A stretch of DNA of 64,000 bases from an uncultured Verrucomicrobiae bacterium. GTDB taxonomy: Bacteria > Verrucomicrobiota > Verrucomicrobiia > Opitutales > JABDGR01. This document shows, piece by piece, positions 1 through 64,000 of the stretch (the first letter of the stretch is position 1; every line of letters starts with the position of its first letter). The stretch spans positions 530,590 to 594,589 of the forward strand of contig CAVXVB010000009.1 in NCBI GenBank assembly GCA_963765205.1. Direction: 5' to 3'. The notes beneath the pieces were generated by a model. That model was not told the origin of the DNA and searched no databases. It was given only the letters and a program-made list of their open reading frames with translations. Made by a program: the position numbers and the translations under genes.

Positions 1-143
1 CAAGCCGAAGTAAGTGTCTAATTACTGCGTCGGGAAGCAAGATTATAAGGGATTATAGGGCGAGGTTTAACGATATAATAATTGTATTCCACCCGGATTT
101 ATGAGAGAATGCGTCTCTGCTCCCGTTGCGCAGACACACTCTT

Positions 144-338
144 ATGGAAATCACGTTCGAGGTTATTCAACAAGTGGAAGGCAGTTATGTCGCCGCTTGC
201 TACAGCGAAAATATTTACACGGAAGGTTCCTCGCTGGAGGAATTGCACGAAAACATCGTTTCGGCGATTGACGTGCGTTTCCATGGCCGCACGAAGCCGG
301 CTGGCTCCAGCGTGCACTTGATGCTCTATCGGGAGTAG
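144..338 (+). CDS. small HicB-like / UPF0150-fold antitoxin-type protein, no toxin partner on its own strand
   Basis: ORF 126..338 with ATG at 144. MEITFEV..EGSYVAACYSENIYTEGSSLEELHENI fits short HicB/UPF0150 proteins. TATAAT at 74-79 upstream. Confidence 0.55.
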   Translation: MEITFEVIQQVEGSYVAACYSENIYTEGSSLEELHENIVSAIDVRFHGRTKPAGSSVHLMLYRE

Positions 339-382
339 GAATTACTTGTTGGGGCAGCTGTGCAGGCATGTTTTCATTACCA

Positions 383-570
383 TCAAGGCTGGGCCACATC
401 CAAGTCTTTGCATATCTTCCGCGCCAAACCTTCGTCCACTTCCTCTTATGGCGGGGCACCGAGGATGCTTTTCGGGCGGTCCGATTGATGTAGACGGTGT
501 GATTCCCTCCCTCGCGCAGGAATTCACAACCGCACCGCTGAAGGTGCCGCAGCAAGTCGCGTCGTTTCAT
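383..570 (-). pseudogene. hicA: HicA-family toxin with a 1-nt frame break
   Basis: From ATG 570 the ORF reads MKRRDLLRHLQRCGCEFLREGGNHTVYINRTARKASSVPRHK, a HicA/YcfA-like N-terminus. The frame is lost near 445. A -1 shift restores EEVDEGLARKICKDLDVAQP followed by a stop at 385-383. The ATG overlaps the hicB stop (ATGA at 567-570). Confidence 0.7.
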
Positions 571-791
571 GCCACGACTTCACCCAAAGGTTGCCGGATC
601 ACCTTGCGTGCGCCCAAGGCCTCCTCGGCCAATTGCCGGTTGGCCTCGAGGACTAGGGCAATGGCTTCGCGGAGATTGGCTTTGGATTCCGCCAGGGTTG
701 CGCTCTGGGTGTTCGCGCAGGGCAATTCCTCCACATGGCCGATATAGCCCAGCGGCACTTTTTCAAAAACAGCGGTGAGCGGTAATTTCAT
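567..791 (-). CDS. hicB: HicB-family antitoxin
   Basis: 74 aa. AVFEKVPLGYIGHVEELPCANTQSATLAESKANLREAIALVLEA matches the HicB N-terminal fold pattern. 4-nt overlap with the downstream hicA. Confidence 0.65.
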   Translation of the reverse strand: MKLPLTAVFEKVPLGYIGHVEELPCANTQSATLAESKANLREAIALVLEANRQLAEEALGARKVIRQPLGEVVA

Positions 792-815
792 GGCCGTGAT
801 ATTAGTGTTTTCGCG

Positions 816-1847
816 CTATTTGCCAACCTTAAGCTTTCCGCGTTGGTGGAGGACTTCGGCGATTTCGATGGCGTTGAGGGCCGCGCCGCGCCAGAGCTGG
901 TCGCCGGAGACCCAGAGGCTGAGGCCGTTCTCGAAATAGGTGTCGCGGCGCAGGCGGCCGACCCCGCACTTGTGCTTGCCGGTGTATTCGATGGGCATCG
1001 GGTAGCGGTTGTGCGCGGGGTCGTCGCAAAGTTCCGCGCCGGCAAAGCCGCTGATGGCGGCGCGGGCCTGGGCCAAATCCACCGGGCGCTCGAAGTCCGC
1101 GCTGATCGCGATGCTGTGCGCACGGAAGACGGGGACGCGCACGCAGGTGCAGGTGACGCGCAGGGCGGGCAGGTCGAGGATTTTTTTGCTCTCGTGGAGC
1201 ATCTTCATCTCTTCCTTCGTGTAGCCAGTGTCCAAAAACTTGTCCACGTGCGGGAGGACGTTGAAGGCGATTTGGTGCGGATAAACATGCGGGGGCGAAC
1301 TGCGCCCGTCGGCCCAGGCGCGCAACTGGAGGTCGAGTTCCTGGATGGCCTGCGCGCCGGTGCCGGAGACGGCTTGGTAGGTCGCGGCGAAAAAGCCCTT
1401 GAGGCCGAAGGCGCGGTGGAGGGGTTGCAGGCCCATGAGGGCGATGGCGGTCGAGCAATTCGGGTTGGCGATGATGCCGGCGTGGTGGTCGAGCGCGTGG
1501 GGGTTGATGTCGGGGATCACCAGCGGCACGGTCGGGTCCATGCGAAAGAAGGAGCTGTTGTCAATGACCACGCAGCCGCGCTTGACGGCTTCGGGGGCGA
1601 GCTTCTCGGAAGTCGAGCCGCCGGCGCTGAAGATGGCGACGTCGAGGCCCGCGAAGGACTCGGCGGTGGTCTCGCGCACTTCCCAGCTTTGCGCGCCATA
1701 AGAGATTTTCTTGCCCGTCGAGCGGCCGGAGGCCAGCAGCACAAGCTCGCGCAAGGGGAACTTGCGCTCATGCAGCAGGCGAATGAATTCTTGACCGACG
1801 GCGCCAGTTGCGCCGACGATGCCGAGGCGGTAGGAATGCGCGGACAT
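816..1847 (-). CDS. asd: aspartate-semialdehyde dehydrogenase
   Basis: 343 aa. Contains GIVGATGAVGQEF (NAD-binding site), IIANPNCST (active-site Cys) and an Asd-like C-terminal half. Confidence 0.95.
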   Translation of the reverse strand: MSAHSYRLGIVGATGAVGQEFIRLLHERKFPLRELVLLASGRSTGKKISYGAQSWEVRETTAESFAGLDVAIFSAGGSTSEKLAPEAVKRGCVVIDNSSFFRMDPTVPLVIPDINPHALDHHAGIIANPNCSTAIALMGLQPLHRAFGLKGFFAATYQAVSGTGAQAIQELDLQLRAWADGRSSPPHVYPHQIAFNVLPHVDKFLDTGYTKEEMKMLHESKKILDLPALRVTCTCVRVPVFRAHSIAISADFERPVDLAQARAAISGFAGAELCDDPAHNRYPMPIEYTGKHKCGVGRLRRDTYFENGLSLWVSGDQLWRGAALNAIEIAEVLHQRGKLKVGK

Positions 1848-2394
1848 GACAGATAAAGAAAACGAAATTCTCCGGCGGGTCAGCGAGGCGTGCGCCCGGC
1901 GTTCGCGCCCAAGGGCCGAGCATTGCCTGTGCGTGCAAATTGGCGAGCAAAAACTGTATCACTTTCACGAAGGCCGCCTGGTGCGAACCTACACGATTTC
2001 GACGTCGCTGCGGCCGCCATCGTGCATCGAGAACTCGTTTGGCACGCCGACGGGGCTGCACGAAGTCGCCGAGAAAATCGGCGCGGGCGCGGCGGAAGGC
2101 ATGGTTTTCAAAAGTCGGGCGCCGGTGGGCTACCTCTGGCGCGATGCGCCGGTGGCGGAGAGCCGGAAGAACCTGGTGACGACGCGCATCCTGCGCCTGC
2201 GCGGTTTGGAACCCGGTCGCAACGCCGGCCCCGGCTGCGATTCCTACGACCGCTTTATTTACATCCACGGCACGAATCACCCGGAGAAACTCGGCACCCC
2301 CGCCACGGCCGGCTGCCCGGTGCTGAGCGACGCGGAAGTCATCGAGTTGTTTGACAAGGTGCCGGAGGGGAGTTTGGTGTGGATGGAGGAGTGA
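1846..2394 (+). CDS. L,D-transpeptidase (YkuD) domain protein
   Basis: C-terminal YIHGTNHPEKLGTPATAGCPVL is the YkuD H-G..(S/T)-x-G-C catalytic motif. The ATG at 1846 overlaps the asd start at 1847, so the true start may be downstream (for example GTG 1933). Confidence 0.75.
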   Translation: MTDKENEILRRVSEACARRSRPRAEHCLCVQIGEQKLYHFHEGRLVRTYTISTSLRPPSCIENSFGTPTGLHEVAEKIGAGAAEGMVFKSRAPVGYLWRDAPVAESRKNLVTTRILRLRGLEPGRNAGPGCDSYDRFIYIHGTNHPEKLGTPATAGCPVLSDAEVIELFDKVPEGSLVWMEE

Positions 2395-2453
2395 GGATTC
2401 AGCTTTCGGCTTGTTGTGCGGCGGGAAACGCGCCAAGCTGGCCGGCTTCGATT

Positions 2454-3956
2454 ATGAACATCACGCCGAGTGAAAGCGAATTCGTGCGCCTGGCCGCGCG
2501 GGGGAATTTGATCCCCGTTTATGCGGACTTGGTGGCAGATTTTGCCACGCCCGTGGCCGTCTATGCGCGGCTGCGGCGCGGGGGCGCGGCGTTTTTGTTT
2601 GAGTCGGTGGCGGGGGGCGAGCACATTGGGCGCTACAGTTTTGCCGGGTGCCGGCCGCAGGAGACGATTGCGGCTTATGAAAAAGAGACGATTATTACCG
2701 ACCGTGACGGGAAGCAGCGGCGCGTGCCGACGCCGGCGGACCCGCTCAAATTGGTCGAGGAGCGTATGGCGCATTACAAACCGGTTGAGCCGCAGGACAA
2801 ACCGCCGTTCATGGGCGGCGCGGTTGGGTTCGTGGGCTATGAATATATTCATCGCATCGAGCCGACGGTGCCGCTGCCAGCGCAGGACGATTTGGGGATG
2901 CCGCTGCTTTATTACATGATCATTGACCGCGTGGTGGCGTTTGACCATGTGAAGCAGATGGCGCGGCTGGTGGTCAATGCGTTCATCCCGCCGGGTGGCG
3001 ACGCGCGTGCGGCTTATCAGGAGGCGGGTGCGGCGTTGCGCGAACTGGCCCGCGAGGTGGCTGACGACCGGGGCGCGGCGATGACGCCACTGGCGCTGGG
3101 CGCGGAGCCGGAGGTGACGGTGCCGGGCGGCAACTGCACGCGCGCGGATTTCGAGGGGCTGGTGAACCGGTCGAAGGAATACATCCGCGCGGGCGACATC
3201 ATCCAGGTGGTCGCGTCGCAGCGCTTCGAGCGCGCCTACGGGCGGCCGGCGCTGGATTTATACCGCTCGCTGCGGCTGGTGAACCCGTCGCCGTATATGT
3301 TCATTTTGGAAACGGGGGACTACGCGGTCGTCGGCGCGTCGCCGGAAGTGCATGTGCGGTTGACGAACGGGCGGGTTGAGACGCGCCCCATCGCCGGCAC
3401 GCGCCCGCGCGGGGCGACGGCGGCGGACGACGCGCGCCTCGAAAAGGAATTGCTGGCCGACGAAAAGGAGTGCGCCGAACACCTGATGCTGGTGGACTTG
3501 GCGCGCAACGACTTGGGCCGTGTCTGCGCGCCCGGCAGCGTCGAGGTGAAGGAATACGCCATCGTTGAGCGTTATTCGCACGTCATGCACATCGTCTCGC
3601 AAGTCGAGGGGCGGCTGGCGCCGGACAAGAATGCGTATGACCTGATGCGCGCGACCTTTCCGGCGGGAACAGTGTCCGGCGCGCCGAAAGTGCGGGCGAT
3701 GCAAATCATCGCGGAATTTGAAAAAACGGCGCGCGGTACCTACGCGGGCGCGCTGGGTTACTTCAGTTTCGACGGCAATCTTGACTGCTGCATTCTCATC
3801 CGCACGGCGTTGCTAAAGAACGGGAAGCTGTATATTCAAAGCGGCGCGGGGCTGGTGGCTGATTCCGTGCCGGCGTCGGAATACCAGGAGACGCTCAATA
3901 AGGCCCGCGCGATGTTCAAGGCGGTCGCCAAGTCGGAACAGTTTACGAAATTGTGA
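2454..3956 (+). CDS. trpE: anthranilate synthase component I
   Basis: Contains LVNPSPYMFIL, GASPEVHV, IAGTRPRG and GAPKVRAMQII motifs. The internal ATG at 2454 is preferred over the ORF start at 2379. Confidence 0.95.
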   Translation: MNITPSESEFVRLAARGNLIPVYADLVADFATPVAVYARLRRGGAAFLFESVAGGEHIGRYSFAGCRPQETIAAYEKETIITDRDGKQRRVPTPADPLKLVEERMAHYKPVEPQDKPPFMGGAVGFVGYEYIHRIEPTVPLPAQDDLGMPLLYYMIIDRVVAFDHVKQMARLVVNAFIPPGGDARAAYQEAGAALRELAREVADDRGAAMTPLALGAEPEVTVPGGNCTRADFEGLVNRSKEYIRAGDIIQVVASQRFERAYGRPALDLYRSLRLVNPSPYMFILETGDYAVVGASPEVHVRLTNGRVETRPIAGTRPRGATAADDARLEKELLADEKECAEHLMLVDLARNDLGRVCAPGSVEVKEYAIVERYSHVMHIVSQVEGRLAPDKNAYDLMRATFPAGTVSGAPKVRAMQIIAEFEKTARGTYAGALGYFSFDGNLDCCILIRTALLKNGKLYIQSGAGLVADSVPASEYQETLNKARAMFKAVAKSEQFTKL

Positions 3957-4093
3957 CGTTGCCAGCTTGGGGTAATCACCCCGGAAAAATGTTTAATGGC
4001 GGGGTGAAAATATATTCTTGGCGGCGTGAGTTTTTTTTCTTTGCATAAACAGGGCCATCGGCCTAGAAATGCTCATCGGGCGCGCTAAGTGCT

Positions 4094-5272
4094 TTGTTGA
4101 TCTGCGTGGCGAACAAAAAAAACACCGCCTCTCCACCGTCCCGACGTTATGAAGACGACGGGGACGAGCCGATTTTGGGCCGACCCGTCCAGACCGAAGG
4201 GGACGCCCAGGAAAATGCGGCGGCAATCAAAGACGCAGAATCGGCGGAGGAGGTTTTTCATGGTTTGCCGCCTAATGAGCGCAGCAGCTTGCAGATCTAC
4301 TTGCATGAAATCGGGCGCGTGCCGCTACTGACGCCCACGCAGGAAGTGGAGCTGGCCGCGCGCATCCGCGCGGGGGACGAGTCCGCGCGCCAGCAGATGA
4401 TCAATGCAAACTTGCGCTTCGTGGTGAAGATCGCGCATGATTACAGCCACTTTGGCCTGCCGCTGCTCGATTTAATTTCCGAGGGGAACATCGGGCTGAT
4501 GAAGGCCGTCGAACGCTTCGATCCGGCCAAAGGCGGAAAATTAACCACCTACGCCGCCTGGTGGATCAAGCAATCCATTAAGCGCGCCCTCGCCAACCAG
4601 AGCAAGACCATCCGCCTGCCCGTGCATATGGTGGACAAGATTGCGCGCCTGCGCAAAACCGCGCTGCAAATGCAGGAGACCCTGGGCCGCGAACCGACCA
4701 ACGAGGAACTGGCGGAGGTATTGGGCCTGCCGGTGAGAAAAATCGCGCACCTCAAGACCGTAAGCGTCCGGCCGTCCTCCCTGGACGCCCCGGTGGGCGA
4801 AAACGATACCACGGAACTCGGTGAACTCGTCTGTGACGAAAACGAACCGACACCCTTTGAAAATTTGCGCGGCAAGACCAGCCAGCAGGACATCAGCAAC
4901 ATCATCGCGAAGCTCGAACCGCGGGAGACGGAAATCCTGCGCCTGCGCTTCGGACTGGACGGGGAGCGGCCCAAGACGCTCGAAGAGGTGGGTATGTGCC
5001 TAGGGGTGACCCGCGAGCGCGTGCGCCAGTTGCAGAACACGGCGCTGGCGAAAATGCGCAAGGCGCTGACGAAACTTGAAAAGCAAAACACCGCCGAGGA
5101 GGCGCAGGACGAGTTGGACGAAGCAGCCGAGCTGCCCCCGACGGCAGCAACCATGCCCGTGCGCGCCGCCTCCACGCCGGCCCCGGCGCGGCCACCAGAC
5201 GACACGGCCGTGCTCTATGCCTTCATGCGCGCCCAGCGCGAGCGCAAGGGCGACACAACGCGGATGCTCTGA
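4094..5272 (+). CDS. RpoD-family sigma-70 factor with short N-terminus and C-terminal tail
   Basis: Region 2 is NLRFVVKIAHDY..LDLISEGNIGLMKAVERFD and TYAAWWIKQSI. Regions 3 and 4.2 (LEEVGMCLGVTRERVRQLQNTAL) are present. The start is a non-ATG codon and is uncertain. Confidence 0.9.
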   Translation: MLICVANKKNTASPPSRRYEDDGDEPILGRPVQTEGDAQENAAAIKDAESAEEVFHGLPPNERSSLQIYLHEIGRVPLLTPTQEVELAARIRAGDESARQQMINANLRFVVKIAHDYSHFGLPLLDLISEGNIGLMKAVERFDPAKGGKLTTYAAWWIKQSIKRALANQSKTIRLPVHMVDKIARLRKTALQMQETLGREPTNEELAEVLGLPVRKIAHLKTVSVRPSSLDAPVGENDTTELGELVCDENEPTPFENLRGKTSQQDISNIIAKLEPRETEILRLRFGLDGERPKTLEEVGMCLGVTRERVRQLQNTALAKMRKALTKLEKQNTAEEAQDELDEAAELPPTAATMPVRAASTPAPARPPDDTAVLYAFMRAQRERKGDTTRML

Positions 5273-5360
5273 GATTTTGGGCCGATACTTCGCGTGGGAA
5301 AAAGGACCGGCGCGCTGCATCATGCCTTGCACGGGGCCGATTTTTGCATTATAAAAGAAC

Positions 5361-6122
5361 ATGGCTGTGGTTTACCTGGTGCTTGGCTTGCCCGGCTCCG
5401 GCCGGGACGAAGTTGTTTTCAACTTGGTTGAAGGCGGCTTGGGCGACGGCCAGCCGGTGACAGTTTATCATGCTGCGGGTGAGGCGACGGATGGGGGTCT
5501 GGGCACGCGTCCAAACATCACGCGGGTGCCGTTTACTTTCGACAAGGATCATTTCACCACCGCCCCCGAGGCCGAGCCGGCAGAGGAGCCGGAGGCGGCA
5601 TTTTTTTTGACCGATGGGCGCGCCAGCGTGATAGACCAGATTGAGGCGTTTCCCGCCTGGTTGCAGGCGCGCGGCTGGGAATTGGCACGGATTCTTCTGG
5701 TGGTGGACTGCGCGCTGGCGGCGGCGCACCCGGTCGTCACGGAGTGGCACGCGGCCTGTGTGCATTTTGCCGACTGTGTGCTGCTGAACCGCCGCAATGC
5801 GGCCAGCCACGAGTGGGCGCGGGATTTTCAAAAAAAGTTTGCCGAGGCGCGCTACCCGTGCGTGTTTGTGCTGGTCAAGCAAGGGCGGGTGCCCAACCCA
5901 CTGGTCGTATTATTTCCCGAGGCGCGGCGCATGACCCTGGTGTTCGACGACATTGACCCGGTGGATGAACTGGAACTGGACGAGGAGAATTTGCCTGAGG
6001 AACCGTTCACGCTGGAAAACAAGGTGGATCCCTATTTCGAGCGCCTCCTTAGCGGCCACCGGGTCAAACCCGTGCCGGATGTCACGGCGTATTTGGCGAA
6101 ACGAGAGCACGCCAGCTCTTGA
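5361..6122 (+). CDS. CobW/G3E-like P-loop protein with a degenerate Walker A
   Basis: LGLPGSGRDE stands in place of GxxGSGKT(T). ILLVVDC is Walker-B-like and ADCVLLNR is NKxD-like. Layout resembles the CobW N-domain but key residues are replaced. Confidence 0.4.
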   Translation: MAVVYLVLGLPGSGRDEVVFNLVEGGLGDGQPVTVYHAAGEATDGGLGTRPNITRVPFTFDKDHFTTAPEAEPAEEPEAAFFLTDGRASVIDQIEAFPAWLQARGWELARILLVVDCALAAAHPVVTEWHAACVHFADCVLLNRRNAASHEWARDFQKKFAEARYPCVFVLVKQGRVPNPLVVLFPEARRMTLVFDDIDPVDELELDEENLPEEPFTLENKVDPYFERLLSGHRVKPVPDVTAYLAKREHASS

Positions 6123-6131
6123 CTGACAAAG

Positions 6132-8366
6132 TTAGAAGAGCAACTCATTTTGCCGCGGCTGGGCGCGGCTGGCGGGGGCGAGGAACGCGGCATAGCGTTC
6201 GACCCAATCATCCAATTTTTCGAGGTAATAGCCCGGATCGTAGGGGGCCTGGACGGGGTCGTAACTTTCAATCGGGCGCGCGCGCTGCCAGTCGGGCGCG
6301 TTATTTTTTGCGCCGGTGGTGATGTAATAGGTGACCGATTCGCCCTGGCGCGGGAGCGGATTCATTTTCAAGGCGACTTCGAGCGCGGCGCGGCGGGGTT
6401 TGCTGCTTTCGATTTCGATCGCATGGCGGTAGGCTTCAGGGCTGAGGCTGAGGAATTCCGTTTTCGCGAGCCGACGCACGTCCACCGAGCGATCGCGCAG
6501 CCCGGCGCGCAATTTCTCCAGCAATTCCTCGGGAGCCGGGCCGCTGGCGAGGAGGAGGTGGCGCAGGAGGGCCTCGGTCAATTCGCGCAGGAACGGCTCG
6601 ACCCCGCGCGAGCGCAGCGCGGAGCCGCGGGTGGTGACTTCGCCGCCGTCGAGCAGCGCATAGTTTTTCGCCTTGTAGCAAAACATGGCCTTGAATTTCC
6701 CGTCGAATTCCAGATCAATCCCGGCGGGCAACACGCCGGCCACGCGCGCGAGCAGTTCTTCGGGCTGGTCGTAAAATTCGGGCGCGTGCAGGTAGAGGCC
6801 GTCGGTGTCGGCTTCGAGCACCTTGGCTCCATGCCGCTCAAATTCCACGATCAGCGCCTGGAGCAATTCGCGCCCGCGGGCGGTGACTTCCGCCGCGAGT
6901 TCGCTGTCGCCAAAGCGCGCGCCTTCGAAGCCGAGGTAGCCGTAGAAAGAATTGATGATGATTTTGAAACCGGCCTGGCGCGCCTGGTATTCGCGGCGCA
7001 ACTCGGCGGTCGCGGCGTCGCGCGCGAGGTTTTTATAGGCGAGGCGTTCCGCGCGCAATTCCCGCAGCAGCGGAATAAACGCCCCGAGCGAGTCGCCTGC
7101 GGGATTGCGGCCGATGAGTAGGAGCAGGCTGGGGTAGAGCGACGCAACGTCGAAGTGCAGCACTTTGCGGAACACGCCGGTGAGCAGGCCGCGCGTGTAA
7201 CCGCCTTCGAAGGGCCGGGTTGGCGGCGGCGTGGGCAGGGCGCGGCGGGCGTGGAAATATTTTTCTAGCAGTAGAATCTCCGCCTTGAAAGCCGAGCCGC
7301 GCAGGCAGGCGTCCTGTAATGTAATAGGAAATGTTTTGGCCTGCGCGACGTAGCCGGGGAGCAGCAAGTCGGCGAGGGCGCGCGTCTCACGCAAGTCGTC
7401 GCGCAAATAGGCGCGGAAGCGCTCGCGGTCTTTGGCAAAAGTTTCTTGAATCGCCGCGGGGGCGAGGTAGGTGCGGGCGTCGTCCGCCTTGGTCAGGCCG
7501 AGGTGTTGCGCGACGGCCTTGAGGCCATAGGAGGGCAGCTCGCGCGCGGCGAGGTCGTAAAGCTGCACCATCAAGTAGGTGTCGAACACGGCGCGGCCGG
7601 GCAAATCGCAGCGGGGAAAATCGAGGTGGCGTTCGGCCACGCGCAGGCGGCCCGGGCGAAACGCGGCTTCCTGCCCAAAGCGGCCCCACGCGCACGGCAC
7701 ATGGTGTCGTCGGCAGCGCACGCGGAGGTAATCCAGGTCGAACTTGAAAATATTGTGCCCCTCAATGACATCCGGGTCTTCTTCGGCCAGCACGCGATTG
7801 AGATCTTCGAGCAGCACGCGCTCGGCGTCGTGGGTCGGCGCGCTGATTTCCAGCAGGCGCGGGCCGCGGGCGGTGCCGAGGCCGATGGCGAGGACGCGGT
7901 CACCGGCGCGCTGCGCATTGGAAAAACCACCTGGCTCGCCGCACGCGGTTTCGATGTCGAGTTGTAGGCGGCGCAAGTGCGCAAAGGTCAGCCCGGCGAA
8001 CATCCGGGTGCCGCGCTGCAAAAGAAACTGGCTTTCGAGGGCGCGCAGGGTTTCCGAATCGGTATTGCGCGGGCGCTGCTCGAGCCAGGCGCGGTAGGCG
8101 GCCACGTCGGCGAAATGCGCGAGGTGGGTTAATTGGCCGTCGCCAGCCAGGCGCTCGACGTGTGCGGAGGCCGGGTCGGGGAGGGCGGATTCGTTCACCC
8201 AGGCAAATGGTTGAAAGGCTGATGAGGAGACCACGCGCGGGCCATCGCCCTCGGCTGTGGCTAGGCGGGCGACGCCATCCGCGCCGACCCATAAACCACA
8301 CAGCGGCGGCGGGCCGGATTCCCATTCGGCGCGCGGGTCGGGAAGCGGGGGCGTGGTTTGGCTCAT
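6132..8366 (-). CDS. polB: family B DNA polymerase (Pol II-like)
   Basis: 744 aa. Exonuclease motifs: LDIETA, GHNIFKFDLDYL, YLRDDLRET. Polymerase motifs: DVASLYPS (A), KIIINSFYGYLG (B), EADTDG (C). Confidence 0.9.
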   Translation of the reverse strand: MSQTTPPLPDPRAEWESGPPPLCGLWVGADGVARLATAEGDGPRVVSSSAFQPFAWVNESALPDPASAHVERLAGDGQLTHLAHFADVAAYRAWLEQRPRNTDSETLRALESQFLLQRGTRMFAGLTFAHLRRLQLDIETACGEPGGFSNAQRAGDRVLAIGLGTARGPRLLEISAPTHDAERVLLEDLNRVLAEEDPDVIEGHNIFKFDLDYLRVRCRRHHVPCAWGRFGQEAAFRPGRLRVAERHLDFPRCDLPGRAVFDTYLMVQLYDLAARELPSYGLKAVAQHLGLTKADDARTYLAPAAIQETFAKDRERFRAYLRDDLRETRALADLLLPGYVAQAKTFPITLQDACLRGSAFKAEILLLEKYFHARRALPTPPPTRPFEGGYTRGLLTGVFRKVLHFDVASLYPSLLLLIGRNPAGDSLGAFIPLLRELRAERLAYKNLARDAATAELRREYQARQAGFKIIINSFYGYLGFEGARFGDSELAAEVTARGRELLQALIVEFERHGAKVLEADTDGLYLHAPEFYDQPEELLARVAGVLPAGIDLEFDGKFKAMFCYKAKNYALLDGGEVTTRGSALRSRGVEPFLRELTEALLRHLLLASGPAPEELLEKLRAGLRDRSVDVRRLAKTEFLSLSPEAYRHAIEIESSKPRRAALEVALKMNPLPRQGESVTYYITTGAKNNAPDWQRARPIESYDPVQAPYDPGYYLEKLDDWVERYAAFLAPASRAQPRQNELLF

Positions 8367-8413
8367 GACGCGTTCGACCGGGGTTTTCGGAGAACGCGAC
8401 CAGTCTTAAAGGC

Positions 8414-8878
8414 TCATTTCAATCTACGCCATCCACTATTTTCGCCGCCGATTTGCAGGACGCCATACAGGACGCCGGGCAAGACCAGGGCCAAAACGCC
8501 CGACAGCGAACCGTTGGCGATTAGGGTCAACACCATCACCCCCACGCCGACCAAGGCCGACCCGTAGAACGCCCACTTTTTCCATCGGAACAAAAAGATG
8601 ACGCAGAACATGTCAATTGCAGCGAGCGCGGTGATTCCCCAAGTATACCACGCCGGATCGGGAGCGATCTTGATGACGGAACTCAACTGGGGCGCGCCAC
8701 CGATGGCGCTCATCCCGAGGTTGATGAGGATAGACAGGGCCTCAACGAACAGCATAAAAAGGAGCCAGGCCAGCAGGCAGCCGTGACGTTTTGGTGTTTT
8801 CGCTGGCGGGGGTGGCGACGGCGGCCCGGGGGGCGGCGGATGGAGAATCGGCGGGATGGAAGGGGAATTCATAGTCAC
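8414..8878 (-). CDS. membrane protein with proline-rich N-terminus, unknown function
   Basis: 154 aa. PPPPGPPSPPPP is followed by about four hydrophobic segments. Confidence 0.5.
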   Translation of the reverse strand: MTMNSPSIPPILHPPPPGPPSPPPPAKTPKRHGCLLAWLLFMLFVEALSILINLGMSAIGGAPQLSSVIKIAPDPAWYTWGITALAAIDMFCVIFLFRWKKWAFYGSALVGVGVMVLTLIANGSLSGVLALVLPGVLYGVLQIGGENSGWRRLK

Positions 8879-8911
8879 CCATCATAGACCCCGGCGGGCT
8901 GAAAACGACGC

Positions 8912-8945
8912 AAAAAAAAGAGGCGCACCCCGCAGGATGCGCCTC
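8912..8945 (-). terminator. intrinsic terminator downstream of the Hsp20 gene
   Basis: 8-bp stem GAGGCGCA/TGCGCCTC (8920-8945) is followed on the minus strand by T8 (A8 at 8912-8919 on plus). Confidence 0.75.
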
Positions 8946-8966
8946 CGATCCGGCCAACAGTACGCG

Positions 8967-9392
8967 TTAACGCACTTCGATCCGGCGCGGCTTGACCTGC
9001 TCAGCCTTGGGCAGAGTAAGCGTCAGCAGGCCGTTTTCATGCGTGGCCACGACTTTGCCGGCGTCCGCACCCTCGGGGAGGGTCAGGACGCGTCGGTATT
9101 CCGCCGTGGACTCGGCGTTGCTGGTCTTGTCCGCGCGTTTCGCGTTGAGCGTCAGCACGGAGTTTTCGATCTCGACCTGGATGTCCTCTTTTTTCACGCC
9201 CGGCAGCTCGACCTTGACGTAATAATGATCGGCATCCTCGGACAAGTCCGTGGCGGGATAGCCGACATTGGACGTGCCAGTAGCTTGGGTGTCACAGGCA
9301 CCGCTCTCGCAGCGCCCGGCCGTCGGAAACAAAGCTCCGAAAAACCGATCGAAATCGGTCGAAGCAGGATAGGTGTAACGAATTAGTTTCAT
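8967..9392 (-). CDS. Hsp20 / alpha-crystallin small heat-shock protein
   Basis: YYVKVELPGVKKEDIQVEIENSVLTL..HENGLLTLTLPK is an alpha-crystallin domain. ATG at 9392 is preceded by GGAGG. Confidence 0.9.
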   Translation of the reverse strand: MKLIRYTYPASTDFDRFFGALFPTAGRCESGACDTQATGTSNVGYPATDLSEDADHYYVKVELPGVKKEDIQVEIENSVLTLNAKRADKTSNAESTAEYRRVLTLPEGADAGKVVATHENGLLTLTLPKAEQVKPRRIEVR

Positions 9393-9581
9393 AGTAATTA
9401 CCTCCATTGAAGATGAATTGAACACCCAATATTCATCAGGTTTCATGCCAGGGATAATTTATGGATAAGTCTTTCATTGTGAATCAGTAAGCAAATATGA
9501 AAAATGCGAGATATGAGACAATATGACTCACACATTGGGTCGGGAAAAACCGGTTGCGTCCCATGAGCGTCTGGTTTGGCA

Positions 9582-9869
9582 TCAGAGCCTGGGTTTGAGC
9601 ACCACCACGGTTGCGCCCCAGCCGCCAGTAGTTTCATCGCCTAGGCGGAAGGAAACAACGACGGGCAAACGACGCAGGTGGGCGTGAACCAATTCACGCA
9701 AGGTGCCGATGCCCTTGCCATGCACGATGCGGACTTCGCGCCAGACGCGCGCGCGGCTTTCCTCCAAAAATGCTTCGAGTACTTGAGCCGCCTCGGATGG
9801 CCGAAAGGTGTGCAAGTCCAGCATGCCTTTGATGGGCAACGGATGTGGTTGTTCGCCTGCGCCGGACAT
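9582..9869 (-). CDS. Smr-domain protein
   Basis: LDLHTFRPSEA..VRIVHGKGIGTLRELV..GGWGATVVVL is an Smr signature. The internal ATG at 9869 avoids overlap with the kinase gene. Confidence 0.75.
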   Translation of the reverse strand: MSGAGEQPHPLPIKGMLDLHTFRPSEAAQVLEAFLEESRARVWREVRIVHGKGIGTLRELVHAHLRRLPVVVSFRLGDETTGGWGATVVVLKPRL

Positions 9870-9974
9870 GGAGATGGATGCTGCCACCCGGCCGCGCACA
9901 CGCCAAACCCAAAGTGGTTCCGGGGCTGAGTTTTCCCGCTCGAAACCGGACCCGGCTTTGGCTAGGGTGCTCCG

Positions 9975-11858
9975 GTGTTTTACAACTTGAGAGGCAATCA
10001 AAATAAGAGGCGTTGGCTGGGCGTGGCGTGGTTATTGTATTGCTCCGGTCTGGCGTGGGGCGCGGAGGCGCCGCCGCTGGACCACGTCACACTCCAGCTC
10101 AAATGGAAGAACCAGTTTCAATTTGCCGGCTATTACGCGGCGATTGCGCAGGGTTATTACAAAGACGCGGGCTTGGAGGTCACCTTGCACGAAGCGGAGC
10201 CGGGGCAGGATGCGGTGAAAGAAGTTCTGGCCGGGCGGGCGAATTTCGGGGTCGGCACCTCGGAGCTTTTGCTTTTGCGCCAGCGCGGCCAGCCCGTGGT
10301 GGTGCTGGCGGCGATTTTCCAGCACTCGCCGCTGGTGCTGCTGACCCGCGCGGGCAGCGGGGTCAAGGACATCCAGGATGTGCTTAACAAGCCGATCATG
10401 ATTGAGCCGGATTCGGCGGAATTGTATGCCTATTTCAAAAACGAAGGCGTGGACCCGGCCAAGCTCACAGTGGTGCCGCACACGTTTGACATCGCCGACC
10501 TGCTGTCGGGGAAAGTGGCGGCGATGTCCGCCTACTCGACGGACGAGCCATTCCGCCTGACGCAAGCGGGCGTGACGCCGATAGTGTTCACTCCGCGCGA
10601 AGGCGGGATTGATTTTTACGGCGACAATCTGTTCACGACCGAGCAGGAATTGCGCGATCATCCTGACCGGGTGCGCGCCTTTCTCAGCGCCAGTCTCAAA
10701 GGCTGGCAGTATGCGATGGATCATCCGGAGGAAATTGTGAACCTCATCCTGCGCGACTATAACACGCAGGCCAAAACGCGCGACCAACTGCTCTTCGAGG
10801 CGCGCGAAACCGCCGACTTGATGCATCCGGAACTCATCGAAGTTGGCCACATGAACCCCGGCCGTTGGCAGCACATGGCGGAGACCTACGCTGATTTCGG
10901 GATGTTGCCCCATGATTTTCCCCTCGCCGGTTTTCTCTACGACCCAAACTCCAAGCCCAATTACGCGCCGCTTTACTGGACGCTCGGCATCGTCTCCGCG
11001 ATTGCGCTGGCGGCGTTGCTGTGGGTGTTGCCGCTTTATCGGCTCAACCTGCGTCTGCGGGAGAACATCGCGCGCGAGCACGCCTTGCAGGGCGAGTTGC
11101 GCCAGGCCAAGGAGGCGGCCAAGGCGGCCGACGCGGCCAAGAGCCGCTACCTTGCCGTTATGTCCCACGAAGTGCGCACGCCGCTCAGCGGCCTCATCAG
11201 CCTGACGGAAATTTTGCAGGAGGAGGAGAACCCCGCCGAACGGGGGCAAATGCTCGCCATCATGCGCCGCACGGGGGAGGAAATGCTCAAGCTGATCACG
11301 GATATTCTGGATTTTTCCAAAATTGAGGCGGGCGGCGTGACGCTGGAACAAAACCAGATGGATTTGGCGCCATTGCTCGAAGACCTGCACCGGCTTTTTT
11401 CCGCGTCCGCCCGGGAAAAGTCCCTTGACTTTACCGTGCATGTCGCGCCGGAAACCCCGCCGGTGATCGTCACCGATGTGCGGCGCTTGCGGCAAATTCT
11501 AAGCAACCTCCTCGCCAACGCGGTCAAATTCACGGAGGCTGGCGGCGTCACGTTTGAAGTAAGCGCGCGGCCGGAGCCGGGCGGCGCCGATGCGCCCGCC
11601 CGCTGGCGCTGGCATTTTGTAGTGCGGGACACCGGCTTGGGTCTTGCGCCCGAGCAGGCCGCGGCGTTGTTCAAGCCCTACAGCCAGGCCCATGCGGATA
11701 TTGCACGCCGTTTTGGCGGCACTGGCCTCGGCTTGGCTATTTCGCACCAATTGGCCCAATTGCTCGGGGGCGAGTTGACCTTGGCGGAAAGCAAGCCCGG
11801 CGCCGGCTCGACTTTTGTATTGGAGATAGTCACGCCCGCGGACGACGAACTGAAATGA
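9975..11858 (+). CDS. sensor histidine kinase with periplasmic NMT1/SsuA-like solute-binding domain
   Basis: Signal/TM segment, then LQLKWKNQFQFAGYYAAIAQGYYKDAGLEV (SBP-like), a second TM, the H-box SHEVRTPLSG, the N-box LLANAVKFT, and G-boxes DTGLGL and GGTGLGL. Confidence 0.9.
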   Translation: MFYNLRGNQNKRRWLGVAWLLYCSGLAWGAEAPPLDHVTLQLKWKNQFQFAGYYAAIAQGYYKDAGLEVTLHEAEPGQDAVKEVLAGRANFGVGTSELLLLRQRGQPVVVLAAIFQHSPLVLLTRAGSGVKDIQDVLNKPIMIEPDSAELYAYFKNEGVDPAKLTVVPHTFDIADLLSGKVAAMSAYSTDEPFRLTQAGVTPIVFTPREGGIDFYGDNLFTTEQELRDHPDRVRAFLSASLKGWQYAMDHPEEIVNLILRDYNTQAKTRDQLLFEARETADLMHPELIEVGHMNPGRWQHMAETYADFGMLPHDFPLAGFLYDPNSKPNYAPLYWTLGIVSAIALAALLWVLPLYRLNLRLRENIAREHALQGELRQAKEAAKAADAAKSRYLAVMSHEVRTPLSGLISLTEILQEEENPAERGQMLAIMRRTGEEMLKLITDILDFSKIEAGGVTLEQNQMDLAPLLEDLHRLFSASAREKSLDFTVHVAPETPPVIVTDVRRLRQILSNLLANAVKFTEAGGVTFEVSARPEPGGADAPARWRWHFVVRDTGLGLAPEQAAALFKPYSQAHADIARRFGGTGLGLAISHQLAQLLGGELTLAESKPGAGSTFVLEIVTPADDELK

Positions 11859-13078
11859 TTGCGTCGGGTTGGGAGTCGAGTCAGCCTTCAGCCATGAGGC
11901 TTTCCTCGATTTTGCACCATAAGGGAAGCCTTGGCGTGCGCGCCACCACGCCAGCGTTGACGGCGGATAATTTTCAATGGTTGCCGACCGGAGCGCGGGC
12001 GCTGGCCGAAATGCTGAAGGCCATTGCCGAGGCCGGCACCACCATCCGCCTGGAAATGTATACGATCGAGCCGGACCGGCTCGGCGAAAAATTCCGCGCC
12101 ACGCTGATCGCCGCCGCCGAACGCGGGGTGGCCGTGCGCGTGCTGGCCGACGGGGTCGGTTCCTATAATCTGGGTATGGAATTCTGGCGGCCGCTCATCG
12201 AGGTGGGTGGGGAATTCCGCCATTTCAAGGTGCCGGGGCTGGGGCGCTTCGGTTTGCGCGACCACCGCAAGCTCATGGTCTGCGATGATTATCGGGCCAT
12301 TGTCGGCGGCGTTAACATTGGCCCGGACTATGACGGCGACGGAGTGGACTCGGGGTGGCGCGACTTGGCGGTGCAATTTTATGGCTCGATGGCGCGGGAA
12401 TTGGGCGCGGGGTTTGATGAAATGTTTGCGCTGGCCGGATTCAAGCGGCCGCGCTTTGGCTGGCTGCGCCACGCCGTCCGCCAGCGCCGCATCCAGGCGG
12501 GCCATGCGACGGTGCTGCTGACCGCGCCTGGCTGGCGGCGCAACCCGCTCGTCCATTCGATTATGCACGATTTTCAGCAAGCGCAGAGCATCCGCATCAT
12601 GATGGCCTATTTTTTGCCGACCGGCCCCCTGCTGCGCGCGCTGCGGGGCGCGGCGCGCCGCGGGGCGAAAGTGCAGATCATCCTCGCCGAGCATTCGGAC
12701 ATGCCGCTGACGCGCATGGCCGCGCGCAGCCTGTATTACCGGCTGCTCAAGTCGGGCGTGGAAATTTACGAATACCTGCCGCAAATCCTCCATGCGAAAC
12801 TCATGATCGTGAACGGCCAGGTCGTTTACGCCGGTTCCGCCAACCTCGACGTGCGCGGCCTGCGCCTGAATTACGAACTCAGCCTGCGCGTGGAAAACAA
12901 GCAACTGGCCGAAGAGGCCGGAAAACTTTACGAGGCCGACCTGGCGCATTGCCAGCGCATCGAACTGGCGGAATGGATGAAAACCCGGCACTGGTGGCGG
13001 CGGCTGCTGGACCACTGCGCCTATTGGCTGCACGCCCATTTTGACCCCTTTGTCGCGAGCCATTCGTGGCGGCGGTGA
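11855..13078 (+). CDS. phospholipase D / cardiolipin synthase-like protein (two HKD motifs)
   Basis: HRKLMVCDD..GGVNI and HAKLMIVNGQVVYAGSANLD. The ATG overlaps the kinase stop (ATGA at 11855-11858). Confidence 0.85.
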   Translation: MIASGWESSQPSAMRLSSILHHKGSLGVRATTPALTADNFQWLPTGARALAEMLKAIAEAGTTIRLEMYTIEPDRLGEKFRATLIAAAERGVAVRVLADGVGSYNLGMEFWRPLIEVGGEFRHFKVPGLGRFGLRDHRKLMVCDDYRAIVGGVNIGPDYDGDGVDSGWRDLAVQFYGSMARELGAGFDEMFALAGFKRPRFGWLRHAVRQRRIQAGHATVLLTAPGWRRNPLVHSIMHDFQQAQSIRIMMAYFLPTGPLLRALRGAARRGAKVQIILAEHSDMPLTRMAARSLYYRLLKSGVEIYEYLPQILHAKLMIVNGQVVYAGSANLDVRGLRLNYELSLRVENKQLAEEAGKLYEADLAHCQRIELAEWMKTRHWWRRLLDHCAYWLHAHFDPFVASHSWRR

Positions 13079-13106
13079 GGGTCATTTCCCGCAAGCCAGC
13101 ATCCGC

Positions 13107-13127
13107 GGACGGCTCGGAGAGCCGTCC
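13107..13127 (+). terminator. GC hairpin with GGA triloop after the PLD gene (no U-tract)
   Basis: GGACGGCTC-GGA-GAGCCGTCC is a 9-bp perfect stem lying 29 nt after the stop. Confidence 0.35.
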
Positions 13128-13327
13128 CAAACTTGAATTTGCTGTTCAATTCGCGGCCCGAGCGGAGTCCTAATCATGGACGGTTCGACGTGCCCTGCAA
13201 CAGGCCGGTATTATAATCCCCGGGCGCTTTATACTGGGCCGGATGCTTTTAATTTGCCAAAATGCCCCTTGGTCTCTGATTATCACCTAACACCCCCTTC
13301 ACCATGCCTCCCACCCCGCCTTTTATT

Positions 13328-15220
13328 ATGAACATTGAGCAACTGATCACCTCCTATTGGTGGATGCCCGTGCTGGTGCTCATGCTGGTATTCCACAAGT
13401 TGATCCTGCGCGTCATCGGCGTGGTTATTGTGCCGCAGGACAGCATCGGCATCGTCAACAAGCGCTGGGTGCTCTTTGGCAAGAACCGCACGCTGCCCGA
13501 CGGCGCCATCATCGCCCTCAAGGGCGAGGCGGGACTCCAGGCCGACACGCTGGCGCCGGGCATCCACTTCTGGCTCTGGCCGTGGAAGTTTGAAATCACC
13601 CGCCAGAAGTTCATCAGCATTGACGAGGGCGAAATCGGCATTGTGGATTCGCGCGACGGCAAGCCGCTGTCGGGCGGGCGCGTGCTGGCCCGGCTTGTGC
13701 CGTGCGATTCGTTCCAAAACGCCCGCGCCTTCCTCACCAATGGCGGCGAACGCGGCCCGCAAGTGGGCATCATCCCGCCCGGCACCTACCGCATCAACAC
13801 GGGGCTTTTCACTATTACCGCCGAAAAGGTGCTCGAAATCCCCGACAACATGGTCGGCATCGTCACCACCAAGGAGGGCACGCCGCTGCGCACCGGCGAA
13901 ATCGCGGGCAAGGAAATCCCAGGCCACAATTCGTTCCAGGACGGCCAGACCTTTATTGACAACGGCGGCTTCAAGGGCCTGCAGGAGCAAGTCATGCTCG
14001 CGGGGCGCTACTTCCTCAACCCGCGCTTTGCCACGGTCGAAATTCGCAACATGACGGAGGTGCCCATCGCCTACGCCGGCGTGGTCATCGCCTATGTGGG
14101 CGAGCCGGGTGTGGATGTCACGGGCGATTCGTTCAAGCATGGCAATTTGGTGGACAAGGGCAAGAAAGGCGTATGGGTCGAGCCGTTGGACCCCGGCAAA
14201 TATCCGATTAATCCCTACACGCACAAAGTCGAAAACGTCCCCACCGCCAACGTCGTCCTTAATTGGGCCACCGGGAAATCGGAGGCGCACAAACTCGACG
14301 CCAACCTCTCGACCATCACGGTGCGCTCGTCGGACGGCTTTAAGTTCAATCTGGATGTGAGCCAGATCATCCACATTCCGCGCATTGACGCCCCGCGCGT
14401 CATCGCCCGGATGGGGAGCATGTTGAATCTTGTCACGCAGGTGCTCGAACCGACCATCGGCAACTATTTCCGCAACGCCGCCCAAGGCTCCGACGTCATT
14501 GACTTCCTCCGCATGCGCGCCGAGCGCCAGGCCGACGCCAAGAACCGCATCTCCGCCGCCCTCCAGGAATATAATGTCGGCGCGGTGGACACCCTCATCG
14601 GCGATATCACGCCGCCCGAGGAATTAATGAAGCCGTTGACCGACCGCAAAATCGCCGAGCAGGAAAAAGTCACCTACGAAACGCAACGCCTCGCGGAGCA
14701 AACCCGCAAGGAACTCCAGCAAGCCCGCGCGCTGGCCGACACCCAGGCGAAGGTTGTGGACGCCGAACGGCGCGTGCAAATCGCCGACTTCGACGCCCAG
14801 TCCACCGTCAAGCAATCGGAAGGCTCCGCGCGCTCGAAAATCATCAACGCCGAAGGCGACGCCAAGGCGAAGACGACCAACGCCGACGCCGACGCAAAAG
14901 TCCTGCAAATGGTCGGCGCGGCCGAAGCCAGCAAGACCAAGCTGGTCGGCACGGCGGAAGCGGATGTTATCAAGCTAAAGATCGAATCCATGCAGTCGGG
15001 CAACTACGCGGGCATCGAAATCGCAAAAGCCCTGGCCAGCAGCGGCCGGAAACTCGTGCCCGACATCGTCGCCACCAGCGGTGGTAACGGCGGCGGGCTG
15101 GCCGGCAACGGCTCCCTCGTCGAAGTCCTTCTCGCCAGCATTATCCGCGACCAGTTGCAAAAGAGGGCGGGGGAGGGGTCGGCACCCTCAAAGCCTGACG
15201 AGGATGCAGGGGATAAGTAG
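13328..15220 (+). CDS. SPFH/flotillin-family protein (YqiK-like)
   Basis: N-terminal TM, a band-7-like core, then a long A/E/K/Q-rich coiled-coil tail (AEQEKVTYETQRLAEQTRKELQQARALADTQAKV...). Confidence 0.85.
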   Translation: MNIEQLITSYWWMPVLVLMLVFHKLILRVIGVVIVPQDSIGIVNKRWVLFGKNRTLPDGAIIALKGEAGLQADTLAPGIHFWLWPWKFEITRQKFISIDEGEIGIVDSRDGKPLSGGRVLARLVPCDSFQNARAFLTNGGERGPQVGIIPPGTYRINTGLFTITAEKVLEIPDNMVGIVTTKEGTPLRTGEIAGKEIPGHNSFQDGQTFIDNGGFKGLQEQVMLAGRYFLNPRFATVEIRNMTEVPIAYAGVVIAYVGEPGVDVTGDSFKHGNLVDKGKKGVWVEPLDPGKYPINPYTHKVENVPTANVVLNWATGKSEAHKLDANLSTITVRSSDGFKFNLDVSQIIHIPRIDAPRVIARMGSMLNLVTQVLEPTIGNYFRNAAQGSDVIDFLRMRAERQADAKNRISAALQEYNVGAVDTLIGDITPPEELMKPLTDRKIAEQEKVTYETQRLAEQTRKELQQARALADTQAKVVDAERRVQIADFDAQSTVKQSEGSARSKIINAEGDAKAKTTNADADAKVLQMVGAAEASKTKLVGTAEADVIKLKIESMQSGNYAGIEIAKALASSGRKLVPDIVATSGGNGGGLAGNGSLVEVLLASIIRDQLQKRAGEGSAPSKPDEDAGDK

Positions 15221-15307
15221 TTTTTGATAGCGTATCGTTATCGGCCCATTTTTCGCATGGCCATCCGTCTATACAATAAAATGGAATGGATTCTAACTGT
15301 TTAATTT

Positions 15308-15466
15308 ATGTCTATCACGCTCAAACGTCAATTAAACGATGAAGAGAAAGCTATTGTGCTAAAGACACATGGCAGAAAATGTTTTGCCAATGGCCACACG
15401 ATTCCTGAAGGAGAGCCCCGGAATAAGCCCCTAGCTTTGAAGATTGTTCTTGCCAGACGCATATAA
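15308..15466 (+). pseudogene. 52-codon fragment, possibly the N-terminus of an HNH/zinc-finger nuclease
   Basis: MSITLKRQLNDEEKAIVLKTHGRKCFANGHTIPEGEP... lies in a locally AT-rich stretch. It is below the ORF-track cutoff and I translated it by hand. Confidence 0.3.
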
Positions 15467-15484
15467 TCCTATGCAGAATAGGTC

Positions 15485-15730
15485 GTGAACAAAGCAGACA
15501 AGTTGAAGGCGAGGCTGTTGGCCGGGCCAGGCTATCATAATTTTGCTTTTTCCGACGCCGTCTTGCTCCTAAACAGTCTTGGGTTTGCCTTCGACCATAT
15601 ACGGGGCGGCCACCACTGGTTCAAGCATCCACGCATTCCCCAGCCAGTCAATCTCCAGCCTATTCAGGGCCAATGCAAGCCTTACCAACTTCGCCAAATC
15701 CGTGACATCATCCGGGAGCATAACCTATGA
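15485..15730 (+). CDS. hicA: HicA-family toxin
   Basis: 81 aa with a GTG start. LLNSLGFAFDHIRGGHHWFKHP...CKPYQLRQIRDII is the HicA/YcfA pattern. Confidence 0.8.
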   Translation: MNKADKLKARLLAGPGYHNFAFSDAVLLLNSLGFAFDHIRGGHHWFKHPRIPQPVNLQPIQGQCKPYQLRQIRDIIREHNL

Positions 15731-16134
15731 AAACCCGCAAAAAATTCAAAACGCCTTCCGCCATCTACCCGGTGGTCATCGAATATAGCGCCGAGGACGA
15801 GGGTTTCGTCGCCCGTGTGCCGGCGCTCAAATACTGCTCGGCTTGGGGGGAGACCTACGAGCAGGCCGCCCATGAAATTGAGATCGCCATGGAGGGCTGG
15901 CTTGCATCCGCCAAGGTCCATGGCACGCCGATTCCCCCGCCCATCAAGAATGCCCAACTGAGCACCGCTGCCGAATTGCTTAACTTGACGGCCTTGGCCC
16001 GCGAGGCCGGCATTCCGGCGCAAACCTTGTTTGCCAAGCTGCGTCGGGGAACGACCTTGAAATCGGGCGAAGCCCTGGCCATCGCCCGGGCGCTTAATGA
16101 AGCGGGACTTCACCTCGTGGCCAAAGCAGGTTAA
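15727..16134 (+). CDS. hicB: HicB-family antitoxin with C-terminal HTH-like tail
   Basis: YPVVIEYSAEDEGFVARVPALKYCSAWGETYEQAAHEIEIAMEGWL. 4-nt overlap with hicA. Confidence 0.8.
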   Translation: MKTRKKFKTPSAIYPVVIEYSAEDEGFVARVPALKYCSAWGETYEQAAHEIEIAMEGWLASAKVHGTPIPPPIKNAQLSTAAELLNLTALAREAGIPAQTLFAKLRRGTTLKSGEALAIARALNEAGLHLVAKAG

Positions 16135-16151
16135 GGTGCGCCGCAAAAATG

Positions 16152-16246
16152 CACCGCCAAGACGCGAAGGGCGCGAAGGAATTAATTCTGACAATTCTGT
16201 AATTCTGGCAAAAAACTTTCTTGGCGCGCTTCGCGCCTTTGCGGTG
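16152..16246. repeat. long imperfect hairpin, arms built of CGCGAAGG-type units
   Basis: Left arm 16152-16178 pairs with right arm 16220-16246 at 23 of 27 positions. The 41-nt loop holds AATTCTG x3. It lies between convergent gene ends. Confidence 0.8.
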
Positions 16247-16257
16247 AATCATACCGC

Positions 16258-16680
16258 TCAGCGCCAGCCGCCGCGGATGAAGACGTTGACACCGTTGCGA
16301 TTCTCGTAGTGATGGGGCACCCAGACCGCGCCGGGACGCGGCGGGTAGGCCCAGCGCCCAGCCGCCCAAACCCAGCGGCCATTCCATTCCCACGCGCCGG
16401 GGATCCAGACATAGCCCACGGCGGGCGGGGCGGTGACTACCTCCACCAAGGGCGCGGGTGGGGCCGAATCAACGACGATTTCCGTTCCGACGGGATAGGC
16501 TGGTTGTTCCACCACGACAGGTGGCGGGGGCTGGCGCACGATCACCTCCCGGCGGGGATAGACCACGCAAGCGCCCAATAAAAGCGCGCCTGCCGCCGCC
16601 AGCAACGCAGGCCGTAGCGGGCGGGCGATTAAGGAAAGCTTTTTTGAGCGAGCGAGGAAAGAGGGTGATTGGGCATGCAT
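16258..16680 (-). CDS. YXWGXW-repeat lipoprotein
   Basis: Lipobox LLLGAC. C-terminus is VGYVWIPGAWEWNGRWVWAAGRWAYPPRPGAVWVPHHY. Confidence 0.7.
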   Translation of the reverse strand: MHAQSPSFLARSKKLSLIARPLRPALLAAAGALLLGACVVYPRREVIVRQPPPPVVVEQPAYPVGTEIVVDSAPPAPLVEVVTAPPAVGYVWIPGAWEWNGRWVWAAGRWAYPPRPGAVWVPHHYENRNGVNVFIRGGWR

Positions 16681-16860
16681 GGCGGGCCTCCGGATTTTAG
16701 GGTTTAAGGACAATCGCTGGTAACAACATAGAGACATCTGGCCACATTCGCAAGTTTCCTGGCGTCGCCAATGACAGATTAATTGGGCGTTTTTTACAGG
16801 GAATTCACAAACGAATTCGGACTGTTCGAGCTTTAATGTTTTCCAAAAGAAGTGGTCGGT

Positions 16861-18657
16861 TCACGCCGTCAGCCCGCTGCCGCTGATTTTGAAGCCATAG
16901 ACGTAGTTGCCGACTTTTTGGTCGGGGAGGGTAACATTCAAGCCTTTGGCATCGCGAGTGAAGACCAGCGGGGCGCCGACGCCGATGATTTCCACGCGCT
17001 CGACCTTGCCTGGCGCCGTCGGCGCGCCGTCGGCGAGGGATTTAATGACGAGCTTGCCGTCCGCCGGCCAGTCCATCACGAAGGCATAGAGCGTTTCACC
17101 TTTTTGCATAAAGCGGAAGTCCTGCGCCGTGTATGACGGCGGCGGGGTGTTGCCGCGGCGGCCGCCCACGCCGTTGCCGGCGGCGGGCGCACTGGAGCCT
17201 TCGCCAAAGACCCGCCAAGGGCGGGTGGCGTAAATGCCCTCGTTGTTCCGGTCCATCCAAGTGGTGAAGTCGGCGATGATGGCCAATTCGTCGGCGTCGG
17301 GCTGGCCATGGCCAGGCAGGGGGATGTTGAGCATGAGGTTGCCGTTCTTGCTCGCGTTGTCCACGAGCATGCGGGCGATGTCGCGCGCATTTTTGTAGTC
17401 GTGCTTGGTAAGGTGTTTGATGTCGTAATGCCAGGAACCAATACAAGTGTCCGTTTGCCAAGGCTCGGGGCGGATGGCATTGGCCCCACCGCGTTCAATG
17501 TCCATGACGAGGGCCTGGCTCTGTTGCAGATTCAGCCCTTTGCCCGTCAGCACGCAATCGAGGCGGCCTTTATTAAGCTTTAAATTGTGATTGTAGAAGT
17601 AGGCGGCGATGCGCAGGCCGATGTCCGACATGGGGTAATGGGGCAAGACCGTGTCGTCGAAATAGAGCAGATCCGGATTGTGCTTGTTGATGAGGTCAAT
17701 GATGCGATTAAAGAACTTTTCACTGAATTCTTTGGCCACTGGCGGGGTCGTTCCGCTGGCCGCGCCGCCTCTCCGGCCACCCTGCGGGCTGAGTTCCCAA
17801 TCGTAATTGCCGAGGGTGTGATACTGCGCGTAGTAATCCTGGGGGTCGAGACCTTCCCACCACAAACCCTTGCCGTCGGCCTTGGACATTTGGCCATCGT
17901 AGGGGACCCCTGCATAAGGGCCCATCGTGTCCCCCTTCTGGGAGTCCTCATACCAGCTCCAAGCCCGGTCGCCATGGCTGGAGATGGCGAATTTCAATCC
18001 CGCGGCACGCACGGCTTTTTCCCAGCCGCCCACCAGGCTCTTTTTCGGCCCGATGGCGATGGAGTTCCATGGCTGATAGGTGGAATCGAACATGTCGAAG
18101 TTGTCATGGTGGTGGGCCATGCACATGAAGTATTTGGCGCCGGCGCGTTTGTAGAGGCCGATGAGGTGTTCGGGGTCCCATTTTTCCGCCTTGAACAGCG
18201 GCAGGATGTCCTTGAACCCAAACTTGGAAGGGTGGCCATAGTGCTCGACGTGGAATTTATGGACCGGGTGGTTTTCCTGATAGATATACTGCGCATACCA
18301 GTCGCCCTGTTCGGGCACGCATTGCGGACCCCAATGCGCCCACATGCCGAATTTGGCGTCGCGAAACCAGTCGGGCGCGGATTTATAATTTTGGAGCGAA
18401 TCGAAATTCGGTTGAAAGGGCCCTTCCATCTCGCCAAAACCCGGGGGAGGCACAATCGGCGCCGGAGCGGGCGGCATGGGGCGTGGCACAACGGCCACGG
18501 GAGCGGCCGTGGCCGAGTCGGCGGCGGAGGCGGCAGCCGGAGCCGCGGTGGCGGCCGCATTGGCGGCGGAGAGTTTGGTCAAGAGGCGGGGAGCGGCCAG
18601 GCTGGCAGCGGCTGCGAGGGTGGTTTGCTGAATGAATTTGCGACGATGGAGGGACAT
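16861..18657 (-). CDS. alpha-L-fucosidase (GH29) with Tat-type signal
   Basis: MSLHRRKFIQQTTLAAAA (twin-arginine signal). WFRDAKFGMWAHWGP and YFMCMAHHHDNFDMFDS are GH29 hallmarks. ATG at 18657 chosen. Confidence 0.9.
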   Translation of the reverse strand: MSLHRRKFIQQTTLAAAASLAAPRLLTKLSAANAAATAAPAAASAADSATAAPVAVVPRPMPPAPAPIVPPPGFGEMEGPFQPNFDSLQNYKSAPDWFRDAKFGMWAHWGPQCVPEQGDWYAQYIYQENHPVHKFHVEHYGHPSKFGFKDILPLFKAEKWDPEHLIGLYKRAGAKYFMCMAHHHDNFDMFDSTYQPWNSIAIGPKKSLVGGWEKAVRAAGLKFAISSHGDRAWSWYEDSQKGDTMGPYAGVPYDGQMSKADGKGLWWEGLDPQDYYAQYHTLGNYDWELSPQGGRRGGAASGTTPPVAKEFSEKFFNRIIDLINKHNPDLLYFDDTVLPHYPMSDIGLRIAAYFYNHNLKLNKGRLDCVLTGKGLNLQQSQALVMDIERGGANAIRPEPWQTDTCIGSWHYDIKHLTKHDYKNARDIARMLVDNASKNGNLMLNIPLPGHGQPDADELAIIADFTTWMDRNNEGIYATRPWRVFGEGSSAPAAGNGVGGRRGNTPPPSYTAQDFRFMQKGETLYAFVMDWPADGKLVIKSLADGAPTAPGKVERVEIIGVGAPLVFTRDAKGLNVTLPDQKVGNYVYGFKISGSGLTA

Positions 18658-18689
18658 GGGGGTAGGGGTGGGGGGTGGGGGGATGGGGG
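18658..18689 (+). repeat. G-tract cluster (G5, G4, G6, G6, G5)
   Basis: GGGGGTAGGGGTGGGGGGTGGGGGGATGGGGG abuts the fucosidase start codon. On the mRNA strand it is C-rich. Confidence 0.8.
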
Positions 18690-18904
18690 AATAAACTGGG
18701 TTAAAAATGAGACGGAAGTTTGCAAGTTTCAAATGGAAAAACGAACCACGGTAGCCCGCGCGAAAGATGGCAGGCGTGGGACGCGATCGTGGCAGTATGA
18801 TGATCACAAGAAGAACGACAGGAAGTAATCCAAAAAAGGTTTGCCAATTGACCCCACCCGCAACCCTCACCAATCTCAAAGAACAAAATTTGCTCCGTTT
18901 GGAG

Positions 18905-20297
18905 ATGCCCATGATATCGCTTGAACAGATTAACCTACCTGACTTCGGCAAACCGGCCGCGCTGCCGGCCATCAGCGCCGCAGAGTATGGAGAGCGTCTG
19001 GGCCGGATGATGGAGCGGATGCAAAAGGAAAAGCTCGACGTGGTGGTGATTTACGCGGATCGCGAACATTTCGGCCAACCTGAACTACCTGATCGGGTTC
19101 GACCCGCGATTTGAGGAAGCTTTGCTGCTGTTGGACACGAAAGGTGGGCGGCTCCTGCTCGTGGGAAACGAGTGCATGGGTTGCTTGCCGGAGGCCGCGC
19201 GTGGGTGCCGGGTCAAGTTGTTCCAAGAGTTCAGCCTGATGGGGCAGCCGCGGGATGGGTCGGCGTCGCTGAATATGTTGCTCGCGGATTTCGGCCTCGG
19301 CCGCGGCGTCAGGGTTGGATGCGTGGGATGGAAATTTTTTGCCGGGGCGAACATCGAGCACCCGCGCACAGCCCTTGAAATCCCGAGCTATATCGTGGAT
19401 GCGCTGCGCGCCCTGGTCGGCGATCCGGCCCAGGTGGTCAATGCCAATTCACTTTTGATGTCGGCTGAAAACGGGCTGCGGCTGTTCAACTCAGCGGACC
19501 AGATTGCCCGGTTCGAATATGCGGCGGCGTATGTTTCCACAAGTGTCCGCGAGGCGCTGGCAGCGCTGCGGGTGGGCATCGCGGAAAAGGACGTGGCCCG
19601 CCATATTGACTGCGGCGGGTTGCCGCTGTCCTGCCACCCGATGGTCAGCTTTGGCGAGAAGGCGCGTCGCGGACTTGCTAGCCCTTCAGACCGCCGGGCG
19701 CAATTGGGTGATGCGTTTACGATGGCCTTTGGCATTGAAGGAGCATTGACGGCGCGAGCGGGCGTAATTGCATCCGGGCCAGACGAACTCGGCGCGGAGT
19801 TACGGGATTTCTACCCGCGGTTGGTGGCCAATTATTTCGAAGTGGTCGTGGCCTGGTATGAAGCGATGAAAGTCGGCGCGGTGGCCGGAGACGTGTTCGC
19901 CGCCGTCGAAACAGCCCGCGCGCCCGCGTTGTTTTCATTCGCCCTTAACCCGGGGCACTACATTCACCTCGACGAGTGGGTGCATTCGCCGTTTGCCCGG
20001 GGCAGCCGCGTGGTGTTGCTGTCCGGCATGGCTTTGCAGTCGGACATCATTCCTGTTTCAGCCGGGCCATTCTGCTGCAGCAATGCGGAGGACGGAGTTG
20101 CGCTAGCCGATGAGGTGTTGTGCGCCGAGCTGGCCGCGTGCCATCCCGACTGCTGGCGCAGGATTGCCGCCCGGCGGCAGTTCATGCGCGAAGTGCTGGG
20201 GATCAAGTTACATGACAGCGTGCTGCCCTTGAGCAACACTCCGGCCTGGCTGGCACCGTATGCATTAGCGCCGGGACTGGTGCTGCGGGTGGGCTGA
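18905..20297 (+). pseudogene. M24-family (creatinase/prolidase-fold) peptidase with a +1 frame break
   Basis: ORF 18767..19114 (VVVIYADREH) continues as SANLNYLIGFDPRFEEALLLLDTKGG in the frame of ORF 19122..20297 if one T of TTT 19069-19071 is skipped. Confidence 0.7.
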
Positions 20298-20400
20298 GAC
20301 TGGTTGCGGCGGAGCGTTTTGCCGGCGCAAGCCGGGCCATGGCAAGGAAATTGATTTGTTTAGAATTGGGATTATAGAGATTAAAAATCCAACTCGATTA

Positions 20401-21036
20401 TTATAATGGGCCATCCTTCAAATACCATTTGCCGTTGATTTTGATAAAAGTAACGGGGTCCGCGTTGCCGCCGACCGCAAAGCCCCCATCAGTTGACGGG
20501 ATAATTCCCTGTTTCAAATAAGTGGCTTCGTTGCCCGTGTCGTTAAAAGTCGGGGTCTGGTATTCAAGGGCTTCCCAAGACCGTGCAATCGTGTCGCGAA
20601 GTTGTTGCACAGACTGTTGCATTTCCGAAATCTGGGCACTTCGCTCGTCGTCATCCTGCATTGCTTGATAGAGAACGGGTTCAAATTTGTCCGGCGGGGC
20701 GTAAATTCTATAGGCCTCGGCCTGATTGCCAGCCCGATGCAAACGCGCAACGTCCGCGAGAGAGGTTTTCAAATCCGCCTGAGGGTCTGCTTCAGCAGCC
20801 AAAGTCGGTGTGGCGGCGACTGGCACGGCGTCGGGTTTCGGCATGGGCGGCACAACGGGTGGGGCAATCGTCTGAGGCGCGACATGCTTGGGGGTAGCAT
20901 CAGCCTTACCCAGCGTCGGCGCTTCTGCTGTCCTTTCTGGGGCAGCCACCGTAGGCCAAGTGCCCCACCAGATACCGAGGCAAACGATAACTACGGCAAC
21001 GATGACAGTGACCAAGATGAAGTTTTTCGGCTTCAT
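20401..21036 (-). CDS. membrane-anchored Pro-rich protein, unknown function (paralog of 44456..45080)
   Basis: MKPKNFIL plus a TM segment, a Pro/Ala-rich linker, and a C-terminal domain ending PVTFIKINGKWYLK. Confidence 0.6.
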   Translation of the reverse strand: MKPKNFILVTVIVAVVIVCLGIWWGTWPTVAAPERTAEAPTLGKADATPKHVAPQTIAPPVVPPMPKPDAVPVAATPTLAAEADPQADLKTSLADVARLHRAGNQAEAYRIYAPPDKFEPVLYQAMQDDDERSAQISEMQQSVQQLRDTIARSWEALEYQTPTFNDTGNEATYLKQGIIPSTDGGFAVGGNADPVTFIKINGKWYLKDGPL

Positions 21037-21140
21037 GGGGCCTTTTCTAATCCCTTTTGATTGAGGAACGCAAACACTTCCAAATCTCCGGCGACGTGAG
21101 ATGGCGCCGGGGTTTCGCAGAAAACTTTAAACCACCAGGA

Positions 21141-22043
21141 TTATTTTGTGACCAAAAACTTGCGGTCGCGCAGCCAGCCGTAAAACATTTGCGGCCATTC
21201 CGCCCGGACATCCGTATAGGAGGGACGCAGGCCGAAGCCGTGGCCGATGCCCGCGAGGATGTGCAAATCCACGGGTACGCCGGCTTTTTTAAACAGCAGG
21301 TAAACATTGGGCAGGCCTTCGGAGATGTCGGGCCGGTCGGCGCCGCCACACAGGAGAAAGGCCGGGGGCGAGTCTTTATCCGGCTGGATGGCTTTGGAAT
21401 TGCCGGGGTAGAACAAGCCTTGGAAGGCCGGCTTGGTGCCCTGGCGCTCAATCGGGTCGGGGTCGTCGGGCTTGCCATTATCATAGCGCATCGAAATCAT
21501 CGCGGCGAGTTCCCCGCCCGCGGAAAAACCCATCACGCCGAGGCGCGCCGGGTCAATTTCCCAGTCTGCCGCCCGGGAGCGCACGAGGCGCATGGCGCGG
21601 GCAACGTTGTTGTATTCGTCTTTTTCCACAGTGTAGGGTTGGCCGGTGTCCTCCGTGGGTCGGGTGGCGCGCGGGGCCAGGCGGGCCAGGCGGTTTTTCA
21701 ACACAAACGCCGAAATGCCGTGGTCGGCCAGCCATTGCGCGACGTAGCAGCCTTCGGAGTCGAACGACAACTGGTAGTGTCCACCGCCCGGCATTACGAT
21801 CACACCCGCGCCGGTGGCTTTATCCTTGGCGGGCAGAAAAATAGTCAGGCTGGGAAAATTCACATTGGTGATGACGCGTTCGCCAGTACGGGCGTCCGTG
21901 GCGACTTTTTCCGGGGAAGTGTTGCCTTCAGAGCCGGGGGCGCCGTTGGGCCACAATAAAACAACGGGCGGGGCGTCCGCGGCGCGAACGTTCAACAGGA
22001 GCAAAGCCAGGGCGGCGAATAACAAAGCGGGGGTTTTTTTCAT
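21141..22043 (-). CDS. secreted alpha/beta hydrolase (esterase)
   Basis: Signal peptide MKKTPALLFAALALLLLNVRA. Oxyanion-region MPGGGH, nucleophile elbow GFSAGG, and a C-terminal GHGF. Confidence 0.8.
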   Translation of the reverse strand: MKKTPALLFAALALLLLNVRAADAPPVVLLWPNGAPGSEGNTSPEKVATDARTGERVITNVNFPSLTIFLPAKDKATGAGVIVMPGGGHYQLSFDSEGCYVAQWLADHGISAFVLKNRLARLAPRATRPTEDTGQPYTVEKDEYNNVARAMRLVRSRAADWEIDPARLGVMGFSAGGELAAMISMRYDNGKPDDPDPIERQGTKPAFQGLFYPGNSKAIQPDKDSPPAFLLCGGADRPDISEGLPNVYLLFKKAGVPVDLHILAGIGHGFGLRPSYTDVRAEWPQMFYGWLRDRKFLVTK

Positions 22044-22138
22044 GGGGGTGGTAGGGTAGAGCGGTATGTTCCAAATCAACCGGGCGCGCTGCAATACCTA
22101 TTTTAACGCTCATTCGGCGTAGTCATGGCGCATCTGGA

Positions 22139-22807
22139 TTGCCGGCCCAGCAGTTGGTTTGCCTGGGAAATCTTGCGAAAAACGCCGGTTGTTCAACCTT
22201 CTTGCCTTTGCCCCATATTCGCATACCGTTTTCTGAATCGGACCCAAACACCAACGAGGTGCTGGACATCTTTAAAAAGACGGGCGCGCTGCTCGAGGGG
22301 CACTTTGTCCTCCGCTCGGGGTTGCACAGCGGGCACTACTTTCAGTGTGCCCAAGTGTGCCAGAGCATGGAAGCCGTCACACGGTTATGCCAGATGCTGT
22401 TGGCGAAATTCGGGCGGGAGGACTTTGCCACGGTATTGGCGCCGGCGATGGGCGGACTCGTTCTCGGACAGGAAGTTGCCCGCCAGGCGAACAAGCGTTT
22501 TTTGTTTGCCGAGAAGGTGGACGACAAACTGGCATTGCGCCGTAATTTTAAATTTGCGCCGGGCGAGCGCGTGCTCGTGGTCGAGGATGTCATCACCCGT
22601 GGCGGGCGCGTGCAGGAATGTCTCGACTTGATCACCCAGGCCGGTGCCACGCCCGTCGGTGTGCTGGTGCTCGTGGATCGCAGCGAGGGGCAGGCCCGCT
22701 TTTCCATCCCGCACGTCTCGCTCCTCGAAATGAGTTTCCCCACCTATGCGCCCAACCAACTCCCGCCCGCGCTCGCCGCGCGGCCGGTGCAAAAACCGGG
22801 CAGTTGA
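22139..22807 (+). CDS. pyrE: orotate phosphoribosyltransferase
   Basis: GALLEGHFVLRSGLHSGHYFQ and the PRPP loop VLVVEDVITRGG. The start is uncertain: TTG at 22139, possibly a downstream GTG. Confidence 0.9.
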   Translation: MPAQQLVCLGNLAKNAGCSTFLPLPHIRIPFSESDPNTNEVLDIFKKTGALLEGHFVLRSGLHSGHYFQCAQVCQSMEAVTRLCQMLLAKFGREDFATVLAPAMGGLVLGQEVARQANKRFLFAEKVDDKLALRRNFKFAPGERVLVVEDVITRGGRVQECLDLITQAGATPVGVLVLVDRSEGQARFSIPHVSLLEMSFPTYAPNQLPPALAARPVQKPGS

Positions 22808-22810
22808 TCC

Positions 22811-23674
22811 ATGTTCAAACAAATCACCATTCTCGGCCCCGGTCTGCTGGGCGCTTCGCTGCTGCAGGCGGCGAAGGGCCGCGGCCTCTGCGAGCGCACG
22901 GCCGCCTGGTCGCGCCGCGCCGAAACCCGCGCCAAGTGCGAGGGCCAGCCGTGGTGCGACGCTGTTTTTGCCGACGCGGGCAAAGCAGTGGCCAAAGCGG
23001 ACTTTGTGGTTGTTTGCACGCCGGTGGATACCATCGTGCCGCTGCTGGGCGAAATTGCGTCCATGCTGAAGAAAGGCGCGCTGGTGACGGATGTCGGCTC
23101 GACTAAAAGCCTCATTTGCCGGCTGGGCCGCGCCGCGCTGCCGAAAAAAGTCGCGTTCGTCGGCTCGCACCCGATGGCTGGCTCGGAGAAAGGCGGCCTC
23201 GAACACGCTGACCCCGAGCTATTCCAAGGCCGCGCCTGTTTTGTCACCCCGCTGGTGGACACGCCAGCTAAGGACGTGGACCGCGTGACGCGTTTTTGGA
23301 AGGCGCTCGGTATGGAAGTCTCCACCACCACGCCGGAAACGCATGACGAAATCGCCGCGCACCTGAGCCATCTGCCACATTTGCTCGCCGCCGCTTTTTG
23401 TGCCTACCTCGGTACGCGCGACCCGCACTGGATCCATTTCGCCGGGCCGGGCCTGCGCGACACCACGCGCGTCGCCGCCGGCGACCCGGCGCTGTGGAAA
23501 GCCATCGCCCTCGAAAACCGCGAAGAGATTCTGCGCGCCCTCGATGGTTTTCAAAAGGAAGTGGACCACCTGCGCGCCGCCCTGCACAACGCGCAACCAT
23601 TTGCACTCCAGCACCTCCTCGAACGCGGCCGCGACTACCGCGTGCGCCTGCGGCCCCTCGGGGGGAAAGGATGA
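22811..23674 (+). CDS. tyrA: prephenate/arogenate dehydrogenase
   Basis: ITILGPGLLGASL (NAD-binding site) and VGSHPMAGSEKGG. The stop TGA at 23672-23674 lies inside the repeat arm. Confidence 0.9.
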   Translation: MFKQITILGPGLLGASLLQAAKGRGLCERTAAWSRRAETRAKCEGQPWCDAVFADAGKAVAKADFVVVCTPVDTIVPLLGEIASMLKKGALVTDVGSTKSLICRLGRAALPKKVAFVGSHPMAGSEKGGLEHADPELFQGRACFVTPLVDTPAKDVDRVTRFWKALGMEVSTTTPETHDEIAAHLSHLPHLLAAAFCAYLGTRDPHWIHFAGPGLRDTTRVAAGDPALWKAIALENREEILRALDGFQKEVDHLRAALHNAQPFALQHLLERGRDYRVRLRPLGGKG

Positions 23675-23856
23675 AGGATGAGGGATGAAGGATAATAAAG
23701 CCTGCGTTGGCCGCCGCGCCCAACGCACCGCCCGCATTATCATAGAACACAATCGCTGATGATTACGGGAACTTTTCATCCTTCATAATTCATCCTTCAT
23801 CCCTCATCCTTCATCCCTCATCCCTCATCCCTCATCCCTCATCCTTCATCCTTTCC
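23664..23856. repeat. perfect 25-bp inverted repeat plus heptamer tandem array (TCATCCY x11)
   Basis: GGAAAGGATGAAGGATGAGGGATGA (23664-23688) is the exact reverse complement of 23832-23856. The right arm extends as 11 heptads from 23776-23852. Confidence 0.95.
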
Positions 23857-25212
23857 GTGAAAGACCCCCTCTCCATTACCCCCTTCACCGCGCCCGTGCG
23901 CGGCGCGGTGGAGCTGCCCGGCTCGAAAAGCGTCACGAACCGCGCGCTCATTCTCGCCGCGTTGTGCCGCGACCCGGTGACGCTGCGTTACGCGCTGTTC
24001 AGCCGCGACACGGAAATTATGGTGAAGGCCCTTCGCGCGCTGGGCTTCAAAATCACCACCAGCGAAAAAACGCACCGCATCCGCGTCGAGGGCCGCGGTG
24101 GGATGATTCCCAAGGCGAAGGCCGCGATCCACGTCGGCAACGCCGGCACCGCCGCGCGCTTTTTGCCCGCGGCCTTGTGCCTGAAAAAACGCGGACACTA
24201 CATTTTTGATGGCGACGAAGCCATGCGCGAGCGTCCCATGAAGGGCCTGCTCGACGCCTTGCGGCGCCTCGGCGCGGACCTCGAATTCAAGGGACAGCCC
24301 GATCATTTTCCCTTTGTGCTGCACACGCACGGCATGTCCGGCGGAACAGTCGAGGTGGACGCCTCGGCCTCGTCGCAGATTCTGTCGGCGATGATGATTG
24401 CGGCTGCGTGGGCCAAGGGCCACCTTGAGTTGCACCGCCTCGGCCCGATGGTCTCGGAGCCGTTCATTCTGATGACGGCCAAGATGATTCCGCGTTTCAA
24501 CCGCGGCTTTGTACCCGACATTGACGCGCCGGGGTTCAATGAGTTTTACCATGTCGAGCCGGACGCGACGGCGGCCAGTTATTTCGTCATGCTTCCGCTG
24601 GCCGCGCCGGGCGCCGCGCCGGGCTACCAAATCACCGGCCTCGGCGAGAACACCACTCTGCAGGGCGACCTGGCCTTTCTTACCGTCGCGCAAGCGGTGG
24701 GCCTGCACATCGCCAAAAAAGCCTATCACACGGAAATCACCGCCGGCACCGGCGCGCGCGGCGTCACGCAAAATTTTAATCCGTTTTCCGACACGTTTTT
24801 AACTCTCGCCGCCATGGCGCCGTTGCTCGAAGGCCCGACGCGCATCACCGGCATCGCGCACACGCGCAAGCAGGAGACCGACCGCGTGCTGGCGATGGCG
24901 ACGGAGCTGAAAAAGCTCGGCCAGGAGGTCGAGGAATTCGAGGACGGCCTGGCAATTACGCCGAATCTGGAAAAACTGCGCGCGCTCGCGGCCCAAGGCG
25001 TGAAGAAGAGGAAATTACTCAGCATCGAGACCTACGACGACCATCGCGTCGCGATGAGCTTTGGGGTTCTCGGCTGCCGCGATTTGCTCGGCACCGGCAA
25101 ACCCTGGCTGGAAATCCAACACCCCGCCTGCTGTGGCAAAACCTTCCCCAAGTTTTTCGAGACCCTCGATGACTTGCGAAAACAATCCAAAAATTGTCCA
25201 CGCCGATTATAA
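23857..25212 (+). CDS. aroA: 3-phosphoshikimate 1-carboxyvinyltransferase (EPSP synthase)
   Basis: LPGSKSVTNRALILAAL, NAGTAARFL and RKQETDRV. The GTG start immediately follows the repeat. Confidence 0.95.
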   Translation: MKDPLSITPFTAPVRGAVELPGSKSVTNRALILAALCRDPVTLRYALFSRDTEIMVKALRALGFKITTSEKTHRIRVEGRGGMIPKAKAAIHVGNAGTAARFLPAALCLKKRGHYIFDGDEAMRERPMKGLLDALRRLGADLEFKGQPDHFPFVLHTHGMSGGTVEVDASASSQILSAMMIAAAWAKGHLELHRLGPMVSEPFILMTAKMIPRFNRGFVPDIDAPGFNEFYHVEPDATAASYFVMLPLAAPGAAPGYQITGLGENTTLQGDLAFLTVAQAVGLHIAKKAYHTEITAGTGARGVTQNFNPFSDTFLTLAAMAPLLEGPTRITGIAHTRKQETDRVLAMATELKKLGQEVEEFEDGLAITPNLEKLRALAAQGVKKRKLLSIETYDDHRVAMSFGVLGCRDLLGTGKPWLEIQHPACCGKTFPKFFETLDDLRKQSKNCPRRL

Positions 25213-25266
25213 ACCCCGCCCAAAATAGGTTTTGACCATCCAGGCTTTTTGCGTAAAGTTGGCTGT

Positions 25267-25623
25267 ATGAGCTTCATGTTATTCTTGCTCGTGTTGATGG
25301 CGCTGCTGGTCATTTGCCTTGTGGCTCTGCTGGCCGCCCTGCTGCATTGGGTGGTGCCCATGGTGGTGATGCTGGCCTTTCTGCTCTTCGGTCTGGCTTT
25401 GCTCGCCCTGTATCCCGGCTCGATTATCTGGGCGTATTTGGACGCCAAGGCCCGCGGCAAGCCCGGCTGGGCGCTGGCGCTGCTGGTGGCCTTGTCCCCC
25501 ATCTTGGCCTTGATTGGCTGGCCCTTGAGCCTCTTGGCGTGGGTCGTATTTCGCCCGGCCAAAACCTCCGCCGCCGGCAACCTCCCCGCCGGCGCTTATG
25601 GCAGCTCGCCCGCCCATCCTTGA
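25267..25623 (+). CDS. small polytopic membrane protein, unknown function
   Basis: About four hydrophobic helices. The 3' end overlaps the next gene. Confidence 0.45.
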   Translation: MSFMLFLLVLMALLVICLVALLAALLHWVVPMVVMLAFLLFGLALLALYPGSIIWAYLDAKARGKPGWALALLVALSPILALIGWPLSLLAWVVFRPAKTSAAGNLPAGAYGSSPAHP

Positions 25624-26419
25624 GACCGTGGAGACCGCACCCGGCCCTGCGGCAGCGCCGCTGATTGACCCGGCGGAACTCGCCCGCTGGATTTTTCACC
25701 AGGATGACGATGTCGTGGTCGTAAACAAACCTGGCTGGGTCGTGTGCCATCCCTCCAAGCATGGCCCGTGGTCGTCGCTGGTCGGAGCGTTGCGCGAACA
25801 TTTCGCCACCCCGACGCTGCATTTGGTCACGCGGCTCGACCGCGAAACGAGCGGCGTGGTCGTCGTCGCGCGGCATCCCCTGGCCGCGCGGCGTTACCAG
25901 ATGGCGATGCAAAACCGTCGCGTCGAAAAAACCTACCTCGCACTGCTCACCGGCGAGTTGGCCGCCGCCATCGAAGTAACTGCGCCACTGGCCCGCGACG
26001 AAAAAAGTGTGGTCGCCGTGATGCGCCGAGTGGCTATGCCGGGCGAAACAGGCGCGGAATCCGCCCGCACCCGCTTTGTGCCGCTGGCGGCGAAAAATGG
26101 TTTCACCCTCGCGCGCGTCGAGCCGATTACCGGCCGCACGCACCAAATCCGCGTCCATGCCGCGCACCTCGGCCACGCCGTGCTCGGCGACAAGCTTTAC
26201 GGGCCAGACCCGTCGCTCTATCTTGAATTTGCCAAGCAAGGCTGGACCCCGCGGCTGGCGGCAACGCTCCCCTTGCGGCGGCAAGCCCTGCACGCCGCGC
26301 GCGTGCGTTTCCTTGATGACGGCCTGGGCGACTTCACTGTGCCACCCCCGCCAGATCTAGCCGAATTCACCCGCGCTCAATTGGGCCTGGATTTGGCAGC
26401 GGCGTGGACGGATGATTAA
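25598..26419 (+). CDS. RluA-family pseudouridine synthase
   Basis: VVVNKPGWVVCHP, HLVTRLDRETSGVVVVA and GRTHQIRVH. Confidence 0.9.
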   Translation: MAARPPILETVETAPGPAAAPLIDPAELARWIFHQDDDVVVVNKPGWVVCHPSKHGPWSSLVGALREHFATPTLHLVTRLDRETSGVVVVARHPLAARRYQMAMQNRRVEKTYLALLTGELAAAIEVTAPLARDEKSVVAVMRRVAMPGETGAESARTRFVPLAAKNGFTLARVEPITGRTHQIRVHAAHLGHAVLGDKLYGPDPSLYLEFAKQGWTPRLAATLPLRRQALHAARVRFLDDGLGDFTVPPPPDLAEFTRAQLGLDLAAAWTDD

Positions 26420-26426
26420 AATAGGG

Positions 26427-26518
26427 GAAAACACGGAGGATACGGACAGAGTGAGCAGTTTGGGTTTCGAGTTTGGAGTTGAACTCCCGCTGGGTTCTCC
26501 TTGTGTTCTGTGGTTTAC
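26427..26518. repeat. degenerate member of the tandem-oligomer hairpin family
   Basis: The left arm has CACGGAGGA/TACGGACAG units. The right arm ends CTGTGGTTTAC. Only about 10 bp can pair (including G-U) and the register is ambiguous. It abuts ATG 26524. Confidence 0.5.
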
Positions 26519-26523
26519 TTGTC

Positions 26524-27081
26524 ATGTCATCAAATCAGCCTGCCGCTTACGGCCCGGATATCGCGTCTTTGTTAACCGGCGTTGCCCCGGCCCCGCTGGA
26601 CATGGGCCGGCCCGAGGAAAAATTCCGTGCGGCCTTGGCGGCACTCACGCCGGAAGGCATTTTTGCAACCCTACGCAAGCCTGTCCGCGATGCGCGCATG
26701 GCGCGGTGCTGCCTCGCCGGGCTGTGGCTGCGGCATAATTTTTTCGACGAGTCGCACGCGCTTTCGCAGGAAATTGAAACGCCGAGCGGCAGCTTCTGGC
26801 ACGCGATTCTGCACCGCCGCGAGCCGGACTACGGCAATGCCGGCTACTGGTTCCGGCGCGTCGGCGCGCACCCGATTTATCCCGCGCTGAACGCCGCGGC
26901 CATCGCCTCGGGCTGGCCGAAATCGGCGCGGTGGGATCCGTTGGTGTTTGTGAACCAAGTCGAAGAAGCCATCGGCAAAGGGACCGAAAATTCCACCACA
27001 AAACTATGCGTGCAAGTTCAACAACTCGAATGGGAATTATTGTTCGAGTATTGTTGGAAGCAGGCGATCGGCGCGAATTGA
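26524..27081 (+). CDS. conserved hypothetical protein
   Basis: 186 aa from the internal ATG. SFWHAILHRREPDYGNAGYWF is a motif of an uncharacterised family. Confidence 0.5.
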   Translation: MSSNQPAAYGPDIASLLTGVAPAPLDMGRPEEKFRAALAALTPEGIFATLRKPVRDARMARCCLAGLWLRHNFFDESHALSQEIETPSGSFWHAILHRREPDYGNAGYWFRRVGAHPIYPALNAAAIASGWPKSARWDPLVFVNQVEEAIGKGTENSTTKLCVQVQQLEWELLFEYCWKQAIGAN

Positions 27082-27291
27082 TTTGTCGGTTTATGGTGGA
27101 GTTCACCGCCAAGGCGCGGAGAACGCAAAGAAAGATTTTGGCAAGTGGTTTAGCCAATCCATTTTGTGCTGCTCGATAGACATATTTTGCTGGTCATAGC
27201 GGACAAATAGTGTCATATCTCAAAACAACGGGCAAGGAATGTAAATGTTATCTTATTGCCTTTCAATAAGTAACGAAAATACCGGCAAAAT

Positions 27292-27307
27292 TGGCACGTT
27301 CCGTGTT
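27292..27307 (+). promoter_or_regulatory. sigma-54-like -24/-12 element (weak -12)
   Basis: TGGCACG-TTCC-GTGTT versus the consensus TGGCACG-N4-TTGCW. It lies 17 nt upstream of the DUF2339 ATG at 27324. Confidence 0.3.
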
Positions 27308-27323
27308 ATCTACTTCTCGCAAC

Positions 27324-30300
27324 ATGGAAATCTTACTTTTTCTCCTCGGGCTGTTTTACCTCCTCGTCTTGCCGATTCTGGCCTTCATCGCCTTGGGCAA
27401 CACGAGCGGGATGGAGCGGCGGTTTCGCGGATTGGAAGATCGGTTGCGCGAACTGGAGAGAAAATTGCGTGAACAAAATAGCGCGGTTGCGGAGCCGTCC
27501 AAGTGCGCCGAGGCAAAACAACCGGTGGCCCCGCAGCCACCGCCGTTGGCGCTGCGGCCAGTAACCGTTCCGCCGGCCATAGCCGTTTCGCCATTGGTTG
27601 CCGCCAAAATCCACCCGCCGACTGCTCCCACCCACCCACCTGCGCCGGTGATGGCACCCGCGCCGATTCCGAGCGCAAGAATTCCGTTCCCGCAAGCCAA
27701 GGAAGCGCCGGGCGAGGAAAAGCCCAAAGACCCCGGTGCGGAAATCACGCTGGGTGCGCGCTGGGCCACGCGGCTGGGCAGCGGGTTTCTGGTCATCGCA
27801 GTGGTTTTCTTTGGGGTCTATATCAGCAAATTTTCCACCCCGGGCGTGCGGTTGCTCGAAGTGCTGGCGCTGGCGGCAGCGGTGACGGGCGCGGGAGTCT
27901 GGCTCGAACGGCAAGCGCGGGAATTCGGCGAGGCAGTGTTTGCGGGCGGGCTGGCAATTTTCTATTTTGCAGCGTTTGCGGCGCACGCCATCGCGGCGAT
28001 GCGGGTGATTCCCGAGCAAGCCATTGAGGAGGGGTTGGCCGTGCAATTTCTGGCCGTGGCGGCGATTGCGGTCATCGCGTGCTGGCGCAACCGGCCGCAG
28101 ATCGCCATGATGGCAGTGGCCCTCGGGATGCTTTCCTGCTTCTTCGCGCTGCACCGCGACCGGATGGAAATCTCACTCGGGGCGGCGCTGGGGCTGGCGG
28201 GGGCGGCGGCGGCACTGCGCGTGGCGCGCGGTTGGGTGTGGCCGCTGGCGCTGGGCTATGTGGGCGCGCAAATTTGCTATGCGGGTTCCATCCTCGTGTT
28301 GATGGGCTACACGCTGGAGAACTTTTTCCGGGGCGAATGGCTGAATGTGCCACTGCACCATTTGGCCGAAGAATTCGCGCCGTGGCCGGGGATCACGCTG
28401 GTTTTTCCGACCGCCTATTTTATTTTGCTGCTCGGCGCGGACCTCTGGGCCGAAAGACGGCAGCGCACGAACAGTCCCACGCTGCGCGGCGGTATCGTGC
28501 TGGTCGCCGCGATCTTGTATGGCTTGGGTGGGTGGTGGGGTGGGGCGGAGTTTGGCCACTCGTGGGACTCGACCAATTTGCTCGCGGCCGCGATCATTTG
28601 CCTCGGCGCGGGCGCGGTTTACCAATGGCGCAAGGACACACCGGAAATTTATGAAGTCCTCTACGCCGCGGCGGGGACGTGGGCCGCCATTTATTTAATC
28701 AACGAATACACGGGCTACATCCGCTGGCTGGCGCTGCTGCTGGAATGTTTTATCTTTGCCTGGCGCGCGCGGCGGCACGGCTCGAGTTTTGCCTGGGTTT
28801 GCCTCTATGGCGCCTGGGCGTGTTCTTTCGTGATGGCCTTTCACGATGCGGCCCAGTTAGCGGCGAGCGTGGACGCTTGGAACGCGGTGCGGCTGAAGTT
28901 TGCGCTCTGGCCGGTGGTGTCGCTGGCGTTGTGGGCGTGGCTGGAAAAAGCTCCGCGCGCGGTCCGCGAGGATGAACGCACCGGTTTGCTGATTGGCGGC
29001 TATGTGACGGCGGCCGGCACGGTCGCGCTGGGGTGGGCGGCGTGGATGGAGCCGGCGCAGACGTGGCTCTGGCTGGGCATCGCATCGGCGGCGCTAGTGG
29101 CGGGACTAGTGGGGAAATTGCGCACGGTCTGGCCGACGGTGTGGGGGACGCTTATTTTTTCGATGTGGCTGTATGCGCCGCCGGTTAACGCCGCGACGTT
29201 GGAAGTTGCTATGGTGCTCGCGGTGTTTAGCGCGAGTGTGCTGGGGTTGACAGCCCTGCTCCAAAGCCGCGCGGATTGGGAGCACAAACGGATACTGGCC
29301 GAATTTGGCGAAGTGGTAAGCCGTGACGACGAGAAGCATAACCGGCTGCCGACTAATATCGGCGAAGTGGTGGGCTTTTTATCGCTGCTTGCTGTTTGGA
29401 TTCGCGGCTTTTTCGCTTTGCCGCAGGGAGAGAATCATCTGGCCGTGGCCTTGACCGCGGCGGCGCTGGTGCTGGCCGCGCTCGCCTGGCGCGGGCCATG
29501 GCGCACGACGGGCGACCTCGCCTGGATTTGGGCCATGACCGGTTTAGTGGTTAGGGGTGGTGGACATTTTCAATTTCAGACGGTCGGCCCGGATCGCCTA
29601 TGCCTGATGATGGTGCTCGCGCTCGGCTGGCTCTGGGGCGCGCTGAGCCGAAAAGAAAAACCCGGCGTGTATATTCTTGGCCTCGACAAGACCGGGTTGA
29701 TCCTGCCGGGATTTTTGTTTGTCGGCTGGACGATGCTGGCAGTGCCGTGCGACGCCTCCGACTCGAACTGGGCGTTGTGGTTGGCCGGCAGCGCGGTGAG
29801 TTTTGCCTTGATTGGCCGGCGCGAATGGCTGCCTGGCGGCGGGGCGGCGGCGGTTTTGTTGAGTCTCGGCGCGTTTATCCGTGCCATCACTTTGAATATT
29901 CATGCGCTGGATGATTGCTGGGCGCCGGCGGCGGTAGGCGCGGCCTTTATTTTACAAGGCCTGATTCCCGACCGGCGCGTGAGCCAGGGTGGGGGTCGTC
30001 GGAGCATTAGCTTTTGCCTTTTTGTGATAGCGGCGGCCGCCCTCCTGGTTTTCGACTGGCCGGTGGCCGGCCTGCCCGGCGTGAACAGCCGGTATGTGAC
30101 GATGCTGTGGGCGGGCGCGGGCGCGGGCCGCGTTCATTGCGGGGCTGGCGGCGCGCTTGCGTGAGTATCGCTATATTGGCCTGGTTGGGCTGGCGGTGTG
30201 CGTGCCGCGGATGTTTGTCGTGGATATCACCGACCAATTTGGCCGCATTTTGGCGTTTGGCGCACTGGCGCTGGCGTTGCTGGCGATTGGATTTTCCTAC

Positions 30301-30378
30301 CACAAGCTGCGCGCGTGGCTGGTGGGGCGCGAGACCAGTGCGCCCGCCGCGCCGCCACCGGTGAAACCTGCAGCTTGA
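27324..30378 (+). pseudogene. DUF2339-type large polytopic membrane protein with a frame break near its 3' end
   Basis: N-terminal TM, coiled coil RFRGLEDRLRELERKLREQN, a Pro-rich linker and more than 20 TM segments. The family-typical tail REYRYIGLVGLAVCVPRMFVVDI is in ORF 30157..30378. It joins after a 1-nt shift within the GCGGGC repeats at 30111-30132. Confidence 0.7.
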
Positions 30379-30409
30379 ATTTTCCCCTAAACCCAAACCA
30401 CACAATCCC

Positions 30410-31996
30410 ATGCCTGCATCCCTGTTTGAAGCCGAAGACCGCCCGAAAGCCGAGGCCTTGTGCCGGCTGACGTGGTGCAACCCGTTTCACGACGAACGCG
30501 CCGCGCTCGAACGCCAGGCCCTCGGCGACGCTTGGAAAATGCCGCCGCCCGACGGCATGGACTGGGAGGACGGGCTGCCCGTCGCCGCCGGCAACCCCAA
30601 CACGGATGCGTTCGCGCCGCTGTCCAAGCGTCTCGTCAATGAGGCGCGGGAACGCCTGCGCCGCCGCACGCCGACCGCCAACGAGAGCGAAACCTACCGC
30701 GAGCTAGTCTTCTTCACGCTCTTTTACCAGTTCGTGGACGAATTCCACCGGCTTATCCGGCAGGCGCGTGAGCGCGGAGCGGCGCCGTTGCGCTGCGTGT
30801 TCTACGACCGTTTTCGCGCGGAGCTGGAGCGCCTCTGCCCGCCGGATGAGCCAGCTTTGCGCATGGAGACGCCGCCCGAGCGCGTCTTCGCAACGTTCTT
30901 CCAGGTGCGCCGCGCGTATGCGCACATTCACGAGTGCATCATCGGCTCCTCGGCGGAGTCGCGCCGGCTGCGCGCGCGGGTCTGGCAGTCCATCTTCACA
31001 CGCGACATGGCGCGGTTCGAGCGCGCGCTGATCGGGCGGATGGGGGACTTGATCACGCTCATCACCGGCCCGTCGGGTTCGGGCAAGGAATTGGTCGCGC
31101 GCGCCATCGGCTTGTCGCGCCATGTGCCCTTTGACGTGACGCGGCGGGAATTCGCGGAGGACTACCTGCGCGGATTTTATCCCATCAATCTCGCGGCGCT
31201 GTCGCCGACGCTGATCGAATCGGAATTGTTCGGCCACCGGCGCGGTTCCTTCACCGGCGCGCTCGGCGACCGCCTGGGTTATTTCGAGGTCTGCGGCGCA
31301 CACGGCACGGTGTTCCTCGACGAAATCGGCGAGACGGATTTGGGCATCCAGGTCAAACTTCTGCGCGTGCTGCAAACGCGCGTGTTCCAGCGCATCGGCG
31401 ACACGGAACCGCGCTCCTTCGCCGGGAAAATCCTGACCGCGACCAACCGCGACCTGGCGCACGAGATGCGCGCCGGGCGCTTTCGCGAAGACCTGTATTA
31501 TCGCCTCTGCGCCGACCATGTGCGCACGCCGGCCCTGTGCGAGATTTTGCGGGATGCGCCGGGCGAGTTGGCGACCTTGGTGCGGCACATCGCGGCGCGC
31601 GTGGCCGGTCCGGCGGAGGCCACGGCGTTGACCGACGAAGCCTGCACCGTGCTGCAACGCACGTTGCCGCCCGATTACGCGTGGCCCGGCAATTTCCGCG
31701 AACTCGAACAGGCGGTGCGGAATATTCTCGTGCATGGTGATTATATGCCGGAATCATCCAGCCCGGCTGCAGCCCCTTCGACCAACGGCGCGCCATCCAG
31801 CAACGGCCATGCTTCGCCGGAGTCGTTGGCCGCCGCCCTGGAAGCCGGCGAATGGACGGCCGACGAACTCCTGCGCCGCTACATCAGCCGGGTGCATCAC
31901 CTGTCCGGCAGCTACGAGGAAGCCGCCCGGCGACTGGGTGTGGATCGCCGCACGGTCAAGAAATACCTGCGGCAACCTGCGGCGATGACTCAATAG
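30410..31996 (+). CDS. sigma-54-dependent transcriptional activator (AAA+ EBP) with an unassigned N-terminal domain
   Basis: GPSGSGKELVARAIG (Walker A), ESELFGHRRGSFTGA (GAFTGA-type loop), VFLDEIGE, RFREDLYYRL, and a C-terminal HTH SYEEAARRLGVDRRTVKKYL. Confidence 0.9.
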   Translation: MPASLFEAEDRPKAEALCRLTWCNPFHDERAALERQALGDAWKMPPPDGMDWEDGLPVAAGNPNTDAFAPLSKRLVNEARERLRRRTPTANESETYRELVFFTLFYQFVDEFHRLIRQARERGAAPLRCVFYDRFRAELERLCPPDEPALRMETPPERVFATFFQVRRAYAHIHECIIGSSAESRRLRARVWQSIFTRDMARFERALIGRMGDLITLITGPSGSGKELVARAIGLSRHVPFDVTRREFAEDYLRGFYPINLAALSPTLIESELFGHRRGSFTGALGDRLGYFEVCGAHGTVFLDEIGETDLGIQVKLLRVLQTRVFQRIGDTEPRSFAGKILTATNRDLAHEMRAGRFREDLYYRLCADHVRTPALCEILRDAPGELATLVRHIAARVAGPAEATALTDEACTVLQRTLPPDYAWPGNFRELEQAVRNILVHGDYMPESSSPAAAPSTNGAPSSNGHASPESLAAALEAGEWTADELLRRYISRVHHLSGSYEEAARRLGVDRRTVKKYLRQPAAMTQ

Positions 31997-32312
31997 CGAT
32001 TGTTCCAAGTGTCCAGAATTTAATCGCGCCCAGCCCTGCCTGCTTAACCAATCTGCTGGCCCATTGCCATGACCAAAATACCCACCCCCATCCTCCAAAA
32101 AATCAGGTAATAAGCTATAAGGGCGCGTGGCGCATCGCCGATGAAGCTCGCAAGGCTATTTAAAAAATCGTCACTGTGCAGCTTCTCGGCTACACCACGA
32201 CCGGCGCGAAGCGATGATTGACGCCGGGGCGATGATGGGTAGAGTGAGGCGCGGTGCTTGGAATTCTTCACCAGCGCCTAACCAGGCTTTTCCAAGGGGA
32301 GAAACCGCCCAC

Positions 32313-32387
32313 GCTTCCGTAGTTCAATGGATAGAACACTGGCCTCCGAAGCCGGTGATCTGGGTTCAAGTCCCAGCGGGAGCACCA
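32313..32387 (+). tRNA. tRNA-Arg (anticodon CCG), CCA encoded
   Basis: A cloverleaf can be read: acceptor GCTTCCG/CGGGAGC, anticodon loop CTCCGAA, T-arm CTGGG-TTCAAGT-CCCAG, 3' ACCA. Confidence 0.9.
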
Positions 32388-32499
32388 CTTAAGCCACTGA
32401 CAGTAAAAGGTTTAAGTTTTGAGCGAAGTTAGGTTGCCCAGTTGACATGGCAACCTATCACTGGATTGGATCGGTACAAGCGAGTGGCAATTTTTAGCA

Positions 32500-32865
32500 A
32501 ATAGCGGCAACCATGACAAGGGCCGTGCCACACGCCAAGTTGAAGGCCAGATTCCGGCATCCTGTGCTTGACTGGCGGCCATCAGCTTCTCGGGCCAGTC
32601 TACCCGGGGTTATCCCGAGCACTTGGCACCTACCCATTGGACGCTGCAACCCAAGGTTCCCCCTCCTCCATGGGCTGTCGCTCGGCAACCTGGCTAGCCC
32701 CTGCGGGATTGTCCCGGGTGGGGTTCGCGTGGAACCGGCTGAGCAACGCGACTGGTCAGCGTAGCTAAGCTTGCCGTCCTTTCGCCCAAAGTCAAATGGC
32801 GTCTGCCAGCCAACTCGTAGCGAGGACGAGCCAGGACCCACGTGCAAACGATATTTCAAGTGGCG
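32500..32865 (-). ncRNA. candidate structured non-coding RNA of unknown class
   Basis: No protein-like ORF in any frame. Contains at least five local hairpins and a 9-bp long-range helix (32568-32576 with 32805-32813). That helix is fully paired only on the minus-strand transcript. Boundaries are approximate. Confidence 0.3.
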
Positions 32866-32907
32866 ATTATTTGGGACTTATTAGAAGTTAGAACAAGCTC
32901 AGGCCCG

Positions 32908-32944
32908 CCAACAAAAGCCCCCCGGCCCTTGCGGGCCGGGGGGC
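32908..32944 (-). terminator. intrinsic terminator of the 125-aa minus-strand gene
   Basis: 12-bp GC stem GCCCCCCGGCCC/GGGCCGGGGGGC with a TTGC loop (32917-32944), followed on the minus strand by CTTTTGTTGG. Confidence 0.75.
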
Positions 32945-32971
32945 CATTTGTGTGGCGGAGCCTCCGATCTC

Positions 32972-33349
32972 CTACACTATCTCACGAAGCGCCAGAAACG
33001 GCACTTGCAACTTGCCATTGAACACTTCCAGCTCGCCGAGCGTGGCTTCCACGCGCGAATTCAATTTCGCGTGGGTGAATGTTCCCTTGATGAGCTGTCC
33101 CCGCTCCCCGGGCACGCTGGGCGCCGGGAAACCCGCAGCGGGAAGTCGGACCAGTTGTTGAATTTCGAGGAGTCCGCTGGCCTCGCTATGCACCTCGTAG
33201 ACGAGGCGCACGTTATCGGTGGCCGGCCGGTCTCCCTTGGCGGCAAAGGGCGCTCGAAACGCCTTGGCGGTGAGAAGCACGCCACGCAGGAGGAGTCCGT
33301 TTGGGACTTCGAGAGGTTTCGGTAAACTATCAGGTGTTGGTTTATCCAT
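32972..33349 (-). CDS. hypothetical protein (125 aa)
   Basis: An ORF with ordinary amino-acid composition and its own strong terminator. I recognise no motif. Confidence 0.45.
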   Translation of the reverse strand: MDKPTPDSLPKPLEVPNGLLLRGVLLTAKAFRAPFAAKGDRPATDNVRLVYEVHSEASGLLEIQQLVRLPAAGFPAPSVPGERGQLIKGTFTHAKLNSRVEATLGELEVFNGKLQVPFLALREIV

Positions 33350-33685
33350 GACATTTGATTTCTATCGCTAGTGTCGACGTGGAGGACGCCGAAGCCTTCA
33401 TACGCCTGGAGTTTGAGAATTGTTCCAATCTCCCGGCGTAAAAGTTGTTTCCACGGCTGCCGGGTTTGCGCCGAGCGGACTTTTTCGCCGCATTTCACCG
33501 TGACGCGACTGGCCCAATCGGCCAGGCGCAGACGGGATCAGGCTGATGGTGCCCTTTTTTCCCTAACCAAGCTGACAGGGACACCTCGAATTTAATTGGC
33601 GTCCTTATTTTAGGCGCCACTTGCGCCTGCCCCATCGGATAGGTTCGACAGGCGGGGAAAATTCGCGTTGCCTTGCTGGACTCCC

Positions 33686-35122
33686 ATGAAGCCCTTCTAC
33701 GACCTGATTGTCATCGGTTCCGGCCCCGCCGGTGAAAAGGCCGCCGCCATGGCGGCGTTTTACGGTCACGCCGTCGCCCTCGTTGAAAAGGAGCCGCGCC
33801 TGGGCGGCGCCGGCACCAACACCGGCACGCTGCCGTCCAAAACGCTCAAGGAAACCGCCGTGTTCCTCTCGGGCTTCAATGACCGCGGCCTCTATGGGGT
33901 CGAGCGGCGGCCCGACCGCGCCGTCTGCGTCGAGGATTTGCTCTTTCGCAAAAACACCGTCACGTCCAAACAGGCGGACGACATTCGCAATCGGTTGGGC
34001 ACTTTGGGGGTCGAGGTTTTCCAGGGCGTTGGTGCGCTGGCGGACGCGCACACTGTCAAGGTCCAGCCCCCGGGCGGCGCGGCGGCGTTCATGCTCAAGG
34101 GCGAATTCATCCTCCTGGCGACTGGCTCGCGACCCTGGCACATACCGGGCGTGCCCTTTGATGGTTACCGCGTGCATGACTCGGACACAATTTTGGAAAT
34201 TGACCACATTCCCACCTCGATTGTCATTGTCGGCGCGGGCGTCATCGGCTGCGAATATGCCACGGTTTTCGCCGCCTTGGGGTCGAAAGTCTCGCTGGTC
34301 AACGGCCACGCGGAATTTCTGACTTTTATTGACGGCGAAATTCTGGCGATCTTGCGCCGGCAAATGCAAAACGAAGGCGTCACGTTTCTCATGCCCAACC
34401 GGGCGGAGGGGGTGACGGTTTGCGAGCGTGATGGCAAAAAAATCGTCACCGCCCACCTGGCGGATGGCGCGGAAATTGATGCCGACATGTTTCTTTACGC
34501 CGCCGGGCGGGTGGGCAACACCGATTCCCTCAACCTCGCCGCAGCCGGCCTCAAAGCGAGCGAACGCCAGACTATCGAGGTGAACGAGCAATACCGCACC
34601 GCCACGCCGAATATTTTCGCCGCGGGCGACCTGGTTGGTTTCCCGGCGCTCGCCTCCACGGGCACGGATCAGGGGCGGGTCGCCGTCACCCATATGTTCA
34701 ACTTGACCGGCTTGCAGAAATTGGACCAGGTTTTCCCGATGGGTGTTTACACCATCCCGGAAGTCACCTGTGCCGGGCTTACCGAAGAGGACGCCAAAAA
34801 GACAAACAGGCCCTACCTGGTCGGCCGCGCCTGGTATAAGGACACGCCGCGCGGGCGCATTATTGGCTCGCGCTTCGGCCTGCTCAAGCTCCTCGCCGAC
34901 CCCGACACGCTGGCCATCCTGGGCGTCCACATTGTCGGCCGCATCGCCACGGAATTGATCCACTTCGGCCTGCTGCTGGTCGAGGATCAGGTGTCCGCCA
35001 CGCGCGTCGCCTCGATGATCTACAACCAGCCGACCCTGCACGAAATGTATAAGCACGCCGCCTTTGACCTTGTGCGTCAGAAACAAGGCTTGCCATCCAT
35101 TAACGAGGCCCCCGCGCCTTGA
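33686..35122 (+). CDS. sthA: soluble pyridine nucleotide transhydrogenase
   Basis: YDLIVIGSGPAGEKAA, GGAGTNTGTLPSKTLKE, a second GAGVIGCEYA motif, and a flavoprotein disulfide-reductase-family C-terminus. Confidence 0.85.
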   Translation: MKPFYDLIVIGSGPAGEKAAAMAAFYGHAVALVEKEPRLGGAGTNTGTLPSKTLKETAVFLSGFNDRGLYGVERRPDRAVCVEDLLFRKNTVTSKQADDIRNRLGTLGVEVFQGVGALADAHTVKVQPPGGAAAFMLKGEFILLATGSRPWHIPGVPFDGYRVHDSDTILEIDHIPTSIVIVGAGVIGCEYATVFAALGSKVSLVNGHAEFLTFIDGEILAILRRQMQNEGVTFLMPNRAEGVTVCERDGKKIVTAHLADGAEIDADMFLYAAGRVGNTDSLNLAAAGLKASERQTIEVNEQYRTATPNIFAAGDLVGFPALASTGTDQGRVAVTHMFNLTGLQKLDQVFPMGVYTIPEVTCAGLTEEDAKKTNRPYLVGRAWYKDTPRGRIIGSRFGLLKLLADPDTLAILGVHIVGRIATELIHFGLLLVEDQVSATRVASMIYNQPTLHEMYKHAAFDLVRQKQGLPSINEAPAP

Positions 35123-35147
35123 TCCATTCCCCCCTAAAGAAACTCCC

Positions 35148-36167
35148 ATGCCCGACCCCGGACCACCCACTGCGGACGTGGCGGAGATTGCCCCGCAGGG
35201 TCGCAGTGGCGGCGCTGATTCCGCGCCGAAATTCGGCCGGCTGGCCCGGGTTTACGCCTGCCTTGAATACATCGCCTTTGGCCGCGAGTTGGAACGGGCG
35301 CGATTTTGTTTTTTGGAGCAGTTGCGCGAGTGCCGGGAGATTTTGCTGATCGGCGAGGGCGATGGCCGCTGTCTTGCGCGCCTGGTGGAAATTGCGCCGG
35401 CCGCGCGGCTGCATTGTGTGGATGCCAGTCCAGGCATGTTGACTCGCGCCGCCGCGCGACTCCGGCCGGTGGATCGCTCGCGGGTGACGTTTACCTGCGC
35501 GGACGCGCGGACGTGGCTGCCGTCTCCGCAAAGTTACGATGCCGTGGTCACCGCATTCTTTCTCGATTGCCTGACGCCGCAATCTGTCGCGGAGCTGGCG
35601 GCGCGGCTGCAGCCGGCGTTGCGGCCCGGCGCGCTTTGGCTGTTCGCCGATTTTGTGCTGCCGGAGTCCGGCTTCGCCCGCGGGCGCGCGCAGCTCTGGC
35701 TGTGGACCATGTATTTTTTCTTCCGCTGGCAAACCGGTCTGGCGGTGAAGGAATTGCCGCCCTCCGAAGAAATTTTGCGCGCCGCGGGCTGGCGGGAACG
35801 CGCCACCCGCGATTTTCATGGGGTCTTCGTGCGCGTGGTGCTTTTTGATCGGCGCCGGCTCCGCTGCCATAGTCGGCAAATTCAGATTGCATTTCTCTCC
35901 TCATTGGCAAAAATTCGATTTTTACCCTCAGCTCCCATTGGAGAATACCCCCATGTTGTTTCACTCATTCACGCGGCGCACCCTCGGCGCCTGCCTCGCC
36001 TTGTCAACTTGGATGAACGTGGCCCACGCCCAACCGCCATCCGCACCGGCGGCCACGCTGCCGCCCACTTCGTTCAAGTTTCAATTCGGCACCGACCAAG
36101 CCGCTCCCGGCTACACCCTGGTTCCCACCAATTCGGTTTATTCCAAGGACACAGGCTATGGTTTTGA
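35148..36167 (+). CDS. class I SAM-dependent methyltransferase, 3' end uncertain
   Basis: ILLIGEGDGRCL (motif I), DAVVTAFFLDCL and LRPGALWLFADF. The ORF runs about 215 nt into the next gene, so the stop may be lost or shifted. Confidence 0.6.
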   Translation: MPDPGPPTADVAEIAPQGRSGGADSAPKFGRLARVYACLEYIAFGRELERARFCFLEQLRECREILLIGEGDGRCLARLVEIAPAARLHCVDASPGMLTRAAARLRPVDRSRVTFTCADARTWLPSPQSYDAVVTAFFLDCLTPQSVAELAARLQPALRPGALWLFADFVLPESGFARGRAQLWLWTMYFFFRWQTGLAVKELPPSEEILRAAGWRERATRDFHGVFVRVVLFDRRRLRCHSRQIQIAFLSSLAKIRFLPSAPIGEYPHVVSLIHAAHPRRLPRLVNLDERGPRPTAIRTGGHAAAHFVQVSIRHRPSRSRLHPGSHQFGLFQGHRLWF

Positions 36168-37410
36168 GCCTGGCGCGCAAGTTAGCGCAGTTAATCAGGC
36201 GGACCCCAATCCCTTGCACCGCGGCGCCATTACGTCCAAGCAGCCTTATGCCTTCTCGGTGGCCGTGCCCGAAGGCAATTACCGGGTCACGGTGACCTTG
36301 GGCGACCCCCAGGCCGCCTCGGTTACCACCGTCAAAGCCGAAGCGCGCCGGTTGATGCTCGAAAGCGTTCACGCCGCCGCCGGCCAGTTTGCGACCCGCA
36401 CTTTTACCGTCAATGTCCGCAGTCCGAAAATTTCCACCGGCGGGGAGGTCAACCTCGACAGCCGGGAGATGAACCTGACAACGCATGTCGCCCTCGTCAA
36501 CGACTGGGATGACAAGCTCACCATTACTTTTAGCGATGCCCATCCCGCCTTGGCGACATTGGAAATTCAGAAAGTGGAAGATGCCGTGACGGTTTTTGTC
36601 CTGGGCGACTCGACGGTCGTGGACCAGCCCAGTGGCGGCAACAGTTGGGGCCAGATGCTGACCCGCTGGTTCAAGCCCGAGGTGGCCATCGCGAACCACG
36701 CCGAATCGGGTGAAACGCTCAAGGGCTTCCTCAAGGAACGCCGCTGGGAAAAAGTTTTGGACTCGATGAAGGCCGGCGACTATGTGCTGATTCAATTCGG
36801 CACCAACGATTCCAAAAAAAGCGGCCCCCAAAACATTTATCCCGGCCAGGATTTCTCCGAAACTTACGCCGCGGCCGACACCACTTATAAAGACCTGCTC
36901 AAGCAATACGTGGCGGATTTTCGCAAAAAAGGCGGCATCCCCATCATCGTTTCCCCGCCGGCCCGCCGCGGTGAAACCGCCAATTCCACGCTTGGCGCTT
37001 ATGCCGCCGCCGCGGGCGCCGCCGCCAAGGAGGTCAACGCGCCGTTCATTGACCTCAATGCCATGGGCATGGAGCTGAACAAGGCGCTCGGGCCCGACGC
37101 CACCCGCATGTATGGCGACCAAACCCACACGGTGGATTATGGCAGCTATATGTTCTCCCGTTGCATCACCCTCGGTATTAAACAGAGCGGCCTGCCACTG
37201 GCCAAATTCATCGTGGACGACTTTGGTGATTTCGACCCGAATCAACCGCATCCCACCCCCGCTGAATATACGGTGCCCGTGGATGCCGCCAATCGCGGCG
37301 GTGGCCGTGGTCCTCGCGCCGGTGGTGCGCGGGGTGGTGCTGCCAGCACGGATCCCGCCCCTGCGCCGGCGGCGGCGTCCGGCCCGGCGGCCACCACTGC
37401 GACGCAATAG
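35953..37410 (+). CDS. secreted SGNH/GDSL hydrolase, rhamnogalacturonan acetylesterase-like, with N-terminal beta domain
   Basis: Signal peptide MLFHSFTRRTLGACLALSTWMNVAHA. Also VFVLGDSTV, IQFGTNDS and DQTHT blocks. Confidence 0.8.
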   Translation: MLFHSFTRRTLGACLALSTWMNVAHAQPPSAPAATLPPTSFKFQFGTDQAAPGYTLVPTNSVYSKDTGYGFEPGAQVSAVNQADPNPLHRGAITSKQPYAFSVAVPEGNYRVTVTLGDPQAASVTTVKAEARRLMLESVHAAAGQFATRTFTVNVRSPKISTGGEVNLDSREMNLTTHVALVNDWDDKLTITFSDAHPALATLEIQKVEDAVTVFVLGDSTVVDQPSGGNSWGQMLTRWFKPEVAIANHAESGETLKGFLKERRWEKVLDSMKAGDYVLIQFGTNDSKKSGPQNIYPGQDFSETYAAADTTYKDLLKQYVADFRKKGGIPIIVSPPARRGETANSTLGAYAAAAGAAAKEVNAPFIDLNAMGMELNKALGPDATRMYGDQTHTVDYGSYMFSRCITLGIKQSGLPLAKFIVDDFGDFDPNQPHPTPAEYTVPVDAANRGGGRGPRAGGARGGAASTDPAPAPAAASGPAATTATQ

Positions 37411-37432
37411 ACCGCGCTGCTTAGATGCATTT

Positions 37433-39274
37433 TTACAGCGGCTTCGTGCGCGCGGTGCTTTTCAACCAGCCCGGTTGGGGCTCTTGATCCTCCTGCAGGC
37501 GGCGCAGCCGCGCTTCGAGCACTGCTGCGCGGCCGAGGTAGCCCACGATTTTTTTCGGATTATCGCGGGCCACCACCGGCAGCCGCCCGCAATTGTTGCC
37601 CAGCATCCTCGTCAACGCGTCACTCAGCGTTTCATCCGGGTAGGTCACGACCGGGTGCGCGTTGCCTGCCTCGACCAGAGTGATTTTGCCCGACGGGTCG
37701 CGCTCGAAGGCCCGGACGAGGTCGCCGCGCGTGACAATCCCCGCGAGCTCGCCGCTCGCATCCGTCAATAAAAAGGCCTGGTGGTGCATGAGGGTTCCGT
37801 CCCGCGAGGACAACCGCCGGGTCAGTTCGCCGACGGTAATATTGGCCGGCAGCACGGTTGGGCTTGGGTCCATCGCGCGCTCGACATTCACTTGCTGGAA
37901 CACATCCACTTCATATTCCTGATACACCCGCAATCCCCGCCGCGCCAGCTTCTCCGTCAAAATGGAATTCTTCATGAAGATCAGTGCGACGAAATGCGCG
38001 ATGGTCACGACCAGCATCAACGGCAGCACGGAGTCGTAGTCGCGCGTCAGCTCGAAGGCGAAAATGATGAATGTAAACGGCGCGCGGGCGGCCGCGCCAA
38101 ACACCGCCGCCATCGCCACCAGCGCAAACGCGCTCGAGGACAAATGCGCCGAGGGGTCAATTTTGTTCGCCAGCCCGGCAAATAACGCGCCCGCCGCCGC
38201 GCCCACGGTAAAAGTCGGCGCGAGCACCCCGCCCGAATGGCCGGAGCCGAGCGTCAGGGTGACCACGAAGGCCTTGGCCACCAGCACCACGGCCACCATC
38301 CGCAGCGCAAGTTGCGGGGTGGGATTCAGCAGGTCGGAAATGGTGTCATAACCGATGCCGAGCACCCGGGGCACAAAATAGCCGACGACTCCCAGCACCG
38401 CGCAGGCCATGACCGGCCACCAAAATTTGTCGCAATTCAACTTTTCAAAAAAATCCTCGAAGAGATAGAGCATTCGGGAATACACCACGGCCACCAGGCC
38501 GCAGACGATGCCCAGCGGCACATACCAGGGCAGCGCGGCGGGAAAATTAAAATTGGCCGCGCCCACCGAAAACATGGCCCCGTGCCCGAGCAGCACAAAC
38601 CGCACCGCCGTGGCCACCGTGCTGGCAATCACGAGCGGAATGAAGGAGCGCGCCTTGTATTCAAACAGCAGCAGTTCGATGGCCAGCATCACCGCCGCCA
38701 GTGGCGTGCTGAAGGTGGCCGCCATGCCCGCCGCCGCGCCGCTGGCCAACAATACTTTGCGCTCGGCCGCGGTGACATGCAGGAACTGCCCCAAAATTGA
38801 GCCGAGGGCGCCGCCAGTCTGGATAATGGGTCCTTCTGCACCAAACGGCCCGCCGGTGCCAATGCCGATGGCCACCGACGTGGGTTTCAACAGCGCCACC
38901 CGCGGCTGCACCCGGCTCTGGTTGAACAGCACCGCTTCCATCGCCTCGGGCAGGCCGTGGCCGCGAATTTTCGGCGAGCCATATTTGGCCATCAAACTGA
39001 CGATGACTGCGCCAAGAATCGGCAGTGGGATGACCCACAGCCCCAGGTGATTATGGGAAGGCGGCAGGTCCGCAATGGACCATACCTGGTAAAACATCAG
39101 GTTCGAAACCAGCCGGATCATCGCGAACAGCCCATAGGCGGCCAGCCCCCCGCCCACGCCGACCAGCACGGCCAGCAGCGACATCGCCAACAGGCGCCGC
39201 CGCGGCGAGCCCACTTCGGGCAAATCGGGGAACAGGGAGGAGGAGAAGGCCATGACATCTTTTCGGGTGGACAT
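37433..39274 (-). CDS. ClC-family chloride channel/antiporter with C-terminal CBS pair
   Basis: GGPFGAEGP, GSGHSGGVLAPT, and two CBS-like segments. The start could be 39274 or 39253. Confidence 0.9.
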   Translation of the reverse strand: MSTRKDVMAFSSSLFPDLPEVGSPRRRLLAMSLLAVLVGVGGGLAAYGLFAMIRLVSNLMFYQVWSIADLPPSHNHLGLWVIPLPILGAVIVSLMAKYGSPKIRGHGLPEAMEAVLFNQSRVQPRVALLKPTSVAIGIGTGGPFGAEGPIIQTGGALGSILGQFLHVTAAERKVLLASGAAAGMAATFSTPLAAVMLAIELLLFEYKARSFIPLVIASTVATAVRFVLLGHGAMFSVGAANFNFPAALPWYVPLGIVCGLVAVVYSRMLYLFEDFFEKLNCDKFWWPVMACAVLGVVGYFVPRVLGIGYDTISDLLNPTPQLALRMVAVVLVAKAFVVTLTLGSGHSGGVLAPTFTVGAAAGALFAGLANKIDPSAHLSSSAFALVAMAAVFGAAARAPFTFIIFAFELTRDYDSVLPLMLVVTIAHFVALIFMKNSILTEKLARRGLRVYQEYEVDVFQQVNVERAMDPSPTVLPANITVGELTRRLSSRDGTLMHHQAFLLTDASGELAGIVTRGDLVRAFERDPSGKITLVEAGNAHPVVTYPDETLSDALTRMLGNNCGRLPVVARDNPKKIVGYLGRAAVLEARLRRLQEDQEPQPGWLKSTARTKPL

Positions 39275-39368
39275 AAGCCACCAAAAATATATCCTGCCAC
39301 GATATAAATCAAGCGCCATCTCCGCTGGACGACGGACAGAGAGTCTTTCGCCGGTTTTTCCTATCTCC

Positions 39369-39800
39369 ATGCCCCATCCCGCCGCCCCCAACCGCGCCGC
39401 CTACCGCGCGCTGGCCGCCTACCGCCACGCGCTGCGGCGCTTTTTGCATTTCAGCACGGAGGCGGCCCGCGCGGCGGGCGTGTCCCAGCAACAATACCAG
39501 GTGCTCCTCGCGGTCAAGGCCGCGCCCGGCCGCGCGTTGCTGACCATTGGCGAGCTGGCCGAAATCATGCACGTCCGCCATCACAGTGCCGTGGGCCTAG
39601 TGGACCGCCTCACCCGGCATGGCCGGCTCCGGCGCGTGCGCGACACCGCTGACCGCCGCCGCGTGCGGGTGCGGTTGACCGCGTCCGGTGAAAAAGCCCT
39701 CCGCCGCCTCGCCACCCAACATCGCGACGAACTGCGCCGCCTCGGCCCGCAACTGGTGCGCTCGCTTAAATCCCTCGGGGTGGAGGGAGGGAAGAATTAA
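39369..39800 (+). CDS. MarR-family transcriptional regulator
   Basis: Winged helix: QQYQVLLAVKAAPGRALLTIGELAEIMHVRHHSAVGLVDRL..DRRRVRVRLTASG. Divergent from the ClC gene. Confidence 0.85.
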   Translation: MPHPAAPNRAAYRALAAYRHALRRFLHFSTEAARAAGVSQQQYQVLLAVKAAPGRALLTIGELAEIMHVRHHSAVGLVDRLTRHGRLRRVRDTADRRRVRVRLTASGEKALRRLATQHRDELRRLGPQLVRSLKSLGVEGGKN

Positions 39801-39925
39801 GATTTATGAATTAAGAATTAAGAAGTTAGAAATCTCAGATCTCAAATTTCATATTTGCATTTACTTTCTGTCTATTCACCGGCTCTTCAACTAGAAACTT
39901 AAAAACCAGAAACTAAAAACGTTCA
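39795..39925. repeat. AT-rich spacer of short direct repeats
   Basis: GAATTAAGA x3 (39795-39826) and AGAAACT(T)AAAAAC x2 (39893-39921). Lies between the convergent marR and murA ends. Confidence 0.7.
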
Positions 39926-39927
39926 GT

Positions 39928-41229
39928 TCATTCCTCGCCGAGCAGTTCCGGCGGCATGTTTTTTTCGTCGAGGCGCTCGATGACCGCGCCGAGGCCGCGC
40001 AGTTTTTCATCGAATTTTTCGTAGCCACGGTCGAGGTGGTAAACGCGCCGCACCCACGTCTCGTCATTCGCGTGCAGGCCGGCGAGGATGAGGGCCGCGC
40101 TGGCCCGCAAGTCCGACGCCATCACCATCGCGCCCGACAGGCGGGTGCGTCCTTTGATGATGGCGCTCGGGCCCTCAATGGCGATGTCCGCGCCCATGCG
40201 CTGCAATTCCGACACATACATGAAGCGGTTCGGGTAAACGCGCTCGGTGACGATGCTCAGGCCCGGCGTGACGGCGAGCAGGGCGCACATCTGCGCCTGT
40301 AAATCGGTTGGGTAACCGGGGTGGGGCAGCGTGATGATGTCCACCGGGCGCACTTTCAAATTGGTCGCGTTCACGCGCAGTTGGTCCGGCCCTTCGATGG
40401 TCACGGCGATGCCGGCTTCATCGAGTTTGTCGAAAAACGCGCCGAGGTGCTGGGCGTTCGCGCCGATCACCGTCACGTCGCCGCGCGTGATGGCGGCGGC
40501 AACCAGCCAGGTGCCCGCTTCAATGCGATCAGGGATGACGCGGTGGCGCGCGCCGCGCAGGCGGTCCACGCCTTCTACGGTCAAAACGTGGGTGCCGATG
40601 CCGTCAATGCGCGCGCCCATCGCCACGAGCATCCGGCACAAATCTTCGATTTCTGGCTCGCAGGCGGCGCTGTCAATGCGGGTGACGCCCGGTGCCAGCG
40701 TGGCGGCCATGACCAGGTTGGCCGTGCCGGTCACGGTGCTGCCCTGGCGACCGCCCAGAAAAACTTCCGCGCCGCGCAAGCTGGCCCCGTCCACATGCAG
40801 GTAGCCTTTTTTCATGCGCACGCCGCAGCCGAGGCTCTTCAAGCCCTTGACGTGCAGGTCAATCGGTCGCGGGCCGATGTTGCAGCCACCCGGTTGCGAC
40901 ACCACGGCCTTGCGCAGCCGGGCGATCAACGGCCCGAGCAGCAGGACGCTCGCGCGCATTTTGCTCACGAGCTTGTGCGGCGCGAAGTGGCCGATTTTGC
41001 GCGCGGTGATTTGCCAGGTGTGCGCATCGAGCCGTGCCACCTGCGCGCCGAGTTCCGTGAGGATTTCGCCCATGAAGCGCACGTCGCTCAGGTCGGGCAC
41101 GTTTTCGAGCACGCACGTCTCTTCGGTCAGCAGCGTGGCCGCGAAAATCGGCAGGGCGGCGTTTTTCGCGCCGCTGACGGAAATTTGGCCGCGCAGCGGG
41201 CGGCCACCTTGTATGCGCACGACATCCAT
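39928..41229 (-). CDS. murA: UDP-N-acetylglucosamine 1-carboxyvinyltransferase
   Basis: VSGAKNAALPI, the GGCNIGPRPIDLH region and YPGYPTDLQAQ. Confidence 0.95.
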   Translation of the reverse strand: MDVVRIQGGRPLRGQISVSGAKNAALPIFAATLLTEETCVLENVPDLSDVRFMGEILTELGAQVARLDAHTWQITARKIGHFAPHKLVSKMRASVLLLGPLIARLRKAVVSQPGGCNIGPRPIDLHVKGLKSLGCGVRMKKGYLHVDGASLRGAEVFLGGRQGSTVTGTANLVMAATLAPGVTRIDSAACEPEIEDLCRMLVAMGARIDGIGTHVLTVEGVDRLRGARHRVIPDRIEAGTWLVAAAITRGDVTVIGANAQHLGAFFDKLDEAGIAVTIEGPDQLRVNATNLKVRPVDIITLPHPGYPTDLQAQMCALLAVTPGLSIVTERVYPNRFMYVSELQRMGADIAIEGPSAIIKGRTRLSGAMVMASDLRASAALILAGLHANDETWVRRVYHLDRGYEKFDEKLRGLGAVIERLDEKNMPPELLGEE

Positions 41230-41247
41230 GGCAAAAAAGCGTCAGCG

Positions 41248-42357
41248 CTATTCCGGCCGGCGGTCGCCCCGGCGCTCGCCGCGGCTGTCGCCGCGGGGCT
41301 GGTCGTGGGACTGGCGGCCTTGGCTGCCGCGATGGTGGCGATGATGCCCGTGGCGGTGGTGCGCGCCGTCGTCACTGCGGCCGTCGCCGTGCCTGGAGTG
41401 GCGCTCGCTGTCTGAATCATCTTCGTTGTCGCGTGCGGAAACCTCCCGCACTTTGGCGGGCACCGGGTCGCCAGTGAAAATCCGCTTGATGAAGCCAAGC
41501 AGTCCGCGGGATTTGGCTTTCGGCGCGTCCTCGGAGGACGCCACATGCGCCGAGATGGTCGCGTTGGGTTTTGGTTTCACGTGCTCGCGCTTGCTTGATT
41601 TCGCGGCGGGTTCCCGGCGGCGGGACTCGTGCTCGTGTTTGACATGCACGGATTTGTCGGGCGCGCGGCCAAAAGCGGAGGGCGTGTATTCCTCCACCGG
41701 CACGGGCTTGGCCGTTTCCGTGCGCAGGCGGCGCGGCGCGGCGTCGGCCGGGTCGGGCTTCAATGCGACATAGTGGTCGCGTTCGCTGCGTCCATCCTGG
41801 GGCGGACGGTTCGAAGGCGGGCGATGAGACGCGGGCGATTCGCGACGCGGTTCGGAGGAAATTTCGCGTGGGCGCGGCGCGGGTGGCTCCCGGCGGGGTT
41901 CTTCGGCAGCTTCGCGCGAACGCGACGGGGCGCTGGGATAATCGCGGGGCGCTGGACGGGAAATGGGGGCGGCTTCCGCGCGCGGTGGCGGCGAAGGAGC
42001 TTGCCAAACCGGCGCGGCTTCCGCACGCGGGCGCGACTCATACTGGGGCGGCTCCGACCAGCGGGTTTCGCTCGACGACTCAACCCGCGAGGACGGCGCA
42101 ACGGGTGCGGGCGGGGAAACCGGCCGGGGTGCGGGCGCGTCCTCGCGCTCATAACCTTTTACATGCTGGCCGGAAAGTGATTCGCGCGCGCTGGCAACGT
42201 CGGTGACCTCACCGCACGCGGCCGGGGTCGCCGCCTTTTGGGCCACCGCGCCGACGCTGGGGGCGCGTTTCCAACGGCTCTTCAGGTTGGAGGTCCGGGT
42301 TGAGGCGGAAGGTGGGTTGGCCGGTGTCGAGGCGGGTTGGGGCGTGTCTGAATTCAT
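41248..42357 (-). CDS. low-complexity P/R/E/S-rich protein with a His/Arg-rich C-terminus
   Basis: 369 aa from ATG 42357, ending 18 nt upstream of murA. The only amphipathic patch is GLLGFIKRIF. The coding call rests on length and position only. Confidence 0.45.
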   Translation of the reverse strand: MNSDTPQPASTPANPPSASTRTSNLKSRWKRAPSVGAVAQKAATPAACGEVTDVASARESLSGQHVKGYEREDAPAPRPVSPPAPVAPSSRVESSSETRWSEPPQYESRPRAEAAPVWQAPSPPPRAEAAPISRPAPRDYPSAPSRSREAAEEPRREPPAPRPREISSEPRRESPASHRPPSNRPPQDGRSERDHYVALKPDPADAAPRRLRTETAKPVPVEEYTPSAFGRAPDKSVHVKHEHESRRREPAAKSSKREHVKPKPNATISAHVASSEDAPKAKSRGLLGFIKRIFTGDPVPAKVREVSARDNEDDSDSERHSRHGDGRSDDGAHHRHGHHRHHRGSQGRQSHDQPRGDSRGERRGDRRPE

Positions 42358-42587
42358 CCGAAAAATTGGAAAGGGAACCGACGGGCGTCGAACCGGGTCG
42401 GTGCGCGCCGCTCGGCGTTTGCCCAAGAAAAATGCCGGGTTTCCCGAACGGCGGCAATCCTAATTTTCAATGGACCGTCTTGCAATGGGCGGTCCGTCAT
42501 GTGCATAAAACTTCGACCCGGGGGATTTCAGGCTTGTCCCCGCGCGCCGGGGCCGCTTTGTTGGACGGTTTCCCCCCTTCCTCGGAC

Positions 42588-44390
42588 ATGCAACGAACCC
42601 ACCATTGCGGCGAACTGACTCAAACCAACGCCGGGTGCGACGTCACCCTCGTCGGCTGGATTAACGCCGTGCGCGACCACGGCGGCCTCGTGTTTGTGGA
42701 CCTGCGTGACCGCGAGGGCCTCACCCAAATCGTGCTTGACCCGCAAAACGCCGCGATGGCTGCGGTGTTGCCTTCGTTGCGCGATGAATCCGTCATCCAG
42801 GTCGCCGGCCGCGTCAAACCGCGCCCGGTCGAGACCATCAATGTCAAGCTGGCCACCGGCCATATTGAGGTCGAGGCGCAGAAAATCACCATTCACAACG
42901 TCTGCGCTACGCTGCCTTTTCCGCTCGAAGATGAGAAGGCCGAAAAAGTCAACGAAGACCTCCGCCTGACTTACCGTTACCTCGACCTGCGCCGCCCGCA
43001 GAGCCTCGCCCTGCTCAAGCTCCGCCACCGCGCCGCGCAAACCGTCCGCCGCTACCTGGACGAACAGGGTTTTCTCGAAGTCGAGACGCCGATTTTGTTC
43101 AAAAGCACGCCCGAGGGCGCGCGCGAGTTTCTGGTGCCCAGCCGCCTCAACCCCGGCCAGTTTTACGCGCTCTCGCAATCCCCGCAGCAATACAAGCAAA
43201 TCCTGATGGTCGCCGGCGTCGAGCGCTACTACTCGCTCGCGAAATGTTTCCGCGACGAGGACCTGCGCGCCGACCGCCAGCCGGAATTTACGCAGATTGA
43301 CCTCGAAATGTCCTTCATTGAGCGCGGCGACATTTACGCCCTCATCGAAGGGATGCTCCAGCGCGTCTGGAAAGCCGTGCTCGACCGCGACATCCCCACG
43401 CCGTTCCCGCGCCTCGCCTTCCGCGACGCCATGAACCGCTTCGGCGTGGACAAGCCCGACACGCGCTTCGGCCTCGAATTGGTTGACCTGTCCGACGTTT
43501 TCAAGGGTTCGACGTTCAAGGTTTTTTCCGGCGCGGTGGCGGCCGGCGGCGTGGTCAAGGCCTTCAACGCGAAGGGTTTGGCCGACATCACGCAGGGCGA
43601 AATTAAAAACCTGGAAGACATCGCCAAAACGCTCGGCGCCAAGGGCCTCGCTTTCATTCGGTCTGAAAAAGGCGAATTGAAATCGCCCATCCTGAAATTT
43701 TTCTCGGAAACGGAAAAAGCGGAGCTGGCGAAACGCTTGCAAATTGAGGAAGGCGACATCGTCTTTTTCGCCGCCGCCGGTTGGGACCGCGCCTGCGCCA
43801 TCCTCGGGCGCACGCGCCTCGAAGCCGCCGCGCTGCTCGAAGCCCGTGGCCGCCTCGTCATCCCGCGCGACCAGTATAATTTCCTCTGGGTCGTGGATTT
43901 CCCCCTCATGTCCTACGACGAGGCGGAAGGCCGCTACCTCGCCACGCACCACCCGTTTACCTCGCCGGTGGCCGAGGACGTCGCGCTGCTCGACACCAAC
44001 CCCAAGGAAGTGCGCGGCCAGCACTACGACGTGGTGCTCAACGGCGTCGAACTCGGCGGCGGCAGCATCCGCATCCACCAGCCCGACGTGCAAAAAAAGA
44101 TTTTTGAGGACGTGCTGAAAATTCCCGCCGACCTCGTCGAAAGCCGCTTCGGCTACCTCCTGCGCGCCTTCCAGTTCGGCGCGCCCCCGCATGGCGGCAT
44201 CGCGCTTGGTTTCGACCGCCTCTGCGCCATCCTCGGCCACCGCGGCAGCATCCGCGACGTGGTCGCCTTCCCGAAAACCCAGCGCGGCCAGGATCTCATG
44301 ACCATGTCCCCCGGCGCCGCCACCCCCCGCCAGCTCAAGGACGCCCACATCGCCGTCACTGTTGAGGTGGAAACGCAAAGTAAAGCGTAG
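42588..44390 (+). CDS. aspS: aspartate--tRNA ligase
   Basis: HHCGELT..LVGWINAVRDHGGLVFVDLRDREG, class II motifs FRDEDLRADRQPEFTQID and GGGSIRIH, and GIALGFDR. Confidence 0.95.
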   Translation: MQRTHHCGELTQTNAGCDVTLVGWINAVRDHGGLVFVDLRDREGLTQIVLDPQNAAMAAVLPSLRDESVIQVAGRVKPRPVETINVKLATGHIEVEAQKITIHNVCATLPFPLEDEKAEKVNEDLRLTYRYLDLRRPQSLALLKLRHRAAQTVRRYLDEQGFLEVETPILFKSTPEGAREFLVPSRLNPGQFYALSQSPQQYKQILMVAGVERYYSLAKCFRDEDLRADRQPEFTQIDLEMSFIERGDIYALIEGMLQRVWKAVLDRDIPTPFPRLAFRDAMNRFGVDKPDTRFGLELVDLSDVFKGSTFKVFSGAVAAGGVVKAFNAKGLADITQGEIKNLEDIAKTLGAKGLAFIRSEKGELKSPILKFFSETEKAELAKRLQIEEGDIVFFAAAGWDRACAILGRTRLEAAALLEARGRLVIPRDQYNFLWVVDFPLMSYDEAEGRYLATHHPFTSPVAEDVALLDTNPKEVRGQHYDVVLNGVELGGGSIRIHQPDVQKKIFEDVLKIPADLVESRFGYLLRAFQFGAPPHGGIALGFDRLCAILGHRGSIRDVVAFPKTQRGQDLMTMSPGAATPRQLKDAHIAVTVEVETQSKA

Positions 44391-44455
44391 GCGAAAATTG
44401 GGGATTCAGAGGAAATGATTGTGCCCCGATCCCAAAGGGGTGTAGAGAACGCTAT

Positions 44456-45080
44456 ATGAAGCCTAAAAACTTCATCTTGATTGCCCTGGTCGTCGCCATC
44501 GTGTGCCTCGGCCTCTGGTGGTTCACGCGGCCAACTGCGGCAATCCCGGAAAAAAAATGTGGAAGCGCCAATGGCAACCAAGACCGATGCACCCAAGGCG
44601 GTCGCGCCGCCGACTATCGCACCGCCTGCGCCGAAGTCCGACACTGAGCCAGTTGCTGCCGCGAAGGCCCCAGATCCCAACGCCGATTCAAAAACGGAGT
44701 TGAATAGCGCCATTGCGGACATCGTGCGTTTGTATCGGGCTGGCGATTTTATGGAGGTATACCAAACTTACACCACGCCGGACAAATTAGACCCCGAGTC
44801 GATTCAAAAAGTGCAAGAATCCCTGCAAAAGCTTCAGCATGACCAGCAAGAAACCAAAAACCCGCAATTAGCACAAGCTCTGGCACAAAATCTTCAACAG
44901 ATTTATGAATCTAGTGCGCAGCTTTATGAAGCTCTCGAAAACCAGACCCCAACCTTTAACACTACAGGTGACGAAGCCACCTATATGATGACAAAGGATA
45001 GCTTTGACGGCACTCAAACCGCAACGCCCATTACCTTCATAAAAATCAATGGCAAGTGGTATCTGAAGCCTGAAAATTAG
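44456..45080 (+). pseudogene. paralog of 20401..21036, frame broken in an A8 tract
   Basis: MKPKNFILIALVVAIVCLGLWWF..IPEK in frame 1. The rest (VEAPMATKT...PITFIKINGKWYLKPEN) is in the frame of ORF 44481. A run of A7 instead of A8 at 44550-44557 would give one ORF. Confidence 0.65.
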
Positions 45081-45123
45081 ATTTCGAACGAATACACTAC
45101 CCCTTCGACGGCTTGCTTGACTT

Positions 45124-45361
45124 TTGAACGGTATCGGGAAAAATTCAGACACGAAGCTGGCAGATTTTCCCGAGTTGGTGCAATTATCTCCCCGGCAGCG
45201 CTTGCTGATTGCCGAGGAATTGTGGGATTTCGGCGGTGGACGACAAAATTCCCGTGCAGGTTGAACACAAAAAACTGGTTCGTTCCCGGCGCGCGGCGTA
45301 TGAGCGTGGAGAGATGCCGACCGTGACGATGAGTGGATTGAAGCGATCAGTGAGACGATAG
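45124..45361 (+). pseudogene. addiction-module component (TIGR02574-like antitoxin) remnant, frame broken
   Basis: PELVQLSPRQRLLIAEELWD is followed, after skipping one T of TTT 45228-45230, by SAVDDKIPVQVEHKKLVRSRRAAYERGEM. There is no ATG start (TTG at 45124) and no toxin downstream. Confidence 0.45.
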
Positions 45362-45392
45362 GAGCGTTTTGGCAACGATTTCTCTTCGTCTC

Positions 45393-45536
45393 GGGGAGCG
45401 CGACCGTCCCGGTCGCTGCGGTCGGCGTCTCGCCGACCGCTTTCTTTCAGAAATGGCGGTGCAAAGCACATCACCGACTTTTGAAGATGTCCTCGGCGGG
45501 ACGCCGAGGACGGCGGGCGGGACGCCCGCGCTCCCC
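45393..45536. repeat. cluster of four GC-rich triloop hairpins framed by a 10-nt inverted repeat
   Basis: Stems at 45400-45416 (loop TCC), 45418-45440 (TCT), 45490-45510 (GGA) and 45513-45529 (GGA). The outer GGGGAGCGCG (45393-45402) is complementary to CGCGCTCCCC (45527-45536). Confidence 0.85.
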
Positions 45537-45585
45537 GGGATGAAGAACCGCGCATACTGAAGTCAAAAACAATTTTAAATGGAAA

Positions 45586-45939
45586 TTAATTTTTTATTCC
45601 AATGGATTTAATTAACGGGAGTGTGTTCCCCACCACCCACTCCCGATATGGCCCGGCCACGGCGGCGGCTTCGACGGCGAGCCATTGCGGGGTGGAGTAG
45701 GGGTGGTGTGCCTTCAGCCAGGCTTCGATTTCTTTGGCGCGCGGGGTGGGAAATTTCACCCAGATGCGCCATTCCTTCGTGCGCTCCTGTTTGCCCTGCC
45801 AGATGTAATGCGAAGTCACCGGGCCGTCCACTTGCGCGCAGGCGGCCAGGCGCGCGGCGACGAGGCCGGCGGCCAGTTTTTTCGCGGCGGCGGCGGAATC
45901 CACCGTCGTCCAGCCGATGAGAATTTTTGCGGTCGCCAT
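45586..45939 (-). CDS. cutA: divalent-cation tolerance protein CutA
   Basis: LAACAQVDGPVTSHYIWQGKQERTKEW...HPYSTPQWLA is CutA1-like. Confidence 0.85.
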   Translation of the reverse strand: MATAKILIGWTTVDSAAAAKKLAAGLVAARLAACAQVDGPVTSHYIWQGKQERTKEWRIWVKFPTPRAKEIEAWLKAHHPYSTPQWLAVEAAAVAGPYREWVVGNTLPLIKSIGIKN

Positions 45940-46357
45940 GCGGTTCCTTGGCGGAAAAGGGCATTCGCGGCGAAAAAGCAAGTGTTTCGTGCGCCGCGGC
46001 GGCGAATTTCAGCGCAGCTAATAACTCCGGGCGCGGGCTATTTCCGGCCTAAATCAGCGTGAATAAGCTTCCTAAATTCATTCCGTTCGCTATGTTCCTG
46101 CTCAGGCCTTCTGCTGTGACCGAGACCTCGCCAGTGTTCCTACTCTGATAATTATATAACAAAGGGAGCTCGCCACCCGGCGGTGGCTGCCACGCCGTAA
46201 ACCGGAAGGCAAAAGCCGCCAGGAGAGCACCCACCTAAGCACCAGAGGTTCAGAACACCTGCTTTTACGGCATAAGTGGAAGGTCATTTTTTTTTGGCGG
46301 GTTGATTGGGCGGGGTGAGGCGGCGCAGGCTGGGCTGTTGCCTTAAAGCCGCAAGAC

Positions 46358-46450
46358 AACCACGGATGACACGGATAGCACGGATGCGTTTCACCAGCAG
46401 AGCTGTGGCTTGGATATTGTCATCCGTGCCATCCGTGTCATCCGTGGTTT
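46358..46450. repeat. 29-bp-stem hairpin built of CACGGATRR units
   Basis: AACCACGGATGACACGGATAGCACGGATG (46358-46386) versus CATCCGTGCCATCCGTGTCATCCGTGGTTT (46421-46450). There is one mismatch, which becomes a G-U pair on the minus-strand transcript. Confidence 0.9.
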
Positions 46451-46616
46451 AATGGAAAAACCGAATCTAAAGCACCGCCCCCACGATGCCAGACCGTTTG
46501 CGGACCTAATCCAGCGCGTCCGGCGACTGGGCCAATTTTTAGGTTGAGCCGGCTGCGCGGATATGGTGAAATACCGCGCCTATTTTTCAAATTTTTATTT
46601 TTCGCGTTTTTTCACG

Positions 46617-48311
46617 ATGCTGAGAACCCTTAAGAAAATTCCGGTTCGCTTCCGCCCGGCCCTGGTGGATGCGCTCAAGGATTATTCCGGCGCCAAATTT
46701 TTGGCGGACCTGAATTCCGGCATCACCGTCGGCATCGTAGCGATTCCGCTGGCGATTGGTTTTGCGATTGCGAGCGGGGTGACGCCGCTGGCGGGGCTGA
46801 TCACGGCGATTGTGGCCGGCTTTCTGATTGCCGCGCTCGGCGGCTCGCGCTACCAAATCGGCGGGCCGACGGGCGCGTTCGTGCCCATTCTGGCCGGCGT
46901 GGTGGCCACCTACGGGGTGGACAATTTGCTCATCTGCACGTTCATGGCGGGTGTGATGCTGCTGCTGATGGGGATGGCCGGCTTGGGCAGGGTGATCAAA
47001 TTCATTCCCTATCCGGTGACGATGGGGTTCACCAGCGGCATCGCGGTCATCATTTTCGTCGGAGAGATCAAAGATTTTCTGCAATTGCCCATCGAGCATT
47101 TGGAGCCGGGGTTTCTGGACAAAATGGAACAGTATGCGGAGAATCTCGCCCAGCTCCACTGGACGGCACTGCTGCTGGGGTTCTTGACGATTTTGATTAT
47201 GATTTATTGGCCAACGCGCTGGCAGCGGCGCGTGCCCGGCTCGATGGTGGCGTTGATTGTGGCCAGCCTGGCCGTCAAATGGCTGCATCTGTCCACGTTA
47301 ACGATTGGCGACAAGTGGAGCCTTAAAGGCTCCTTATCCTTTCATCTGCCGACTCTGCATCCCAGCGACATTTCGCTGCTGATGGGGCCGGCGATGACCA
47401 TCGCCATGCTCGGCGCCATCGAGTCGCTGCTCTCCGCGGTGGTGGCCGACGGGTTGACCAACGACCGGCACGACTCGAACCAGGAATTGATGGCGCAGGG
47501 CATCGCCAACATCTTTTCGCCGTTCTTTGGCGGCATCGCGGCCACCGGCGCCATTGCGCGCACGGGCACCAATATCCGTTGCGGCGCGCTCACGCCGGTG
47601 TCCGGCATCGTGCATGCGCTCACCCTGCTCGCCATCCTGCTGATCGCCGCGCCATTGGCCAATGCCATTCCGTTGTGTGCGCTCGCCGGCATCCTCCTCG
47701 TCGTGTCGTTCAAGATGGGCGAGTGGCACGAGTTCGCGCGCCTGCGGCGCATCCCCCGCAGCGACGCGCTCGTGTTTGTCATCGTGTTTTTGCTGACCGT
47801 CGTCATGAACCTGACCTGGGGCGTCGGGGTGGGCGTGGTCTTGGCCGCGTTGCTCTTTATCAAGCGCGTGTCTGAAAGCTCGGAAATTACCGCGCTGGAC
47901 GACGCGCACCCCGCGACCGGCGGCCGGCCGATTTGGGCCGATGAGTCGTGGCCCGACGGTGTTTACCTCTTTCGCGTGCAGGGCGCGTTTTTCTTCGGCA
48001 CGGCCGACATGTTGGAGACCTCGTTCCGCCGCGCCGGCGCGCAACTGCGCGTGATGGTTTTGCTCTGCGAAGACGTCTTCACGATTGACGCGACCGGCCT
48101 CAATGCACTCGAAAGCTTGAACGAGCGCCTCTGCCAGCACAAACGGCACCTTATCCTTTGCAAAGTCACGGGCCAGCCCCTCGAAGCCATCCAGCAAAGT
48201 GGCTTTTTGGAGGAACTCGGCGCGGACAACCTGACCAAGACGATTGATGACGCCCTCCAGCGCGCGCGCGCCCTGCTCTATGACCGGGCGGACGAAACCG
48301 CCGCCAAGTGA
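46617..48311 (+). CDS. SulP-family anion transporter with C-terminal STAS domain
   Basis: DLNSGITVGIVAIPLAIGFAIASGV plus multiple TM segments. The STAS-like tail is YLFRVQGAFFFGTADML..IDATGLNALESL. Confidence 0.9.
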   Translation: MLRTLKKIPVRFRPALVDALKDYSGAKFLADLNSGITVGIVAIPLAIGFAIASGVTPLAGLITAIVAGFLIAALGGSRYQIGGPTGAFVPILAGVVATYGVDNLLICTFMAGVMLLLMGMAGLGRVIKFIPYPVTMGFTSGIAVIIFVGEIKDFLQLPIEHLEPGFLDKMEQYAENLAQLHWTALLLGFLTILIMIYWPTRWQRRVPGSMVALIVASLAVKWLHLSTLTIGDKWSLKGSLSFHLPTLHPSDISLLMGPAMTIAMLGAIESLLSAVVADGLTNDRHDSNQELMAQGIANIFSPFFGGIAATGAIARTGTNIRCGALTPVSGIVHALTLLAILLIAAPLANAIPLCALAGILLVVSFKMGEWHEFARLRRIPRSDALVFVIVFLLTVVMNLTWGVGVGVVLAALLFIKRVSESSEITALDDAHPATGGRPIWADESWPDGVYLFRVQGAFFFGTADMLETSFRRAGAQLRVMVLLCEDVFTIDATGLNALESLNERLCQHKRHLILCKVTGQPLEAIQQSGFLEELGADNLTKTIDDALQRARALLYDRADETAAK

Positions 48312-48390
48312 AGGGGAATCCGGCACAGGCACCCGTTGATATTGGGTTTTTCACTCGCGTTGTTAGGGGAAATCTGCCAGCCCTAATGGC

Positions 48391-48774
48391 ATGAACCCCT
48401 TGCGCGAAGTGCGCGATTGCCGGCAGGTTCAGGGCGAGCCGCGGCGGCGGTGGTTTGGCTCTGACCAGTTGGACCTCATCGTGTGGTGCGACGAGGCCGG
48501 CGCGCCCGTCGGCTTTCAACTTTGTTATGACCTCGACCACACGGAACGGGCGCTGACCTGGAAGCCCACGTCGGGTTTTCAGCACAACAATGTGGATGAT
48601 GGCGAAAGCGGCGGCCCGTTGCGGCCCAAAGGCAGTCCAGTGCTGGTGCCGGACGGGGCGATTGATTTCGAGCGATTAAGCAAGTTATTCGCGCAAGTAA
48701 ACACGAAAGTCCCGGCGGATATTGCCGCGTTTGTGGCCGCCCGGCTTCAGTTGCCGCCCGCGCCCAAGGCTTGA
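48391..48774 (+). CDS. conserved hypothetical protein
   Basis: 127 aa. RRRWFGSDQLDLIVWCDEAGAPVGFQLCYD. The 3' end overlaps the convergent gene by 28 nt. Confidence 0.45.
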   Translation: MNPLREVRDCRQVQGEPRRRWFGSDQLDLIVWCDEAGAPVGFQLCYDLDHTERALTWKPTSGFQHNNVDDGESGGPLRPKGSPVLVPDGAIDFERLSKLFAQVNTKVPADIAAFVAARLQLPPAPKA

Positions 48775-51344
48775 TTGAGGCTTTGAATGGAAATGGCGGC
48801 CTTGCCCTTTAACACCGAGCGCAATGAGGCAAGGTTCTCGGGCGAGCCAGCGAAGAGATAATCCGGGTAAGTGCGGGTGTCCTTGATGTCATTGTAAATC
48901 GCCTTTTCAATATACAGGTTGGAGCCAAAGCCGGCCAGGTATTGCAGCCGCAGGTCGCGGTCACGGTTGATGGCGGCGTGGAGCAACCACGGTTCGAGGT
49001 CGTAGGCCGAGCCGCCGTAGGTCTTCAGCAGATCAAGCGCGGATGGAAAACCCACATCGGCCAGGGATTGCGCGACCCAGCCGTAATCCTTGCCGTCCAG
49101 GCGGGTTTGGACTTCATCCACATCGATAACGGCAGGGTCGGCTTCGCCAAGCACGATGGCGTCGTAGCCCTCGCCGTTTTGGTCGTTGCTCCAGAGCGTG
49201 CCATCGGGAAACACGGAAAAGAACGTCTTCAGTTCGCTCTGCACGGTGCCGACCGTGCTTTCATAGAACGGCACCCATTGCGTGACCATGCCGCCGGGGT
49301 TCAGATGGTCCTTGCACAACTGGAAATATTCCTGCGTATACAACACCGCGCTGCCTTTCACCCACGGGTGAATGGGGTCCGAGGTGATGATGTCGAATTT
49401 CTCCTTGGTCGTGAGCATGAAGTGGCGGGCCGTCGTCATACACCACCTCCAGTTGTTTGTCGCCGGAAGCCGTGTGGATGGTGCGGGGGTTTTCCTTCGT
49501 GATATCGTCCACGATGTGGTAGTTTTGCTCGCCGAACCAGGGTGTGACAAATTGTGGGATGAGTGGCTCGATTTCACAGATCACGATCCGCTGGATGCTC
49601 GGATACTGCGTGAACGTCCCCGCTGTCACGCCCGCGCCGCAGCCCACGATGAGCACCGACTTCGGGTTGCTCTGCAACAGCGCGGGCAGATGGCCCAGCA
49701 TCCGCTGTAGGCGCATGTCGGCGGGCAGCGTCGAGGCCTCGATTTTCCCGCTGACGTGGAAATTCAACGAGCCGTCGGCCGATTGCGAAACCGCGACCGA
49801 GGAATTCAGCCCTTCGCCGACATACTTAAATTCCGGCAGCGGCAGGTTTTTCAACAGGCTGCGGCCATAGGCGATGACGCCGTCGGGAATTTTGTCCACA
49901 TGCCAGGCCAGAAAACCCACGAACGCCGTGGCCGCGATGAGGAAAATGGCGCGCAGGCCGAGCGCAAAGCCGTCGGGCCTAGCGCCCGCCGAATTTTCCT
50001 CGTGGTTGGGCAACAGGCGCGGCACCAGCATCAGCAGCGCCGCGACGAGGGCCAGGCCCATCAGCCAGCGCTCGGCAGCTTCGGGTGCCAAAGCGCGGGA
50101 TGACGACGAGACTGAACCAGAGCGCGCCCAGGATTGCGCCAACAGTGTTCGCTGCGTAAATACCACCCACCAGTTTGCCGGGATCCTGCTTCCGCGTCGC
50201 GGCGGCGGCCAGCGCCAGGGGGAAACTCGCGCCCCAGCATAGTGCCGGCGGCAGCACCACCCACAGGCAGCGCACCAGGTCGAGCTGGAAATTAAACCAC
50301 GGCTGCACCGAGGACTCGGCATTCGGCGTGATGGAAATCGAGAACGTCAATCGGCCAATACGGCAGCGAATCCGCAATCATATACGCCGACCAGGCGATG
50401 GCGCCGGCCAGCAGCAACTGGCAGCACCCGAGCGCAAAGCGCGGCCGCAATGTGGCGCGCGACCACCACGAACCCACGCTGCTGCCCAGCCCCAGCCCGG
50501 TTAAAAACACCGCGAGAATCACCGAGAACGCGTAAACCGTCCCGCCGAGCAGCAACGACAGCAGGCGCGTCCACACCACTTCGGCGCCAAGGGCGGACAT
50601 GCCGGACAAAGCTATCGCCCAATAAACAAAGGAGGCGTCGGGTGGGCGGGGAGCCACTGCGGCGGGGACGGACGGTTCGGCGGCGGGGGCCGGTTCCTCG
50701 CGCGGCAGTTGGGCGTCCAGTCCCACGCCGAGCAGCGCGACGGAGAAGTTGATGATCACCGCCACATAGGTGGCGATGGCCATGTCATGCACGCGCAATA
50801 AATAAAATCCCGCGAGCAGGCAGCCAAAGACCGCGCCCGCCAGGTTGCCGCCGTAAAAAAATCCGAGCCACGACACGCCCAGCGGCGTCGTTTCGAGCCG
50901 CCGGGAAATGGCGGGCAACGTCGCGCCCATCAGCAGCGTCGGCGGCAGCAGACAGATGGCGCTGACCAGCCCGCGCAGCAAAATCCCGAACATACCCGGG
51001 CGCGCGCCGGCGAGGTAAACGTGCTCGACCAGCGGCATCCCATACAGCACCGCCAGCCCGACCAGGCCGATGCACAACTCCAGCCCGGCATAAACACGCA
51101 GGGGCCGGCGTTTGGCGGAGAGCACTCTCGGCAGCAGCAAACTGCCCAGGCACATGCCGCCCATGAAGGTTCCCAGCAACACGCCCAGCGACACGGCCGT
51201 CGAGCCAATCACCAGTTGCAGCATCTGGAACCAGACGATTTCGTAAATGAGCGCGGCGCAGCCGCTGCCGGCAAACAGCAGCAAGACCCAAGGCAGATAA
51301 CGGCGCGAATCCGGCGGCGGGGCGGAAGTGGGGTGTTCGGTCAT
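48747..51344 (-). pseudogene. fused membrane-domain / spermidine synthase-like protein with at least three frame breaks
   Basis: Four minus-strand ORFs (50292..51344, 49979..50377, 49261..50322, 48747..49577) read as one protein. It has an N-terminal polytopic domain, then VLIVGCGAGVTAG..VICEIEP..VVYDD | ARHFMLTTKEKFDIITSDPIHPW. Junctions lie near 50333-50360, 50080-50092 and 49424-49432. Confidence 0.75.
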
Positions 51345-51422
51345 GTCAAGGGGGCGGGCCGCTGGGTTGAGCGCAAGGGGTGAAGCGAGGTTGAACCACG
51401 CGGCGGGAGCAAGGTTGCGGTT

Positions 51423-52220
51423 TTATTCCCCGCGCGCCGCGCGCCACACCCGCAGACAGGAGGCGATCAGGCCGGGCAATTCCGCCAGGGGGATTTGGCT
51501 GGGACCATCCGAAATCGCGCGGGTGGGATCGGGATGGGTTTCGATAAACAGCCCGTCCGCCCCGGCCGCGAGGGCCGCGCGCGCGAGCGGGGGCACAAAT
51601 TCACGCTGGCCGCCGGAGGCGCCGTTAGCTGCGCCAGGCAGTTGCACGCTGTGGGTGGCGTCGAATATGACCGGCGTGCCGTGGGTGCGCATGATCGCGA
51701 AGGAGCGCATGTCCACCACGAGGTTTTGGTAGCCGAAAGTCGTGCCACGCTCAGTCTGCCAAATTTCGCCCGCGCCGCCCGCGCGCAGCTTGGCGACGAC
51801 GTGCGCCATTTCCATCGGCGAGAGGAACTGGCCCTTCTTCACGTTCACGACGCGCCCAGTCGCGGCGGCGGCGAGGAGCAAATCAGTTTGCCGGCAGAGA
51901 AAAGCGGGGATTTGCAGAACGTCGCAGACTTTTGCCACCGGTTTGGCCTGCTCGGGTAGGTGGATATCTGTCAGCACCGGGAAGCCGTATTTCTTTTTGA
52001 CGAAGGCCAGCAGCTTGAGGCCGGCGGCCAGGCCGGTGCCGCGCGCGCCGCGCCCGGAGGTGCGGTTGGCCTTGTCGAACGAGCCTTTGAAGACGATGTT
52101 CAAGGCCGGGTCAGCGTGCCGCAGGCGCGCCAGGGCCTCCGCCACGGCGCGGCAGGTCGCCTCGCTTTCGAGCGAACACGGCCCGGCGATCAACAGCAGG
52201 CGTTGGGGGTTGAACAGCAT
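51423..52220 (-). CDS. kdsA: 3-deoxy-8-phosphooctulonate synthase
   Basis: [32 protein letters not shown] and [13 protein letters not shown] at 52220. Confidence 0.95.
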
Positions 52221-52354
52221 CAAAGAGGGCAAGGAAGATGGAAAATGGAAAATGGAAAAACCGGAATAGAGAAAGGGGTAGGAATGGGATATACCGCCGA
52301 GTAACTTCTTGCGATAAAAATTGCACCAGGGCGGATGACTCGCAAAATGCGGCC

Positions 52355-53281
52355 ATGAGTACGGTAACCGACACTATAAATGCGAAAACTTTCGAGGGTG
52401 GGGCGGTGGGCTTTATTGGCTTGGGGGTGATGGGTCGCAGCCTCGCCGGGCATTTGCTCAAGGTTGGCTACCCCGTCATCGTTTACACCCGGTCGCGCGC
52501 GAAGGCCGAGGCCTTGCTGGCCGTCGGCGCGCAGTGGACCGAAAGTCCCGCCGACCTCGCCCGGCGCAGCCGGTTGATTTTTACGATGGTGGGTTTTCCC
52601 GCCGATGTCGAAGAAGTGTATTACGGCCCACAAGGGTTGATCGCCTGTGCCGCACTCGGAACGCTGTTGGTGGACCTGACCACCTCCACTCCCGCCTTGG
52701 CCCGGCGTATCGCCGATGCTGCCGCTGCGCGCGGGTTGGGTGCGCTCGACGTGCCGGTGACGGGTGGCGACATCGGCGCGCGCAACGCCCAGCTTTCCCT
52801 CATGGCCGGGGGCGATGCCGCGGACTTCGCCCGGGTTGAGCCGGTGCTGCACCTCTTTGGGCCCACGGTTGTTCTCCATGGTCCCGCCGGTAGCGGGCAG
52901 CACGCGAAGATGTGCAATCAGATCATGATCGCCTGCACGATGATCGGGCTATGCGAGGCGCTGGCCTATGCGCGTGCGGCGGGGCTGGACGCTCAGTTGC
53001 TGTTGCAAAGCACCGGCGGCGGCGGCGCGGCGAGCTGGTCGCTGCAAAAGCTCGCGCCTCGTATTTTGAGCGGGGACTTCGCGCCGGGCTTCTACGTCAA
53101 GCACTTCGTCAAGGACCTGGCCATCGCGCTCGCCGCCGCGCGGGAAATGGGGCTGGCCTTGCCTGGGCTGGAACTGGGCGAAAAATTATACCGCGAACTT
53201 GCCGCCGCGGGCCACGCCGACGACGGCACCCAGGCGTTGTGGAAATTGTATGAGTCAAAGTTGCCGCATTCGAAGCCTTGA
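52355..53281 (+). CDS. NAD(P)-dependent oxidoreductase, 3-hydroxyisobutyrate/6-phosphogluconate dehydrogenase family
   Basis: [17 protein letters not shown] and [13 protein letters not shown]. Confidence 0.85.
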
Positions 53282-53306
53282 CGTTCGCTGTATTTGGACC
53301 AACAAA

Positions 53307-53339
53307 ACGCCGCCGGTTTCGCGGGGAAACCGGCGGCGT
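53307..53339. terminator. 14-bp perfect GC hairpin between convergent genes
   Basis: ACGCCGCCGGTTTC-GCGGG-GAAACCGGCGGCGT. No clear U-tract on either side. Confidence 0.55.
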
Positions 53340-53363
53340 GAAAGATCTCGTCGGGAACGATGC

Positions 53364-54296
53364 TTACTTGCTGGTGCTGGCCGGTGCCGAAGCGCCAGCT
53401 GGGGCCGACATGCTTTGCAGCTTTTGCAGCATTTCTGGGCTTAGGCCGTCCAGCCCACTGGCACTGGCATCGGGCGGGGGCGTGGGTTTGAAATCCACCA
53501 CGGTCGTGTCAAAGATCAGCGCGGCGCCCGGCGGCAGCGGCACATCCGGATCGTCGCCATAGGCCAGCTTCGCCGGGATGTAGAGCATGATTTCGCCGCC
53601 TTTGCCAATAAGTTGCAGTCCTTCCGTCCAGCCCTTGATGACATTGTCGAGGGCCATGTCGCGAGTCGGGCCGGCGGGGTCTTTGTCATCGGTTTTGTCG
53701 AAGACGGTGCCATCCAGCAGCGTGCCTTTGTATTTGACGGTGACGGTATCGGTGCTCTTGGGTTTGGCATCGCCGCCGGGCGTGATGATTTTGTAATAAA
53801 GTCCATCGTCGGTTTTCTTGACGGTGGTGTCTTTGGCAAGATCGGCAAAGAACTTGTCATTCGCGGCCGACTGGGTGGCCAGATCCGCATCATGGACTTT
53901 CTCCGCGCGGGCGGTCAGGTAGTCTTTTGTCTTCGTCCAGTTGTCCGCGCCACCCGGAATATCATCGGGCCCCGTGGTGGACACAAGTTTGAGGCCGGCC
54001 GCAAATTGATCCACTTCATCCGACGTGAGGCCCAACTGCTTGAGGTGCATTTGCTGGCCGATGACCCAGCCGAAGGTTTTCAAATAGGATTTGATGTCGT
54101 CCGGGCTGACCTTGGAGAGATCCATCGGGGGTGGCTCGGCGGGCATCCCAGGAGCCGCACCGGGAGGCGCCGCCGCGGCGGGGGTGGCCGGAGCCGAGGC
54201 CGGGGTGGTTTGAGCCAGCAAGGGCACGAGGAGGGCCGCAAGCACGGCTAGCGAGGCGGCCGCCCAGGCGGCGCGAGTTTTTGATTTCGTGGTCAT
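53364..54296 (-). CDS. FKBP-type peptidyl-prolyl isomerase (FkpA-like) with a Pro-rich C-terminal tail
   Basis: VTVKYKGTLLDGTVFDKT..VIKGWTEGLQLIGKGGEIMLYIPAKLAYG. Signal peptide present. Confidence 0.9.
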   Translation of the reverse strand: MTTKSKTRAAWAAASLAVLAALLVPLLAQTTPASAPATPAAAAPPGAAPGMPAEPPPMDLSKVSPDDIKSYLKTFGWVIGQQMHLKQLGLTSDEVDQFAAGLKLVSTTGPDDIPGGADNWTKTKDYLTARAEKVHDADLATQSAANDKFFADLAKDTTVKKTDDGLYYKIITPGGDAKPKSTDTVTVKYKGTLLDGTVFDKTDDKDPAGPTRDMALDNVIKGWTEGLQLIGKGGEIMLYIPAKLAYGDDPDVPLPPGAALIFDTTVVDFKPTPPPDASASGLDGLSPEMLQKLQSMSAPAGASAPASTSK

Positions 54297-54501
54297 CTGT
54301 GGAGTTGGATAGGGGGAACAAGTAACCGAAGAAAAATGGCCGGATGCCGGACGGCAAGGGGCGCGAAACGAGGCACAATGACAAGCCGGTGAGGCTTTGC
54401 CAAGCGCAAATACGCAAGGGGTATTCGAGAGGGTGGGGCGGACCTCTTTGAACTAACACCCCCATCACTCGGGTGAATGCAGCAACCGCTTAATGTTCAA
54501 T

Positions 54502-54590
54502 GCTCAACGTTGAACGCTCAATAAAGCAGCCCCATGGGGTGACGGGACGAAAATCTTGGTCGCCTTCAACTTGAGCGTTGAGCGTTAAAC
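54502..54590. repeat. hairpin built of TTGAGCG/TTGAACG units
   Basis: 54502-54521 pairs with 54571-54590: 9 bp, one mismatch, then 6 bp including one G-U. More degenerate units lie on both sides (54487-54610). Confidence 0.75.
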
Positions 54591-54613
54591 GTTAAAAGTT
54601 GAGCGTTAGGAGA

Positions 54614-56125
54614 TTAGGCTGCCGGCGCTGGCGGCTTGTAGCCCCAGAGATGGCGGTTCTTGATGATGGCCGCGGCTTGCGCCGGCACCAGCTTCTCCCA
54701 AGCCGGGTCGCCGTCCGCGATTTTTTTAAGCACGTCGCGGGAGAAGATGCCGAGGTTTTCCGCATGAAAGCCCAGCAGGGGCTCGATGTAATGGTTTTCC
54801 AGCAGGTAGGCGTAGAGGTTGCGCAGGTGAATTTTGACCTGCAGGTTTTGCGCGGTGATCAGCCACTCGCCCGGCATGGGCAACGCTTGGGGCGCCGGCT
54901 CGGTGTGGGTGGCCCCGGCGACTTTGCCGGCCTGCTCGGCGAGGTAGCGGTTGTAGCCCGAACCCTTCATCGGGTAAACATACATCCGGGTGTTCTCCTT
55001 GAACAGGCGCCCGCATGCTTCCAGGATGCCTCCGGCCAAATTATCATAATATTGCTCGTTGAAAACTTCGAGGAGATTATTGATCCCCAGCGAGATGCCG
55101 ACCATCTTTTTCGTGAAGCGCCGGAAATAATCCGTCAACCGGAAAAATTCGGAGTAATTCGAGATGAGCACATGGTAGCCCAGCGCCGCCAGCGTGTCCA
55201 CCCGGGCCAGAAAATCGTCGAGGTTCAGCTCCCCGCCGGCCAAAAGGTTGTGGATGGTGATTTCGAGGAGAACGACGACCTCCTCGCCGCGGTTCTTTTC
55301 CTCCTGCAGGAATTGCGCGCCGGCCGCCTCCAGCATGTCAATGTTCACATGGGTCACGGGTCGAAATGAGCCGCGCTCGACCAGGATCGCCTTTTTGTAG
55401 AGGATTTCCGAGGGCTGCAGCACATGCCGGTCCGGCGAATACATCACCGCGTTCGTCAGCCCATGCTGCACGAGGTGCAGGCAGATGGCACGGTTTTCAA
55501 TGTGGGCGAAGTCCGGGCCGTTGAATTCAATCATGTCCACTTCGATGCGCTGGATACCGAGGCTGTCGGCCAGCGAGAGGATGAATTCCTCGATGTCGGT
55601 GTGCAGCAACGCCGCGCCGTAGACGAGGTTCACGCCGATGATGCCGAGGGCGTCCTGCTGGGCGACGGGCGTCTTGTCCCACATCCGCACATGGATGATG
55701 ATGTCGTTGGGCGGCCCATGGGGGCGCAATTGCAGACGCATGCCCATCCAGCCGTGGCAGTCGCCGGTGCCGCGGAAACTGGCGGCGGCGACGGTGTTGG
55801 CGTAAACGAAGAAGGTCGTGCGGTCGCCGCGCGCCTGGCCCAGCCGCTCCGTCAAGAGTTGGTATTCGTGGTCGAGCATCTGCACTAGGCGCTCGCGGGA
55901 GACGTAGCGGTGCGCCTTGCCATAAATGTCGTCGCTGAACTTCATGTCGTAGGCCGACATGCTTTTGGCGATGGTGCCGGCCGCGCCGCCGGCCTGGAAA
56001 AAGTGCCGCGCCACCTCCTGCCCCGCGCCGATTTCGGCAAACGTGCCATAAATCTCGTCGTCGAGATTGATGGCCAGGGCTTTTTGGTTGGTCGAAAGTT
56101 TATCGCGTTGGGAAGATTCAGACAT
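54614..56125 (-). CDS. conserved protein of unknown function
   Basis: 503 aa from ATG 56125. The N-terminal block is IYGTFAEIGAGQEVARHFFQAGGAAGTIAKSMSAYDMKFSDDIYG. I cannot assign a family. Confidence 0.55.
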   Translation of the reverse strand: MSESSQRDKLSTNQKALAINLDDEIYGTFAEIGAGQEVARHFFQAGGAAGTIAKSMSAYDMKFSDDIYGKAHRYVSRERLVQMLDHEYQLLTERLGQARGDRTTFFVYANTVAAASFRGTGDCHGWMGMRLQLRPHGPPNDIIIHVRMWDKTPVAQQDALGIIGVNLVYGAALLHTDIEEFILSLADSLGIQRIEVDMIEFNGPDFAHIENRAICLHLVQHGLTNAVMYSPDRHVLQPSEILYKKAILVERGSFRPVTHVNIDMLEAAGAQFLQEEKNRGEEVVVLLEITIHNLLAGGELNLDDFLARVDTLAALGYHVLISNYSEFFRLTDYFRRFTKKMVGISLGINNLLEVFNEQYYDNLAGGILEACGRLFKENTRMYVYPMKGSGYNRYLAEQAGKVAGATHTEPAPQALPMPGEWLITAQNLQVKIHLRNLYAYLLENHYIEPLLGFHAENLGIFSRDVLKKIADGDPAWEKLVPAQAAAIIKNRHLWGYKPPAPAA

Positions 56126-56387
56126 GGAGGGAGGGGGGGCAGAGCCGGGCACTATACAGCAAAAACAGTGCCCCAACAGCGTAAACCGCGAGGACCGGAG
56201 GAACTCAATTATATTCTTCGTCAAAATTCCGTTACTTTAGGCCGACGGCCGGTGTCTCCCATCATGTAACCTCCCACTCGTCCGCTGCCGGCCGCCGTGC
56301 ATCTCCCGTCTCCTGACTTCTAGCTTCTTCTCTCCCCCCGATATCCCCCTTGCAGTTTGAGCCCTTCCCACTACACTACCTTCCCTC

Positions 56388-58253
56388 ATGCGATTTTTCT
56401 GGAAAACTGTTTTGGCCAATTTCGTGGCCATTCTCCTCACGTTGCTGGTGCTGGCCATGATCTGCGTCGTGGCCTTTATCATCGTTATCCGGGTGATGGC
56501 GGGCGCGGCCGCTGGCTTGCACAACCAGGCCGTCCATTCGGACTCCGTGCTCGTTTTCGACATGAACGTGGCCATCACCGATGCGCCCAACCATGCCAGC
56601 GCTGGCGACCTGCTCTCCACCAACGGTTCCTCGCGACTGGATCTTTACGATGTGGTCACGGCGATTGACCACGCCGCGGGTGACGACCACATCACCGCCC
56701 TTTATATGAGCGGCAGCCTCAACACCGACAACTCTGCCTCGGGCTACGCCACCCTGATGGAGGTGCGCCAGGCGCTCGAGCGCTTCAAGGCCAGTGGGAA
56801 AAAGATCTATGCTTATCTCGAACAGCCCGCGCTCAAGGATTACTACCTGGCCACCGTGGCCAATGAAGTTTCCCTCAACCCCTTCGGCTACCTCAGCATC
56901 AACGGCCTCGCCGCCCAGTCCTTCTTCCTGCGCGACGCTCTGCAAAAATATGGCATCGGCGTCCAGGTCACGAAAGTGGGCAAATACAAATCCTTCACCG
57001 AAATGTTCACCGAGACGCACATGAGCGACGCCGACCGCGAGCAGCTCACCCAACTGCTCAACGGCATTTGGGGCACCGTGTCCGGCGAAATCGCCGCCAA
57101 CCGCAAAATTGACCCCGCCGCGTTCCAAACACTCGCCAACGAGCCGGGCCTTTACATCGCGCAGGACGCCTTGAAGGACAAACTGGTGGACCGTTTGGCA
57201 TATCAGGACGAAATGATCAAGGAAATGGAAGGCGTCGGCGCCTACGACGACGACAACGACACGTTCTACCAGGTCTCGCTCGCCGCCTATGCCAAGCGCC
57301 TTGCCGACAATCGTGCGGCCGCCGCCAAAAGCCCCTTCGCCGACAGCGATAAAATCGCCATCGTCTATGCCGAGGGCGACATTGTGGACGGCGCCGGCTC
57401 CGACGGCGAAGTCGGCGGCGACCAGTTCGCCTACGACTTGCGCTCGATTCGCGGCGACAAGGACGTGAAGGCCGTCGTGCTGCGCGTCAACAGCCCGGGC
57501 GGCAGCGCCTACGCCAGCGAGGTCATCCAGCGCGAGATGCGCAACCTGCTCGACAAGAAAATCCCGGTGGTCGTTTCCATGGGCACCTACGCCGCTAGCG
57601 GCGGTTACTGGATTTCCGCCTACAGTGATTATATTTACGCCGAGCCGACCACCGTCACCGGCTCCATCGGCGTCTTCGGCCTCAAGCTCAATTTGCAGGA
57701 CATCGCCACCCAGCACGGCATTGATTTCGACACCGTCAAAACCTCGCCGTATTCCGACATGGACACCCTCACGCGCCCCTGGACGCCCGACGAGCAGAAG
57801 CTCGCGCAGACTTTGGTGGATGATTTGTATGACCAGTTCATCTCCAAGGTCTCCGAAGGGCGGAAGCTCAAGTATGACGACGTGGCGCAAATCGCCCAGG
57901 GCCGTGTCTGGAGCGGCCTCGACGCCAAGAACAACGGCCTCGTCAACGCCATCGGCGGCCTCGGCGACGCCATCAAAAAGGCCGAGCAGCTCGGCCACCT
58001 CAGCAGCGGCCATTACACGCTCGAAGAATTTCCCGAGGCGCGCACGCCGATTGAGGCGCTCGTCCAAACCCTGTCCAACGACGATAATTCGTCGCCAGTG
58101 TCAAAAGCCGGCGTCCCGGCATCGCTGGCGCCCCAGGGCCGCGACGCGCTCTCGACTTCCCTCCGCCAAATCGAAACGCAGTTGAATCTCGTCCGCACCT
58201 TCAACGACCCCAGCGGCCTCTATGCGCGGCTGCCGTATTTCTTGCAGTTTTAG
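56388..58253 (+). CDS. sppA: signal peptide peptidase SppA, 67K type
   Basis: Two S49 repeats: VVLRVNSPGGSAYASE and MGTYAASGGYWIS..TGSIGVFG. N-terminal TM present. Confidence 0.9.
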   Translation: MRFFWKTVLANFVAILLTLLVLAMICVVAFIIVIRVMAGAAAGLHNQAVHSDSVLVFDMNVAITDAPNHASAGDLLSTNGSSRLDLYDVVTAIDHAAGDDHITALYMSGSLNTDNSASGYATLMEVRQALERFKASGKKIYAYLEQPALKDYYLATVANEVSLNPFGYLSINGLAAQSFFLRDALQKYGIGVQVTKVGKYKSFTEMFTETHMSDADREQLTQLLNGIWGTVSGEIAANRKIDPAAFQTLANEPGLYIAQDALKDKLVDRLAYQDEMIKEMEGVGAYDDDNDTFYQVSLAAYAKRLADNRAAAAKSPFADSDKIAIVYAEGDIVDGAGSDGEVGGDQFAYDLRSIRGDKDVKAVVLRVNSPGGSAYASEVIQREMRNLLDKKIPVVVSMGTYAASGGYWISAYSDYIYAEPTTVTGSIGVFGLKLNLQDIATQHGIDFDTVKTSPYSDMDTLTRPWTPDEQKLAQTLVDDLYDQFISKVSEGRKLKYDDVAQIAQGRVWSGLDAKNNGLVNAIGGLGDAIKKAEQLGHLSSGHYTLEEFPEARTPIEALVQTLSNDDNSSPVSKAGVPASLAPQGRDALSTSLRQIETQLNLVRTFNDPSGLYARLPYFLQF

Positions 58254-58371
58254 GTTGGGGGTGGTCGGCGGAATCCGCGGGATGCTTTGGTTGCGTTAAA
58301 GGAGAAAATACTTGTTGGCCACCGGGTTGATGCATATCACCCCATTAGGGATACCCTCAACACCCGCTCCC

Positions 58372-59538
58372 ATGCCCAAGCCCTTCTTCTCCGGCTTCCG
58401 CTCCGCTGCCTGGGTAATCTTCGTTGTGTCGGCCTATTTTTGTCTCCCGGCATTGGGCGTAACCATCTCGTCCTCCGTCGCTCCTGCCGCCGCCACTTCT
58501 GCCGCCCCTGCCCCGGTCGCGCCCGGCCCGGTCTCATCGGAGCGCTATCAGGTCAACCTGAGCCCGCCATTTAAGGTTGGGCAAAAATTCAGCCTCGCGG
58601 CCAATGTGACCAGTAAAATGCAGATGCACATGGCCATCACCTTGTTGGGCGTCCCCACTCTGGGCCCCAGCAAAAGCGAGGCGAGTTCCGTCCAACTTGA
58701 GGCGGAAGGCGAAGTCCTCGCGATTTTTCCCAATGGCAGCCCCCAAAAAATCTCATTGACGCTGAAAAGCCTGGCCGCCACCAAAGATGCCAAACCCGTT
58801 CCCCACCTCCCCACGGCCGGCGCGGTCATCGTGGCCGAGGCGCTTCCGCCAGAGGAAAAGTCCACCCGGGCGGTTGCACCCGCCACCAATCCCCCGGCCG
58901 AAAACCCGCCCGCCAGCAAAAAACCAGCGGAAACTCCCGCCTCCAAGAACAACGGGGGCAAGGACCCGCCCAGCCCTGGTCTGTTCAGTGGTCTCCAAGC
59001 GGGTTCGCCCCGCGTCGCCCTCACGATTGATGGCACGCCCGCCAGCGACGATCTGACGTCTTTGCTGAAAAACTGTCTTGGTCTGGGCGATGGAAGCCAC
59101 ACCCGCCAGGACACGTTTGGCCCGGCCGCCCCGGTGGGGGTGAACGCAACCTGGTCGGCGAACACCACCCTGGTGGTTTCCGACCTGAAAAAATCCCTGG
59201 GCGGCTCCCCGAGCGCCAAAAGCACGGTAAAATTGGACAGTATTAATGGTGCCGGCGCCGGCCAGGTGGCCACGGTCTCCGGCAATTATTCCATAGACAT
59301 GGGAAAAATCGACCCGAAGTTGATCCCCGACCTGCCCCCGGACGTGCCACTTGATTTGACTGTTTCTGTCTTGGATGAATTGTCCCTCTCCGTTCCCGCG
59401 ACCACCAGTTCTGGCACGGCTCAAACCAACTCGACCATGACCATGACGCTCGAAGCCCGCCTCACCAAATTCGGTTTTGGCATCAAGGCCACCGGCGCCG
59501 GCGAAGAGCAAAGCACCGCCACCTTCACCTTTCATTGA
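58372..59538 (+). CDS. secreted hypothetical protein
   Basis: Signal-like N-terminus and a Pro/Ala-rich middle. No motif recognised. Confidence 0.5.
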   Translation: MPKPFFSGFRSAAWVIFVVSAYFCLPALGVTISSSVAPAAATSAAPAPVAPGPVSSERYQVNLSPPFKVGQKFSLAANVTSKMQMHMAITLLGVPTLGPSKSEASSVQLEAEGEVLAIFPNGSPQKISLTLKSLAATKDAKPVPHLPTAGAVIVAEALPPEEKSTRAVAPATNPPAENPPASKKPAETPASKNNGGKDPPSPGLFSGLQAGSPRVALTIDGTPASDDLTSLLKNCLGLGDGSHTRQDTFGPAAPVGVNATWSANTTLVVSDLKKSLGGSPSAKSTVKLDSINGAGAGQVATVSGNYSIDMGKIDPKLIPDLPPDVPLDLTVSVLDELSLSVPATTSSGTAQTNSTMTMTLEARLTKFGFGIKATGAGEEQSTATFTFH

Positions 59539-59710
59539 TGGGCTAACGCGCTGTTGCGCCAGCGGAACGGTGGCTTGTGCCGCTTGAGGCAGAAATTTTT
59601 GCAGTGCGAAATAAGCACCTCCGCCGCGTTACATTTCCGTTTCCGTCGCGTTTCAGGCTTCCCAAAACGCGAATACCGCCTAAAGTGAGCGCGCTTATCT
59701 GCATTTTTCC

Positions 59711-60928
59711 ATGAGCAAAAAAAGCGTCAAAACCACGGACAACCGCGGCAAGGTCGTCATCATCGGCGCGGGCGGCGTCGGGGGGGTGGTCGCGCACAAA
59801 TGCGCGCAGGCTGCCGAGCATTTCCCGGACATGGTCCTCGCCTCGCGCACGCTCGCCAAGTGCCAGGCCATCGCCGCGCAACTGCCGCGCCCCATCCGCA
59901 CCGCCGCGCTGGACGCCGACGACGTGCCGGCGCTCACCCAATTCCTGAAAAAGGAAAAGCCCTTCCTCGTCATCAATGTCGCGCTGCCCTACCAGGATTT
60001 ACCGATTATGGACGCCTGCCTGGCCGCGGGCGTGCATTACCTCGACACCGCCAATTACGAGCCGCCCGACGTCGCCAAATTCGAATACAAATGGCAATGG
60101 GCCTACCAGCAGAAATTCCTCAAGGCCGGGCTGATGGCGCTGCTCGGCTCCGGCTTCGACCCGGGCGTCACGAATGTTTTTTGCGCCTACGCGCAAAAAA
60201 AACTTTTCGACCACATCGAGCAGATTGACATCCTCGACGCGAACGCCGGCGACCACGGCCTGCCCTTTGCCACCAACTTCAATCCCGAAATCAACCTGCG
60301 CGAAGTCTCCGCGCGCGGGCGTTATTTCGAGCACGGCGAATGGGTCGAGACCGAGCCGCTCTCCTGGGGGCGCACGTTCGACTTTCCTGTCCTCGGCCCG
60401 AAGAAGCTCTACCTGCTTTACCACGAGGAATTGGAATCGCTCGCCAAAAACATCTCCGGCGTCAAGCGCCTGCGCTTTTGGATGACCTTTTCGGACAACT
60501 ACCTCAACCACATGCGCGCGCTGCAAAATGTCGGAATGCTCGGCATCGCGCCCGTCGAGCACCAGGGCAAACAGATCATCCCGATTCAATTCCTGAAAAC
60601 GTTGCTGCCCGACCCGGCTTCGCTCGGCCCGCGCACAAAAGGCAAGACGAACATCGGTTGCCTGGTCGAGGGCGTGAAGAATGGGAAAAAACGCCGTGTG
60701 TATATCTATAACGTCTGCGACCACCAGGAATGTTACCGCGAGGTGCAATCGCAGGCCATCAGTTACACGACCGGCGTGCCCGCGGTGGTCGGCGCAATCA
60801 TGATGACCTCCAGCGCGTGGCTCAAACCCGGCGTGTGGAACATGGAGCAACTCGACCCCGAGCCATTCCTCGCCGAACTCGCCCGCCGCGGCCTGCCGTG
60901 GAATGTGCTGGAATTGCCGGCGGAATAA
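59711..60928 (+). CDS. carboxynorspermidine/carboxyspermidine dehydrogenase (saccharopine dehydrogenase family)
   Basis: VVIIGAGGVGGVVAHK, INVALPYQDL, DTANYEPPD..FEYKWQWAY, GSGFDPGVTNVF and FATNFNPEINLRE. Confidence 0.9.
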   Translation: MSKKSVKTTDNRGKVVIIGAGGVGGVVAHKCAQAAEHFPDMVLASRTLAKCQAIAAQLPRPIRTAALDADDVPALTQFLKKEKPFLVINVALPYQDLPIMDACLAAGVHYLDTANYEPPDVAKFEYKWQWAYQQKFLKAGLMALLGSGFDPGVTNVFCAYAQKKLFDHIEQIDILDANAGDHGLPFATNFNPEINLREVSARGRYFEHGEWVETEPLSWGRTFDFPVLGPKKLYLLYHEELESLAKNISGVKRLRFWMTFSDNYLNHMRALQNVGMLGIAPVEHQGKQIIPIQFLKTLLPDPASLGPRTKGKTNIGCLVEGVKNGKKRRVYIYNVCDHQECYREVQSQAISYTTGVPAVVGAIMMTSSAWLKPGVWNMEQLDPEPFLAELARRGLPWNVLELPAE

Positions 60929-60940
60929 TAGATGGTTTAA

Positions 60941-61010
60941 CCACAAAAAACGCAAAAGACACAAAACGGGAACAGATTGGATTCCTTTGCGTCTCTTATG
61001 TTTTTTGTGG
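60941..61010. repeat. hairpin built of A-rich units (ACAAAA / ACGCAAAAG)
   Basis: CCACAAAAAAC (60941-60951) pairs perfectly with GTTTTTTGTGG (61000-61010), and the arms extend imperfectly inward. Followed by TGAATC. Confidence 0.8.
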
Positions 61011-61057
61011 TGAATCTTATTCTTGCCAAAATCACCGCGTTGAACGAGAATTTGCCC

Positions 61058-61618
61058 ATGGCCACCGCAGTCAAAGCCTGGACGGAAGAGGAATTGCTGG
61101 CGCTCGAACACCCCGGCGCCAAATGCGAACTCATTGACGGAGAACTCATCATGAGCCCGACTGGTTACAACCACGAATATATTGGGGCGCGATTGCTCAC
61201 CAAAATGGCGATCCACGCGGAACGCCACAAGCTCGGTTCGGTCTGTGGCTCCAGCTTCGGTTGCCTGATGGAATCGGGCAATGTGCTTTCCCCCGACGTT
61301 TCCTTTATCCGCCGCGACCGCCTGCCCCGTACCGCCGAAGAGAGCAAAAGATTTTTCCGTGGTGCTCCGGACATCGTGGTCGAGGTTTTGTCGCCGTGGG
61401 ATCGCACCAGCCGCCTGCACGAAAAGATGGAGGAGTATTTCCACAGCGGCGCGCGCCTGCTCTGGGTCGTCAACCCCGAGGAGAAAACAGTGGAGGTCTG
61501 CCGCGCCCAGACCGCATCCCGCCTGCTCACTGAACGCGACACCCTCGACGGCGAGGACGTGCCCCCCTGTTTTCGCTTGCCGTTGGCGGAGTTGTTTGGT
61601 GACATCACTGGCACATGA
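61058..61618 (+). CDS. Uma2-family (DUF820) endonuclease
   Basis: ELIDGELIMSP, PDVSFI and APDIVVEVLSP..KMEEY..GARLLWVVNPE. Confidence 0.85.
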   Translation: MATAVKAWTEEELLALEHPGAKCELIDGELIMSPTGYNHEYIGARLLTKMAIHAERHKLGSVCGSSFGCLMESGNVLSPDVSFIRRDRLPRTAEESKRFFRGAPDIVVEVLSPWDRTSRLHEKMEEYFHSGARLLWVVNPEEKTVEVCRAQTASRLLTERDTLDGEDVPPCFRLPLAELFGDITGT

Positions 61619-61717
61619 TCTTGGGGTGTCGCATTAGTTGTATCCGCTGAGCGTTATTGGTAGATGCAATTTATGGTTTCACTCTCTTTTCCAAATTGAA
61701 CTATCTCCATTTAGGTT

Positions 61718-62722
61718 ATGCCTATCAACGACAGCATCGAGAATAGGACTTTTGAGGACCTGTTCAGCGGATTGGTCAACTTTGAGGTGCCATTTTTTCA
61801 AAGGAATTATTCCTGGGGCAGAGAGCAGTGGAAAACCTTGTTAGAAGATATTTGGGAGCAAATTATTGCAGATGTAATCGAGCAAATTAAATTTGAGAAT
61901 CCTAATGACCTCATCACGCGTGAGCAGCTAAGCAAGCATTTAATCGAGCATGAGCATTATTTTGGAGCGATCGTCGTTCTTGAAAAAATGAATACGCACC
62001 CTGCATTAAAATCATTTTTGATAATTGATGGTCAGCAACGAATTACAACGGCTTACCTACTATTGGCAATCGTCTCAGACCTCCTAAAAGAACAGGAGAA
62101 TTTGTCGGCAAATGCTCAATCTGTCCTACAGAAGTTGGATTCGTGTCTTCGAAACAATGTCGACCCTAAAGGCGATGATTATCGTCGTCTTAAGATAATC
62201 AGCAACAAAGGTGACCGTTTACCAACATACTTAAAGCTTAATAAGCAGAACCCGGAGTCTCCTTCGTTAGTTGTTGATAATCAACTATACACTCCGGGAA
62301 AAAACCAAATTGATGCGTTATGGGATTACGCTTATAAAAAATTGAAATCTTACAACGTCCCCCAACTTTGTGTCTTTGCAGAAGCAATCCTAAACGGCCT
62401 AAAAATTGTTTGGATACCACTGGACGAACACAAAGACAATCCACAGGCTATCTTTGAGGGCTTAAACGATAAAGGCATGCCCCTATCAGCAGTGGAATTA
62501 CTATGCAGCTACAAAAATACTTTAGGAAACCTTTGTCTTATTGGTGAACGCGCAAATAGTTCTCTTGGGAACGACCCGTTTGAGAGAAAAAGAGGGAGTT
62601 ATACGGATGTCAGCGCACTATGCCGCGATATTAAATCGAGGCACGGTACCTGGAATATTTCGGCAATTAAACAGCGCTCAGGTGATTTATCAAAGAAGGC
62701 TCTCGAAATTTGGTCATGGTGA
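61718..62722 (+). CDS. DUF262-domain protein (GmrSD/ParB-like nuclease family), apparently internally deleted
   Basis: FEVPFFQRNYSWGREQW and IIDGQQRITTAYLL (DGQQR motif). The C-terminus LGNLCLIGERANSSLGNDPFERK resembles the end of DUF1524, but no His-containing catalytic block is present. The gene is visibly AT-rich. Confidence 0.75.
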   Translation: MPINDSIENRTFEDLFSGLVNFEVPFFQRNYSWGREQWKTLLEDIWEQIIADVIEQIKFENPNDLITREQLSKHLIEHEHYFGAIVVLEKMNTHPALKSFLIIDGQQRITTAYLLLAIVSDLLKEQENLSANAQSVLQKLDSCLRNNVDPKGDDYRRLKIISNKGDRLPTYLKLNKQNPESPSLVVDNQLYTPGKNQIDALWDYAYKKLKSYNVPQLCVFAEAILNGLKIVWIPLDEHKDNPQAIFEGLNDKGMPLSAVELLCSYKNTLGNLCLIGERANSSLGNDPFERKRGSYTDVSALCRDIKSRHGTWNISAIKQRSGDLSKKALEIWSW

Positions 62723-62742
62723 GGTCTTGATGCTGCTTCATT

Positions 62743-63934
62743 ATGTCCCAAAACCCCACGCCGCCGTTTCCGCCGGAGCGCCTGCGCCAGTTGGCCGCGC
62801 TGGATTATGCGCGCCTGCCTTCGCCTTGCTATGTCGTCCACCTCGGGCGGCTCGAGGAAAATTGCTGCCTGCTCGCCGACGTGGCCAAACGTGCGGGCTG
62901 CAAAATCCTGCTCGCGCAAAAAGGGTTTGCGATGCCCGCGGCGTATCCGCTCATCGCAAAATATCTGCCTGGCACGACCTCGAGCGGCCTGCACGAGGCG
63001 CTGCTGGCGCACGAGTTTTTCCACGGCGAAGTCCATGTTTACAGCGTCGCCTACAAGGACGCCGAGCTGGAGCACCTGCTTGGGTTCGCGCACACGCTGA
63101 TTTTCAATTCGCCCGCGCAATGGCGGCGCTTCCGGGAAAAAGTCCACGCGGCCCCGCGGCGCATCGAGGCCGGCCTGCGCGTGAACCCGGAGTATTCCGA
63201 GGTCGAAACCGATTTATACAATCCCTGCGCGCCCTGCTCGCGCCTCGGCACGCCGCGTTCCGAACTTGAGCCGGGCGACCTCGCCGGTCTCGACGGCCTG
63301 CATTTTCACACCCTCTGCGAGCAGGACAGCGACGCGCTCGAACACACCGTCGCCGCCTTCGAGGAAAAATTCAGCGAGTATTTTCCAAAACTCAAATGGG
63401 TCAACTTCGGCGGCGGCCACCATATCACGCGCCCCGGTTACGACCTCGACCGCCTCGTGCGCGTCGTGCAAAATTTTCGCGCGAAATATAAATTGGAAGT
63501 CTATCTCGAACCCGGCGAGGCCGTCGCGCTGCACACCGGCGTGCTCGTCGGCACCGTGCTCGACCTGCCACGCAACACCATGCCCTTGGCGATTCTCGAC
63601 GTTTCCGCCACCGCGCACATGCCCGACGTTTTGGAAATGCCCTACCGTCCGGCCCGTCCTCAACGCCGGCGCGGCGGGCGAATTCGCGCACACCTACCGC
63701 CTCGGCGGGCCAACCTGCCTCGCGGGCGATGTTATCGGCGACTATTCCTTTCCCGCGCCACTAAAAATCGGCGACCGGGTGGTCTTTCTCGACATGGCGC
63801 ACTACACCATGGTCAAGACCTCGACCTTCAACGGCGTCCCGCTGCCCAGCATTGCCGTCTTCGATCCGACCGCTGGCGATTTCCGCATCATTGCGCGCTT
63901 CGGCTATGAGGACTACCGACGGCGGCTGGGGTGA
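62743..63934 (+). pseudogene. nspC: carboxynorspermidine decarboxylase with a +1 frame break
   Basis: PCYVV, LLAQKGF, FGGGHHI and HMPDVLEMPYRP in frame 1. Then VLNAGAAGEFAHTYRLGGPTCLAGDVIG..FNGVPLPSIAVF in the frame of ORF 63266..63934. Skipping one C of CCC 63653-63655 joins them. Confidence 0.85.
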
Positions 63935-64000
63935 ATTAGGGCCGGGTCTAGGGTAAATTCAGCGGGCCTTGCGCCGATAGGCCAGGGAGTATTTCCACTC

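Follow-up and report, generated by a model that had tools for sequence, protein, structure and literature searches.

Intergenic hairpins of an uncultured Opitutales bacterium as candidate inverted doublets of strand-specific tandem-array modules

Intercistronic RNase III hairpins in the early mRNA of phage T7 leave stems that protect 3′ ends, and they can increase translation downstream. In cyanobacteria, STRR heptamer arrays form intergenic hairpins (hupS-hupL and upstream of hoxW), for which roles in transcript stability or translational coupling have been proposed (PMC2670836). The hmw 5′ untranslated region of Haemophilus influenzae carries (ATCTTTC)n, which pairs with a G-rich arm; RNase III cleaves the resulting long hairpin (PMC12721329). 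REPINs are doublets of REP sequences that form hairpins; each REP unit is a short GTAG-headed palindrome, and the units are linked to a RAYT gene (PMC3116915). Direct repeats of the heptamer TAACTGA occur in Beggiatoaceae, cyanobacteria, and Bacteroidetes, with a patchy distribution that suggests transfer and one indirect repeat among 170 sets (PMC4679880). We describe intergenic hairpins in a 64,000-nucleotide stretch of an uncultured Verrucomicrobiae genome (the window; contig CAVXVB010000009.1, positions 530,590 to 594,589) and compare them with related genomes and phage contigs.

Six hairpin sites had been proposed in a sequence-only reading of the window, and all six were found. Arms of 29 to 33 nt with 83 to 97% complementarity occur at 16149-16249, 23664-23856, 46358-46449, and 60937-61014, and arms of 35 to 38 nt with 74% complementarity at 54484-54615; TRF confirmed 7- to 9-nt units in tandem. 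An ungapped inverted-repeat scan of the entire window, a check proposed with the claim, returned 7 matches versus 0.95 in block shuffles, with 7/7 in non-coding DNA (15.7% of the window). RNA folding, also proposed, gave z-scores of −3.9 to −10.5 at five sites and only −0.7 at 26427-26518; the inverted repeats stand far above chance at five sites and are weak at the sixth. As claimed, the hairpins lie at gene ends or starts (edges −11 to +14 nt from these), and the window copies are, 6/6, downstream of some 3′ end, 6S RNA among these. Two copies had been said to touch a start codon; one abuts the GTG of aroA (23856) and the other ends 5 nt from an ATG (26518). The end motifs are real, with GTGGTTTA present 7 times in the window versus 0.84 expected (8-fold over-represented) and GYGGTGAATC at 16241 and 61007. 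The hairpins matched no family in Rfam, and when the folding of the two strands was compared, neither was systematically better. Canonical terminators were rejected as an identity for the hairpins (stems, 25 to 33 bp; loops, 20 to 133 nt; no U-tract at the stems; some in divergent regions); a canonical GC-stem/T-run terminator is found elsewhere in the window (53307-53339).

Hairpin W1 (16149..16249; like the other five, given no strand), detected by the inverted-repeat scan and by folding, consists of two CGCRAAG-family arrays (9-nt period) arranged as an inverted doublet. Its arms (16149-16181 and 16217-16249, the right end being GCGGTGAATC) lie between two convergent genes, one hicB-like (+) and one hypothetical (−), and its loop holds a one-armed AATTCTGNN array with a 9-nt period (16183..16207, + strand), whose unit also builds the arms of hairpin 20688-20821 in L005. 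Hairpin W2 (23664..23856; z = −8.3) occupies the tyrA-aroA spacer and consists of heptamer arrays, with GGATGAR ×4 on the left (23664-23693), overlapping the tyrA stop codon, YTCATCC ×11 on the right (23775-23856), and two small GC-rich hairpins within the loop. Hairpin W3 (26427..26518), of the CACGGA(T/G) family and ending in GTGGTTTA, has arms ~75 to 80% identical to those of W4 in a comparison by eye, and is therefore taken as a decayed copy. The accessory open reading frame that W3 precedes is followed by a truncated or one-armed class I element (27095..27152, + strand; GTTCACCGCCAAGGCGCGGAGAACGCAAAGAAAG ... GTGGTTTA, the latter match at 27145). In hairpin W4 (46358..46449; z = −7.8 and −10.5), sets of three CACGGAT-NN units form an inverted doublet bounded by AACCAC...GTGGTT. 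It follows the 6S RNA gene at a distance of 70 nt and precedes sulP by 113 nt. Hairpin W5 (54484..54615; z = −4.3), between two (−) strand genes, is made of TTRARCG heptamer arrays, with a left end that starts AACCGC and a small GC-rich hairpin at its apex (~54529-54548). Hairpin W6 (60937..61016; z = −5.1 and −8.3) has CRCAAAA-NN units and ends TTAACCAC...GTGGTGAATC, with saccharopine dehydrogenase on one side and, on the other, two inserted genes, Uma2 + GmrSD. Several window copies adjoin accessory genes (hicAB, g26524, and Uma2 + GmrSD). TRF also found one-armed heptamer arrays of AAGAATT ×4.7 (39792..39824, + strand), with a second array, AACTAAA, nearby (39889-39920), and of GGAAAAT ×3.9 (52233..52259, + strand), the pyrimidine strand of which lies directly 5′ of the (−) strand DAHP-synthase ATG.

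The sequence-only reading saw one architecture with unrelated stem sequences, and this part of it did not hold. Four sites share a 9-nt-period skeleton (head, (GATT)CACC/AACC-RC; units, CRC-RRAK-NN), the hairpins at 26427 and 46358 are one family, 4 or 5 of the 6 sites start with (A)ACCRC, and all unit types are found again in other genomes. The sub-families CACGGAT, CGCRAAG, CACAAAA, GGATGAR, TTRARCG, and AATTCTG recur at non-orthologous loci of related metagenome-assembled genomes: W6 has sister copies at L005 12198 and L021 14894, the W5 heptamer TTRARCG is found at L072 1839, AATTARG arrays related to AAGAATT occur five times in L021, and in L066 a CACGGAT hairpin is nested in the loop of a CGCRAAG hairpin (3134-3296), combining two stem types of the window. 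Unit patterns with 12 to 16 specified bases are recurrent across the clade at non-orthologous loci and rare or absent in non-Verrucomicrobia controls, and low-GC tandem arrays of 6 to 10 nt are denser in the close clade than in controls (~1.7 versus ~0.3 per 10 kb). A shared-sequence family had been dismissed earlier, with a hidden common core named as contrary evidence; conserved heads and recurrent families are what we found, phage contigs included. Judged by sequence, the arrays appear to form a class I of three ~9-nt units (CRC-RRAK-NN) with head (GAT)TCACCRC or (T)TAACCAC and a class II of heptamer arrays (e.g., GGATGAR and TTRARCG); the short skeleton suggests a super-family linking the sub-families. 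A 29-nt profile HMM had no power outside its own training set.

The elements are dynamic at the DNA level. Presence or absence differs among relatives at the W4, W5, W6, and L066 loci; W4 has an orthologue in L056 and is absent from L057, L059, and L060, the W5 hairpin is missing from the corresponding spacer in both L070 and L072, and W6 is missing after the orthologous gene in L070 to L075. The W2 arrays are kept in L006 and L001 with different unit counts and unrelated loops, and across relatives both unit number and unit type change in the tyrA-aroA spacer, even where flanking genes share 89% nucleotide identity. The W4 loop is inverted relative to that of L056 (inverted z = 6.8, 0/500 shuffles; direct z = 0.3), and idiosyncratic spacers of one arm are mirrored in the other. 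Between the CACGGAT stems of the window, its orthologue L056, and the non-orthologous L066, 22/29 pairs are invariant, and the compensatory changes in these three genomes (n = 3) all fall at spacer-dinucleotide or innermost positions. The orthologous window and L056 loops share 67% identity while the CACGGAT cores are invariant; since the loops are homologous, this is an old copy whose arms have nevertheless stayed intact. Arm covariation and unit-number change, which had been suggested as checks, were thus seen in part, the former as three pairs at spacer or innermost positions and the latter at tyrA-aroA, and selection on structure alone, one of the two explanations offered earlier, is not supported, the cores being invariant beside a diverged loop.

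Phage tracing covered the CACGGAT and CGCRAAG families of class I, and both were found in tailed-phage structural operons, mostly as single copies. In the viral collection, ACCACGGATNNCACGGAT had matches in at least 120 stretches (a raw count, not an enrichment), and a correctly spaced third unit followed in at least 84 distinct contexts (at least 158 matches, both hairpin arms counted); this third-unit evidence and that of multi-copy contigs, which are present among the matches listed, is internal to the match set. TCACCGCAAAGGCGCRAAG was found in 11 stretches of phage contigs. In L101, L200, and L206, which encode portal, protease-capsid, and tape-measure proteins, the arrays occupy the gaps between cistrons, in sense orientation. 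Copies that are single and form no hairpin are common among the matches listed and are strand-biased (sense, 20; antisense, 6; binomial, ~0.009), the genes at phage loci having been called with a simple method based on GC3; no orientation signal came from a naive ORF test. Among the matches listed, 8/22 single arrays touch or overlap the preceding stop codon (−11 to 0 nt) and 8/21 end ≤14 nt from the next start, and the stop codon often belongs to the module head (TAA/TGA-CCAC).

Because single copies are mostly sense and run from a stop codon to the next start region, we read the hairpins as inverted doublets of a strand-specific, purine-rich intercistronic tandem-array module, and infer a transcript-level role, with a probability that we put at about even. 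The module families would be common to related Opitutales genomes and tailed phages, usually single and on the coding strand, each module bridging one gene's stop codon and the following gene's ribosome-binding region; from this placement, the basic unit would act in the transcript, perhaps as a recognised leader or spacer supporting expression or stability of the adjoining cistrons. A translational coupler, as suggested by the sequence-only reading, stays alive as an account of the single-copy module. Doublets may arise and turn over in DNA through slippage, inverted duplication, and arm-to-arm exchange, and a paired doublet would show a sense-orientation module to transcripts of either direction. 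It would also fold into a near-perfect RNA duplex of 25 to 33 bp, in which the following gene's start region could be buried. A duplex of this kind should be an RNase III substrate or should shield 3′ ends from 3′-exonucleases.

Mobile selfish DNA, in the form of REPIN- or MITE-like non-autonomous palindromes copied by some nuclease or transposase into new intergenic sites, hairpin loops included, with incidental RNA effects, fits the presence/absence pattern in orthologous spacers, the nesting of one element within another's loop (L066), and the conserved termini equally well. It would also suit the recurrence of families at loci that are not orthologous across several genomes, the multi-copy contigs, the neighboring accessory genes (hicAB, g26524, and Uma2 + GmrSD), and the conserved arms with free loops, as in REPINs (PMC3116915). 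We nonetheless hold this origin to be unlikely, though a serious contender: no target-site duplication was visible at any copy, no transposase or RAYT was found in the window, the arms are tandem arrays rather than small GTAG-headed palindromes, and the homologous window and L056 loops mark an old copy with intact arms. Strand-biased single copies that fit the gap from stop codon to ribosome-binding site, and that sit in phage structural operons, would be unexpected for parasites. Their tie to stop codons and start regions likewise speaks against DNA-level recognition arrays (iteron-like protein sites or oriented signals such as Chi or uptake sequences, often as inverted pairs), as do the strictly non-coding position of the copies, unlike that of Chi or uptake sequences, and the several specificities that several cores in one 64-kb window would require. 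That account is improbable in our judgment, for all that invariant 7-nt cores with fixed 9- to 10-nt spacing (typically three per arm), orientation bias, occurrence in host and phage DNA alike, and the 8-fold excess of GTGGTTTA agree with it.

Local mutation explains part of the pattern. The earlier suggestion of a mechanism generating tandem units and their inverted copies is partly borne out by unit turnover at tyrA-aroA, the flipped loop, and the mirrored spacers, and leaves the origin of the sequences unexplained. Its pure form, gene-end slippage followed by template-switch mirroring with neither dispersal nor function, could draw on the speed of that turnover in unit number and type even at 89% flanking-gene identity, on the coincidence of the GGATGA unit with the tyrA stop region, on the one inverted loop, on arrays that fill spacers right to the coding sequence, and on the heptamer excess tied to polymerase slippage in Mrazek's LSSR work, as recounted in PMC4679880. 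It is very improbable all the same, and contradicted for class I, since it cannot yield 28- to 31-nt arms that are nearly identical between unrelated loci of different genomes and of phages, nor explain invariant cores beside a diverged loop. RNA elements selected for structure only, whether as long intrinsic terminators or as 3′-end stabilisers, that arose independently at each site are largely refuted, with hardly any probability left to them: sequence is conserved beyond pairing, families are common to several genomes and phages, single non-hairpin copies are common, and the sense strand does not fold better. The position of 6/6 window copies downstream of a 3′ end (6S RNA included), the strong folds, and the three compensatory pairs would suit such elements, but dimensions are far from those of terminators, no U-tract is present, canonical terminators coexist in the window, and divergent regions hold 4 of ~17 hairpins in relatives.

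Set against the described systems, the inverted doublets share with the TAACTGA repeats a patchy phylogenetic distribution that suggests transfer; the latter are a single heptamer, almost never inverted, with no 9-nt class and no phage link. The T7 hairpins, which lie between co-directional phage genes, are like ours long and of a common design, but they are not known to be built of tandem units or to be shared with a host chromosome; for the present hairpins, stem length is what suggests processing. W2 resembles the hmw leader in its pyrimidine-rich heptamers (YTCATCC ×11) directly 5′ of a start codon, its purine-rich partner arm, and a unit number that varies among relatives, but the window layout recurs at many loci, at housekeeping genes, and with tandem arrays in both arms. 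With STRR arrays, the likeness extends to intergenic tandem 7-nt units, often pairing with an inverted set, that separate co-transcribed genes or follow 3′ ends; the differences are another phylum (Opitutales, plus phages), another unit vocabulary, a 9-nt-period class, and a conserved head overlapping stop codons, and phage sharing and single-copy strand bias are not described for STRR. REPINs are likewise ~100-nt intergenic hairpins of inverted doublets with conserved arms, variable spacers, and compensatory changes, coexisting with single copies and decayed singlets. Unlike REPINs, the window arms are non-palindromic tandem arrays with no RAYT seen, and the single modules show strand specificity and seem functional, not decayed.

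The window (GC content, 61%) is ordinary chromosome. Its housekeeping genes are asd, trpE, tyrA, aroA, rluA, aspS, murA, sulP, cutA, and those for a sigma-70 factor, DAHP synthase, FKBP, an S49 peptidase, saccharopine dehydrogenase, and a family-B DNA polymerase (6132-8366, minus strand; PF00136/PF03104), which on this Verrucomicrobiota chromosome is probably a repair polymerase of the Pol II type; hicAB, Uma2, and GmrSD are accessory. The single tRNA gene, tRNA-Arg(CCG) (32313-32387), is surrounded by 951 nt without called genes (31997-32947), and 3' of the tRNA there may be an integration scar, an unannotated RNA, or small genes. A 6S (SsrS) RNA gene (46105-46286, plus strand; Rfam, 64.4 bits) ends in a T-run; the gene also lies upstream of sulP in L056, L057, L059-L061, L063, and L064 (loci of relatives), and Rfam scores it at L066 8935-9114. 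A low-GC (~41%) insert (61058-62722) with Uma2 (PF05685) and GmrSD (PF03235/PF07510) nuclease genes is flanked by the saccharopine dehydrogenase gene and the next gene, where relatives have a ferritin or decarboxylase gene. AroA is 81-84% identical to that of three Opitutales metagenome-assembled genomes and ~70% to that of three others. No relative found exceeded ~92% amino acid identity, which precluded an alignment of clean filled and empty sites.

Six intergenic hairpins, W1 (16149-16249), W2 (23664-23856), W3 (26427-26518), W4 (46358-46449), W5 (54484-54615), and W6 (60937-61016), are present with the sequences described in the sequence-only reading. Their arms are indeed tandem units (29-38 nt by repeat search, with units found in both arms by TRF), and their edges lie -11 to +14 nt from gene boundaries, W4 standing just 3' of the 6S RNA gene. 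Five sites fold far better than shuffled sequence (z = -3.9 to -10.5), whereas the sixth, 26427-26518, does not (z = -0.7) and is a decayed copy of the element at 46358. A local minimum free energy scan (RNALfold type) was uninformative because DNA of 61% GC folds everywhere; the whole window was therefore scanned with a simple ungapped inverted-repeat score against local shuffles. This gave 7 hits (0.95 in shuffles), all within the 15.7% called non-coding, two of which are otherwise explained, one (45383-45546) as a GC-rich palindrome and the other (53307-53339) as a textbook terminator. The imperfect palindrome (54-nt arms, 80% complementary, containing GGTCGGCGTCTCGCCGACC) differs in kind from the hairpins; GTAG-headed, GC-rich REP-type palindromes also occur in relatives (L002 4776, L060 10959, L072 2353, L019 15576, and L022 16249). 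Nine non-overlapping low-GC arrays of period 6-10 nt were found in the window, every one non-coding, and the density of such arrays was 1.7 per 10 kb in the clade versus 0.3 in controls.

The stems had been described as unrelated, which does not hold: the same unit families recur at non-orthologous loci of relatives, and units and ends are shared inside the window. The elements at 26427 and 46358 have common CACGGA units and ends (AACAC/AACCAC...GTGGTTTA), GYGGTGAATC is common to those at 16149 and 61007, the 16149 family has a truncated copy at 27095-27152, and GTGGTTTA occurs 7 times in the window (0.84 expected). The clearest case is L066, where a CGCRAAG hairpin of the 16149 family, with arms ~87% identical to those in the window, has within its loop a nested CACGGAT hairpin belonging to the 46358 family. 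The period-9 skeleton (class I) consists of a head, (GATT)CACCRC or (T)TAACCAC, and typically three units per arm, each CRC plus RRAK plus 2-3 variable nt; its sub-families have the cores CACGGAT, CGCRAAG, CACAAAA, CGCAGAT, and CACGAAG. Class-I copies have common terminal inverted repeats, ACCRC...GYGGT, often lengthened to GATTC/GAATC, a result that concerns this class and not the heptamer arrays (class II; GGATGAR, TTRARCG). A profile HMM built from 18 class-I arms found nothing beyond the sequences it was trained on (E ~0.2-3), so the super-family link stands on skeleton and heads rather than on a scored model.

Several further arrays and motifs were noted. Lone GTGGTTTA motifs with no hairpin nearby, at 5367, 8292, 21128, and 50293, may be solo ends or module remnants; those at 21128 and 50293 (the latter as GTGGTTTAA) coincide with a stop codon or lie no more than 5 nt from one. 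A 185-amino-acid hypothetical open reading frame (26524-27081), missing next to rluA in L001 and L006, has decayed class-I elements on both sides (26427-26518 and 27095-27152) and looks like an accessory gene between two modules. L021, from another Opitutales genome, has dominant heptamers of its own: AATTAGG arrays are found at four loci within 21 kb (2006, 6753, 8869, and 14727), and two of these arrays are followed by AAGGCTG arrays (6803 and 14770); each lineage seems to favor its own heptamer vocabulary. Class-I-like arrays (AACCACAAAGAACAC..., ...ATCTGTGTCCATCCGTGGTTT) at L050 6600-6690 and L053 5505-5540 and 11406-11485, in metagenome-assembled genomes labeled Anaerolineales and Bifidobacteriaceae, reflect broader occurrence of the class or contigs assigned to the wrong bin.

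Orthologous sites differ in both presence and content. In the 6S-sulP spacer, the CACGGAT hairpin is found in the window and L056 (SulP, 87% identical) and is missing from L057 and L060 (87-89%) and from L059. The stems of the window and L056 share every CACGGAT core and differ only in spacer dinucleotides, partly in a compensatory manner. Across the window, L056, and L066, 22 of 29 pairs never vary, and the three double changes occur at spacer or innermost positions. The W4 loops of the window and L056 are 67% identical when one is reverse-complemented (inverted z = 6.8, 0/500 shuffles; direct z = 0.3), and this flip is a signature of exchange between arms; inversion of the flanks alongside the loop was not significant in the same comparison (z = 1.2). 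Unit-number variation was found between tyrA and aroA, where the GGATGAR/YTCATCC arrays have 4 + 11 units in the window and ~3 + 3 in L006. These arrays are kept in the window, L006, and L001, among which the loops showed no homology; L003, L004, and L005 carry other heptamers (CNTTTAG and TTGCTGA), and L003 and L004 differ in unit count, yet their flanking genes have 89% nucleotide identity. A two-gene cassette in this spacer (L004 1830-2500) adjoins the heptamer arrays, is missing in the 89%-identical L003, and by eye resembles a VapBC/PIN-type toxin-antitoxin pair. Neither W5 nor W6 has a counterpart in the orthologous spacers of L070-L075, and L064 lacks the nested pair of L066.

The module also occurs in phages. 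A scan of viral contigs for ACCACGGATNNCACGGAT found it in at least 120 stretches, with at least 158 matches (hairpin arms counted separately), with at least 84 distinct contexts having a third unit at the correct spacing, which chance cannot account for; TCACCGCAAAGGCGCRAAG was found in 11 stretches. Arrays in the phage contigs L101, L200, and L206, which code for portal, protease-capsid, and tape-measure proteins, occupy short gaps between co-directional structural genes. A naive orientation test (next open reading frame of ≥60 amino acids; 55 versus 47 among the matches listed) is uninformative in high-GC DNA, so genes were called by GC3. By these calls, 20 single arrays in high-GC phage contigs were sense and 6 antisense (two-sided binomial, ~0.009; among the matches listed). 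Among the matches listed, 8 of 22 single arrays overlap or abut the upstream stop codon (-11 to 0 nt), the stop often being the T(A/G)A of the array's own TAACCAC or TGACCAC, and in 8 of 21 the next start lies within 14 nt of the array end, often with the array directly 5' of AGGAGG. Full hairpins with a GC-rich apex were found in L200, L206, L089, L112, L126, and L131, and no Rfam model fits any phage copy. Two different class-I arrays often stand in tandem in phage contigs (L078 5547-5640; L097, L106, and L107), for example CACGGAT units and then AACCACAGAGGCACGGAGG, TTTAACCGCAGAGAACGCAGAG, or GTTCACCGCGGAGGACGCGGAG, which suggests modular stacking of sister families.

The hairpins are not canonical terminators, termination being one of the structural roles first suggested for them. 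Intrinsic (Rho-independent) terminators have a GC-rich stem of ~5-14 bp, a loop of 3-8 nt, and a U-tract directly 3'. The stems here are 25-33 bp, AT-rich, and purine/pyrimidine segregated, with loops of 20-133 nt, and the 3' flanks (taatgg, aatctt, catacc, and acttgt) have no U-tract. A terminator scan of the window called no long stem a terminator and inside the hairpins found only the small W5 apex hairpin and a weak 5-pair fragment in the W4 left arm; proper T-runs are found at 53307-53339 and at the 6S RNA end. Four of ~17 hairpins in relatives lie in divergent regions (L001 8173, L005 12198, L022 4201, and L072 6211), so hairpins are not confined to 3' ends; nor are they adapted to a single RNA strand, since folding of the antisense strand is in most cases equal or superior.

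Other candidates were also rejected. Rfam matched only the tRNA and 6S RNA convincingly in the window, the hairpins giving nothing or chance miRNA-like hits below threshold. Only the W6 left end (GTTTAAC) fits the attC core (RYYYAAC...GTTRRRY); the outer flanks of W4, L056, and L005 are non-complementary, the neighbors have housekeeping roles, and there is no integrase. CACGGAUG resembles the CsrA site CAGGAUG, yet GGA is missing from most sub-families, and by sequence neither DnaA boxes, nut boxA, three-frame stop devices, nor 16S rRNA tail mimicry fits all families. A rule placing the purine-rich arm 5' of a gene was dropped because a palindrome reads alike on both strands. Uma2 nuclease was rejected as a partner: across all the loci there are only two Uma2 genes, both adjacent to class-I arrays (at the second, L075 11807-12367, directly after the stop, 12356-12475), but they are mutually orthologous.

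We see an about even chance that each hairpin is an inverted doublet of a purine-rich, strand-specific tandem-array module that normally occurs singly, as an element of intercistronic mRNA; the descriptive part of this reading is solid, and the functional part is what we infer. Sense-strand bias, stop-codon anchoring, and use in compact phage operons argue for recognition of sequence in the transcript over selection on structure alone or pure parasitism. Where genes converge (W1; L064 12892), the doublets look like two modules facing each other, one behind each gene; those in co-directional gaps (W2 and W3) place the antisense (pyrimidine) copy 5' of the next start codon. RNase III substrates and protection by 3' stems are general grounds for expecting duplexes of 25-33 bp to be processed or to stabilize the upstream message, as these may. 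Genesis and turnover take place at the DNA level by slippage, inverted duplication, and arm-to-arm exchange. More tentatively, the 9-nt-period module could represent a class of strand-specific intercistronic mRNA elements not described before, with a stop-overlapping head ((T)TAACCAC or GATTCACC) and three CRC-purine units, several sequence variants of which coexist. In Verrucomicrobiota and other bacteria a dedicated host factor, either an RNA-binding protein or the ribosome or RNase machinery, would recognize it; their phages would exploit it, and inverted doublets would be its self-masking or bidirectional form.

The main rival, a selfish origin of the REPIN/MITE kind, we consider unlikely. 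The elements here resemble REPINs in having two repeat units that lie inverted and pair as a hairpin around a spacer of lower conservation, but REP units are short imperfect palindromes with a GTAG-type head, whereas these are direct tandem arrays headed by (GAT)TCACCRC or AACCAC; the hairpins are not REPs in the strict sense, and no RAYT or transposase was found among the window proteins scanned against Pfam. Shared terminal inverted repeats, as in MITEs, are seen in class-I copies; target-site duplication, another MITE feature, was sought at ~15 copies, none of which has a flanking direct repeat, and no insertion sequence lies within the window or the loci of relatives obtained. If the modules were nonetheless selfish DNA, they would be a REPIN-like system built from tandem arrays instead of small palindromes.

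Should the module prove to be a true cis-acting signal, it would give insight into how operon genes are expressed and processed in Verrucomicrobiota, on whose mRNA leaders we know of almost no experimental work, and would mean that Verrucomicrobiota phages copy a signal of their host. The tag ACCACGGAT-NN-CACGGAT, TCACCGCAAAGGCGC might help tie phage contigs to hosts, although its matches range from 32 to 68% GC (among the matches listed) and may come from several lineages. In the doublets there is, moreover, a natural record of bacterial palindrome dynamics (arm-to-arm exchange, loop flipping, and nesting).

A limited literature search found no description of the 9-nt triple-unit class, its sharing with phages, or nesting, and nothing specific on repeat elements of Opitutaceae/Verrucomicrobia. 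Lineage-specific intergenic arrays are themselves established, by Mrazek's LSSR work on 5-11-nt units (as cited in PMC4679880) and by GGGNATC (PMC4692102) and TAACTGA (PMC4679880) repeats, as are STRR hairpins (PMC2670836) and REPINs (PMC3116915). Like STRRs and long simple-sequence repeats, the window arrays are tandem 5-11-nt units, non-coding and lineage enriched. The Haemophilus influenzae hmw leader, a heptamer-array hairpin, is a worked example of such processing or stabilization (PMC12721329); W2 likewise pairs a leader heptamer array with a complementary arm and abuts the GTG of aroA, and where hmw expression depends on repeat number, here only unit-number differences between relatives were seen. 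Relative to these systems, the Opitutales/phage setting appears to be new, as apparently is a 9-nt triple-unit class with a stop-codon head, coexisting cores, nesting, and a single-versus-doublet relation.

Follow-up and report, generated by a model that had tools for sequence, protein, structure and literature searches.

A hypervariable heptanucleotide hairpin at the tyrA–aroA junction of an uncultured Verrucomicrobiae bacterium and its possible part in translational coupling

Between tyrA and aroA in an uncultured Verrucomicrobiae bacterium lie two arrays of seven-nucleotide units, each the reverse complement of the other, one overlapping the stop codon of the first gene and the other adjoining the start codon of the second. 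This arrangement raises the question of whether the junction carries a conserved regulatory device, a rapidly changing repeat that tunes the expression of neighbouring genes, or a by-product of replication. The stretch of DNA that was analysed, hereafter the window, comprises 64,000 nt. A preliminary description of it had reported a perfect 25-nt inverted repeat spanning the tyrA stop and the aroA start, ascribed the longer right arm to slippage, and suggested that folding might couple, occlude or terminate expression between the two genes. The features of the junction are as follows.

22139–22807, + strand: phosphoribosyltransferase gene (pyrE-like); open reading frame, Pfam Pribosyltran
22811–23674, + strand: tyrA (prephenate dehydrogenase); open reading frame, Pfam PDH_N and PDH_C
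23664–23693, + strand: left (purine) arm, GGAAA followed by about four GGATGAR units; TRF, inverted-repeat search, composition
23694–23774, + strand: loop, unique sequence of 81 nt; inverted-repeat search, blastn
23775–23856, + strand: right (pyrimidine) arm, 11 YTCATCC units followed by TTTCC; TRF, composition
23857–25212, + strand: aroA (EPSP synthase) with a GTG start; open reading frame, Pfam EPSP_synthase (2e-85)

The pyrE-like gene ends 3 nt before tyrA and is likely the first gene of the tyrA transcription unit. The same gene order is found in the relatives L176–L178 and L183, and synteny is the ground on which we infer that tyrA and aroA are transcribed together here. The start position of aroA is common to its orthologues in an N-terminal alignment (M-x-D-P-x-P-I). 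In the window the tyrA–aroA spacer measures 182 nt, and the arrays occupy this gap as non-coding DNA except for 11 nt of the left arm. These are the final bases of tyrA, GGAAAGGATGA (codons K-G-stop), which form the outer part of that arm and place the TGA stop (23672–23674) within it.

The 25-nt core of the left arm, GGAAAGGATGAAGGATGAGGGATGA (23664–23688), recurs as its exact reverse complement at 23832–23856, directly adjoining the aroA GTG, as had been described. The inverted repeat lengthens to 30 nt at 97% (23664–23693 and 23827–23856, 133 nt apart), and a second perfect 25-nt register joins 23669–23693 to 23792–23816. The earlier count of about four left units and 11 right heptads agrees with TRF, which assigned a period of 7 to both arrays, with 3.9 copies at 23667–23693 and 11.3 copies at 23775–23853. 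The left arm is devoid of C and contains TGA and ATG in all three frames; the right arm contains no G and no start codon in any frame, and belongs to an 87-nt G-free run (23770–23856, 46% C) that is the longest of the window, the runner-up being 34 nt. All 11 matches to the motif GGATGARGGATGARGGATGA, with at most two mismatches allowed, lie at the tyrA–aroA locus, and none arose in 100 shuffles. The GC-rich inner hairpin reported in the spacer was likewise recovered (23703–23714 and 23716–23727, 12 nt, 92%), while the 81-nt loop that holds it had no blastn homologue in the window, in any of the fetched loci or in the loops of relatives.

The predicted fold of the junction has an energy of −84.4 kcal/mol and a z-score of −6.75 on the + strand (−6.3 on the − strand). 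Two segments of the right arm compete for the left arm:

23792–23816, + strand: inner pairing register, perfect over 25 nt; inverted-repeat search, MFE structure, pair probabilities
23827–23856, + strand: outer pairing register, perfect over 25 nt or 97% over 30 nt; inverted-repeat search, pair probabilities

According to the pair probabilities, the Boltzmann ensemble is split between the outer register (about 0.47) and the inner register (about 0.5). The outer register is predicted to cover aroA positions −30 to −1 and to hold the stop of tyrA and the start of aroA at the base of a single stem, and the inner register to leave the 40 nt ahead of the GTG unpaired. A coupling geometry, with the stop in the 5′ arm and the initiation region in the 3′ arm, is therefore present in the first and absent in the second. 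The proposal that folding brings the stop and the start together thus holds, in this model, for the outer register and not for the inner one. Coupling or occlusion of aroA expression by the hairpin is plausible on the predicted structure. The suggestion of a terminator found no support: no terminator-like site was found on the + strand between 23300 and 24100, the stem encloses a loop of 98–143 nt and is followed by the tail UUUCCGUG, and the sole terminator-like site of the junction scan lies on the minus strand inside aroA. A sigma-70 promoter scan of the junction found none, although the 81-nt loop could still house a promoter. Rfam gave nothing at the gathering score, and an E-value threshold admitted only chance matches to eukaryotic families.

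The closest relative found, L176 (93% aroA identity), has a spacer of 132 nt with an inverted repeat of a different heptamer (TTTCTGATTGCTGA / TCAGCAATCAGAAA). In relatives at 80–87% aroA identity, tyrA and aroA either overlap (ATGA/GTGA) or lie 8–21 nt apart. A 4-nt overlap occurs in L177 and L183, where GTGA was read, and in P0006, where it is known from gene coordinates alone; in L182 the overlap is ATGA, and the genes stand 8 nt apart in L179 and L180 and 21 nt apart in L178. Spacers of 200 nt and 115 nt are found in L001 and L006, and one of at least 193 nt in L181, whose contig begins within the array, while more distant Opitutia have about 10–80 nt between the genes and no arrays. On the aroA tree, expanded junctions are interspersed with those of the overlap type.

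The slippage-type expansion proposed earlier is supported by comparison of related genomes at this junction, where unit number, unit sequence and unit type vary (window, L176, L001, L181, L006, L003 and L005). The units of relatives include TTCAAAA, TTTATCA and TTTAGCG, which are not C-rich, and the loops are non-homologous between lineages by blastn. Little potential to form a hairpin was seen in L006 (z = −1.5), L005 (z = −0.7) and L003 (z = −0.6). An exact look-up of the window's TyrA protein, made for strain variants, returned no other record. Because close relatives with overlapping genes lack the element, the hairpin is not needed for the tyrA–aroA operon. Judged by these sequences, the element is not a conserved regulatory switch or attenuator, and an annotation should label it a hypervariable repeat hairpin rather than a conserved aromatic amino-acid attenuator. 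Its absence from close relatives with the 4-nt overlap was not part of the preliminary description.

The same relatives bear on how the arrays came about. The junction of L182, ...AAGGGATGAAAGAC, already contains a GGATGAR unit; that of L180, aaGCTGATTtcttcc, contains the unit found in L005 and L176; and in L005 the right arm reverse-complements the tyrA end, AACGCTGATTT. Since the old stop/start junction is itself present in the units (GGA-TGA-A; GC-TGA-TT), growth of the arrays in situ, by slippage plus inverted copying, is probable. Comparison points to an ancestor in which the tyrA stop overlapped the aroA start or was separated from it by about 8 nt. Replication slippage would have amplified the 7-nt stretch GGA-TGA-A with the stop codon in it. 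The opposite arm would have come from a templated copy in inverted orientation that took in the tyrA coding bases GGAAAGG, and would afterwards have expanded independently to 11 units. Either selection or template-switch repair may have kept the arms complementary over time. Template-switch mutagenesis at quasipalindromes perfects imperfect inverted repeats, and is known from reporter assays on short quasipalindromes rather than from repeat arrays; such switching would explain both the perfect arms in which variant units are mirrored and the joint changes of the two arms. The origin of the unique 81-nt loop is left unaccounted for by in-place growth.

The interpretation favoured here, to which we assign a probability of roughly 0.5, is that the junction carries a lineage-specific, hypermutable heptanucleotide hairpin that arose in place in an old tyrA–aroA junction and acts as a dispensable tuner of coupling. 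Translational coupling is achieved elsewhere by ATGA or GTGA overlaps, or by a long-range stem that the upstream ribosome opens, as in the coat–replicase pair of MS2. The junction resembles both arrangements, in that relatives have the 4-nt overlap and, going by the sequence and the predicted fold, the window has the stop in the 5′ arm and the start after the 3′ arm; unlike in the MS2-type stem, an equally good competing register leaves the start uncovered. On a pyrE–tyrA–aroA transcript, the four-unit left arm would pair with either of the two perfect right-arm registers. In the outer one, the 30 nt ahead of the aroA GTG would be hidden and the UGA and GTG held at the stem base, until a ribosome that ended translation at the UGA, which is 8 nt into the arm, melted the outer stem and freed the aroA start. 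The translation of aroA would in this way stay coupled to that of tyrA, as it would have been through the ancestral ATGA/GTGA overlap. The inner register would instead expose a leader without G, start codon or Shine-Dalgarno sequence. A change in copy number would shift the balance of registers, providing a tuning knob that is dispensable rather than an essential switch. On this model, the tunable intercistronic stem likely modulates the translational coupling of tyrA and aroA.

The tyrA–aroA hairpin is not an isolated case. Seven is the modal tandem-repeat period of the window (8 of 21 arrays) and of its near relatives, and period-7 arrays reach 12.5 per 100 kb there, a figure that for this genome rests on 64 kb, with 14.0 in near relatives and 2.0 in outgroup loci. 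The same genomes contain many unrelated heptamer units, with 96 period-7 arrays other than GGATGAR in 357 kb. Hairpins of GGATGAR and YTCATCC were found in at least 120 metagenome contigs, of which the two with checked taxonomy are both Acidobacteriota. Hairpin pairs account for half of the arrays and keep to one arm order, the purine arm coming first in 42 of 43 hairpins. With gene contexts and orientation counts that are approximate, having been obtained with a crude home-made ORF caller, the upstream stop begins −18 to +24 nt from the arm start in the co-directional hairpins (n = 22), the first possible downstream start lies within 23 nt of the other arm in 15 of these, and further hairpins stand between convergent (4) and divergent (4) genes. 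Coupling therefore cannot be the role of the hairpins in these last two settings. The loops range from 5 to 253 nt, and the half that are shorter than 30 nt are too short for a promoter; those hairpins must therefore be transcribed whole. The tyrA–aroA hairpin thus belongs to a broad, cross-phylum class of heptamer-array hairpins. The preliminary description had not mentioned this genome-wide and cross-phylum class. Ten arrays lie within 100 nt of a contig end; because repeats tend to break assemblies, copy numbers from metagenome assemblies need care.

Heptamer arrays have already been described in other phyla, and the present hairpin adds another case. Long heptanucleotide repeats include G-rich arrays of GGGAATC in Xanthomonas and arrays of GGGGA(C/T)T in Nostoc (Rehm et al. 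2015, PMC4692102). Like these, the present arrays are tandem 7-nt units in non-coding DNA whose length and sequence vary extensively at one gene pair among close relatives, some standing in inverted pairs able to form stem-loops, and they share the same polarity, with the purine- or G-rich strand on the coding strand downstream of open reading frames and its complement upstream. Unlike them, GGATGAR has no G-quadruplex potential, its unit is traceable to a local stop/start junction, hairpin pairs in a fixed arm order make up half of the arrays, and the phylum is Verrucomicrobiota, with Acidobacteriota in addition. The TAACTGA direct-repeat arrays of marine Beggiatoaceae, some cyanobacteria and Bacteroidetes lie mostly in one orientation directly upstream of start codons, the largest class ending 1 nt before the start, and some overlap the end of the upstream open reading frame with a unit that has stops in all frames (MacGregor 2015, PMC4679880). 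Heptamers in intergenic DNA, an array abutting a start, overlap with the end of the upstream gene and all-frame stops are also found here, whereas the TAACTGA arrays are nearly all direct (1 inverted of 170) and represent one dominant unit genome-wide, in contrast to the inverted pairs and many units of the present case. The STRR heptamers of Calothrix and Nostoc, as mentioned in PMC4692102, and the repeats upstream of Nostoc recF and recO, whose deletion changed reporter behaviour modestly (bioRxiv 10.1101/2022.06.06.494920), are similarly dispersed tandem heptamers near promoters and start codons, but their units and phylum differ and no stop-to-start hairpin is known to have been described for them. 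A literature search for the repeat strings of the present element found no paper containing them.

Two rival accounts accept the structure and dispute its purpose. According to one, the hairpin is a selected intercistronic RNA device, which terminates transcription in part, stabilises the pyrE–tyrA message at its 3′ end or is processed by RNase III, and sets differing levels of tyrA and aroA. Co-transcribed extragenic palindromes of this kind are familiar from operons, in the form of REP/BIME in enterobacteria and Correia/NEMIS in Neisseria; some of their effects are to stabilise the mRNA upstream or to offer RNase III a place to cut. These are dispersed families of conserved sequence, linked to transposases or bearing terminal repeats and target duplications, whereas the tyrA–aroA hairpin is built from local tandem repeats, occurs once in the 64 kb and has an interior that is not conserved. 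The predicted perfect stem of 25–30 bp would be long enough for RNase III and for blocking exonucleases, and the same architecture recurs at stop codons. Furthermore, the acidobacterial rbfA–nrnA junction of Pyrinomonadaceae, which has a U-run after the stem, retains position and pairing while both arms have changed their unit jointly (14 of 37 pairs compensatory among three sequences), an observation that counts for the favoured reading as well. Nevertheless, such a device appears unlikely, given that the element is absent from close relatives with overlapping tyrA and aroA, that the + strand lacks a terminator-like site and the stem is followed by UUUCCGUG, and that short-loop hairpins stand 0–23 nt ahead of the next start, where efficient termination would silence the next gene. 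Nor was a sense-strand stability bias detected: among 20 co-directional hairpins the sense strand gave the better MFE in 13 and the antisense strand in 7, which is not significant. Like the weak hairpin potential of L003, L005 and L006, this null result counts against the favoured tuner reading. It also speaks for the other account, in which the arrays are slippage-prone DNA whose complementarity is maintained solely by template-switch (quasipalindrome) repair and expression is not measurably affected. Fast turnover and loss among relatives, the 96 arrays of unrelated units and the presence of hairpins in all gene orientations agree with such neutrality. It is nonetheless rather improbable, since a strong stem ending at a start codon is expected, on the model, to influence initiation in roughly half the molecules, and since the strict arm order (42:1) and the tight abutment to stop and start indicate at least translation-linked purifying filters.

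Three further explanations are much less probable. The G-free right tract could serve as a Rho loading (rut) site and impose polarity on aroA when uncovered by pairing or ribosomes, and indeed, of its 87 nt without G and with 46% C, at least 40–50 nt are predicted to stay unpaired in either register, with about 25 nt paired in each. Such a site is very unlikely: the composition follows automatically from the repeat unit, and the units of relatives are not C-rich. A MITE- or REP-like miniature mobile element that had inserted at TGAA and bore heptamers as its terminal inverted repeats would account for the TGAA on both sides of the segment (23672–23675 and 23858–23861), for the same arms in two phyla and for contig L056, which has three hairpin copies, two with a common inner stem. 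It was rejected as scarcely credible, because the inverted repeat runs 8 nt past the TGAA into the tyrA coding bases GGAAAGG, so that the outer right end copies the target, and because interiors of 5 to 253 nt are unrelated between lineages and loci; there is also no further copy in 64 kb, and the units match the local ancestral junction. Protein binding, whether by ribbon-helix-helix proteins to heptad operators (as for the omega repressor of pSM19035), by CsrA to GGA motifs or by cold-shock or S1 proteins, would suit the regular 7-nt spacing, and the unit AAGGAUGA resembles the CsrA consensus. The omega-type operator consists of WATCACW arrays beside the regulator's own genes, whereas the unit here is GGATGAR and the neighbours are housekeeping genes. 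Cold-shock and S1 proteins have been discussed as binders of heptamer repeats (MacGregor 2015, PMC4679880). Against all of these stand the dozens of unrelated units in the same genomes, the replacement of the unit at one junction with its position unchanged, the predicted location of the GGA motifs in the stem rather than in loops, and the fact that no cognate protein gene was identified. The CsrA, omega-type and cold-shock readings were set aside, the unit sequence being freely replaced, and protein binding as a whole is highly improbable.

A bolder extension of the favoured tuner reading concerns the cross-phylum class as a whole. Its members might be self-renewing intercistronic modules, born from stop/start overlaps, whose stems pass terminating ribosomes to the next start and whose unit number tunes operon stoichiometry; the 5′ arm would offer stops in all frames, the 3′ arm would offer no starts, and the arms would stay complementary while the unit drifts. 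This generalisation is doubtful, and if true it would show what the excess of 7-nt repeats in bacteria, long unexplained, is for. Heptamers were the commonest class of long simple repeats in a 2007 survey, as cited in PMC4692102, and are not known to have an established function. The tyrA–aroA junction provides a natural series, from overlap through 8 nt and 21 nt to 115–200 nt, with three unit families, and together with the acidobacterial junction of joint arm changes it is suited to asking whether such arrays are replication by-products or tuners of translational coupling in operons. As a minor observation, the left arm carries a chain of mini-ORFs (MKDEG*), which we regard as a side effect of the unit's descent from an ATGA junction.

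The junction of tyrA and aroA holds a pair of inverted heptamer arrays, and all of the sequence features that a preliminary description had listed there are present in the window. These include an inverted repeat of 25 nt, whose two arms are exact reverse complements, with the tyrA TGA inside the first arm and the aroA GTG at 23857, and an inner hairpin at 23703-23727, which an inverted-repeat search showed to be real. The parts are as follows:

22811-23674, plus strand: tyrA ORF (Pfam PDH_N and PDH_C)
23664-23688, plus strand: left-arm sequence GGAAAGGATGAAGGATGAGGGATGA, with its exact reverse complement at 23832-23856
23672-23674, plus strand: tyrA stop TGA, within GGAAAGGATGAAGGATGAGGGATGA
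From 23857 (GTG start), plus strand: aroA ORF (Pfam EPSP_synthase, 2e-85)

The left arm comprises 3.9 units and the right arm 11.3 (TRF), and all 11 motif matches fall at this locus, with none elsewhere in the 64 kb and none in 100 shuffles. The repeat search lengthened the pair to 30 nt (97% identity) and revealed another perfect register, also of 25 nt (23669-23693 with 23792-23816), such that the four-unit left arm is predicted to pair in either of two perfect registers. The region has a predicted fold of -84.4 kcal/mol (z = -6.75), the opposite strand folds about equally well, and a search of Rfam returned no known RNA family for the hairpin. In the Boltzmann ensemble, the outer register has a population of ~0.47 and covers positions -30 to -1 of aroA, while in the inner register, at ~0.5, 40 nt of the leader, all G-free, stay single-stranded. 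TGA and ATG occur in every frame of the left arm; the right arm contains no start codons.

By its aroA relatives, the window comes from a member of the Opitutales (Verrucomicrobiota). In more distant Opitutia, tyrA adjoins aroA with a spacer of roughly 10-80 nt and arrays are absent. Within the window's own clade, spacer length varies widely, and expanded and overlap-type junctions are interleaved in a neighbour-joining tree of aroA.

Table. Spacers and repeat units at tyrA-aroA in the window and in fetched loci (L-numbers and P0006)
L177, L183: 4-nt overlap, GTGA in both
P0006: 4-nt overlap, from gene coordinates only
L182: ATGA overlap
L179, L180: 8 nt
L178: 21 nt
L006: 115 nt; GGATGAR
L005: about 120 nt; TTGCTGA/GCTGATT
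L176 (closest relative, 93% aroA identity): 132 nt; TTGCTGA/GCTGATT
L003: 141 nt; TTTATCA, TTTAGCC, TCGAATT
Window: 182 nt; GGATGAR
L181: at least 193 nt (contig begins within array); GGATGAR
L001: 200 nt; GGATGAR

The repeat units can be read within the unexpanded junctions of relatives. The L182 junction, ...AAGGGATGAAAGAC, is the stop/start overlap itself and contains the unit, and the unexpanded L180 junction reads aaGCTGATTtcttcc. The right arm of L005 reproduces the tyrA end AACGCTGATTT as its reverse complement, and the outer right arm in the window, TCATCCTTTCC, is the complement of the tyrA codons GGAAAGGATGA. In L004 a different gene lies upstream of aroA, yet TTTAGCG units directly precede the aroA start. 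The arrays at tyrA-aroA thus appear to have grown in place: slippage on the 7 nt holding the stop codon would have come first, and an inverted, templated copy of the region would then have given the opposite arm. The step from this sequence pattern to a mechanism is one that we infer. Structures are gained and lost quickly at this junction. The preliminary interpretation is supported in part: growth by slippage agrees with the relatives, and its proposal of a terminator is not supported, as a scan of the junction found no terminator-like site on the plus strand. Elsewhere, L001 has a further pair of facing arms at 8173-8320, 44 nt upstream of its pyrE-like gene: a purine arm (AGCTAGG/AGTTAGA units with an AGCGGGG expansion) and a pyrimidine arm (GCTTCTA-type). 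No array lies at the equivalent position in the window.

Judging from conserved synteny and from the 4-nt overlap that the ancestor apparently had, it is likely that tyrA and aroA share a transcript and were once coupled in translation. Shine-Dalgarno-like motifs are mostly absent from aroA leaders in Opitutales. The predicted fold places the tyrA UGA 8 nt into the left arm and the aroA GTG beside it at the base of the outer stem. Given established ribosome footprint sizes, a ribosome that terminates at this UGA would melt the outer stem and so make the GTG accessible. The best-supported reading is that the hairpin is probably a dispensable stem, tunable by copy number, that modulates tyrA-aroA coupling.

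Several less probable rivals must be set beside this reading. The stem could be a selected stabiliser or RNase III site, or the arrays a neutral by-product. A rut site is a further candidate, and the right tract is an 87-nt G-free run, the longest in the window by a wide margin; a protein-binding array is another. As to a mobile element, searches of the window, all fetched loci and the loops of related junctions found no homologue of the 81-nt loop (23694-23774, which contains the GC-rich inner hairpin), and the loops of different lineages showed no similarity to each other. Slippage does not account for the origin of this loop.

Metagenomes were scanned with three GGATGAR units, and at least 120 stretches matched, on contigs of 40-69% GC. 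Among the matches listed, a YTCATCC array lay at most 300 nt downstream of 42 of the 90 purine arrays (≥3 units) and upstream of one; loops measured 5-253 nt (median 28.5) and were unrelated to one another. A loop shorter than 30 nt would leave no room for a promoter, and such hairpins are therefore presumably transcribed whole and are not efficient terminators. By a crude ORF caller, again among the matches listed, GGATGAR followed a stop codon on the sense strand in 36 cases vs 11, and YTCATCC preceded a start in 31 vs 13; one of the first three TGA triplets in the array often served as the gene stop. Gene contexts of the listed hairpins were 20 co-directional, 4 convergent and 4 divergent. 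In a listed set of 22 co-directional hairpins, the upstream stop began between -18 and +24 nt relative to the start of the arm, and the first possible downstream start lay 0-23 nt past the other arm in 15. Period 7 accounted for 202 of roughly 265 arrays in these contigs, with other units in 96 of the 202 (matches listed). Two contigs placed by protein similarity both belong to Acidobacteriota (Pyrinomonadaceae), and the GGATGAR unit is therefore present in two phyla. That these hairpins form a cross-phylum class that transfers ribosomes and tunes operon stoichiometry is improbable. One 2.3-kb contig (L056, 66% GC) carries three GGGATGA-arm hairpins (176-245, 520-646 and 2107-2225), two with a common inner stem, GAACCCTCGGGA...TCCCGAGGGTT; within that organism they look like a REP-like dispersed family.

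At rbfA-nrnA in Pyrinomonadaceae, a 28-33 bp stem occupies one position in three relatives (90-96% NrnA identity), with the units (GGATGAG)5/(CTCATCC)4, TGGTGAA-TGACGAA-CGACGAA-TGATGAA with its complement, and (TGACGAG)4/(CTCGTCA)4. The hairpins lie at 4237-4318 in L105, about 1116-1190 in L184 and L185, and about 1110-1189 in L186; the stem is followed by UUUU, with the ATG about 11 nt further. RNAalifold on three sequences gave 37 pairs, 14 of them changed on both sides (compensatory), with three broken cells, indicating that the arms evolve together. Such joint change can be explained by stem selection or by template-switch correction of quasipalindromes, and sense vs antisense stability (13 against 7) does not separate the two.

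According to work cited in PMC4679880 and PMC4692102, heptamers are the commonest long simple repeats in prokaryotes, and polymerase slippage has been put forward to explain them. The G-rich arrays of Xanthomonas and Nostoc, whose function was not established (Rehm et al., 2015, PMC4692102), resemble the present ones in their polarity relative to ORFs; there, inverted pairs are occasional and close relatives differ strongly. For TAACTGA arrays, the most frequent end point is 1 nt short of a start codon (MacGregor, 2015, PMC4679880), and reporter effects of Nostoc heptamer repeats were modest (bioRxiv 10.1101/2022.06.06.494920). Our literature search found no paper containing GGATGAA/TCATCC arrays. 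The present arrays differ from the known ones in adding three observations: the order of the arms is strict, the two arms change in concert, and the arrays putatively arose in place from a stop/start overlap.

The tyrA-aroA locus is not an isolated curiosity, as period-7 arrays and inverted pairs also occur elsewhere in the window. Period 7 was the commonest in a TRF census; per 100 kb, the window has 12.5 such arrays and the six nearest Opitutales loci have 14.0, as against 3.2 for other Opitutia and 2.0 for outgroup loci. Other short-period arrays lie in intergenic DNA of the window, and two form strongly folding inverted pairs (46358-46448 and 54487-54607). The former has arms of three nonamers, (CACGGATGA)x3/(TCATCCGTG)x3, which have a GGATGA core in common with the tyrA-aroA arrays; its 28-bp stem (-58.2 kcal/mol, z = -7.8; tail UUUAAUGG) lies 72 nt downstream of the 6S RNA gene (46105-46286, Rfam) and may indicate where that transcript has its 3' end. 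The latter has heptamer arms (CGCTCAA-type/TTGAGCG-type; z = -4.2 on the plus strand, -3.2 on the minus) and lies between two minus-strand ORFs; 7 nt separate its right arm from the stop end of ORF 54614-56224. One spacer between convergent genes holds two AT-rich heptamer arrays that are unrelated to each other, 39792-39824 (AAGAATT) and 39889-39920 (AACTAAA-like), with no hairpin predicted at either (z = +1.8 and -0.9). The array (GGAAAAT)x3.9 at 52233-52259, whose unit on the minus strand is ATTTTCC, closely precedes the start region of an ORF on that strand. Further arrays of the window are:

26457-26480: (AGTTTGG)x3.6
16183-16207: period 8-9
18657-18690: G-rich (GGGGTGG), with G-quadruplex potential
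60942-60966: (CACAAAAAA)x2.8

The Opitutales chromosome OZ219851.1 (L021) has its own dominant heptamer families: within 21 kb, a composite (AATTAGG)n + (AAGGCTG)n array occurs at two sites and (AATTAGG)n at two more, along with perfect (TGCTGGG)x10.9 and (GAACCCA)x7.1 arrays (L021 arrays: 554-819, 2006-2114, 6753-6829, 8869-8899 and 14727-14799). The window also carries a tRNA gene at 32313-32384 (Rfam, 68.8 bits).
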